Shown here: positions 1 to 42,436 of the stretch, one piece after another
Layout: each line of letters begins with the position of its first letter
How positions within the stretch are numbered: the first letter of the stretch is position 1
From: Reclinomonas americana ATCC 50394
Lineage: Eukaryota
Assembly (NCBI GenBank): GCA_048213135.1
Contig: PS015196.1
Location: forward strand, 41,224 to 83,659
Direction of reading: 5' to 3'
DNA length: 42,436 nt
Program-made: the position numbers and the translations under genes
Notes under the pieces: generated by a model
Seen by the model: only the letters and a program-made list of their open reading frames with translations
What the model was told of the DNA's origin: nothing
Databases searched by the model: none

Positions 1-2826
1 GCTGCAGTTGTGAGTGTGATGGAAAGCGGTCGATCTGATACTGCGCACCGCAGATCGAGGAGCTGCAGAACGCGTATACCGAGTCGCGACGGCATGCGGC
101 AGCGGAACAGGAGCGATTGCAGTTGCAGGTGCTGGCGCTCAATTGGAGCTCGTAACTGACTGGAGGCCTCAACGTGACTTGTTGTTGTGCAGATTTCACA
201 ACTGCAACACGCAGTGCGGGAGCACCGAGATGCGCTGCTGGCCATGCAATCAATCTATGACGAAACGCGCGTGACACATCGGAAGGAGGTGGGTCATTCG
301 TGGGCTGACTTGCCGGGCAGGCTCGTCGACTCACATTATATTGTGTGTCGTGCCACAGCTGCAGCGACTGGAGCAAGTGATGGATGGGCAGCGACACTCG
401 TTTGAGGCAAAGGTCCGACATACCGCACACACTGTGTGGGGGAAGAAGAGAAGGAGCTGGGGATGGAGGGCAGAGGGTGAACTTGTATGTGCTTGCTGTT
501 CTGCCAGACCGAGTTTGTCTGCATCCTCGTCCATCCGGCCACAAGACTGAGAGAGAGAGAGAGGGAGAGAGAAAGGGGCGGAAGCCGATGATGGAGCTCG
601 TCAGATAGTGGTTTCTTACAACGCGTCACACAGCTCGCATCGATCGAGGCTTGGCTGGAGGCACCAAGGCATCGTGAGAAATCTTCACGGCCCTCCACGG
701 GAACCAGCGCGGATGAAGGCAGTGACTTGCCGCCGCAGCTGAGCTTACCGGCCCCTTCATCGTCGGCTCCGTTGGACGAGGTTCGTTGGAGTCTTTTTGT
801 TGCACCNNNNNNNNNNNNNNNNNNNNNNNNNNNNNNNNNNNNNNNNNNNNNNNNNNNNNNNNNNNNNNNNNNNNNNNNNNNNNNNNNNNNNNNNNNNNNN
901 NNNNNNNNNNNNNNNNNNNNNNNNNNNNNNNNNNNNNNNNNNNNNNNNNNNNNNNNNNNNNNTTCCGCTGGAGTAGGGCCCTGACCACGTACAGTGGAGA
1001 TGTCAACGCTGCGGTCAACCGGTGACGGATGCGACGACAGAGGAGTGTCGCTATCACCCTGTTGCGTTCACAGGCCCTGCTCGTTCACGCGGCGCCATCT
1101 TGCACGCATGCTCACTGCCCTCGCAGGGAGTGAGTGCTTCTCGGTTATCGCTTTCACGCCATCATCGTACTGACACGTGTGCGCACTCTCCTCGATGTGA
1201 TCTCGCTTCTGTTCGGTGCAGCAAGTTGCGTCGGCGGGTAGCATAGTGCTGTCTTGTCTGTGTGATTTACTCAAGTAGTATTATTTCATGCCTGTGCGCA
1301 GCAAGTTGAGTTACTCGTCTCGTGAGCAGCAATATGTTTGTGTAACTTGTTGCTGATATCCGATGCACCCCAACATCGTGCGTGGAGCAGGCGGTGAGTG
1401 CATGCGTGCTGTTCCTCTTTAGATGTGCCTGCTCACCGTTCGGTTCCGCGCGCAGGTGGTGCGTGAACTGTTGCCACTGTGTGGTCTTGTTACTGCGTTT
1501 GTTTTTTGGTTGTTTGTTCACTGTGGCGACCCTGCTCGCTTCTGCATGGATGGCTGCAATCGTAGCGGGTGAGTGAATATGTGTCCGTGTTTGTGTCACG
1601 ATGAGAAAGACTGCGTTGCTCACGTGATGCGCAGCCGGTGAGTTCTTGTGTAGGCGCCATTGAATCTCGTTGTACCACTACTGACGGGCACTCCTTGGTA
1701 TCACGCGATTCCCAACCACAGCCGGTGAGCTGATGAGATAAGAGTGCATTAATGTTCTCTGGCTGCCATTGCTTGCTCACTGACTTTCTCTTTCACATTG
1801 TGGCAGTCGGTGAGTGATTTCGAGCTGCGAAACCCTTGATTCGTTCTCACATTGAATGTTTGGCTGGCGCTCGACTACGATGACATACAGGAGGTACGTG
1901 CCTGTCGTAGTCGTATCCTTGGTCGCAGCGTCACGTGTCAGCTCACCGTTCAATCGTGTGTCTGTCTGTTCCTTTTCTGCCGATTCGGTGCAGATGGTTC
2001 GTTCCCTAATCCTTGCTCACACTGTGTGTCTTTCGCTACTGACCGGCAACGGGCACAGGGGGTCTGTTACTGGGGGATACGATGCGGGCATGCTACTATT
2101 TGTCTGTGCTCTGTCGCATGTGTGTCGTCAAACATTCCTCTTGGGCTCTGCGATAGTGGCACAGGAGTAGTTCCTTTGTCCCCTTGCTTTGTTCGCTGTG
2201 ATGTGTGGGTTCTGCATCGTGTTTCTCTTTGTGCCTCACAGATTGACTTCTCGCATGTTCGGACGGCAGGGAGTTGCGTTGTTGTGGCTTGGTGCGCTGT
2301 TTATCTTGTCTACTCACTCACACGTACATTTATCGTATGCCTGACAGACCGTTGCGTGGTGTAGCGTATTTCCCAGCTGCTCATCCTGTTTACTCACTCA
2401 CACATGGCCACACGGCGGCGTTGGAACACCGACAGGCGGTACGTCTGCTTGTTCTGTCTCTGTTCTCCCGCACCCATTATCTCACTCGACCCGATCCACC
2501 ACTACGTGTTTGCTGTGATGTGAGCAGGAGGTATGTAATATTGCAAGTATGGTGTGCTGGGAGTTTTCGATTCTCATTTCCTTTCCCCTTCGCAGTGGGT
2601 ACGTTTTCGCCGGCAAACAACATCGTTGTTGTAGTACAACTCATGTTGTTGTTCGTGCTCTTCTACTTCCTCGCTGGCATATCACAGACGGTGAGTTCGT
2701 GCAGTGTTCATCGTGCTGCGGCGCACCGGCTTACACTCACTGTGGCACACTGCACAGTGGACGTGTTGCAATCAATCAGTGGGACCGCAGGCTGTCGGAT
2801 GTGTTGTCGGCAAACACGTGCGGTGA
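1..2826 (+). CDS. Coiled-coil protein with C-terminal CHORD-like zinc-binding domain; 5' part outside window; contains 18 one-codon microexons
   Basis: Hand-spliced phase-0 exons 54-128, 193-288, 359-412 (IEELQNAY...LQRLEQVMDGQRHSFEAK, helical/coiled-coil-like), 634-780, 995-1060 (WRCQRCGQPVTDATTEECRYHP), 18 x 3-nt exons from 1127 to 2690, and last exon 2758-2826 (WTCCNQSVGPQAVGCVVGKHVR*). The pattern CxxC..CxYHPG..WxCC..GCx4H resembles CHORD/Btk-type fingers. An N gap at 807-962 could hide further exons. Confidence 0.85.
1127..2690 (+). other. Array of 18 three-nucleotide (single-codon) microexons
   Basis: YAG|NNN|GT at 1127 GGA, 1222 CAA, 1302 CAA, 1391 GCG, 1456 GTG, 1566 CGG, 1635 CCG, 1722 CCG, 1807 TCG, 1891 GAG, 1994 ATG, 2059 GGG, 2270 GGA, 2348 ACC, 2436 GCG, 2528 GAG, 2596 TGG, 2688 ACG. 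Donors are GTGAGT/GTGAGC/GTGCGT/GTACGT/GTATGT/GTTCGT/GTCTGT/GTTGCGT/GTTGAGT. Introns are 62-107 nt (one is 208 nt), often with CTCAC/CTGAC-like branch sites. Confidence 0.9.
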
Positions 2827-2902
2827 GGCCCCAGCGGAATGCATGGAATCACGAAATGTACGACCTGCAGGGAATGTGTGCTACGATGGAAATTACTACA
2901 AA

Positions 2903-3272
2903 TCAAGTTTGATCTTGCGCTAGTCCTATTACGGCCACAGCGGCCGCCACAAAGCCGAGGCCGCCCAGCATCAGCCATCGGGCCCGACTTGGCGCCTGAC
3001 GCCACTCGCCAAACAAAATACTCCACACGTTGGCTGTTAGTATCACCGAGCTCATGTACACCGGCCACGCGACAACCTCGCCCAGTGCCGTGTACTTGGA
3101 GGCGATACCAAAGAGCAAATATCCTGTGCACGCACACAAAGAGAACGTAAGTAATCTGCGGGGCTACGACGAGTGCGAGTGAGCGAGAGAATGCAGGCGA
3201 CTTCTGTCGCTTGGAACAGGTGTCTCGCAAGGTGCATCTCTCATTCTCCCTCTATCCTACCGCACTTTCTCC

Positions 3273-3305
<33 letters not shown>

Positions 3306-5333
3306 CCACTCACCTGAAAACCACAACAGCCCCATGAACAAGCTCAACAACCACATGCGGAGCACGGTGTAGTCGCAGCAGCTGGACGTTTGCTCTTTCG
3401 GTCCCAGCAGCGGTCTCACTGGCGACCAACTGTACGCCAATTTGACGTCCCCTTTCGGTTCACGCGCACACTGGCAGCACCACAGATTCAGCTGCGCACG
3501 TCGACGAAGCAGGTGTGAGCGATTCGCATAGCAACAACTTACAACCGGGGAATTTGGGAGCCCAAACCTTGCGGTCGGGGTACTGTCGCACTTGCAGCCG
3601 GTACATGATAAGCGTGTACACCGTGTTGACAAAGTAGCCGCCGATGCCAAGAGATAGTGCCCACACAACCAGAGCCGACCGATCTTCGCTCAGATTTTCC
3701 TCAGTCTCCGCGTAGTCAATAAGCGGCTGTCCAATCTGCACAGCGCCGATAAGTGTACACACATGAAAAATGCGAGACGATAGCGGCAAAGAGCGTCGGC
3801 AGCGCACCAGCACAGAGACAACAATGGCAATCGAGCATACACCGGCTACGCAGCACCACATGATGCCTTTGATGTAGTCACGCATCGGCCGGCGGGCGAT
3901 TGGCGAGGCCACGCGGGCTGCGACAGGGACCATGACGTGCTGCGCGACACCGTCCCATATGAGACCGTGGACACGAGGCACGACACGATTGAGCACTCAC
4001 CGCCGACCCTTCATCGGTGAAATCCTCTGCCGACGAGGAACCATAGTTGACACTAATGTCGCGTTGGAGCCGCAAGCCACTTGCCGACCGCTGCGTTCCC
4101 TGCGACGACTCAGATCGCTGGGAGGCAGCAGGTGACGGGTCTACGTGATGCCACACGGCACCAGCCGCGTCCTTGTAGTGGCCCGCGAGAGCACACAATA
4201 CGACCCCGAAGAGCACAATGCCAAGAGAGAGTAACGTCAGGATGCCTGCGAATTGGGTGGAAGGGGGGATGAAGGGCACGACAGCAAGATCAGACGCAGC
4301 GGCGCACGAAACGCGATGTTTTCTGTCTCTCTCTCTCTCTCCCTCCCTCAGCGCAACCACCACCCACCTCTCAGCTTCAGCATCTCATCGCGGTGATTCA
4401 TCAGCAACGCGGCGAGCGAGCCGCCCGTTCCGAGAATGCCAAGCACCAACGAGAACGACATACTCATGCCGATCAAGGCGACAGCCCAGCCAAAGACGAC
4501 GCTGCCGAGGCCCCACACCGCTCCAAAGACCTGCACCATGTATGCAAAGAGAGAGAGAGAGAGAGAGAGAAGAGGGAAAGAGACAGAGAGAGGGAAAGAG
4601 ACAGAGAAAGAGACAGAGAGAGATAGAGAGACAGAGAGAGAACGACAGAGAGAGAGAGCGACAGAGAGAGAGAGAGCGTGACAGAGAGAGAGAGAGAGAG
4701 AGAGCGCGACAGAGAGAGAGAGAGCGCGACAGAGAGAGAGAGAGAGACAGAGAGAGAGAGAGATGAGGAAGAGAGAATGAGAGAGAGAGATAAGANNNNN
4801 NNNNNNNNNNNNNNNNNNNNNNNNNNNNNNNNNNNNNNNNNNNNNNNNNNNNNNNNNNNNNNNNNNNNNNNNNNNNNNNNNNNNNNNNNNNNNNNNNNNN
4901 NNNNNNNNNNNNNNNNNNNNNNNNNNNNNNNNNNNNNNNNNNNNNNNNNNNNNNNNNNNNNNNNNNNNNNNNNNNNNNNNNNNNNNNNNNNNNNNNNNNN
5001 NNNNNNNNNNNNNNNNNNNNNNNNNNNNNNNNNNNNNNNNNNNNNNNNNNNNNNNNNNNNNNNNNNNNNNNNNNNNNNNNNNNNNNNNNNNNNNNNNNNN
5101 NNNNNNNNNNNNNNNNNNNNNNNNNNNNNNNNNNNNNNNNNNNNNNNNNNNNNNNNNNNNNNNNNNNNNNNNNNNNNNNNNNNNNNNNNNNNNNNNNNNN
5201 NNNNNNNNNNNNNNNNNNNNNNNNNNNNNNNNNNNNNNNNNNNNNNNNNNNNNNNNNNNNNNNNNNNNNNNNNNNNNNNNNNNNNNNNNNNNNNNNNNNN
5301 NNNNNNNNNCCCTCCCTCCCTCCCTCCCTCCTC

Positions 5334-5395
<62 letters not shown>

Positions 5396-5586
5396 TCTCT
5401 CCTCCCTCCCTCCCTCCTCTCTCTCTCTCTCTCCTCCTCTCTCTCTCTCTCTTGCATTCACGCAACAGCGCCCTCATGCGTCCCTAGTCTTTGCTGGGCC
5501 ATGAACTTGAGCGGCACAGTGAAGCTGCCATTCAGAAGACCAGCCACGACGGATAGGCCAACGCAGGCGGCTGCCGAGTTCGCCAT
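2903..5586 (-). CDS. L-rhamnose-H+ symporter (RhaT)-like DMT superfamily transporter, multi-exon
   Basis: Exon peptides MANSAAACVGLSVVAGLLNGSFTVPLKF, VFGAVWGLGSVVFGWAVALIGMSMSFSLVLG, LGIVLFGVVLCALAG, YIKGIMWCCVAGVCS, AWPVYMSSVILTANVWSILFGEWRQAP match the RhaT motif order as I recall it. At least one exon probably lies in the gap 4796-5309. Confidence 0.8.
4548..5452. repeat. (GA)n/(CT)n microsatellite tracts flanking an assembly gap; similar (GA)n, (CT)n, (GT)n tracts in many introns
   Basis: Simple repeats here and at about 3275, 9147, 10110, 14174, 19380-19770, 35890, 40435, 40795 and 42310. Confidence 0.95.
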
Positions 5587-6365
5587 CCTGCCGTCAAAAA
5601 ATGGGGGGTGGGACATCGGCGTGTCCCATTCGTGAACGAACGCAGCCATGGTTCCAGAGGCGGGGGGTTGCTGCAAAGTACAAAGCCACAGATACTGTTG
5701 CAGTGTGCATGCATTTTTCCGCACCACTCTTCCTTCCCCCGAAGCACTGGTCGCTGCGAGTCGACGTCGATATATATCGCAAAGGGACATGCAACATCGG
5801 CAGCTGTCTTGAACAACGCCAACTACATTCAAAACACAAACGCCAGCTGGCCAGTCTTGATGGCAGCAGCAGGAACTCGGCCAGGCCGATCGCGAGAATT
5901 CGAACAACTCAAGATATCAATATCGCAAAAATGGATTTGATATGACTCACTTGACTTGTGCTGTCCAAAGAACAACTGCGATGGCAGAGCATCACCACCG
6001 ATTTCCTGGTTTAGGGGGCAAGCCGTGCAAAAATGAGAGAGTTGAAATGATTGACGGAATAAATTCTGCGCAAGTTGCACGCCAGGATGAACGTGTTCGC
6101 GGCCGGTGTGGAAGTCTTCCCGCGCCCTTCCCCCCAGCGCAGCGCCTTGCAGCCCCACTCTTCTCCTTGTCTGCACCAATGCTACAACTGCGAGCTTTGC
6201 AGACAAGACGGAAGAATCTCGGCAACGAGACAACTCGAGATCCGCAGTTCGACGATTCTCCATTCTGCTCGCTCCCTCATTCAGTGTTGCAGCAGGCGAG
6301 TGTGAGCAAAACCCACTCTGCTGTGTCATCGACGCCCTCCTCTCCAGCGTGTTCACGTGTAGCGA

Positions 6366-8083
6366 ATGTTGGTGAGCGCAGTGCACGCTGCGCATTTGTG
6401 GAGGAGAGGTGGTGTGCTTTTCGTCTTCGTCGGCTAAAACTCGTGCACCGCAGAATCGTTTCCGCGCCCTGGCCACGGGCCGACTGCAGTGGTCGCGTGT
6501 GCCCCAGCTGACGCATCAGGTGAGCGCACACACACACACTGTTAACATCTGCCTCGGCATGGATCCGAACTTACGAGTGCACACTGCATTGCAGATGCCC
6601 GGCGGGTGGGTGCCCGTGTCATCCAGTATTCGCACGTTTGCCGGTCGTACCACCACCGNNNNNNNNNNNNNNNNNNNNNNNNNNNNNNNNNNNNNNNNNN
6701 NNNNNNNNNNNNNNNNNNNNNNNNNNNNNNNNNNNNNNNNNNNNNNNNNNNNNNNNNNNNNNNNNNNNNNNNNNNNNNNNNNNNNNNNNNNNNNNNNNNN
6801 NNNNNNNNNNNNNNNNNNNNNNNNNNNNNNNNNNNNNNNNNNNNNNNNNNNNNNNNNNNCGTACCACCACCTCCGCCACCACCACCACCACCGACACCGA
6901 CGACAAGACCACAGGCGGCAAAGTGAAGGAGGTGGCCTCCAATGTGTACGACAAGGTCAAGGAGTGGGCCTCAGGCACCGCCGAGAAGGCCAAGCAGGGA
7001 GCGGAAGACACGTGGCAGACGACCAAGGCCGGTGCCAAGGATGTGGCCGACGAGATGCGTACCGGTGCCCGGGAGGTGTACAGCAGCACCACCGGTCCGT
7101 CGCAGGCGTACCGTGACGCCAACCTGCAGGCGGACAAGACGTACAGTGATCTGGCCGACCAACTGCGCCAGTCACAGGAGGCAGCTGGCCGCACGCCGGC
7201 GACAGGCACCGAGACCACGGCCCGTACGCACCCGTACACGTATGCCGACGACACGGCGGTGAGCTCGAGCAGCAGTGCCGAGACTGCTGGCGAACGACTG
7301 CGTGCCGCCGGCTCCAATATCTTGGAGGCCGCAGATGAAACCACTACGCAGTACGCCATGCGCGATCCCTCCTCGTCCGCCGCGCGCAGCTACGCCACAC
7401 GGCGTGCGGTCGACGACGTGGAGGACTTTGGCGACAAGGCGCGCGAAGCCGCCGAGTCGGCCTATTTCCGCGTAAAGGACACGGCCAATCGCGCCACCGA
7501 CAAGGCCAAGGACGTGGCGGGCACGGTGGCAGACAAGACGGTCGACGCCGCCGAGACCGCGTACGACAAAGCCAAGGATGTGGCGGGCGCAGTGGCCGAC
7601 AAGGCCGAGACCGCGTACGACAAGGCCAAGGACGTGGCGGGCACGGTGGCTCACAAGACGGCCGACGCCGCCGAGTCTGTGTACGACACGGCCAAGGACG
7701 TGGCTGGCGCTGTGGTGGACACGGCGAAGCAGGCCTTTGGCGCCGCCAAGGTGGTGGCGCACAAGGTGGAAAATGTGGCCGAGGCGGTGGTCGACAAGGC
7801 CGTCATGGCCGGCACCGTGGTGAAGGACACGGTGATTGGAGCGACGGAGGCGGCCAAGGAAAGCGTGCGCAATGTCAGCTCCACCGGTCAGCGCAGCAAG
7901 GCGGCACAGGAGTCGCAGGACAAGGTCGCAGCGTGGCGAGACGCCGTCAAGCGCGGCAGTCAGAAGATGGAACTGGAGGGCGGGCCCGTTGACATTCCCG
8001 TGCAGTACGAGGCAGCGGAGCAGCAGCAGCAGCAGCAGCAGCGGCTGAAGGAGCAGAAGGGGGAGGCAAAGGCGAGGAAGTGA
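6366..8083 (+). CDS. LEA group 3-like hydrophilin with probable mitochondrial presequence
   Basis: Exons 6366-6371 (ML), 6454-6519 and 6595-8083. The N-terminus MLNRFRALATGRLQWSRVPQLTHQMPGGWVPVSSSIRTFAG is Arg-rich with no acidic residues. The body has 11/22-aa repeats (AYDKAKDVAGTVADKTVDAAET), is A/K/D/T/E-rich, and has poly-Q near the end. Confidence 0.8.
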
Positions 8084-8503
8084 TGAAGGGGCAAGGGAAA
8101 GAAGGAGAGCTGAGCAACAATAGAGTTTGCTGATCATGAAATAAACGAGTGCGTCACATGCGCCTGGTCGGTACTCTATTGTGGTGATTGTGTTGTTGCT
8201 GTTGCGGCAAGGGATTTGTGGGCGTTTGTCACATTATTGGAATGTGGTGAATGAAGTGTTTTTCTTTTTCCCGATATCGACTTACATGTATACAGGTTGT
8301 ATTTATGATATATATGTATTGGATTTACAGGTGTACTGCTTCGAGGAATACGCAGTGTGCAGCTTGTGCTACCGCTGCTGCTGCTGCCGCTGAGGATGTT
8401 GGTGTCGGTTAAAAGCGAGTTTGCCTCCTCGAAAAACCATTTGTCATGTCCCAACACAATTCCCGCGCATTTCGAGTTTCATCGCATTGTGTGCACAAAT
8501 TCA

Positions 8504-9142
8504 ATGCGTGGTCAATCCCTCTCTCGTCTCTTCCTCACACTTGTGTGTGTTGCCTGTGTCGTCCATGTGGCATGCGGTGAGTGACTCGCGCACGCGAAGA
8601 GCAACATACAATGCATGTGCAATCTATGCAGTATGTCAGAAATGACTCCAATACACACACACACACGCTCCGCTGCACCACTCTTGTTGCTGCGGCAGTG
8701 CTGCCACACTTCCACACTCACATCTTCTTGCGTGTGATGTGTGTATGGGGGGTTGGCGTGTGTACCGTAACGGTTGTCCATGTCCATGTTTCACACACTT
8801 TTCGCGCGCATTCTGTGCACGCGCCTCCGCGCTTCCCTGCATCCCTTCCTCTTCCTCCTTTGCGCGTGCTGTCTCTTCCCGTGTTTGATGATGCCCAGCG
8901 TGCCTGTCCGAGAGCGCAGCGAAGCAGTGAGACAATACGAGCGGAAAGCGCGCGCAAAAGAGCGCAAGAGAGAGAGAGAGAGAAAGAGAGAGAGTGAGAG
9001 TGCGCGAAGGGTGTCATGCGTGCGCGAGCACCAGTGCTTTCTCGCTGTTTCTTGCGCGTGCATTTTCACAAGACAACTTTCCGTCGCTGCTGCGCTGCGA
9101 GCCATGCGCATTGTGGGATGTGAGACAGTAGAGGGTGCAAGG

Positions 9143-9185
<43 letters not shown>

Positions 9186-10110
9186 GGAGGGGGGGGGCTG
9201 CATGAGCGACGATGGTGTGAGAGTATAGTTTATCTCTTTCTCTCTCTTNNNNNNNNNNNNNNNNNNNNNNNNNNNNNNNNNNNNNNNNNNNNNNNNNNNN
9301 NNNNNNNNNNNNNNNNNNNNNNNNNNNNNNNNNNNNNNNNNNNNNNNNNNNNNNNNNNNNNNNTCCCTCCCTCCTCCTCCCCCTCCCCTCCCTCCTCTCT
9401 CTCTCTCTCTCTCTCTCACGCCCAGCATTTCTACCTGACTTCTTGCTGTGGCGAGCGTCTTCTGATCTTCTGATGACCTGCCTCTCTTGTGCCCTCATTC
9501 CATCCCTCCTTCCCTCTCCACAGCTTCGTCGGCAACCACAAACGCTGCCACTTCCATCTCGACTCAAGCGGCGACGCTCAACGCGTCCATTGACAACTCG
9601 TCGGCGTCGGCGAGTAGCAACTACTTTGAGCTTGCGGTCGACAGCGCGGACTTCTCGACGGCCTCTGTGGTTCACATCTATGCTGGCAGCTATAATACAA
9701 ACGGCTTCAAGAACGACGACCGCCTGCATGCGATGTTTGCTAATCCGTGGGTGAGTTCCACATCGCAGTGCGCTTGCCCGTTGTTGTTGTTCATAAAATT
9801 CACACATATGAGGATCGTAAAATAGGGTATGACGTCGGATGCACGCGGCAATCTGTATGTCACGGACTACGCGTTTCGTTCAACTGTGATACGGCGGTGG
9901 CCTGGTCTTCCCTGTGATTGACACTGGCGTGTCCGTGCACGCAGCAATCAATGCATCCGATTCGTCGACATTCACTCGGGAGATGTGTCGACGTACACTG
10001 GCGGTTGTGGCCAGACGCACGACTACGTGAATGGCGGTCCGTCTGTTGCGCGTTTCCACAAGTTGCGTTGATTAGCTGTTGTGTTTGTGTTTGTGTTGTT
10101 GTTGTTGTTG

Positions 10111-10164
<54 letters not shown>

Positions 10165-22458: not shown

Positions 22459-25202
22459 ATGTCGCGAGAAGACGAGACCGTAATCACTACTGAAGAGCTG
22501 GAAGCCGGCGGCTTTGACGGCGACGACTTTGAGTTGGAGGGCGCTGAAGGCGACGGATACGCCGACGGAAGCGAGTTGCCGAATGAGGGCACCTCTGGAG
22601 CCTCTGACTCTGCAGCAGCTGGTGCTGCAGCAGTGCCGCGCTTTGGCCCACTGTCGGCGAAGAAGCTGAAGGAGGTGAGAAGGCGTATTGAGAGAGAGAG
22701 AGAGATTGTGACTTTTTTGGGCTCTCCTTTGAGGCGCTTTCAGCTGTGCTGCACCTTGGCGCACACTTTGCGCATACGTTGCACGCGCTTGCACTCACTT
22801 AACGCACACTTTCACACACTTTACGCACACTTTTCACTCGTACTCTTGTTACTTTCCACTCACATCGTGCACGCCTTCTGCACACGCTCTCTGTCTCTGC
22901 ACTCTTGCATTGTCGCCCTCAGCGCGACGCAGTTTCCGGGGCGTCTTTGGTGGTGTTGGTGTTGTGCGTGTGTGTGTCTGTGCATGTGAATGTGCACTTG
23001 CACTTTTTTCACACTTTTTTCCTCGCCCGTCCCCTCTGACTCCGTCTTTGTTTGTGTGCCTGTGTAGCTGTGAGTGTGATGATTGCTGCGAATGCAGTTT
23101 CTTTCAGTCACTCTCCCTCAGTCACACCCTCAGTCACACATCCTCGTCACACTCGCAGTCACACTCTCAGTCGCACCCTCTCAGTCGCATCCTCTCAGTC
23201 GCACTCCCAATCACACTCTCAGTCACACTCTCAGTCACACTCTCAGTCACACTCTCAGTCGCACCCCCTGTCACACTCTTAGTCGCACCCTCAGTCACTC
23301 CCTCAGTCGCACCCTCAGTCGCACCATCAGTCACCCACTCAGTCACACTCTCAGTCGCACTCAGTCACACCTGCAGTCTCATTCTCAATCACACTCTCAG
23401 TCGCACCCTCAGTCACACTCCCTCAGTCACACTCTCAGTCGCACCCTTTGTCGCACCTGCAGTCGCACCCTCAGTCGCACCTGCAGTCTCATTCTCAGTC
23501 GCACCCTCAGTCGCACTCTCAGTCGCACCCTCAGTCGCACCCGCAGTCACACTCTCAGTCGCACCCTGCCACACTCTCAGTCTCCTACTCAGTCACACTC
23601 TCAGTCACACTCAGTCACACCCTCCCTCTCCCTCTCACTCACCGCTCTCTTCCCCCTCACAGGCCGTGAAGAAGGAGTACCGCAAAATCCCTGTTCCCCC
23701 ACACCGATTCACGCCGCTGAAGAAGAGTTGGGCGCGCTTGTACCAGCCACTGGCAGAGCACATGAAGCTGCAAGTGCGCATGAACCTCAAGTCGCGCAGC
23801 GTGGAGATTCGAGTTGCGTTGATGTGAGGAGTGAGGGAGAAGGATCGATTGCTCTCTTCTCCTTCTGCTGGGTCTGTCTCTTCTTTTTTTGTCGACTCTT
23901 CTCAGTGACTCTCTCTCTCTCTCAAGTATTGCCAATCTTTGTGCATAATTCTCTTCCCTTCCTCACATCGTGTCCTTCTCTTCCTCCGCTCCTTTCATCT
24001 CTATTTCACCCCAGGTCTTCTTCAGTGTGGTGCTTATCTCGTTCGTGTCGTTGTGTTTTCTTTCCCATTCCCATTCCTCCACGCCTCTTCTCTGCCCTCC
24101 CCCTCATTCCTTATCCATTCTCCTCACCATTCCCCTTCTCCACGGTTCCCCTTCTCACATTCCTCTTCTCCACGCTTCTCTTCTCCACGCGTCTTTTCCA
24201 CGCTTTGCTTTCTCCACGCTTCGCCTTCTCCACGCTTCGCCGTCTCCCCGCTTCTCTTCTCCACGCTTCTCTTCTCCACACTCTGCCTTCTCCACGCTTC
24301 GCCTTCTGCAGGCGTCTCTTCTCGACGCTTCGCCTTCTCCACGCTTCGCCTTCTCCACGCTTCGCCTTCTCCACGCTTTGCCTTCTCCACGCTTTGCCTT
24401 CTCCACGCTTCGCCTTCTCCACACTTCGCCTTCTCCACACTCTGCCTTCTCCACGCTTCGCCTTCTCCACGCTTCTCTTCTCCACGCTTCTCTTCTCCAC
24501 TCTTAGCCTTCTTCACCATTCCCCAACTCCACGCCTTGCCTTCTCCACGCTCTCCCTTCCCCACCCTTTCCCATTTCTCACCCTTCTCTGTTTACCTTCC
24601 CTTCTCCGCCCTTCCGTTCCCTCCCTTTCACCTTCCCCATCCTCAGACGTGCGCCGAAACGGAGGACCCCGGCGCCATCCAAAAAGGCGCCGACTTTATC
24701 GCCGCCTTCCTCATGGGCTTCGAAATCGAGGATGCCGTGGCACTGCTGCGTATGGACGACCTGTACGTCGACACGTTCGAGATCCACGACGTGAAGACAC
24801 TGAAGGGCGACCACTTGTCGCGTGCCATTGGCCGCATCGCCGGCAAGGACGGCAAGACCAAGTTCACGATTGAGAACTCGACAAGAACACGCATTGTGCT
24901 GGCCGACACCAAGATTCACGTGCTGGGCTCGTACTCTAATGTTGCGTGTCGGGATACAGGATGTATTGTGCGAGGTTTCTTCGACTTTCTCCTGTTGCAC
25001 TCTCGCTCTCTCTACCTCAGTGTCTCTTCCTCTCGTTATCGTCGCTCTCTATCTTGGTGACAGCATCTTCTCTTTCTCATGCCGACCGCGGTCTCGTATG
25101 TTCCTCTTGCGTATCGCCTTGCATTTCGATCCTGTATTTCGGTGGCGCACAGCGGTGGAAGGTACCGTCTATTACAGGAAGTGTGTCTTCTGTGATGAGC
25201 AA

Positions 25203-25243
<41 letters not shown>

Positions 25244-26003
25244 CCTCTCTCTTTCCCACTCTCTCATCGTGTCTCTCCTCATCCTACTGAAGCCAGAAGG
25301 CATCATCGTGATTGCGCGTCTTCAGAGATGAACATCTGTCTCTCCCTCCCTCCTTCACTCGCGCCTCTCGTGCTGTCTCTCCCTCTCCTCCTCCGCTTCC
25401 ACCTCTCGTACTTTGTTGTCTCTCTTCATGCCAGTGAAAGCTGAAGTCACCGTCGTGATTGTGCGTCTTCAGAAACGATCATTTTTTCTCACTCTTTTCA
25501 GCTCCATTTGTACTCTCATATCCTTCTCTCGTCATTCCACTGAAACTTGAGGGCATCATCTTGTACAGGGATTTCCTTTCTGACGAGCCTCTCTTCGTCT
25601 TCTTCTTGTTCTTCTCTCTCACTCTTTGTGACCCACTCTTTCATCTCGAACTCTTAAATCTCTCCTCGATTCGCTGAATGTTGAAGGCATCGTCGATGCC
25701 AGTAATTGTGTGTCTCCAGAGACTCTCTCTTTGCAAACTGTCTTGTACTCTTGTGTCTCTCATCACTCTACTGAGCCGTCTTGTCCTTTCCGCTGCCTTC
25801 CTTCCCCTTCCCTCTTCCCCCTTCCCCTCATCACCCTTTTCCCTTCTTCCCCTCTTCCCCCTTCCCCTCACACCCCCCTTCCCCTCTTTTAGATCAAGAT
25901 CGCCCGCGACGCCGTCGTCTCCCTCATCCTCGGCTCCCCGGCCAACAAAATCTTCGCCAAGCTGCGCACCGTCATGGGACGCATGGCCGATCGGAGGTTT
26001 TAA
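22459..26003 (+). CDS. PNO1: Pre-rRNA processing KH-domain protein PNO1/DIM2, 4 exons, 256 aa
   Basis: Exons 22459-22674, 23663-23812, 24647-24940 and 25893-26003, all phase 0. Motifs [79 protein letters not shown]. Confidence 0.97.
23105..23620 (+). repeat. Intronic minisatellite, about 12-nt unit CAGTCRCACYCT
   Basis: Tandem cagtcacactct/cagtcgcaccct in PNO1 intron 1. Confidence 0.9.
24165..24550 (+). repeat. Intronic minisatellite, about 16-nt unit TTCTCCACGCTTCGCC
   Basis: Tandem copies in PNO1 intron 2. Confidence 0.9.
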
Positions 26004-26191
26004 GGGGGCGCGGTAAAATTGTAGCAGGAGATGAAATTATGTGAGTCCGAACTTATAAAACAGCGGTGGTCNNNNNNNNNNNNNNNNNNNNGCTGCGTCT
26101 GTTTAATTTCTGCTGATCCACGGCGCGCGCAACACACACGTTCTCGCACAATAACGATTCAAAAATGGGGGAGTGAGACCACAGCGCGCGC

Positions 26192-29100
26192 TTACAGCTC
26201 CTCGTCGAGGAAGCGCGTGTACAACTCGGTCTTCTTTTGCGGAGGTGCCACCGTCTTCTTCTTGCACCAGTCGTGCTTGAGGCCGTACCAAATCACAAAG
26301 ATCACCAGCGCGGCTCCGACAATGGAGAAGACCACAGCCTGCGTGTGGATGAGTCGCTATGCACACAGACAGCAAAAAAGATGACGACGACGACCACAGC
26401 AATAACGCAACAAGAGCAATCACATAGGCCGGTGTGCCGCTGGCAGTGGCGCTGACAGAGATCTGGCTGCTGGCCACTGTGACGAAATTGGTCGAGTCCG
26501 CAAAGCGGATGCACATTTGGTAGGAGCCAGTGGAGGAGATCGACAGCGGGAAGGTGTCCTGATCGCCAATCTGGCTGTTGGCTGTTTGAGGGGATAAAAA
26601 GAAGTTAGGAGTCTCGCGAGGTATCGTCACACGCTTCACCACCATGCGCAACTAATGACGCCGAGGGACACCGACGGGTCGTTCGACAGCGTGGTCTGCG
26701 ACTGGCACTGCACCGTCGGCTGCACGATGCGAATCACATCGGCCGAGGTGAGACCAGTGCCCGACACCGTCATTGTGATTTGCGTGTTGACGACAAAGCT
26801 GGTCGGGGTGAAGCCGGTGGTCGTCGGCACGGCCACGGCCACCACGCCGTTGCGCACCGTCTGGAAGTTCGAGAAGCCCGAGAAGCGGATGCAGATCTGC
26901 GGCGAGGGATGAGTGAGCAGCAAAGAAAGGAGCATCACAACCGGGAGAGTGTGGACAACCAAATAAGGCGTCCAACAATCAGGGGGAATGTGTTACAACG
27001 AGGCCAGGTGCGTCACAACCAANNNNNNNNNNNNNNNNNNNNNNNNNNNNNNNNNNNNNNNNNNNNNNNNNNNNNNNNNNNNNNNNNNNNNNNNNNNNNN
27101 NNNNNNNNNNNNNNNNNNNNNNNNNNNNNNNNNNNNNNNNNNNNNNNNNNNNNNNNNNNNNNNNNNNNNNNNNNNNNNNNNNNNNNNNNNNNNNNNNNNN
27201 NNNNNNNNNNNNNNNNNNNNNNNNNNNNNNNNNNNNNNNNNNNNACGCAACTGCATAGGCACCGACTTGCGCAATCGTGGCCTGGAAGCTCAGCACCGTG
27301 GCCGCATCATTAATGGTCTGAACCGAACCAACGGTGACTCCTGGCGCGTTGACTGGCGATCCCTGCGTGCAGTCGCCGCTCTCCTGGATAATGACGATCG
27401 AGTCGGACGGGCGCAGACCCTGACCAACGACGCTAAACGTGGTCACAATGACCGACGAGCGCACGGCCACTGGCGGGCCAAAGTTGTTGGTGGAGGGTGC
27501 TGTGATTAATACGCAAGTAATGGACGTGAGTGATGGAGAAATCCACAGTTCAAGAAAAGAAGCATTTTTCAAGAAGATCGCAAGAACAGGACCATCTCTC
27601 TCTCTCACACACACAAACAAACTTTTCACATTTCCTCTCTCTTTTGCTCACTTTCTATGATTCTCTAACTCCTTCACAGCAAAACACTCAGCACCACAAC
27701 AGGACCCACGATCAAGCCACGAGACACGCGCATCAACACAAAACCCCCCGAACATTCAAAAACGAAAACACACGACGATCATACGTCAAGAGATTAGCAC
27801 AGCGCACGAATCAAACGAGCAGAGAGGACACGCCAGAAAAGCACAAACAGAGACATAGCTGATAACTCAGGTGAATAACGAAATATGCCCACGCATACTC
27901 AACCACAAAAGAACTAAACATAACCACATCTTCAACTTAAACCTGAGAATACACGCACACGCACACAAGCACGCACACACACACACACACACACAACTGC
28001 ATCTTTCTCACTCTCCTCCTGTCCTTCTCCCCTTCCCCTTCCCATTCACCTCCCTCCCCTCCCCCTTCCCCTTTTCTTTCCCTTCCCTTGACCCCTTCCC
28101 TCCACCCCTCCCCCTTCCCCTTTCCTTCCCCTTTGACGAAACTGATGGACTGAATTGTCCCTGGCACCGCGCTCGGCGACGTCGGCTGATTGGTGCCCCG
28201 GAACGACACACAGAACATAAAATTGGCCAGCGCCGTGGGCGTCACCGGCACAATCAAATTCGACGTGGTCGGATCCACCGACGGCGAGCCGACCGACACC
28301 AGTGGCGAGTTGCCCGACGCATTGCTGCAGGTCGCGCGCACCACAATTGCAGGTGACGCGGACCGCGCAGAGAGCGAGCTGCCATCGGCGACTCCCTCCG
28401 CACCCGTGGTCATGTCGGGGGTGATGACAAACACCTGATTGAAGGAGCTCATGGCCGCGCCAGTAATCATCACATTGTTGATGGCATTCAGTGCCATGGG
28501 TGGGGCGGTGATGCCAATGGTTTGCGGCGCTGTGACGCGAGGAAGACAGTGAGTGAGTGCGCGCGGGCGGGCGGGTAACAAAAAGGAAGAATTGCACTGG
28601 CGACGAAACTGGTGACCACCAAAGCCGGCGAGCCCGCCAGCGTAGTGTACGTCGAGGAGCCCGAGAAGAGCATGCACGGAGTGTACGAGCCGGCCGTCGA
28701 GCCAGTAATGGTCACAAACAGCATGGTGCCCGTTGAGTTGGCGGTCACCGTGCCAATATTGAAGGACGAGTTGCTCATGACATTCTGTGCGCGCACATAA
28801 GAGGAAGGTGAGACGCAGCATAGACAATCCTGAAAAGGAAGCCGCACGAAACATTGCCACCGCACGTCGTGCCAGAGCCGACAATGGCCAAGACGGAGTT
28901 GGTGGCCGCGAGGTACTGTCCTTTCATGGTGAACACCACAGCAGCGCCCGGTCCAATAGACAGCGGCCATGCCAGCGATTGCACGGCAGCTAAAATAGAG
29001 TGAGTCAGACGAAATGTGTTATGACAACAAGCAATGCTAAAATAACGCACAGTTGACGGTGAGAGTGCCGTTGGTGACGGAGCTGTAATTGGCGGTGCCG

Positions 29101-32100
29101 TTCAGCTTGATACACAGCCTGTACTGGCCGGCAGCTTGCACGTTTACAGTGATGACCAACAGCGAACTGGAGACCGCCGTGATAGTGGAGATGGAGAATC
29201 CGCTCTGTTCAGAGATGGTGAGCACACTCCACTTTCTCTCCTCTTTTCTCTTCCAGTCCCACTCACCGCCACCGGCGGCTGCGGCACGGCGCACGAATTG
29301 GTGACAGCCGTCGCCGTAATAGTGTTGGACGAATTCAGCTGCGAGCCGGAGATGCTAATGGTCACGGAGGTGTTGGCGGCGATCTGTGTGGGCGCCATGT
29401 TCGAGGTTGTGGAGCCTGCAAATCGGATTAGGGAGATACGAGTTTAGCGGTGCGGGACAGCTGACAGTGATTCGAGGAGACAAGGAAGGAAGAGAGCAAC
29501 GAAGATTGCCGTCGTTGCTCTCTTTTCTCATCGCTGCTCTCGTTCTCTCTCTCTCTCGCTGCTCTTTCTCGCTGCTGCTCTCTCCTTCTCTCGCTGCTCT
29601 CTCCTTCTCTCGCTGCTCTCTCCTTCTGTCGCTGCTCTCTCCTTCTGTCGCTGCTCTCTCCTTCTGTCGCTGCTCTCTCCTTCTGTCGCTGCTCTCTCCT
29701 TCTGTCGCTGCTCTCTCCTTCTGTCGCTGCTCTCTCCTTCTGTCGCTGCTCTCTTCTTCTGTCGCTGCTCTCTTCTTCTGTCGCTGCTCTCTTCTTCTGT
29801 CGCTGCTCTCTTCTGTCGCTGCTCTCTTCTGTCGCTGCTCTCTTCTGTCGCTGCTCTATCCTCTCGCTGCTGCTCTCTCCTCTCTCGCTGCTCTCCTCTT
29901 CTCTCGCTGCTCTCCTCTTCTCTCGCTGCTCTCCTCTTCTCTCGCTGCTCTCCTCTTCTCTCGCTGCTCTCCTCTTCTCTCCCTACTACCCCTCTCCCTT
30001 TCCGCAATCCTCCCTTTCCCTTTCCCCCCTCCCTTACCGTTGATGGACAACACTCCCACCAGCGACGGCTGATTGTTACCAAAGTACGTGACACACACAT
30101 TGTAGTTGGCCACCGGCACCGCGTTGACGGAGATGCTGAAGACCAGCGCCTGCGGCCCAAGCGAGCTCAGCGACGAGATGGAGGTGACAGTCGGGTCGTT
30201 CTGCTGCGCCGATCCGCAGCTGATGACGCTGTTGACGACCAGCACCGAGTTGTTGGTTGCCGCAAAGTTGGCACCCTGCACGGTGACTTGCGTCAGCGTG
30301 TTCGGGCCAATGGCCGCGGGCACAAGGGCGGTGGAGGTCGGCGCTGTGAACGCAAGCACATTAGTGAGAAGTGGTTCGTTCAGACACGAGATGAATGCAC
30401 GCAGACATACCGAGAACGGAGAGGACACCCGAATTGACGGCCACGTAGTTGACGGAGCCAGAGAACCTGCGATGGCAAGTGAGATACTCAGCCGAGACAT
30501 GTTCCATGTGAATAGCACGCAACAGAATGCACAGCTGCATCGACTGAGCCTGGCTGGTGGTGAAACCAACGGACACGATATTGGCGCCCTGAATGTTGAG
30601 CGAGCCAGTCGTCATGGTGGTGCTCGGTGGCAGTTGCGGATTCTGCGAGTTGCACGACTGCGAGTTGGTCGTCAACGTCATGGCGACAGTGGCGCCCAGC
30701 TGGCTTCCAGAGACAGTGACAGTCGTCTGTGTGGCGAACGGCACTTGCGACGGAGTGACGGACGTCGTGTTGGCGGAGATCTCTGCATGGAGGCAGTGAG
30801 TCGGAAATTGAAGGTACTTGGAAAAGATATGAATGACGCAACGCTGCAGGGTGAACGTGCCACCTTGCACAGTGACGAACGAAACGCCGTTCTGCAGCCT
30901 GTTGGGCACGAACGAAAAAAGTTAGAAACCAAGTTGCCAAGCATGCTCCATTCCTCTCGCTCTGCTCCATTCCTCTCGCTCTGCTCCATTCCTCTCGCTC
31001 TGCTCCATTCCTCTCGCTCTGCTCCATTCCTCTCACTCTGCTCCATTCCTCTTGCTCTGCTCTTTCCCCTCCCGCTTATGGACGCAACTTGATGCAAATA
31101 TTGTAGGTGCCCAGCGCAGCATTGCCAGTGGCAATTGGCACCGTCATGAGGTTGCCACCGCCAGTCGGCGTGCCAATGTTGAAGCCAGCGGCGGCAGTCG
31201 GGTTGGACGCGACACACGAACTCGCCGCCGGCACCACCACAATATTGTTGGTGGTCTGCAGGTTAAAGCCGGTAATGGTCACCGACGTGGTGGCGTTAGG
31301 CGCCAAAAGCACCGGGTTGAAGCTGGTGGTGGTGGCATCTGCGCGGACACAGAGAGGGTGGTGAGACAACAGACAAGGTGATTTCACTCTCCCTCTCACA
31401 CACCAACTCTCTTCGCTTCCTCCTCCTCTTTCTTCTCCTCATCTCACTCTCTTTCTCTCTCTTTCTCTTTTCTTTCTCTCTCTCCCACTCTCTCTAGAAC
31501 ACCAATTCGCGTTGTCTCCTCCTCCTTCTGATCTCCCTCTCTCACTCTCCATCTCACTTCCCACCCTTCTCCTCTTTCACTTGCCCTTCCATCCCCTTCT
31601 CCTTCCCCCACTCACCCGTGATTCCCAATTGTCCATTGATGACGGCCACATACGCCGGCGCTCCCGAGAACTTGATGCAAGTAACGTACTGACCGGCGGG
31701 ACCCGAAATCTGCACCGTCTCGTTGCTGATGCTCGTGCTGGCGACCGCGCTCACTGTCACCGTGTTCACTTGAGCGGAAGTTCCGCAAGTGCCACCCGAC
31801 GCAATCACTTGGATCGAGTCGTTGGCGCCAAAGCCGTAGCCTTGAACTGCGCAGTTATCGAAAAGAATGAGGGGTCACTGATTGTGCGTACGTAATTCCA
31901 CATCCACCAACTGCATCGCAACTGGTGACAGTCTTGGACGGGTTGCCGCTGCCAATGGTGGCCGGCGAAATGCCGGTGGTGCCCTGCACACCGAGGTTGC
32001 CGCCATTGACCAGCACGTATTGATTGGTGCCGGTGAACTGCAGGCAGACGAGGTAGGCTCCCGGTGAGCTAATCGCCACACCGCTGATGACGAGTTGCGT

Positions 32101-35100
32101 GGGCGGTGTGCCGGCAGTGACGAGGCCAATGACCACACCCGAGGCGGGTGCCGGGTCGGTGGCGCAGTTGCCGCCAGCGGGGAGGATCTTGATGGCGTCG
32201 GTGCCGGAGAAACTGCGGGTGAGGGAAAGGGTGAGCAGGGTAAGGGAGAAAGAGGCAAAGAGGGAGAAAGAGGGAAAGAGAGAGAGAGACAAAGAGGGAG
32301 AGAGAGAGACAGAGGCAAAGAGAGAGAAAGAAGAAAGAGAGAGAGAATCAGGAAAGAGAGCGTGGAAAAGTAAGAGAATGAGGAAAAGGAGGGAAGAAAT
32401 GAGAAAGAAAGGCACAGAGAGAAGGAGAGAGAAAGAGAAGCAGAGGGAGAGGTGAGGAGAGGCAAAGGCCAAAGGTTAAGGGGCGATAAGAGAGAGAGAG
32501 AGAAAAGAAGTGAGCGAATGAGAGTTCGAGACGAGCAAGAACAAATGCGCACATAGGAAAACTACTCTACTTGCCAACAGCTGCACACGGGAAATCTCAC
32601 TCACTCTCACTAACGCGGTCTGACTCTGAGAGCTCTCTCTACTTCTACTTGCAGCAACCATTCTACTCCGCTCGTGCTTCTGCAGACACAGGTGCAATCG
32701 CCTCTCACACGCATGTTCTCATCCTCATGCAGCCCGCAAAAATTCGCAGAGACACATAAGATACTGCTCACTGTCTCACGTACGCACAGCCTCTTGCCGA
32801 ACGCAAGCAGTCCTCTCCACATCTCGCAAACAAACATTTCGTTCTCAATCAACACATCACACACCAATCTCTCAGTCCTCTTGCTTGTTTGCTCTTGTTC
32901 CTCCTCCTCCTCCTCCTCCTCCTCCTCCTCCTCCTCCTCCTTCTCCTCCTCCTCTTCTTCTTCTTCTTCTTCCTCTTCTTTCCCATTCTCTCTCTCTCTC
33001 TACTTCCCGCCAATCCCTCCCCCTTTGCTCACCCGAATCCCTGCACCGTCACCGGGGTCGCCACTCGGGGGATCAACGGCGGAGTGATGCCGGTGGTGCC
33101 CTGCACGTACACAATGCCGTTCGTCACCTTGGCGTACGACGTTGCCGACGCCACCCTGCAACCATCGTTAGCCACAAATATCACGATCGACAAACACAAT
33201 ACCCGAAACGCACATGATGCACAGCTGGTAGCCGCCGCTTGTGCTGCCAGTCAGCTGCACAGTCAGTGCCGTGGACGCGGTTGACGAGAGCGCGCCGACT
33301 GTGATGGCAGTCGACGGAGTGTCGGTGCAGGCACCAGTGGAGGCCACCGCAATCACGGTATTGGCTGTGCTCAGACCAAAGCCCTGAATGACAATGCCCG
33401 TGGCCACGTTCGGCACGAGAACGCTGGAAGCGAGGCCAGTGGTGCCGGCCGCCACAAGCGTGGTGGGCACGGCAGCGAACTGGCCACCAGGGAACTGGAT
33501 GCAGAGCTGGAAGTTGCCGGGCGTGGGAATGGTGACAGGCACCTGCAGCTGGATCGGGGTGCCGGCCAGCGCGCCGACCACAATGTTCATCGGCTGAGTG
33601 TCGGCGCAGGTGCCGGCGGCGGTGACGACCTTGAACGCGTCGCTGGAAGGGGGAAAGGGGAAGAGAAGGGAAGGAGAGAGGGAAAGGGTGAATACATGAC
33701 ACAAAAACACGACAAATTGAGCAATAATCTCTCTCCGTGTGCGTGTGAGAGAGAGGACAGAGCACGCAGCATTATTGATGAAGACTGTTCTCGCATTTCC
33801 TCACTTTTCACTTCTCTCTCTCACACACACACACTCTCTCACACAGTCTTCCCATTTTCTCCCTTTCATCTTTCCTCTCTCTTCCCTCCTCTCTCTCTCT
33901 CATCCTTCCCCCACCCCTTTCCCTANNNNNNNNNNNNNNNNNNNNNNNNNNNNNNNNNNNNNNNNNNNNNNNNNNNNNNNNNNNNNNNNNNNNNNNNNNN
34001 NNNNNNNNNNNNNNNNNNNNNNNNNNNNNNNNNNNNNNNNNNNNNNNNNNNNNNNNNNNNNNNNNNNNNNNNNNNNNNNNNNNNNNNNNNNNNNNNNNNN
34101 NNNNNNNNNNNNNNNNNNNNNNNNNNNNNNNNNNNNNNNNNNNNNNNNNNNNNNNNNNNNNNNNNNNNNNNNNNNNNNNNNNNNNNNNNNNNNNNNNNNN
34201 NNNNNNNNNNNNNNNNNNNNNNNNNNNNNNNNNNNNNNNNNNNNNNNNNNNNNNNNNNNNNNNNNNNNNNNNNNNNNNNNNNNNNNNNNNNNNNNNNNNN
34301 NNNNNNNNNNNNNNNNNNNNNNNNNNNNNNNNNNNNNNNNNNNNNNNNNNNNNNNNNNNNNNNNNNNNNNNNNNNNNNNNNNNNNNNNNNNNNNNNNNNN
34401 NNNNNNNNNNNNNNNNNNNNNNNNNNNNNNNNNNNNNNNNNNNNNNNNNNNNNNNNNNNNNNNNNNNNNNNNNNNNNNNNNNNNNNNNNNNNNNNNNNNN
34501 NNNNNNNNNNNNNNNNNNNNNNNNNNNNNNNNNNNNNNNNNNNNNNNNNNNNNNNNNNNNNNNNNNNNNNNNNNNNNNNNNNNNNNNNNNNNNNNNNNNN
34601 NNNNNNNNNNNNNNNNNNNNNNNNNNNNNNNNNNNNNNNNNNNNNNNNNNNNNNNNNNNNNNNNNNNNNNNNNNNNNNNNNNNNNNNNNNNNNNNNNNNN
34701 NNNNNNNNNNNNNNNNNNNNNNNNNNNNNNNNNNNNNNNNNNNNNNNNNNNNNNNNNNNNNNNNNNNNNNNNNNNNNNNNNNNNNNNNNNNNNNNNNNNN
34801 NNNNNNNNNNNNNNNNNNNNNNNNNNNNNNNNNNNNNNNNNNNNNNNNNNNNNNNNNNNNNNNNNNNNNNNNNNNNNNNNNNNNNNNNNNNNNNNNNNNN
34901 NNNNNNNCCCCTCGCTCACCTCGCCGGGTCGAAACCAAATCCATTGACGCTCACGGTGGAGGCCGTGCTGGAGGCCACCACCACCGCCGGGGTGATACCT
35001 GTCGTGCCCTGCACGTACAGCGCACCGGTACCCACGGTCTGGTACTGCGGCGAGTTGCCGACCTTCATGCACACCAGGTACTGGTTGGCCGCCGAGGCCA

Positions 35101-35993
35101 TGGTGGTGACGAGTGCGGTGACCTTGGTGCCGTCGGTGCCCACCGCCGCCGTGCCGGTGACGGTGACGCCAGCAGCTGCCGCGGTGCCGCACGTGGCTCC
35201 CGTCACCACCTGAATCGAGTCCGATGCGCTGAGGCCGACACCGGTGATGGTGACCGTCGTGGCGGCTCTGTAAAGGAGAAGGAATGAGTAAAAGACAGGC
35301 ATTCATCGTGATTTGACTGTCTTCCTCACTCACCCTGGCGGAATCGACACTGGGCTCAACGAGCTCGCCGCCTGTTGAAGAAAATGCAATCAGTCGCACA
35401 TTATTTATCTGTGAGCGTACACAGCGACGCAACAGTGATGGTAAGAGTGCCATTCGGGACGGCAGTGAAGGTGCCGCTGCCAAGCCTGCGAAAGAGCATT
35501 ACAATTAAGCAGGAGAAGATACGAAGGAATGAAGGCCTCAACAAGCACGCAACTGCAAGCACACAGTGTACGGTCCAGCACTCGCGATACCCGTGGCAGT
35601 CACGGCAGCAAGAACGCTGGTGCTGGTCGACATGGCACTGACCATGACTGCGATGGCCGCCGGCTGCGTTGCCGAGCACATGGTGCCAGTGACGAGCTTC
35701 ACATTCGGGCTGTTTGATGGAAAGAGAGAGTGAGCAGCTGGCGACTGCAGATGGCGGTGCCTTCATCATCGTCACAGACATACCTGGCCGCAAGACCAAA
35801 GCCTTGAATGGTGACCGTAGTCTGAATGTCGTGCGTGATGGCTGATGGCGAGATGCCAGTCGAGCTGTGCAAAGAGAAAAAGAGGGCAGAGGGAGAGGGA
35901 GAGGGGAGAGGGGAGAGGGAGAGGGAGAGGGAGAGGGAGAGGGAGAGGGAGAGGGAGGGAGGGAGAAAGGGAGAGGGAGAGAGGCAGGCAGGC

Positions 35994-36052
<59 letters not shown>

Positions 36053-37600
36053 GAGGAGATGGAGGGGGAGAGACGGAGAGCGATAGACAAACAGTCAAGA
36101 GTCAGCGAAAATCACACGACCACCAACTCGTGCAGCAACAGGTCCACAAACCCTTGAACCACGAGCGCATTGGTGGCTGGCACCGCCGGCTGTCCATTGA
36201 TGCTGCAGGCACACTTTTCTGTCAGTGCTCTCGTCAGGATGCCACATACGTAAGCGGTGCCCCATACGCAACACAATGCACACGGTGAAGGCACCGGGAT
36301 TGGTGCCAGTGACCTGCACAAAGAAGAAGCTCAGCACACCGTTCTCCATTATCGATAAAGCCATCTCGGGAAAAACGCAACAGGAGTCGAGATCTGCTGC
36401 GCGGAAGTGACGGTCACCGCGCCAAACGTGACCGAGTTAACCGCGGCACTCGTGCACGCAGAGTTTTGCGCCACCGCCGTGAACGTGGGAGTCTTGTCGA
36501 GACCGAAGCCGGTGAAGGTAATGACGGTGGCGGAGGCGGGTACAATCGTCAGCGGAGTCGCGTTTGTCACACCCTGTGCAACCACGATGAGCGCGTCATC
36601 GAATTTCTTCTCGCAACTGGCAACAACAAGACCTGCACAGTGAGATTGCCACCCGTCACGGCAGCGTACGAATTGCCACCCGTTGGCCTGCATGCATGCG
36701 TATGAGAATGGCTATGATGAAAACATGTGGCTCGACGTTGACACGCAACTGAAGGCACACGATAAACAGGTTCGGCGTCGTGGTCGTCGCAGACACCACG
36801 AGCTGGGTCGGCGACGGTGAAGCGCGGTTCGTGATGGTGATGCTGGCGTCCTGCGCATTGCCGGTGCATGTGCCGCCGGTGGCAATCACCTTGACCAGAT
36901 CGGTGGCTGCGAGACTGATCGCGAAGAGTGTTCAGCATCATCGTGTGTTGGTATGAAACAAGATGGACAATATGCACTCACCCGTCGCCATTGATGGTAA
37001 AGGCGGTCATGCCGACCGGCACCTGAGTCGGCGTGATTGACTGTGTGCCTGTGGAGGGAAACAAAATGTGAGCTTTGTCAAGCAGACTCCACGTGACAGC
37101 AGCCTGGTCTCACCTTGCACAAACAAGTCGCCCGACACATTCACAGCGGTGCCCATGCCACCATATCTGCAGAGGATAAGAAACTAAGCATTTGTGTCGA
37201 GAACGACACAAGCACAGGATACTGCTGAGGCGCACGCAACTGGATGCACATCACATACTGTCCTCCAGTGTTACCAGTGCCATTCACAGTCACCGCGAAT
37301 GCAATGCTGGTGGTACCAGTCGCCGTCACGGCGCCGACGGTGATCTGTGAAGCATCGTACGCAGGTGATGAGAACATGATCATCATGTCTGGATCTAGTG
37401 TCACCTTTTCTTTTTCTTCTTCTTTCTCTCTCTGTCTCTCTCCAAACCTTCTCTTCTCCCTCCCACTCTTTCCTCGTTGATTCTCGCCAATCGCACTTGG
37501 ATTTTTCTCTGCTCTCACCTCTCTTCTTCTTCTTGTTGTTCTTCGTCTTCTTGTTCTTCTCCTTCTTCTTCTTCTTCCTTCTTCTTCTTCTTGTTGTTGT

Positions 37601-37632
<32 letters not shown>

Positions 37633-40455
37633 TCTCCCTCTCTCCTTCCTCGCCGCTTGTCGCCAATCGCATTATTTCTTTTTCTCTGCTCTCTTTTCTC
37701 TTCTCCACTCCCTTCCTCTCCCTCTCCCTCTCCTGTCCCTCTCCTCCATACCGTGCCCGGAGTGGTACCCGTGGCGCAGTTTGGCGTCGGTGAGGCCGGC
37801 AAAACGGCGATCTTGTCCGCGCCCGACAGCGCAAAACCATTGACCGTCACCGTGGTGGCGGTGGCCGGCGGAATGGAGGTCGGCGAGATGCCACTCGTGC
37901 CCTGCACGGTGAACTGGCCAGTTTGCAGCGGGATATACGTCCCCATGGCGGCGCTCGACGGGCTGCATGGCGCGTGAGATTTGGAGAGAGGAAACCTCAC
38001 TTCCACAGTCGGCAAACCTGATGCAGGCCTGGAAGGTGCCCGGCGGAGTGCTCACGTTCAGCGAAGCGGTAATCACGGTGGCAGAGCTGGCGGCCACAGT
38101 GCCGACAGTGATGCTGGCGACTTGCGCGTCGCTGCACGAACCGGCCGCAGTGACAATCTTGACGCCAGTGGTGGCTGCGGAGGAGAATCAGAAAAGAGGT
38201 CAAAAATATCTCAGTTGACTCTCTTACAAATACCAGTCAATCCAACTCCTGTAATGGACAGCACAACGCCGTTGGAGATCGAGAGCACTTGCGGAGTCAG
38301 CGACGAACCGCCTGCACATCATTACCGACGCATGAGATAATCTTCCCCACAAATCACCCTCCCACGCACGCACACACGTATGCAAACCTTGCACAGTGAG
38401 CACGGCGGAGCTGGCCACCGGCACAAACGTCGGCAGCAGCTGACCGCGCAGCTCGCCGGCCGCCGCCGCCGCGGTCGGAATGTCAACGTACCACTGACCG
38501 GCCAGGAGTTCGTTGAGCACCTGGTTCGAGGTCACGGTGACATTCTGCGTCGGCACGGTGCCCGAGGTGCTGGCCGGCACGTTGGTGAGAGTGGCCACCA
38601 ACGTGCCCGTGGCGCCAGGCACAGCCGGACCGTGAATCTCCACTGCCGTCGGGTTGCCCGACAGACCAGCAAAGGTGACCGACACGGAGATGGAGGTGTT
38701 GCCGGGGGCGACCACCACGGTGGCGGTGCCGGAGGCGTTGTTGACCTGGCCAGCCTGAGCGCCGGTGAGGACGCCGCCGGCCGTCACCGCGGGCGCCGCT
38801 TGCCCGCGGATCTCGCCATTGGTGTTGTTCACCGTCTCCACATCCACGTACCACATGCTGCTCTGCAGATCGGCCAACTGCGCCGCCGACACGGTGAAAG
38901 TCTGCGGTCCCAGCGTGCCACTGGTGTTGGCCGTCGGCACCGTCATCGCGAACAGCGCGGGGCCGGTGGCGCCCGCCGCCGCAGGTCCATGAATGTGCGC
39001 GCCCGTAATGTTGGAGCTGAGAGCAGTGTACTGTACCGTCACCGAGATGCTGGTGGGCGACACGACGGTGATGGTCGCGGAGCCTGCCGCGGCACCCGGG
39101 TTGGTGGGCGCCGGCACGTTGGCCGCCGATGTCAGCGCCATGTAGTAGTTCGACGTGCCGCTGTAGGCAATGCACAGAATGTACGTGTTCGGCGCGCTAG
39201 CCTGAATAAACGGCGTCACCGAGGTCGGCGGCGACGACACGTCAGCCGTGATGGAGATGCCATTCGGCTGTGCATCGGTCGCGCAGTTGCCGGCAGTCGG
39301 CAGCATCTTGAAGGAGGCGGAGGCTATAGAAGGGAATAGGGTTGAGAGGAAGAGGAGGTGAGGAAGAAAAAGGGAGAATTGTGCCGCACCGGAGAGACCA
39401 AAGCCGTTGATGGCCACTGCGGATTTGATTGTGGCCGGGATGGCGGTGGAGCCCACGGAGGTGGTGCCTGCAAGCAGAGAAGGGAATGAGCGGAGGATGA
39501 CTGCGAAAACACGGAGAAGTGAGAGAGTGCATACCCTGCACAGCAATCGGCAAGGCGAGGCCGCTGAAGAAGGCGGTGGCATTGGCGAACCTGTGAAAAT
39601 GGAAACAGTGAGCAAGGAGGAGAAAAAGGGGCGAGGGGGAAAAGGAGAAGGAGGAGAATGGGAAGGGGGAGAAGGGAAGAAAAATGGCTACAATCTTCGC
39701 GCACACGCAACTTGATGCACACAGTGTACGTGCCGGGGGTGGCGGTAGCCGTGGCGACAAACACCGACTGCGTGCCATCGACGCTGGCGGTGATGGTGTT
39801 GCCGACGGTGAAGACGGTGGCGGTGGCTGAGCAGTCGGTGCCCGACACGACCTTGATGGTGTCGGTGGACGAGAAACCGTAACCGGCCAGCGTCACCGAG
39901 GTCGGAATCGTGGCCACCACAAACGCGGGCGACGGTGCGGCAGTGACGGCTTGTCCGGACAGAGTGCCGACGGCGGCGTAGGCGGTGGTGGTCGCGGCGT
40001 CTGCGAACCTATTGTGGAGGATTGTGAGACACAATATGGGCAAGTTGAAGCGGAGAGTTACGACGCAACTTGTAGCACAGCGTGTACTGCGCGCCCGTGG
40101 TGAGAGTGATGGGGAAGCTCACGGCGGTGTTGGCGGTGACCACAGCGGGTGTACCGACAGTGACGCCGCCCACCATACCGCCGTTCACGCAATCGCCGTT
40201 GAAGGTGACCACCTTGACCGCGTCGGTGGCCAGCAGGCCGAAGCCGTTGATAGTCACTGTGAAGAGGGAAAGGGATGAGATCGGGGAAGGGGAAAGGGGG
40301 AAAGGGGGAAAGGGGGAAAGGGGGAAAGGGGGAAAGGGGGGAGAGGGGAAAGGGGGTAAGGGGGATAGGGACAGGGAAAGGCGGGAGAGACATGAGAGCT
40401 GAGCTCACGAGAACGAATGAAAACGGGTTAAGAAGAGAGAGAGAGAGAGAGAGAG

Positions 40456-40499
<44 letters not shown>

Positions 40500-40773
40500 T
40501 ATTTTCTCGTCTTCCACTATGCCACTTCAAGAATGTGGTATCTCTCATTCAGTCTCGTGCTCAGTTATTCTCTGCTGCGTTCGCATCCTTGAGTTGCTGT
40601 TGTACTCTCAGTGCGTGCGCGTGTCGGTGAATGTGCATCATCATCTCTGCAGTCCGCGCCTGCTGCAAATTGTTGCGGTAATGCGCTCTCCTCATTCTGT
40701 GTGTGCTCCGCATTTCTCTTCCCTATCACTCGCTCTGTTGCACTTGTCTCCCGTTCCGACTCACTCACTCTCA

Positions 40774-40869
<96 letters not shown>

Positions 40870-42080
40870 ATCGCTGCCACAACTTTCCTCACAAGGTGAG
40901 ACAAGCGACGTTCAACAAAGTGCATCGTTCTCCTTTCCTCATCCTCCCTTCTCGTGCTCGTGCTGATCTCAATCTTGTTCATGAAGAGAATGAAAGTAAG
41001 AGAACAGTGGAGGGGGAAAAGAAAAACGCAGAGCTCTTTGCGAGAAAGGGCAAAGAAATGAACAGTCACAATTACATCTCTGACGCTGCTCCTCCCCTGC
41101 ATCGGTATCCATTCTCCCCGCAGTAATCTCTTCGCCTTCCTCCCTCCCCTCCCCCTTCCCTCCCCTTCCCCCTCCCCTTTTCACTCACCCGGAGTGGCCA
41201 CAGTCAACGGAATCGCCACCGGCGTCAGCGTCGTCGTGCCCTGCACGTAGAACATCGTTCCGCCATTCACGTCGTAGAACGCGCCAGTGACAAACTGGAT
41301 GCACACGCGGTAGGTGCCAGCGGCAGAGCCGGCGACACTCGCCGTGAGATTCGGGGCCACGAGCGTGATATTCGCGGCGGTGATCGACATGACAGCGGCG
41401 TCGGCGCAAGTGCCAGCGGCGGTCACGAACTTGATCACATCAGTGGCCGCGAGGCTGCGTGCGACTTTGGAATGAGCGCAGAGGCACGACGAAGCGCGAC
41501 TCGAGTGAATGACGCAACGCCAGTCCCGTAATGGTGACTGTGGTGGCCGTGCCAGGCGGTGACGGAAGACCCTGAATCGGTGAGAATCCGGTGGTGCCTG
41601 TGTTCAAAGAATCAGCAGCTCTTTCTCTGCACAAAGTAAATGATACAAGACGCACCCTGCACCAACAGCGGCGTCGTGGACACTGGCACTGCGGTTGCTG
41701 CCGTGCCCACCCTGCAGACCAAATTGCTAAGCGCCCATTCGAACAATGGAGAGAGAGGCGAGAGAAACGAAACTTGATGCACAGGGTGAGCGAGAGAACA
41801 GCAGTCGACTTGACAGTGAAGCTGTCGACTGTGCCGCCGACGCTGGTGATCGCGCCGATGGTGACGTGCGCGTCGTTGGGTTGCGTGGCGCATGTGCCCG
41901 TGGAGATGGCAGTGATCTGCAAAGGCATTGTCAGCAATGAGGGGAAAAGGCACAGGGGAAACAGAGGGTGAAGCACACATGCCTGATCAGTCATGGACAA
42001 TCCAACGCCGGTGACAGACACCACTGTCGTCATGTCGTTCAGTGACACGAATGCCGGGGAGAAGACGCCGGTAGGACCGC
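26192..42080 (-). CDS. Giant type-I membrane/cell-surface protein with at least about 23 IPT/TIG-like beta repeats and two CHRD domains; 5' end beyond window
   Basis: Repeat of about 95 aa: GTTGxSPxxI..TxTIxGFGL...DxIxVV..GxxC...GxYxxCIxF...YxxV...LxVQ. Last exons give AYVIAL|AVVFSIVGAALVIFVIWYGL (TM helix) then KHDWCKKKTVAPPQKKTELYTRFLDEEL*, with TAA at 26192-26194. CHRD motifs (AHIHGPA...GEIRGQ) at about 38440-39135. Confidence 0.88.
29530..29980. repeat. Intronic minisatellite, about 16-19-nt unit TCGCTGCTCTCTCCTTCTG
   Basis: Tandem array read directly inside an intron of the giant gene. Confidence 0.9.
30945..31062. repeat. Intronic minisatellite, 19-nt unit CTCCATTCCTCTCGCTCTG (about 6 copies)
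   Basis: Period-19 tandem array read directly. Confidence 0.9.
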
Positions 42081-42331
42081 TAAGGGAGGGAGATGAAGGG
42101 GTGAGAACTGAGCGCGGAGAAGGAGATGTTGAAGGAAGTGTACCTGACGGTGAGGGTTCCTGTTTGGGGGGAGGGACGAGGGGAGAGAGGTGTAAGTGCG
42201 AGGGTTGGGGATGGAGAGATTTGACTGAACACAAACCAGTCACAGCGGCGGATGCAGCGGCGCCGACAAACCTACGGGTTCAGTGTTAGAATCAAAGGGA
42301 AACGGGGAGAGAGAGAGAGAGAGAGACAAAG

Positions 42332-42392
<61 letters not shown>

Positions 42393-42436
42393 AGAGAGAG
42401 AGAGAGGAGGAGAGAGAGAGAGAGAGAGAGAGAGAG

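Follow-up and report, generated by a model that had tools for sequence, protein, structure and literature searches.

The described system that lies closest to the one considered here is that of the NACHT-ankyrin (nank) genes of the truffle Tuber melanosporum, which contain "tens of codon-sized microexons" according to Iotti et al. (2012, Fungal Biol 116:261), as cited in PMC4986451, PMC3689799, PMC10197012, PMC13449251 and PMC9815663. Exons of 3 nt have also been reported in part of the literature on Coprinopsis cinerea, where 27 of them occur in 26 genes (PMC12230235), and on Drosophila, where the homothorax gene has a 3-bp exon (PMC7392893). Two further phenomena bear on arrays of short introns, namely the recursive (ratchet-point) splicing described for long introns of Drosophila (PMC6110457) and the introner-like elements of fungi, which are short, near-identical spliceosomal introns that have multiplied (PMC3609843, PMC4457414).

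Here we describe a 42,436-nt stretch of eukaryotic DNA, referred to below as the window. One of its genes very probably contains a run of 18 exons of three bases each, set between 19 short introns (positions 1061-2757, + strand). The preliminary description of this locus was aware of no other run in which each codon is followed by an intron; such runs had, however, been published in 2012 for the NACHT-ANK genes of T. melanosporum, to judge from the papers that cite that work, and the array in the window is a striking new example of this rare layout in a different gene.

Anatomy of the array

A pattern scan for [CT]AG-NNN-GT on the + strand of 1061-2757 returned exactly 18 matches, with the first bases of the triplets at 1127, 1222, 1302, 1391, 1456, 1566, 1635, 1722, 1807, 1891, 1994, 2059, 2270, 2348, 2436, 2528, 2596 and 2688. 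These are the 18 places that had been given in the preliminary description, and other particulars of that account were likewise recovered: the acceptor is CAG at 17 of the 18 sites and TAG once (1563-1565), the start-to-start spacing is 65-110 nt apart from a single longer interval of 211 nt, 54 of the 1697 nt fall in triplets, and the joined triplets translate to the 18 residues G-Q-Q-A-V-R-P-P-S-E-M-G-G-T-A-E-W-T. It is also true that none of the 18 triplets is a stop, which carries little weight: by a hand calculation that uses the base composition of each triplet position, only ~0.5 stops would be expected by chance among such G-rich triplets, so their absence is unremarkable and uninformative. 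The region had been said to hold no credible ORF; this stands in so far as Pfam, searched at E up to 10, matches none of its stop-free frames, but such frames do cross 1061-2757 (174, 221 and 134 aa on the + strand, 136 aa on the - strand).

All 18 microexons are 3 nt long and all 19 introns are in phase 0, the six larger exons in the visible part of the gene likewise have lengths divisible by three, and the array introns, which measure 62-107 nt except for one of 208 nt, end in YAG in every case. The predicted features are listed below; unless a line says otherwise, microexons were placed by the pattern scan and introns by their sequence signals, and the number after a branch-like motif is its distance in nt before the 3' end of the intron.

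54-128, +: upstream exon, 75 nt, 25 codons, coiled-coil-like, phase 0 at both ends; open frame between CAG and a GT donor, borders predicted from sequence
193-288, +: predicted upstream exon, 96 nt, 32 codons
359-412, +: predicted upstream exon, 54 nt, 18 codons
634-780, +: upstream exon, 147 nt, 49 codons, Ser/Pro-rich, without Pfam match or homologue; the next intron holds the N run 807-962
995-1060, +: exon with first half of the Cys/His module (C-x2-C-x11-C-x2-H, ending ...YHP); zinc-knuckle matches at chance level only
1061-2757, +: array of 19 short introns and 18 three-base exons (pattern scan, shuffles, branch motifs)
1061-1126, +: intron 1, 66 nt, GTTGCG donor as in both PNO1 introns, CTCAC 12, CAG
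1127-1129, +: microexon 1, Gly
1130-1221, +: intron 2, 92 nt, GTGAGT donor, CTGAC 48
1222-1224, +: microexon 2, Gln; 13 of 14 nt from the acceptor through the codon to the start of the donor are shared with microexon 3 (pattern scan, self-comparison)
1225-1301, +: intron 3, 77 nt, GTTGCG donor, weak branch candidates only (TTTAC 32, TTCAT 13)
1302-1304, +: microexon 3, Gln
1305-1390, +: intron 4, 86 nt, GTTGAG donor, CTGAT 34
1391-1393, +: microexon 4, Ala
1394-1455, +: intron 5, 62 nt, GTGAGT donor, CTCAC 20
1456-1458, +: microexon 5, Val
1459-1565, +: intron 6, 107 nt, GTGCGT donor, weak branch candidate TTCAC 45, sole TAG acceptor
1566-1568, +: microexon 6, Arg
1569-1634, +: intron 7, 66 nt, GTGAGT donor, CTCAC 12
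1635-1637, +: microexon 7, Pro; 11 nt over acceptor, codon and donor identical to microexon 8 (pattern scan, self-blastn)
1638-1721, +: intron 8, 84 nt, GTGAGT donor, CTGAC 37
1722-1724, +: microexon 8, Pro
1725-1806, +: intron 9, 82 nt, GTGAGC donor, CTCAC 27 and CTGAC 23
1807-1809, +: microexon 9, Ser
1810-1890, +: intron 10, 81 nt, GTGAGT donor, CTCAC 41
1891-1893, +: microexon 10, Glu
1894-1993, +: intron 11, 100 nt, GTACGT donor, CTCAC 48
1994-1996, +: microexon 11, Met
1997-2058, +: intron 12, 62 nt, GTTCGT donor, CTGAC 16
2059-2061, +: microexon 12, Gly
2062-2269, +: intron 13, 208 nt (~2x the usual length), GTCTGT donor, CTCAC 31
2111-2135, +: putative relic in intron 13, similar to last-exon positions 2792-2817 at 22 of 25 bases with one gap; none of 300 dinucleotide-shuffled controls scores as high
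2161-2170, +: possible dead unit in intron 13, read from the sequence: acceptor-like ACAG and triplet, no GT at +4, no upstream branch motif
2270-2272, +: microexon 13, Gly
2273-2347, +: intron 14, 75 nt, GTTGCG donor, CTCAC 31 and 27
2348-2350, +: microexon 14, Thr
2351-2435, +: intron 15, 85 nt, GTTGCG donor, CTCAC 39 and 35
2436-2438, +: microexon 15, Ala
2439-2527, +: intron 16, 89 nt, GTACGT donor, CTCAC 43
2528-2530, +: microexon 16, Glu
2531-2595, +: intron 17, 65 nt, GTATGT donor, CTCAT 19
2596-2598, +: microexon 17, Trp (same as first codon of last exon)
2599-2687, +: intron 18, 89 nt, GTACGT donor, CTCAT 44
2688-2690, +: microexon 18, Thr (same as second codon of last exon)
2691-2757, +: intron 19, 67 nt, GTGAGT donor, CTCAC 18, CAG
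2758-2826, +: last coding exon, 22 codons and TGA, second half of the Cys/His module (W-x-CC-x10-C-x4-H); open frame, sub-threshold BTK motif (E 0.096)

As for the window as a whole, it contains ten runs of N, and neither tRNA genes nor Rfam families were found in it. Its PNO1 exon is at most ~83% identical to those of very diverse eukaryotes, and the only Atlas matches of its CHRD ORF are bacterial CHRD clusters at 0.81, which are uninformative.

Splice signals and their enrichment

The 18 YAG-NNN-GT sites compare with 4.12 +/- 1.98 (maximum 12) in dinucleotide-preserving shuffles of 1061-2757 (n=2000), and when the donor is restricted to GTNN[GC]T there are 13 sites as compared to 0.76 +/- 0.87 (maximum 6) in 2000 shuffles. 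Outside the array, the loose pattern occurs 48 times on the + strand and 45 times on the - strand in 37,471 non-N bases of the window, i.e., ~1.2-1.3 per kb as against 10.6 per kb in the array, and the longest chain of sites outside the array, on both strands of the whole window, is 3. The two introns of PNO1 (831 and 949 nt), which are backed by homology and whose borders were placed by tblastn with PNO1 proteins, hold 0 and 2 such sites, respectively. Enrichment was confined to a spacer of 3 nt when spacers of 0-15 nt were scanned, and column counts across the 18 sites show conservation at the splice positions only.

All of the intervals begin with donors of types used elsewhere in the window, as had been claimed, and their quality differs along the array, from GTGAGT to GTCTGT and GTTGAG. 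GTTGCG(T) opens 4 of the 19 array introns and also stands at the ends of many minus-strand repeat-domain exons in the window, and in the form GTTGCGT it opens both PNO1 introns; when the literature was searched for splice donors that read GTTGCG, the papers returned were all unrelated. Branch-like motifs are frequent: 14 of the 19 introns have CT[CG]AC in the zone 8-50 nt upstream of their 3' ends, as compared to 3.07 (maximum 8) in 1000 shuffles, and 17 have the looser CTNA[CT] there, as compared to 6.82. Together, donors, branch-like motifs and YAG ends support the anatomy first proposed for the locus, in which 19 phase-0 introns and 18 three-base exons would lie between the exons at 995-1060 and 2758-2826. 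The use of these sites, the order of intron removal and the number of codons that reach the mRNA are matters that we infer from the sequence.

The host gene and its Cys/His module

The host gene, the 5' part of which lies outside the window, appears to encode a coiled-coil protein that ends in a Cys/His zinc module, and the array would sit in the last coding part of this gene, between the two halves of the module. Together, the two flanking exons have 6 Cys and 2 His, and by eye they show C-x-YHP, WTCC and GC-x2-G-x-H blocks; the last exon is the sole W.CC match in the three forward frames of ~1000-3000. The CHORD pattern consists of 6 Cys and 2 His, arranged in C-x-YHPG, W-S-CC and GC-x2-G-x-H blocks, with spacings that differ from those seen here. 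BTK/CHORD-type modules have ~7-11 residues between HPG and W-x-CC, compared to which the 18 residues inserted here would make a long segment, without the usual aromatic positions.

The preliminary description had expected a YHPG motif with its Gly supplied by microexon 1, and database searches bear this out weakly. The last exon alone matches the BTK motif (PF00779) over profile positions 12-25 of 30, at 13.1 bits (cut-off 24) and E 0.096, i.e., below threshold; Pfam gave no match to this motif in exon 995-1060, and none to CHORD for either flanking exon, scored singly, at E up to 10. Sequence searches of the PDB returned nothing for the last exon and, for exon 995-1060, rubredoxin and zinc-knuckle matches at chance level only. 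There is no Pfam match to NACHT or ANK in the visible exons of the gene, which begins beyond the window and might have a NACHT domain there; no homologue of exon 634-780 was found among longer proteins, exon 995-1060, lengthened to 40 aa by residues from the adjoining intron sequence, had too few words in common with any candidate, and exon-based protein searches found no annotated or transcript-derived protein of the host gene or an orthologue. When the last exon, extended by 9 residues encoded in the intron, was used in a representative search, the single match was P0122, a 1435-aa sequence with 17 copies of a frameshift-like repeat, which was rejected as spurious.

Divergence and origin of the array

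Adjacent array introns are 0.51-0.54 identical, as compared to 0.49 +/- 0.11 for unrelated introns, and of the 171 pairs that the introns can form, 9 lie above the 99th percentile of shuffled sequences. Traces of kinship include a 28-nt stretch, 86% identical and in register between introns 14 and 15, and the near-identical contexts of microexons 2/3 and of microexons 7/8. A plain tandem repeat or minisatellite, with copies at least ~70% alike, was considered and rejected, Tandem Repeats Finder having reported a 22-nt GTTT run only and self-blastn short matches only. The exact 3-nt spacing has been kept at 18 of 18 sites while the intron bodies decayed, which argues for selection having acted on the splicing of the array.

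The array probably grew through tandem duplication of intron-plus-codon units, with at least one duplication event copying part of the last exon and at least one unit having been lost within intron 13, which probably represents two former introns that have fused. Support for the last-exon relic is moderate, as 18 units were tested for the score that none of the 300 shuffles reached; unit 17 (microexon 17 and intron 18) also seemed such a relic by eye, but its z of 0.6 is not significant. Our verdict from these sequence comparisons is that the array is real, and that it is an old array of the "intron plus one codon" type.

Codon-sized exon arrays in metagenomes

A pattern scan of metagenome sequences found 119 loci with such arrays, of up to 83 units, some of them directly behind NACHT and ankyrin ORFs; Pfam found nothing in 10 further ORFs near these arrays. 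Among the 1631 triplets of 84 diverse arrays there are 13 stops, as compared to 106.5 expected (minimum 81 in 1000 permutations), and because stops are so strongly depleted we take the triplets of such arrays to be read as codons. Triplet sites have 0.62 mismatches each as compared to 0.375 per intron site, and neighbouring introns have a median identity of 0.73. The GTTGCG donor is absent from all metagenome arrays of at least 8 units. The scan suggests that eukaryotes living in soil have such arrays far more often than one would gather from the one paper that is cited for them.

How the array may be spliced

We consider it probable that the region is an array of short-intron-plus-one-codon units that grew by duplication and is spliced stepwise under intron definition. 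Each of the 19 intervals would by itself have all that a spliceosomal intron needs (donor, CTNAC-type branch site, YAG acceptor) and would be recognized across its own length. The introns would be removed in steps, most simply 5' to 3' during transcription, and each removal would join the grown upstream exon to the next triplet, so that the next donor finds itself beside an exon of ordinary size. One codon would be left behind each time, which adds as many as 18 residues between ...YHP and WTCC.... Intron-defined, stepwise splicing is a reasonable reading of these signals and agrees with the fungal precedent. Because every exon has 3 nt and every intron is in phase 0, any skipped subset is in frame, and the length of the loop could therefore drift or vary without breaking the protein.

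The same arithmetic favors a refinement of stepwise splicing, possible but rather doubtful in our estimation, in which the array is a combinatorial cassette whose one-codon exons are alternatively included, yielding a loop that varies in length and sequence through up to 2^18 in-frame combinations. The uneven strength of the donors, the six larger exons that are likewise multiples of three, and the alternative splicing of microexons reported for truffle NACHT-ANK genes would all fit such a cassette, but the host is not visibly an immune receptor and a small zinc module has no apparent need for diversity. Moreover, the introns in the window have diverged from one another, whereas the metagenome arrays are homogenized and have hypervariable triplets, which suggests that there is no active diversification here. 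It is unlikely that the whole of 1061-2757 is instead one long intron, with 1060 joined to 2758 in the mRNA and the internal sites left as decoys or as relics of duplicated ends. One-step removal of 1.7 kb is conceivable, given that the organism copes with the long introns of PNO1. Joining 1060 to 2758 directly would also preserve the frame, and an H-x3-CC spacing could perhaps still bind zinc. Idle sites should decay, however, and all 18 have kept their 3-nt spacing and donors, and mostly their branch motifs, with intron bodies at background similarity; the only apparently dead unit lost its donor and branch together, and the ordinary long introns of the window carry just 0-2 such sites. The skipping of all 18 acceptors would also be unusual for intron-defined splicing with units of 62-107 nt, in each of which a branch site and a YAG follow shortly after a donor.

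Less probable still is a 3' end that is dead or mis-assembled, be it the decaying tail of a pseudogene or an artefact of tandem-repeat assembly. The N runs of the window, one of them (807-962) in the intron directly upstream, and the failure of the exons to find homologues lend it some color, but there is no N within 963-4200, the units are diverged rather than collapsed copies, all of them have intact splice signals, and the open frame of the last exon completes the Cys/His pattern. Least probable of all, and rejected here, is that the introns are the functional product, as small RNAs, and the triplets mere spacers. Mammalian tandem introns that each encode a snoRNA are on record (SNHG14), but Rfam gave one match for the array, at E 0.37, and none at gathering score, the folding energies of the introns are the same as those of shuffles (mean z -0.07), and the introns are not conserved among themselves.

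If transcripts confirm stepwise splicing of the array, it would be an extreme test case for the spliceosome, confronted with exons far below the limit for exon definition and with 19 successive splicing events that add 18 residues. It would also mean that an array of this type can outlast by far the similarity of its introns to one another. Loci of this kind are a trap for annotation, given that 3-nt exons are not placed by standard gene finders or short-read aligners, and annotations are likely to truncate the gene or to give it a single intron of 1.7 kb.

Comparison with known systems

The array shares with the Tuber nank genes, as these are portrayed in the citing literature, a succession of 3-nt exons with short introns in between, in frame throughout and situated toward the 3' end of the coding region. 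Intron lengths are 62-107 nt in the window and have a median of 66 nt in the NACHT/ankyrin-linked arrays of the metagenomes. The host differs, the visible part encoding a coiled-coil protein with a putative Cys/His zinc module rather than an NLR, and there are 18 units here as compared to dozens in Tuber; alternative splicing has been reported for the truffle microexons, whereas the window array is known from its sequence. Unlike the metagenome arrays, with their median identity of 0.73 between neighbors, it has introns that are only 0.51-0.54 identical, and its predicted donors include GTTGCG, which those of at least 8 units lack. If the array is what it appears to be, the layout occurs in another gene family and organism beyond the truffle NACHT-ankyrin genes, which are the only cited case. 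A more speculative and, in our judgment, improbable extension is that codon-by-codon arrays are a general way to build in-frame, length-adjustable protein segments. On that view the array of the window would have arisen independently, in a gene unrelated to those of truffles and in a eukaryote that is not a truffle, and perhaps not a fungus, and that has unusual GTTGCGT donors; inside a zinc-binding module the array would provide a loop chosen by splicing from among up to 2^18 variants.

The isolated 3-nt exons reported from animals, plants and fungi also place a single codon between two introns and are spliced intron by intron, but they are singles and not runs of 18. Ratchet points, as described in the work cited above, resemble the array in that a long interval is removed in successive steps at juxtaposed acceptors and donors, with re-use of the upstream exon; they differ in that their zero-length AG-GT exons leave nothing behind, whereas each step here would leave 3 nt, and zero-spacer AG-GT sites, five of which occur on the + strand of the window, are absent from 1061-2757. 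Introner-like elements are dispersed among genes, while the units in the window are in tandem and carry one codon each. The micro-exon genes of Schistosoma have exons of variable length (6-36 nt) and long introns; they resemble the array in their many very short symmetric exons and in the protein variation that exon choice can provide, but, of the two, it is the array of the window in which an intron would follow every codon.

Genes of the window

The DNA of the window is eukaryotic and contains ten runs of N and many GA and GT microsatellites. The plus-strand gene that hosts the array is cut by the left edge, its 5' end lying outside. The features discussed here are as follows.

54-128, 193-288, 359-412 and 634-780, + strand: host-gene exons coding for coiled-coil-like and Ser/Pro-rich sequence
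995-1060, + strand: exon with the first half of a Cys/His module, C-x2-C-x11-C-x2-H, ending in ...YHP
1061-2757, + strand: the array, 18 putative 3-nt microexons and 19 short introns
2758-2826, + strand: last coding exon, W-x-CC-x10-C-x4-H, then Val, Arg and TGA
2921-4100, - strand: convergent neighbour gene for a multi-pass membrane protein (weak SLAC1/TDT-type match, E 0.0013, below threshold)
23663-23812, 24644-24943 and 25893-26000, + strand: exons of PNO1 (KH-domain pre-rRNA processing protein; gene about 23663-26003), located by tblastn
26000-42300, - strand: long repeat-domain gene or gene cluster with repeated exon-sized domains (e.g. 38227-39687)

The stop codons of the convergent neighbour and of the zinc-module gene are about 100 nt apart. 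The highest identity of PNO1 to a protein of the searched collection is about 83%, no entry from the same species having come up, and its two introns are long (831 and 949 nt) and low in complexity. Among the minus-strand repeats are two CHRD domains (E 1.5e-37), the other repeats having no Pfam match; each domain ends in ...C-I/L-K/Q, followed by a GTTGCGT donor.

The array measured against chance

The preliminary description had placed 18 one-codon exons between exons 995-1060 and 2758-2826, and exactly 18 matches to [CT]AG-NNN-GT (acceptor, triplet, donor) lie there, all at the positions that it claimed, with CAG at 17 acceptors and TAG at one and with a spacing of 65-110 nt apart from one interval of 211 nt. 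Translation of the 18 triplets is identical to the peptide string that had been predicted. Dinucleotide shuffles of the region hold 4.12 +/- 1.98 such sites (maximum 12, n=2000), and with the donor narrowed to GTNN[GC]T there are 13 sites in the array as compared to 0.76 in shuffles (maximum 6). Of the spacers from 0 to 15 nt, that of 3 nt alone is enriched, the density of loose sites is 10.6 per kb in the array versus about 1.2-1.3 per kb in the rest of the window on either strand, and the longest chain of sites elsewhere in the window is 3. The two PNO1 introns have 0 and 2 sites. The array observation is confirmed, far beyond chance. The region encodes nothing else: stop-free frames spanning it lack a Pfam match, Rfam gave nothing above noise, and the folding energies of the array introns are the same as those of shuffles.

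Splicing signals

Three independent signals (donors, branch sites and acceptors) agree in predicting that the 19 intervals are introns. Intron 1 and three more begin with GTTGCGT, an unusual heptamer that also starts both PNO1 introns, whose exons were placed by tblastn with PNO1 proteins, and that stands directly 3' of many minus-strand repeat-domain exon ends. The other array donors are GTGAGT/C (7), GTACGT (3) and one each of GTGCGT, GTTCGT, GTATGT, GTTGAG and GTCTGT. Of the 19 introns, 14 have CT[CG]AC at a distance of 8-50 nt from the 3' end, versus 3.07 in shuffles (maximum 8, n=1000), and CTNA[CT] in the same zone in 17 of 19 versus 6.82. All 19 intervals end in YAG, and when bases are counted by column around the 18 microexons, only -3 to -1 and +4 to +9 are conserved. 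GTTGCGT appears as a frequent 5' splice-site heptamer of this organism (window positions 23813, 24941, 1061 and about 20 other sites, on both strands), and GTTGCG occurs 24 times per strand in the window; a full-text literature search found no description of a donor consensus like it.

History of the array

The array is probably old and probably grew as units of 'intron plus codon' were duplicated in tandem; such units can also drop out of it. Tandem Repeats Finder does not report it as a repeat, neighbouring array introns are 0.51-0.54 identical as compared to 0.49 +/- 0.11 for unrelated introns, but traces of common descent persist. Among 171 pairs of array introns, 9 score above the 99th percentile for shuffled pairs; a stretch of 28 nt is common to introns 14 and 15 (86%, same register), the codons of microexon pairs 2/3 and 7/8 are identical within each pair, with near-identical junctions, and the last exon opens with the two codons of microexons 17 and 18. 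Intron 13, about twice the usual length, contains a 25-nt match to the last exon with a score reached by 0 of 300 shuffles (18 units tested) and, farther 3', an acceptor-like ACAG and a triplet without donor or branch motif; we read these features as a single, putatively lost unit. From within the array, use of the sites is argued chiefly by the fact that all 18 surviving units keep their exact 3-nt spacing and intact signals though similarity of the intron bodies is down to background.

The Cys/His module and the splicing model

After exon 995-1060 the next matching frame is 2758-2826; nowhere else in about 1000-3000 does any of the three forward frames match W.CC. These two exons jointly supply six Cys and two His, enough for two putative zinc sites, in a module that we take to resemble C-x-YHPG / W-S-CC / GC-x2-G-x-H blocks. 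A PDB search gave no match for the last exon, and one with exon 995-1060 gave zinc-knuckle matches at chance level only. Loops in BTK/CHORD-type families have about 7-11 residues; by this length, 18 inserted residues would be atypical, and zero likewise. The motif argument of the preliminary description is weak, the BTK motif reaching E 0.096 on the last exon, below threshold, and CHORD giving no match; its anatomy of 19 introns and 18 one-codon exons stands. The reading is partly supported by the sequence: the splicing anatomy holds, and expression and inclusion of all 18 codons are putative. A separate candidate homologue, the 1435-aa predicted protein P0122 matched by the last exon extended by nine intron-encoded residues (E 1e-23), was rejected as a misleading match to an apparent mis-translated tandem repeat; it has an OGG1-like start, then 17 near-identical Cys/Trp-rich units.

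It is established that a 3-nt exon leaves no steric room for exon definition. The simplest working model would be intron definition with successive removal of introns, each removal giving an enlarged upstream exon that, with the next triplet, would form an ordinary 5' splice-site context. Recursive splicing likewise reuses the upstream exon stepwise, leaving no remainder, whereas in the window array 3 nt would remain; zero-spacer sites are absent from the array. Skipping would always be in frame because every visible host-gene exon is a multiple of three, and the microexons may be used constitutively or combinatorially, both being compatible with the sequence. The six larger exons within 54-2826 (+ strand) measure 75, 96, 54, 147, 66 and 69 nt, and every intron in the visible gene is phase 0; by our own arithmetic, the five internal exons alone would all be multiples of three by chance about 1 time in 243.

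Published precedent and arrays in metagenomes

The one-codon-per-exon architecture is not new. No run with an intron after every codon was known to the preliminary description; a published precedent exists in Tuber melanosporum (Iotti et al. 2012, through citing papers), the work that Dyrka et al. (2014) cite for such microexons. Bidard et al. (2013) speak of tens of microexons that are the size of a codon, a 2022 paper of 'dozens of 3 bp mini-exons' said to diversify a C-terminal recognition domain, and papers of 2023 and 2026 restate the claim. A literature search for runs of 3-nt exons returned, besides the Tuber citations, only 3-nt exons that stand alone; the papers found cite the layout for that species only.

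Metagenome contigs were scanned with a pattern of one donor and, after it, two CAG-NNN-GTGAG[TY] sites at a spacing of 45-75 nt, which has 1 match in the window itself and 0 in 100 window shuffles; as it is biased to donors of the GTGAGT type and sites are chained by a heuristic rule, the counts are rough. At least 119 loci (L001-L119) were obtained, about ten chance matches being expected by our rough estimate. Tandem 'intron plus 3 nt' arrays are common in environmental contigs, and examples built of an intron of about 66 nt plus 3 nt are as follows.

L013:44-5746
L035:4001-6724, - strand
L056:1901-4590
L095:10849-13322

Among the matches listed, the simple chain rule links at least 5 sites in 103 of the 119 loci, at least 12 in 62 and at least 20 in 30, the longest array having 83 units; the median intron length is 66 nt, introns within an array are usually alike (median neighbour identity 0.73), mismatches per site are higher in triplets (0.62) than in introns (0.375), GC content runs from 0.36 to 0.60, and clustering of introns at 70% identity gives 33 types, of which the largest takes in 32 arrays from 22 loci. 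Stops are strongly avoided, which argues that the triplets behave as codons: again among the matches listed, 84 arrays with varied triplets hold 13 stops in 1631 triplets versus 106.5 predicted from position-wise base frequencies (minimum of 81 in 1000 permutations) and 74 of the 84 are stop-free, while stops are not depleted in 15 arrays with monotonous triplets (41 versus 36.5 expected). NACHT/NPHP3_N and ankyrin ORFs lie directly upstream on the same strand in L075, L117, L118, L064 and L055, and ankyrin in L105; 10 of 11 upstream ORFs scanned carry NACHT/NPHP3_N or ankyrin, and ten ORFs from other loci had no Pfam match. Behind the arrays of L035, L095 (two arrays), L063 and L024 comes a last exon that is short, hydrophobic and similar from case to case, with the look of a membrane anchor at the C-terminus; Glu, Arg, Asp, Phe and Leu are abundant in what the arrays encode. 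The metagenome loci are of the published kind, present in environmental DNA.

That codon arrays are real elsewhere raises our belief that the window array is spliced as first proposed. With it, a phenomenon that is little known would gain a further gene and a further organism; as a gene structure it is remarkable, and for annotation it is a trap. Unlike the NACHT/ankyrin hosts, the visible part of its gene has no NACHT or ANK match in Pfam, the 5' end being outside the window. GTTGCG donors occur in the window array and in none of the metagenome arrays among the matches listed, and its introns have diverged whereas those of the metagenome arrays are usually alike.

Follow-up and report, generated by a model that had tools for sequence, protein, structure and literature searches.

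The analysed window, a 42,436-nt stretch of a Reclinomonas americana contig, opens inside a gene on the + strand whose 5′ end lies beyond the window edge. The part of the gene within the window comprises four predicted upstream exons, an intron of nominal length that contains an N gap (807–962), and a 3′ part in which the final 62 codons are predicted to be cut by 19 complete short introns. Between these introns, 18 consecutive exons of exactly 3 nt remain. The features of the gene are as follows:

54–780, + strand: upstream part of the same gene, coiled-coil-like, inferred by eye from open frames joined at GT...CAG
54–128, 193–288, 359–412 and 634–780, + strand: inferred upstream exons of 75, 96, 54 and 147 nt, all phase 0
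781–994, + strand: intron before exon A; donor GTTCGT at 781, acceptor CAG ending at 994
995–1060, + strand: exon A (P0001), 66 nt; C-x2-C-x11-C-x2-H followed by Pro, predicted zinc ligands 1–4
1061–2757, + strand: array in which 19 GT-AG introns (62–208 nt, median about 82) are separated by 18 three-base exons
1127–1129, + strand: one-codon exon 1, Gly; CAG before, GTGAGT after
1222–1224, + strand: one-codon exon 2, same codon as exon 3; donor GTTGCG
1302–1304, + strand: one-codon exon 3, same codon as exon 2; donor GTTGAG
1391–1393, + strand: one-codon exon 4, YAG-NNN-GT site
1456–1458, + strand: one-codon exon 5, YAG-NNN-GT site
1566–1568, + strand: one-codon exon 6, the sole one with TAG upstream instead of CAG
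1635–1637, + strand: one-codon exon 7, same codon as exon 8
1722–1724, + strand: one-codon exon 8, same codon as exon 7
1807–1809, + strand: one-codon exon 9, YAG-NNN-GT site
1891–1893, + strand: one-codon exon 10, YAG-NNN-GT site
1994–1996, + strand: one-codon exon 11, YAG-NNN-GT site
2059–2061, + strand: one-codon exon 12, donor GTCTGT, the weakest-looking of the array
2161–2171, + strand: possible dead one-codon exon midway through intron 13; CAG plus three bases, no GT after
2270–2272, + strand: one-codon exon 13, donor GTTGCG
2348–2350, + strand: one-codon exon 14, donor GTTGCG
2436–2438, + strand: one-codon exon 15, YAG-NNN-GT site
2528–2530, + strand: one-codon exon 16, YAG-NNN-GT site
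2596–2598, + strand: one-codon exon 17, codon identical to the first codon of the last exon
2688–2690, + strand: one-codon exon 18, codon identical to the second codon of the last exon
2758–2826, + strand: last exon, P0003 with the stop codon at 2824–2826, 69 nt in all; starts W-T-C-C, predicted zinc ligands 5–8, C-C-x10-C-x4-H

All 19 introns of the array are in phase 0, and each has a GT donor hexamer and a YAG acceptor (18 CAG and one TAG). The donors comprise seven GTGAG[TC], four GTTGCG, one GTTGAG, three GTACGT, and one each of GTGCGT, GTTCGT, GTCTGT and GTATGT. The form YAG-NNN-GT is found at all 18 tiny exons, with CAG as the upstream trinucleotide in 17 cases and TAG in one. The intron lengths fall between 62 and 107 nt, five of them at only 62–66 nt, with the addition of intron 13, which at 208 nt is about double the usual length; the putative dead exon would divide it into 102 + 3 + 103 nt. 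An earlier note on this DNA had described the zinc ligands as confined to two ordinary flanking exons, with only the segment between the His and the Cys-Cys pair fragmented, and the exons as all symmetric and free of stop codons. Both descriptions agree with the sequence: the ligands are located in exon A and the last exon, and 18 of 18 intervening exons are 3 nt long, in phase 0 and without a stop codon. The latter property is uninformative in itself, because chance alone would leave 18 codons stop-free with a probability of about 0.42. Short introns are also found elsewhere in the same gene (64 and 70 nt) and in a gene at 20.9–21.3 kb of the window, in which introns of about 59–65 nt separate exons of 35 and 36 nt. 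The resemblance of the array introns (62–107 nt and one of 208 nt) to these other short introns was counted in favour of their being genuine. The window also contains a CHRD gene, the best relatives of which are at most 40% identical; a tRNA search of the window gave no match.

The spacing between acceptors and donors was analysed with a scan for YAG-N(k)-donor, in which ten donor hexamers and values of k from 0 to 30 were considered, inside positions 1061–2757 and in the rest of the window. Inside the array, k = 3 gave 18 sites, and each other k gave 0–1. Outside the array, on both strands of the window, k = 3 gave 7 sites, comparable to the other values of k (2–12), and this both-strand scan detected no second array of one-codon exons elsewhere in the 42,436 nt. 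In 1000 dinucleotide shuffles of the region, YAG-NNN-GT occurred on average 4.2 times (maximum 11, versus 18 observed), and YAG-NNN followed by a strong donor occurred on average 0.24 times (maximum 4, versus 18 observed). A branch-like motif, CT[CG]A[CT], which was picked by eye from the introns of this window itself, is present within the final 55 nt of 17 of the 19 introns, at 13–53 nt upstream of the acceptor, versus 4 of the 19 reverse complements and a mean of 3.9 (maximum 10) in 1000 shuffles.

The GTTGCGT type constitutes a genuine class of donors in this genome. The heptamer is present in 31 copies on the two strands of the window (about 5 occurrences are expected for a 7-mer), and donors of this class are found at both homology-defined introns of PNO1, at positions 23813 and 24941. 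The PNO1 exon shares 81% identity with a jakobid (Seculamonas) sequence and 79% with fungal ones, and a near-identical protein was not present in the collection searched. No description of a GTTGCG donor class was found in the open-access papers and preprints searched. Of the 44 GTTGCG sites outside the array, 37 are preceded by A or T and 2 by G. Within the array, the exons that precede GTTGCG or GTTGAG donors end in a base other than G in 5/5 cases, and codons ending in G make up 13 of the 18 one-codon exons overall; the encoded residues therefore appear to be largely set by splice-site grammar. This suggests that the loop is under weak sequence constraint.

When exon A, the 18 codons and the last exon are joined, the reading is C-x2-C-x11-C-x2-H-x21-CC-x10-C-x4-H, with the stop codon two codons further on. 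The Gly from one-codon exon 1 follows H-P at the end of exon A and thus completes an H-P-G motif, which is a hallmark of CHORD and Btk modules. The CHORD domain (Rar1, Chp1, melusin; PF04968) has the same order of eight ligands, C, C, C, H, C-C, C, H. In CHORD-II of Rar1, the ligands are given as C159, C164, C178, H181, C196, C197, C213 and H218, a numbering that corresponds to C-x4-C-x13-C-x2-H-x14-CC-x15-C-x4-H (PMC2935968). By this numbering, three of the seven spacings (C-x2-H, C-C and C-x4-H) are identical in the predicted module and in CHORD-II, and four differ (x2/x4, x11/x13, x21/x14 and x10/x15, module versus Rar1). The fragmented segment is the counterpart of the exposed CHORD loop. 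The spacing of 21 residues with all 18 exons included, against about 14 in canonical domains, had been put forward in the earlier note and matches the 14 residues between His181 and Cys196 of Rar1 (PMC2935968). At the tip of the CHORD loop, an invariant His (His188 in Rar1) is described, followed by an acidic residue (PMC2935968); among the 21 loop residues predicted here there is no His, so this invariant residue is absent.

Profile searches gave a weaker picture of the domain. The comparison with CHORD and Btk profiles that the earlier note had proposed was run on the exon halves: PF04968 was not listed for either 22-residue half up to E = 10, nor for an 89-residue read-through, and the best Pfam match was BTK (PF00779), obtained for the last exon only and below the cut-off (E = 0.096, 13.1 bits versus a cut-off of 24). 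In this match, the last exon is aligned to positions 12–25 of the 30 profile positions, which correspond to the W-x-C-C ... G-C part of the Btk motif. The Btk motif follows a PH domain. The module described here differs from it in having four further ligands and no PH domain upstream in the window; a Pfam search of the upstream exons within the window gave no significant match, and no PH domain. A search of the PDB yielded 0 matches for the last exon, and for exon A only generic C-x2-C matches with E ≥ 0.09. The portion of the gene inside the window contains a single module, and neither the CHORD tandem pair nor a CS domain was seen there. Of the earlier proposal of a CHORD-like domain, the eight ligands in order and three equal spacings out of seven stand, but a significant profile match on the halves was not obtained and the loop His is missing. 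The putative assignment to the CHORD family is one of ligand pattern only.

Searches for homologues were performed with unbroken read-through stretches, since the 22-residue exons are too short to serve as queries. A word-indexed protein search for the module returned one candidate, which did not score, and an exhaustive HMMER search returned two matches, both to internally repetitive proteins, which look spurious. The Atlas search gave no usable match, and in a metagenome scan 521 stretches matched the pattern, of which 0 were confirmed. Neither an orthologue nor a paralogue of the gene was found in these searches.

The reading that we consider reasonably probable from these sequence features is that the array is a genuine chain, in which 19 complete introns would yield 18 frame-constrained one-codon exons within the C-terminal eight-ligand Cys/His (CHORD/Btk-like) module of a coiled-coil protein, in an intron-rich eukaryote with short exons, the loop having probably grown by gain of codons together with introns. 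The introns of 62–107 nt would be recognised by intron definition and excised singly, with each excision leaving one codon. Since only 3 nt separate an acceptor from the next donor, and the branch-like motif is located 13–53 nt upstream, adjacent introns are probably not engaged simultaneously, which makes their stepwise removal probable. Occasional skipping would be expected to produce some heterogeneity of loop length as a by-product; by calculation, 98% inclusion per exon would leave only about 70% of mRNAs with all 18 exons. Nothing points to such heterogeneity being a selected function, and plainer constitutive splicing, intron by intron, would fit the same facts.

Selection for heterogeneity is nevertheless the core of the first alternative, in which the array is a combinatorial diversifier, and regulated or stochastic skipping of the 18 symmetric exons generates many loop lengths and sequences. 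This reading, which we regard as improbable, draws on the uniform 3-nt length, phase 0 and lack of stop codons, which preserve the frame in every subset of exons. The earlier note had stated that any subset could be skipped and had counted 2^18 combinations; the first part is correct with respect to the frame, and the number is arithmetic rather than observation. The alternative is also in line with the correspondence of the segment to the CHORD loop, the tip of which contacts the Hsp90-bound nucleotide in the Rar1 complex as described in PMC2935968, and with the reported use of symmetric micro-exons of 3–81 bp in this way by schistosome micro-exon genes (MEGs; PMC10526429). However, the encoded residues track splice-site grammar and display no visible protein pattern, and very short loops (H-x3-CC when all exons are skipped) would probably prevent the zinc site from forming. 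In addition, the short and individually complete introns favour intron definition, under which exon skipping is the rarer outcome.

The earlier note had also raised a splicing-dependent delay or quality gate, in which 19 stepwise reactions at the extreme 3′ end of the gene would slow or filter the mature mRNA. The 3-nt gaps between acceptors and donors and the position of the branch-like motifs, owing to which neighbouring introns are probably not processed together, would suit such a role, and the introns next to plant micro-exons reportedly include more detained ones, whose splicing takes place after polyadenylation (PMC8831610). However, any long intron could cause a delay, and introns of about 830 and 950 nt do occur in this genome; moreover, a rule of frame-preserving 3-nt exons is needless for a timer. 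This explanation is considered quite unlikely.

Slightly less likely still is the possibility that the 1.7-kb region is effectively one intron with recursive or decoy internal sites, in which case exon A would be spliced straight to the last exon. Long introns of the fly are known to be removed recursively by way of internal sites (PMC6110457), and omission of all 18 exons would keep the frame. Against this, known recursive sites have an AG/GT spacing of zero, whereas here spacing 0 occurs 0 times and spacing 3 occurs 18 times, and no GT is regenerated at the junction after joining to the upstream exon. The 3-nt rule would be purposeless if the pieces were discarded, and H-x3-CC, the spacing that would result, is much shorter than the 14 residues of CHORD.

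The introns themselves could be the product, with the tiny exons incidental, as in certain host genes with short exons, where each intron contains one small RNA. Introns 3 and 18 do fold better than their shuffles (z of about −2.9 each), but the mean folding z of the 19 introns is −0.26, which indicates no general excess of structure, and a host gene for snoRNA-, mirtron- or other intron-derived RNAs appears very improbable. A search of the window with Rfam (at gathering thresholds) gave no match, five introns are merely 62–66 nt long, and the exact 3-nt rule together with the frame of the zinc ligands argues for coding constraint. Least likely of all is a chance pattern, assembly artefact or decaying pseudogene: although the sequence is a draft scaffold with 10 N gaps and intron 13 may contain a dead exon, there is no N between positions 963 and 4795 and no signature of tandem or collapsed repeats, the counts of sites and branch motifs far exceed those in shuffles, and the 57 signals (19 donors, 19 acceptors and, counting in the two introns that lack one, 17 branch-like motifs) are otherwise intact.

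The favoured chain of one-codon exons probably arose when an exposed loop, tolerant of insertions, gained or duplicated a 'codon + intron' unit locally, again and again. The introns would then have diverged beyond recognition while the loop grew from roughly the canonical 14 to 21 residues. Codons next to each other resemble one another more than in permutations (p = 0.029), identical codons occur in two adjacent pairs, and exons 17 and 18 carry the same two codons with which the last exon begins. Introns 14 and 15 have the same donor heptamer and share a 13-nt block at equal offset. Comparison of the array introns with each other by blastn-short gave only matches of 8–16 nt, TRF reported no tandem-repeat array in the region, and adjacent introns were no more alike than non-adjacent ones (p = 0.12). 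With no detectable similarity among the introns, the backing for duplication comes down to the codon signal, which is weak and partly post hoc. An origin from introners or repeats was rejected, as there is no copy of an array intron elsewhere in the window, no significant mutual similarity and no tandem-repeat signal. A more speculative extension, which we consider unlikely, is that the array acts as an evolvable loop-length dial: in the course of evolution the loop would grow by gain of a codon with its intron and shrink by loss of a donor, as perhaps in intron 13, and at the RNA level the skipping of single exons would produce a mixture of zinc modules with interaction loops varied at single-residue resolution. 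Linked to this is the possibility that a one-codon exon at this loop is ancient, as plant RAR1 has one 3-bp exon, and was expanded here.

If the transcript is spliced as the signals imply, the array would exceed by a wide margin every other run of minimal in-frame exons of which a record was found, and an intron-definition spliceosome would cope with a 3-nt gap between acceptor and donor 18 consecutive times. The array would lend itself naturally to studies of the order in which introns are removed, the minimum size of an exon and exon-junction marking when 19 junctions fall within 54 nt. It is also relevant to intron gain, because with each gain a protein loop may become one residue longer. 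Such a locus would almost certainly be misread by ordinary gene predictors and RNA-seq aligners.

A chain of many tandem one-codon exons was not described in the open-access papers and preprints searched, but single ultra-short exons are on record. Exons of 3 nt are reported in Drosophila homothorax (PMC7392893), human MAP4K5 (PMC8632122), RPS24, which has three micro-exons of 3, 18 and 22 bp (PMC12207440), and plant RAR1, where exon 2 of this archetypal CHORD gene is a single 3-bp exon in Arabidopsis and peanut (PMC8430224). Exons of 1 nt are reported in Arabidopsis (PMC4674806) and in Fusarium CYP621A (PMC12940212). These cases show that spliceosomes are able to include exons of 1–3 nt; as described, they are isolated, whereas the predicted exons here are chained. 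Ratchet points of Drosophila (PMC6110457) are similar to the array in that many composite acceptor-donor sites subdivide a long stretch, but they are described as leaving zero length, whereas here 3 nt would stay each time and a spacing of zero is never seen. A parallel in overall arrangement is provided by schistosome MEGs, in which short symmetric exons of 3–81 bp are skipped to give protein variants (PMC10526429, PMC10399815), and which likewise contain runs of very short, symmetric, frame-preserving exons in one gene. In the accounts cited, MEG introns are up to 5 kb long and MEG exons vary in size, in contrast to introns of 62–208 nt and 18 exons of exactly 3 nt in the array. MEGs encode secreted proteins, and micro-exons account for the greater part of their coding sequence, whereas the chain is limited to one loop of a zinc module; MEGs yield variants by skipping, which in the array would be hypothetical. 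Should the loop-length dial considered above prove true, the array would amount to a protist equivalent of the micro-exon variation of schistosomes, placed within a folded domain.

The array studied here belongs to a gene whose start lies outside the window and whose recognizable parts are as follows.

54–128, 193–288, 359–412 and 634–780 (+): putative upstream exons of the same gene, assigned by eye, phase 0, coiled-coil-like
995–1060 (+): exon A, an ordinary exon of 66 nt
1061–2757 (+): array of introns alternating with one-codon exons, numbered 5′ to 3′
2758–2826 (+): last exon with the stop codon, an ordinary exon of 69 nt

Between exon A and the last exon there are exactly 18 YAG-NNN-GT sites (an acceptor, three bases and the next donor), which delimit 19 introns with lengths of 62–208 nt. 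Each intron is in phase 0 and the 18 one-codon exons include no stop codon, which bears out the earlier note's description of a fragmented segment made of symmetric, non-stop exons. The acceptors are CAG in 18 of the 19 introns and TAG in one, and the donors are GTGAG[TC] (seven), GTTGCG (four), GTACGT (three) and GTTGAG, GTGCGT, GTTCGT, GTCTGT and GTATGT (one each). The assembly across 963–4795 is without any N, and this stretch gives no tandem-repeat signal except a short (GTTT)n. Joined by their coordinates, the 20 exons form 189 nt, i.e. 62 codons and a stop. Retention of intron 1 or 8 would leave the frame open, and the three remaining introns of a length divisible by three contain in-frame stops. 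The stop codon (2824–2826) sits inside a donor-like GTGAGG, with a CAG 47 nt downstream (2822–2870, +). An extra tiny intron and a longer C-terminus are conceivable; all eight zinc ligands lie upstream regardless.

Spacing was scanned as YAG, k bases (k = 0–30) and then any member of a set of ten donor hexamers. Inside the array, k = 3 returned 18 sites and each other k returned 0 or 1, while in the remaining window, on both strands, k = 3 returned 7 sites, similar to other values of k (2–12). In 1000 dinucleotide-preserving shuffles of the region, plain YAG-NNN-GT sites averaged 4.2 (maximum 11) and strong-donor sites 0.24 (maximum 4), compared with 18 observed in each case. A branch-like CT[CG]A[CT] motif was found within the final 55 nt of 17 of the 19 array introns, compared with 4 of 19 reverse complements and 3.9 (maximum 10) in shuffles; the motif was picked by eye from introns of the window, so the control carries more weight than the name. 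Intron 3 is one of the two introns that do not have it. By these sequence criteria the array is strongly non-random and frame-constrained, and the observation is confirmed. Because the spacing is strictly 3 nt, with spacings of 0, 1, 2, 4, 5 and 6 absent, the pieces would be expected to stay in the translated mRNA, and this is the strongest single argument for their retention.

The CHORD and Btk families are marked by the motifs H-P-G, W-x-C-C and G-C-x2-G-x-H. The ligand pattern of the joined reading is C-x2-C-x11-C-x2-H-x21-C-C-x10-C-x4-H. In the Rar1 CHORD-II domain, according to PMC2935968, Cys159, Cys164, Cys178 and His218 bind one zinc and His181, Cys196, Cys197 and Cys213 the other, and all eight ligands are termed totally conserved. 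The spacing derived from these numbers is C-x4-C-x13-C-x2-H-x14-CC-x15-C-x4-H, so the order of the eight ligands is the same, with three spacings equal and four unequal. Both H-to-CC spacings proposed earlier, 21 residues here and about 14 in canonical domains, are right by the joined reading and the Rar1 numbering. The same paper places an exposed loop in the CHORD H-to-CC segment, with the invariant His188 at its tip contacting Hsp90-bound ADP; unlike this loop, the one encoded by the array contains no histidine. In Pfam profile searches the best match of the last exon was the BTK motif (E = 0.096, 13.1 bits where the cut-off is 24; not significant), and exon A had no relevant match. The proposal of a CHORD-like domain thus holds for the order of the eight ligands and finds no significant profile match for either half. 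The call stays at a putative CHORD/Btk-like module, defined by ligand pattern and not by family membership.

Because every array intron is complete and short, recognition across the intron would be the natural mode of splicing. Only 3 nt separate an acceptor from the next donor and the branch-like motif lies a further 13–53 nt upstream of the acceptor, so neighboring introns are unlikely to be occupied simultaneously, and stepwise removal would follow. Since 18 inclusions are required, small error rates would yield mixed products; if each exon were included 98% of the time, complete mRNAs would make up about 70%. Two candidate readings of such a chain had been put forward, a diversifier that generates loops combinatorially and a delay or gate on expression through splicing. 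A single long intron spliced recursively is disfavored because the array has no zero spacing and because the expected product would be an H-x3-CC module. A small-RNA host gene is disfavored because the introns show no general excess of structure (mean folding z −0.26; only introns 3 [1225–1301, +] and 18 [2599–2687, +] fold markedly better than shuffles, with z of about −2.9 each), Rfam matches are absent and introns can be as short as 62 nt.

The window is a draft scaffold of 42,436 bases with 10 N gaps and a G+C content of about 55%, and its homology-defined genes carry GT-AG introns. Its other features are listed below.

2920–4400 (−): convergent membrane-protein gene, weakly SLAC1/TehA-like by Pfam (E = 0.0013, not reaching the cut-off), 3′ end some 100 nt away from the array gene's stop codon
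7160–8083 (+): open frame for an LEA-like, Ala/Lys/Asp-rich repeat protein, 54- and 120-nt tandem repeats, no Pfam match
20930–21290 (+): short-exon gene, exons of 35 and 36 nt, introns of about 59–65 nt, GTTGCGT donors
21583–21728 (+): degenerate minisatellite with 18 copies of a 7-nt unit (consensus GAGGGTT), including TTTAGGG-like units
23663–23812, 24644–24940 and 25893–26003 (+): exons of PNO1 (KH-domain, pre-rRNA processing), by homology
38224–39687 (−): gene with two CHRD domains, long uninterrupted open frame, Pfam E = 1.5e-37

Counting both strands, the window has 31 copies of GTTGCGT, about six times the ∼5 expected for a 7-mer. It begins both PNO1 introns (23813 and 24941, +) and three introns of the short-exon gene (20985, 21085 and 21182, +); minus-strand examples are at 36272, 36381 and 36749. 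At the 44 GTTGCG sites outside the array, the preceding base is A or T 37 times and G only twice. Array exons end in G in 0 of 5 cases before GTTGCG or GTTGAG and in 13 of 14 before the remaining donors. Judged from sequence, the splice grammar of the array agrees with the rest of the genome, and GTTGCGT is a second donor class, which could reflect an unusual or an additional U1 snRNA; our search of open-access papers and preprints found no description of such a class. Very short exons with short introns are normal in this genome, as the short-exon gene has them (its stop-to-stop read-through has no Pfam match). The minisatellite just downstream of it is an interstitial telomere-like repeat. 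Long introns are also tolerated: CT-rich tandem repeats of 12, 16 and 78 nt fill the two introns of PNO1 (about 830 and 950 nt), so long repeat-filled introns coexist with 60-nt ones. A PNO1 exon is 81% identical to a jakobid sequence and 79% to fungal ones. The closest relatives of the CHRD gene are metagenomic or bacterial proteins with ≤40% identity; a gene of this kind is unusual on a eukaryotic scaffold, and it might have been acquired by transfer. The searched collections held no near-identical proteins for either gene. A fatty-acid desaturase fragment is also present in the window.

Compared with each other by blastn-short, the array introns gave matches of only 8–16 nt and are not copies of each other; the best was a 13-nt block that lies at equal offsets in introns 14 and 15. 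Similarity between neighboring introns is no higher than between distant ones (p = 0.12), and the window contains no copies of them elsewhere. This dissimilarity and lack of copies give no support to a recent tandem duplication or to an active family of introners. Adjacent codons are more alike than under permutation (p = 0.029): exons 2 and 3 are identical, as are exons 7 and 8, and the opening two codons of the last exon also occur as exons 17 and 18. This likeness is a faint trace of local duplication; the signal is weak and in part post hoc. Intron 13, the only double-length intron (208 nt), contains a mid-intron CAG and three bases without a following GT (2161–2171, +), which would divide it into 102 + 3 + 103 nt and may be a lost nineteenth one-codon exon. 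Tentatively and at rather low confidence, we favor an origin in which an insertion-tolerant loop gained codon-plus-intron units repeatedly and long ago.

Plant RAR1 is the founding CHORD gene. Single exons of 1–3 nt have been described in Arabidopsis, Fusarium, Drosophila homothorax, MAP4K5 and RPS24, and exon 2 of RAR1 is one 3-bp exon in Arabidopsis and peanut (PMC8430224), a likeness to the one-codon exons here that is a lead only. Schistosome micro-exon genes contain runs of symmetric exons of 3–81 bp but, according to PMC10526429, have long introns and encode secreted proteins, whereas the array introns are 62–208 nt. No chain of consecutive one-codon exons was found in open-access papers and preprints, and we rate the array as a new, extreme form of micro-exons and micro-exon genes.

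Follow-up and report, generated by a model that had tools for sequence, protein, structure and literature searches.

About one third of the introns modelled in this stretch of Reclinomonas americana DNA (42,436 nucleotides, the window) start with GTTGCGT or a closely related motif, and do so only after exons ending in a base other than G, which suggests an unusual recognition of the intron start. Taking splicing from open frames and conserved protein sequence alone, our analysis shows, as far as genomic sequence can, that a second class of 5' splice site exists, has exact junctions, is kept by selection and is tied to the base at -1. In the curated models of six genes, shifted donors of the form GTT(G/T)CG(T) begin 30 of 82 introns (37%), in agreement with the abundant second donor class claimed in an earlier, sequence-only reading of this DNA.

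GTTGCGT occurs 31 times in the window, against 6.35 +/- 2.75 expected copies and a maximum of 14 in 100 dinucleotide shuffles. Its density is 0.79 per kb of non-N sequence, compared with 0.10 per kb across the PNO1 loci of other eukaryotes (357 kb). GTTTCGT is found nine times (4.63 expected; 7 of the 100 shuffles reach 9). GTTGCGT was thus rightly listed as a donor motif by the sequence-only reading, but GTTGAGT, listed with it, is not enriched in the window (6 copies vs 7.78 expected from the shuffles), and the counts of GTTACGT and GTTATGT likewise stay at or below background; GTGAGT, GTACGT and GTATGT are common. Sense-strand intron starts account for 29 of the 31 GTTGCGT copies: 23 are donors in the six gene models, four belong to a chain of intron-like units at 1061-2757 and two adjoin N gaps (5466, 27251). 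The other two are antisense non-donors (32094 and 41880, plus strand). At the 12 plus-strand coordinates reported previously the named heptamers are present exactly (12/12), and all 15 minus-strand coordinates were correct within 1 base, the heptamer positions being 5466, 16172, 26411, 28142, 28609, 28852, 30523, 30842, 31088, 35553, 36749, 37240, 39711, 40069 and 41773.

In PNO1 and in the VOC gene, as had been claimed, conserved protein sequence determines the junctions: two in PNO1 and four in VOC are base-exact through gapless homologue alignment (15 PNO1 homologues; P0121 and P0122 for VOC). In five of these six introns the acceptor is followed by a base other than G, so that the junction cannot slide. 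A slash marks the junction here and below.

23813..23819, plus strand: PNO1 donor cga GTTGCGT, phase 0, intron to 24646; VEIR/TC, gapless with 15 homologues
24941..24947, plus strand: PNO1 donor aat GTTGCGT, phase 0, intron to 25892; GSYSN/IK, gapless with 15 homologues
20378..20384, plus strand: VOC donor gat GTTGCGT, phase 0, intron to 20442; WIDFDFD/GHQISAH, P0121 gapless
20985..20991, plus strand: VOC donor aga GTTGCGT, phase 1, intron to 21049; FVIEPK-I-RFVGEPGE, P0122 gapless
21085..21091, plus strand: VOC donor aca GTTGCGT, phase 0, intron to 21145; GEQGT/FFIRDPSGN, P0122 gapless
21182..21188, plus strand: VOC donor gaa GTTGCGT, phase 0, intron to 21240; NVLE/FKSF, P0122 gapless

About 20 of the 30 shifted donors of this single 42-kb window lie in a minus-strand gene made of ~100-aa repeats. 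Nine of them occupy one paralogous position, P1 (C-I-x, phase 2); paralogous repeats that lack the intron show identical C-x-x-F-x-G spacing, which fixes these nine junctions. Others were placed by comparison with paralogues at positions P2 (after VQ + 1 nt, phase 1) and P3 (G-F/D-G, phase 2), by fit to the repeat consensus, or by the open frame.

41767..41773, minus strand: P1 donor caa GTTTCGT, spacing as in intron-less repeats
40063..40069, minus strand: P1 donor caa GTTGCGT, intron-less repeats
39705..39711, minus strand: P1 donor caa GTTGCGT, intron-less repeats
37234..37240, minus strand: P1 donor cca GTTGCGT, intron-less repeats
36743..36749, minus strand: P1 donor tca GTTGCGT, intron-less repeats
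36266..36272, minus strand: P1 donor tgt GTTGCGT, intron-less repeats
35547..35553, minus strand: P1 donor gca GTTGCGT, intron-less repeats; acceptor 35486 or 35477
31082..31088, minus strand: P1 donor caa GTTGCGT, intron-less repeats
30517..30523, minus strand: P1 donor tct GTTGCGT, intron-less repeats
30836..30842, minus strand: P2 donor agc GTTGCGT, paralogue comparison
28603..28609, minus strand: P2 donor cca GTTTCGT, paralogue comparison
41512..41518, minus strand: P3 donor ggc GTTGCGT, paralogue comparison
31916..31922, minus strand: donor cca GTTGCGA (+7 T missing), spliced TVTIQGYGF fits repeat consensus
36375..36381, minus strand: donor cct GTTGCGT, phase 0, open frame only
35427..35433, minus strand: donor act GTTGCGT, phase 0, open frame only
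28846..28852, minus strand: donor aat GTTTCGT, phase 0, open frame; also picked without score bonus
28136..28142, minus strand: donor tca GTTTCGT, phase 1, 643-nt intron, open frame; also picked without bonus
26646..26652, minus strand: donor tta GTTGCGC (+7 T missing) in the gene tail, open frame only; least certain of the 30
26405..26411, minus strand: donor ctt GTTGCGT in the gene tail, phase 0, open frame only
27245..27251, minus strand: putative donor gca GTTGCGT in the repeat gene, adjoining N gap 27023-27244

Eleven shifted donors fall in four unrelated genes, namely PNO1, VOC, a desaturase-like gene, for which no homologue was found, and an NHL/beta-propeller-like gene. In the last of these, 10062 was chosen over 10041 by eye, as it retains the A-x-F motif of the repeat; the frame is open with either.

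16900..16906, minus strand: desaturase-like gene, donor gct GTTGCGT, open frame only
16410..16416, minus strand: desaturase-like gene, donor tca GTTGCGT, open frame only
16166..16172, minus strand: desaturase-like gene, donor gca GTTGCGT, open frame; also picked without score bonus
9873..9879, plus strand: NHL-like gene, donor cgc GTTTCGT, phase 2, open frame only
10062..10068, plus strand: NHL-like gene, probable donor caa GTTGCGT, in-frame rival 10041 GTCTGT
5460..5466, minus strand: putative donor gct GTTGCGT, running into N gap 4796-5309

An exon-final G precedes none of the 30 shifted donors in the six gene models, compared with 34 of the 52 others (Fisher 4.9e-10). The same is observed with paralogous positions collapsed (0/20 vs 26/42, p=9e-07) and without the repeat gene (0/11 vs 17/29, p=7.8e-4), and none of the five shifted donors in the 1061-2757 chain follows G, upholding the claim that such donors occur only after A, C or T. 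All 34 G-ending exons of the modelled introns use another donor type, shifted donors make up 18 of the 20 donors after A, and GGTTGCGT has a single instance in the window, the antisense copy at 41879. The rule is one-directional: 18 non-G exon ends have non-shifted donors (12 normal, 6 other). At the three paralogous positions of the repeat gene the donor type tracks the -1 base; at P2 six G-ending paralogous introns have non-shifted donors, and at P3 the G-ending paralogues have GTGAGTG (36981) and GTGAGCA (33032). Coding does not force the non-G ending, as a synonymous G ending was possible for 9 of 12 phase-0 donors that were counted as shifted at that stage (one of the nine, 36617, was later removed as a modelling artefact). 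A C at +4 in the normal register also goes with non-G exon ends (6/8 vs 6/25, p=0.015). The shifted class thus covaries tightly with exon ends other than G, also where paralogous introns share a position, as expected if it compensates for the lost -1G. To this extent the earlier proposal of compensation for a weak exon side stands; its alternative register, taken as a re-registering of ordinary U1, is not supported. According to a section title in PMC8283771, U6 pairing at positions +5 to +8 makes up for a missing -1G.

The consensus of the shifted donors is GUU(G>U)CGU, in which +5 is invariably C (28/28), whereas the matching +4 position of normal donors has A 15, T 10 and C 8 (n=33); there is no conservation beyond +7. 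The conserved G/T had been correctly located at +6/+7. The description of the motif as the normal one plus one T had to be abandoned, given the invariant +5C of a consensus of its own and the background counts of GTTGAGT, GTTACGT and GTTATGT. A C at +5 mismatches the standard U1 and standard U6 partners alike. With a standard U1 5' end, the mean predicted pairing energies are -1.37 (n=27) and -1.0 (n=3) for shifted donors vs -7.13 kcal/mol for normal ones (n=34); the unused A/GUUGAGU would reach -7.1 vs -2.7 kcal/mol for A/GUUGCGU. RNAduplex chooses the +1-shifted U1 register on CA/GUUGCGU and in only 5 of the 30 real shifted-donor contexts; relative to the canonical register the predicted gain is negligible (-2.7 vs -2.4 kcal/mol for A/GUGCGU) and is lost after U (-0.6). 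Re-registering of an ordinary U1 therefore fails to explain the consensus, since predicted pairing is weak in any register (-1.4 vs -7.1 kcal/mol) and neither the better-pairing GUUGAGU nor GUUAAGU, which such a mechanism should favour, is preferred.

The reading that we favour, with a probability of about 0.45, is that these are GT-AG introns of the major (U2-type) spliceosome with a second selected consensus, H/GUU(G>U)CGU (H being A, C or U), read one base further in. As to the RNA or protein that reads the shifted motif, and its register, we infer the following. CGU, at +4 to +6 in GUGCGU and GUACGU donors, would be moved to +5 to +7, with the extra U at +3 probably looped out or, equivalently, the helix shifted by one, so that CGU would be read by the same snRNA nucleotides as in ordinary donors, by U1 first and later by the U6 ACAGAGA box. 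Cleavage would then occur 6 nt, not 5 nt, upstream of the conserved G, and in exons lacking -1G the strong, near-invariant intron-side motif may stand in for the exon-side contact. Bulge +2/+3 and shifted U1 registers (PMC4856993) and a -1 U6 register (PMC11162779) are reported as proven in human cells. The published alternative U6 spacing is one base shorter (PMC11162779). A spacing longer by one base is not known to have been described, which counts against this reading.

Rather unlikely is a dedicated snRNA isoform (a second U1, perhaps U6) complementary to GUUGCGU. The near-invariance of the heptamer, including +5C, is what continuous base-pairing predicts; the poor pairing of the standard U1 end, the disuse of the better-pairing GUUGAGU and the company that the CGU core keeps with non-G exon ends in both registers also argue for it, and variant U1 genes are expressed in humans (PMC3561869, PMC10870369). 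However, Rfam finds no snRNA gene in the window, at gathering threshold or E<=1, and both donor classes share the acceptor and a YTNAY branch-like motif 10-28 nt upstream of the CAG. We know of no organism with two U1 specificities at such a scale. If true, a single major spliceosome would be working with two codes for the 5' splice site, and only the ordinary isoform would need -1G.

Still less probable is a reader other than U1/U6 pairing, such as a sequence-specific protein of the early complex or U1 snRNP, for which the sorting of 5' splice sites by LUC7 paralogues according to exon-side vs intron-side strength (10.1101/2022.12.07.519539) offers a precedent, or pairing between the 5' and 3' ends of the intron. 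The hexamer ACGCAG, complementary to GUUGCGU from +2 to +7, ends 4/30 shifted introns vs 0/52 others, and the 3'-terminal 10 nt pair slightly better with the heptamer in shifted introns than in others (-3.78 vs -2.72 kcal/mol, p=0.013). This test was post hoc, however, and these tails show a small gain with two of three control hexamers as well (GTGAGT and GTGCGT, not GTACGT), so that base composition accounts for part of the effect; moreover, acceptor base -4 is G in only 20/35 shifted introns, yet +5C is invariant.

Three further explanations have very little probability. Heptamers inherited without selection, as duplicated intron copies or mobile introner ends, might be suspected from the nine donors at P1 and the concentration in one gene, but are contradicted by P1 intron bodies as randomised as unrelated introns (0.475 vs 0.493 identity), by the other donors of G-ending paralogues at the same positions, and by the 11 donors in unrelated genes, with nothing conserved past +7. 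Equally improbable is that modelling misplaced the junctions of donors that are in truth ordinary: 15 of the 30 shifted donors rest on gene models that gave the heptamer a score bonus (only 8 of 27 are picked from the coding frame alone when it is removed), and two hand corrections were needed (36617 proved not to be a shifted donor, and a donor of the other class was re-placed from 36127 to 36151), but the six PNO1 and VOC junctions agree exactly in phase and residues, and nine more are fixed by intron-less paralogues. Divergent minor-spliceosome (U12-type) introns, similar in having a long, nearly invariant 5' motif that is confined to the intron and requires no exon bases, are hardly a better candidate, since branch-like motif, spacing and CAG acceptor are those of ordinary introns. 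The U12-type 5' consensus is RTATCCTT, from which GTTGCGT differs, and 37% of introns is, to our knowledge, far beyond any known U12 share.

Returning to the second consensus read one base further in, its closest known counterparts are as follows. Roca and Krainer reportedly described in 2009 a shifted (+1) U1 register at atypical human 5' splice sites, a class that is very small; unlike there, the predicted gain here is negligible (-2.7 vs -2.4 kcal/mol). The resemblance is that all pairs slide by one and G+1 replaces -1G (PMC4856993, PMC11162779). The human bulged +2/+3 sites of Roca and co-workers are similar in that an extra nucleotide follows the GU at +1/+2 and moves the conserved downstream G/U by one, with cleavage still at the first GU, but are described as the ordinary consensus with a bulge, and all validated human noncanonical registers together amount to ~1.5% of sites (PMC4856993); here 30 of the 82 introns in the models begin with a near-invariant heptamer that has +5C, never follows -1G and is predicted to pair poorly with standard U1. 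At the STAT3 exon 21 tandem donor the distance from cleavage to the U6 ACAGAGA G:C pair also differs from the canonical 5 nt, but is 4 nt at one human site (PMC11162779), whereas 6 nt is proposed here for a third of introns. The right- and left-handed sites of LUC7 likewise form two classes with an exon-side vs intron-side trade-off, graded and in one register (10.1101/2022.12.07.519539), in contrast to two discrete motifs one base apart.

The chain at 1061..2757 (plus strand) is predicted to consist of 19 back-to-back intron-like units of 62-208 nt, with a putative exon of exactly 3 nt after each; its shifted-type units begin with GTTGCGT at 1061, 1225, 2273 and 2351 and with GTTGAGT at 1305.

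The window is a 42,436-base stretch of DNA of an intron-rich eukaryote, with ~50-57% G+C and ten N-masked gaps that together take up 3,268 bases. Our own dynamic-programming gene finder, followed by hand curation, gave six intron-containing genes.

Intron-containing genes modelled in the window
9473-13794, plus strand: NHL/beta-propeller-like gene (Pfam matches only weak)
20020-21288, plus strand: VOC/glyoxalase-like gene (gene model)
22024-26003, plus strand: PNO1 (KH_PNO1_2nd at E 2.5e-28)
42033 to 26192, minus strand: very large gene of ~100-aa repeats with CHRD domain, here the repeat gene (CHRD at E 1.5e-37)
18305-15723, minus strand: desaturase-like gene (FA_desaturase at E 0.048 only, below the Pfam cut-off)
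4539-2903, minus strand: membrane-protein gene (gene model)

The closest homologue of PNO1 is 82% identical, and the best of 80 PNO1 loci from metagenomes 74%. For the repeat gene, the protein atlas gave only bacterial CHRD clusters, all below 0.9. The 5' end of the PNO1 gene carries a ~433-bp tandem duplication (21837-22166 and 22270-22595, plus strand; 83-94% identity), which repeats the stretch encoding ...EGDGYAD, so that the modelled N-terminus has the same 50-aa segment twice.

The curated table holds 82 introns, and their donors fall into a normal register (GTGAGT, GTGCGT or GTACGT type, conserved GT at +5/+6), a shifted class with this GT at +6/+7, and other GT donors. The shifted class consists of 28 GTT[G/T]CGT donors plus GTTGCGA at 31922 and GTTGCGC at 26652. 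The gene finder scored the heptamer with a bonus; when this bonus was removed as a control, total parse scores dropped (plus strand, 843.3 to 799.8; minus strand, 1543.8 to 1385.9), and only 8 of 27 shifted donors were still picked, from the coding frame alone. Hand changes, made against the repeat consensus and homologue alignments, moved the donors at 36617 to 36632, 36127 to 36151 and 10041 to 10062, and dropped 25708.

Half of the shifted junctions are placed by conserved protein. In PNO1, the splices 23812 to 24647 and 24940 to 25893, both from shifted donors, leave no gap at the junction relative to 15 homologues. A full HMMER scan with a 33-aa exon query found two relatives of the VOC gene, P0121 (E 5.3e-05) and P0122 (E 2.5e-04), against which the junctions at 20378, 20985, 21085 and 21182 are also gapless. 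A reading made from the sequence alone (the sequence-only reading) had proposed that protein conservation fixes the junctions in these two genes, and the alignments bear this out. Moreover, five of the six PNO1 and VOC introns are followed by a base other than G, so that these junctions are unable to slide by one. Some 25 repeats of the repeat gene contain C-[ILV]-x-[FYL]-x-G, and 11 of them have a phase-2 intron within the third codon of this motif; since the intron-less repeats have the same spacing, nine further shifted junctions are fixed. The other 15 shifted donors are supported by the open reading frame, and some also by their fit to the repeat consensus. No homologues of the desaturase-like gene were found with two exon queries, and as a solid Pfam match is also lacking, its three shifted donors were placed by open frame alone. 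Judging from homologues and paralogues, the shifted introns are probably removed at these junctions.

The class is strictly tied to the last base of the preceding exon (-1).

Base at -1 in the 82 curated introns, by donor class
Shifted class (n=30): A 18, T 9, C 3, G 0
Normal register (n=34): A 1, T 9, C 2, G 22
Other donors (n=18): A 1, T 4, C 1, G 12

The absence of -1G from the shifted class relative to all other donors (Fisher, 4.9e-10) persists with one member per paralogous position (0/20 vs 26/42, p=9e-07) and outside the repeat gene (0/11 vs 17/29, p=7.8e-4). Viewed from the exon side, the shifted share is 18/20 after A, 9/22 after T, 3/6 after C and 0/34 after G. The proposal that shifted donors occur only after non-G exon ends thus stands for all 30 modelled cases; the 34 G ends are followed by 22 normal-register and 12 other donors. 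Eighteen non-G exon ends have non-shifted donors, and hence the rule is one-way: a shifted donor implies a non-G end, but not the converse. In the chain, a run of 19 consecutive intron-like units at 1061-2757 (plus strand), the five shifted donors are preceded by T, A, A, A or C, and 13 of the other 14 follow G and one follows A.

The repeat gene allows the same intron position to be compared between paralogous repeats. At P1, the C-I-x position in phase 2, GTTGCGT or GTTTCGT follows A in seven copies and T in two. The other two copies, at 38017 and 33213 (minus strand), are the sole G-ending copy, in which cag/GTTTGCC (slash, exon-intron boundary) fits neither register, and a T-ending copy that keeps GTGCGT. 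At P2, one base after VQ in phase 1, the six G-ending copies read GTGCGT, GTATGC, GTGAGA, GTGAGT, GTATGT and GTAAGG, and the non-G copies are C-ending GTTGCGT, A-ending GTTTCGT and T-ending GTGCGT. At P3, a C-ending copy has GTTGCGT and two G-ending copies GTGAGT and GTGAGC. The P1 intron bodies are no more alike (mean identity 0.475, 45 pairs) than unrelated introns (0.493, 1,081 pairs), and hence selection preserves the heptamer, or restores it, in keeping with the last exon base. The non-G end before a shifted donor is not forced by the protein: 9 of 12 phase-0 shifted donors could follow a synonymous G (early set; one of the nine, 36617, was later dropped). An inherited or mobile-intron (introner-like) origin was rejected, as the intron bodies are dissimilar and TRF found only a 4-nt repeat.

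Within the class, G is present at +6 in 30/30 and T at +7 in 28/30 donors, confirming that the conserved G/U sits one base further from the cleavage site than in normal donors. The class is not, however, the normal motif with an added T, as the sequence-only reading had it. All 28 donors matching GTT..GT have C at +5 (at +4, 23 have G and 5 have T), whereas the counterpart position of the normal class, +4, is A in 15, T in 10 and C in 8 of 33. Extended versions of the other normal motifs are scarce: GTTACGT, GTTATGT and GTTGAGT occur 0, 1 and 6 times in the window, vs 27, 19 and 51 times for GTACGT, GTATGT and GTGAGT. GTTGAGT had been counted as a member of the class, but is not enriched (6 vs 7.78 expected from shuffles), and its one donor-like copy is that at 1305. 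Even in the normal register, +4C goes with a non-G exon end (6/8, vs 6/25 for other +4 bases; p=0.015); it is therefore apparently the CGU core, in most cases plus the extra U, that compensates.

The heptamer itself is abundant. Each coordinate named in the sequence-only reading carries the motif claimed for it, with minus-strand positions right to within one base. GTTGCGT occurs 31 times on both strands of the window, vs 6.35 +/- 2.75 in 100 dinucleotide-preserving shuffles (largest 14), and GTTTCGT is mildly enriched (9 vs 4.63; 7/100 shuffles reach 9). The density of GTTGCGT is 0.79 per kb of non-N sequence, vs 0.10 per kb at the PNO1 loci of 80 other eukaryotes from metagenomes (36 copies in 357,155 bases). 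The 31 copies comprise 23 model donors, 4 copies in the chain, 2 next to N gaps and 2 in antisense to the repeat gene.

The 30 modelled shifted introns all have GT-AG ends. They are short (median 66.5 nt, 25/30 at most 80 nt; normal median 89 nt), and their acceptor has C at -3 in 27, T in 2 and A in 1 (n=30, a set that includes 36617 and lacks 10062). A YTNAY motif lies within the last 50 nt of 26/30; its branch A stands 10-28 nt from the intron end, in one case 43 nt. Normal introns have the same YTNAY pattern and CAG acceptor, and the motif is mostly CTCAC, CTCAT or CTGAC in both classes. U12-type introns begin with RTATCCTT. A separate minor-spliceosome (U12-type) class was rejected, because the shifted introns begin with GTT(G/T)CGT, have no branch motif of their own, and are identical to normal introns in branch motif and acceptor. 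Among all modelled introns, (A)CTCAC is the most frequent branch-like motif and GTGAG(T) the most frequent donor, and as these are reverse complements, many short introns hold donor-like words in antisense; the modal acceptor, (A)CGCAG, is complementary to +2 to +7 of GUUGCGU.

A major alternative pairing register, or a variant U1/U6 snRNA, had been put forward to explain the class.

Pairing with the standard U1 5' end (PMC4856993; ViennaRNA duplexfold; R. americana's own U1 may differ, and pseudouridines and snRNP proteins are left out), kcal/mol
Real shifted donors (n=27), best duplex mean: -1.37
GTTGCG-only shifted donors (n=3), best duplex mean: -1.0
Normal donors (n=34), best duplex mean: -7.13
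A/GUUGCGU, shifted register, CA context: -2.7
A/GUGCGU: -2.4
U/GUUGCGU: -0.6
A/GUUGAGU, unused by R. americana: -7.1

A bulged or shifted register of standard U1 fails on stability, as the shifted pairing of A/GUUGCGU is not substantially more stable than the canonical pairing of A/GUGCGU (-2.7 vs -2.4 kcal/mol), and with the standard U1 end the shifted register was recovered in only 5/30 real donor contexts. With such feeble pairing, standard U1 in such a register does not explain the consensus, above all the invariant C. The reading we prefer, with a probability of about 0.45, is that the ordinary splicing machinery would read CGU one base further into the intron, with U+3 looped out, and that this strong intron-side motif would stand in for a G at the exon end. 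Its main rival, in which a U1 and/or U6 isoform of matching sequence would be dedicated to the heptamer, is favored by the poor fit of the heptamer to standard U1, though we regard it as rather unlikely; the window contains no snRNA gene (Rfam gave 0 matches at gathering score, and at E<=1 five weak miRNA/snoRNA-like matches with no snRNA among them). Somewhat more doubtful is a broader view in which one major spliceosome would use two discrete 5' splice-site codes, G/GURAGU and H/GUUGCGU, chosen by the last exon base, the second being read by its own snRNA isoform (U1 and/or U6) or in a U6 register that places cleavage 6 nt, not 5, ahead of the conserved G. For a protein reader, or for a heptamer that pairs with an ACGCAG at the far end of its own intron, there is only a weak post hoc trend: shifted tails pair better than other tails (-3.78 vs -2.72 kcal/mol, p=0.013) and ACGCAG ends 4/30 shifted vs 0/52 other introns, but two of three control hexamers likewise show slightly better pairing with the shifted tails.

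Noncanonical 5' splice-site registers are already known, and what is notable here is the abundance of the heptamer class, its own invariant consensus and its all-or-none link to the last base of the exon. Work on human U1 has shown that it uses shifted and bulge +2/+3 registers as rare exceptions, with ~1.5% of sites attributed to all validated noncanonical registers (PMC4856993). These human sites share the displaced G/U with the R. americana class, whereas a substantial gain in pairing, as calculated with standard U1, is absent here. For human U6, use of a register one base shorter has been shown at STAT3 (PMC11162779), and pairing of U6 with +5 to +8 reportedly makes up for a missing -1G (PMC8283771). 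LUC7 paralogues divide 5' splice sites by exon-side vs intron-side strength (10.1101/2022.12.07.519539). Among the full-text literature matches listed for GTTGCGT, including those with 'splice site' and 'intron', only primer-type uses appeared. If a third of an organism's introns use a displaced, near-invariant motif that pairs poorly with standard U1, this would be a natural system for asking how the U1 and U6 helices set the distance to the cleavage site, what makes an exon-final G important, and whether a second splice-site code can reside in variant snRNAs. Such donors would receive low scores from splice-site models that were trained on a single register with six intron bases, and these models could mis-annotate such genomes.

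The units of the chain (62-208 nt) are putative introns; each opens with a good donor, contains a branch-like motif and closes with YAG (CAG in 18, TAG in 1). Exactly 3 nt separate each YAG from the next donor, in order GGA CAA CAA GCG GTG CGG CCG CCG TCG GAG ATG GGG GGA ACC GCG GAG TGG ACG. The arrangement YAG-NNN-donor occurs 17 times in the chain vs 11 times on the two strands of the remaining window, where other gaps of 0-12 nt give 4 to 11 matches each. The unit bodies are mutually unrelated, with similarity at shuffle level except for one neighbouring pair, and TRF found no tandem array. Neighbouring triplets are slightly more alike than permuted ones (summed differences 27 vs 32.8, P=0.03), and no coding role was recognised for the chain. 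In the literature, no such chain appeared among the matches listed for tandem introns or for series of 3-nt exons.

Downstream of an N gap, 6860-8083 (plus strand) is a 408-aa open frame without introns and with no match in a Pfam search, whose repeats DKAKDVAG-VADK-AETAYDKAKDVAG have an LEA or apolipoprotein-type likeness. At 14588-15611, where no gene is assigned, a ~441-bp repeat is present in two to three tandem copies (86-94% identity), and next to it is a long (CT)n stretch (14175-14290). Microsatellites of (GT)n, (GA)n and GGAA type fill the long introns (e.g., 10083-10180, 27500-28142, 40257-41188 and 5310-5466), and several of the N gaps are located inside such introns.
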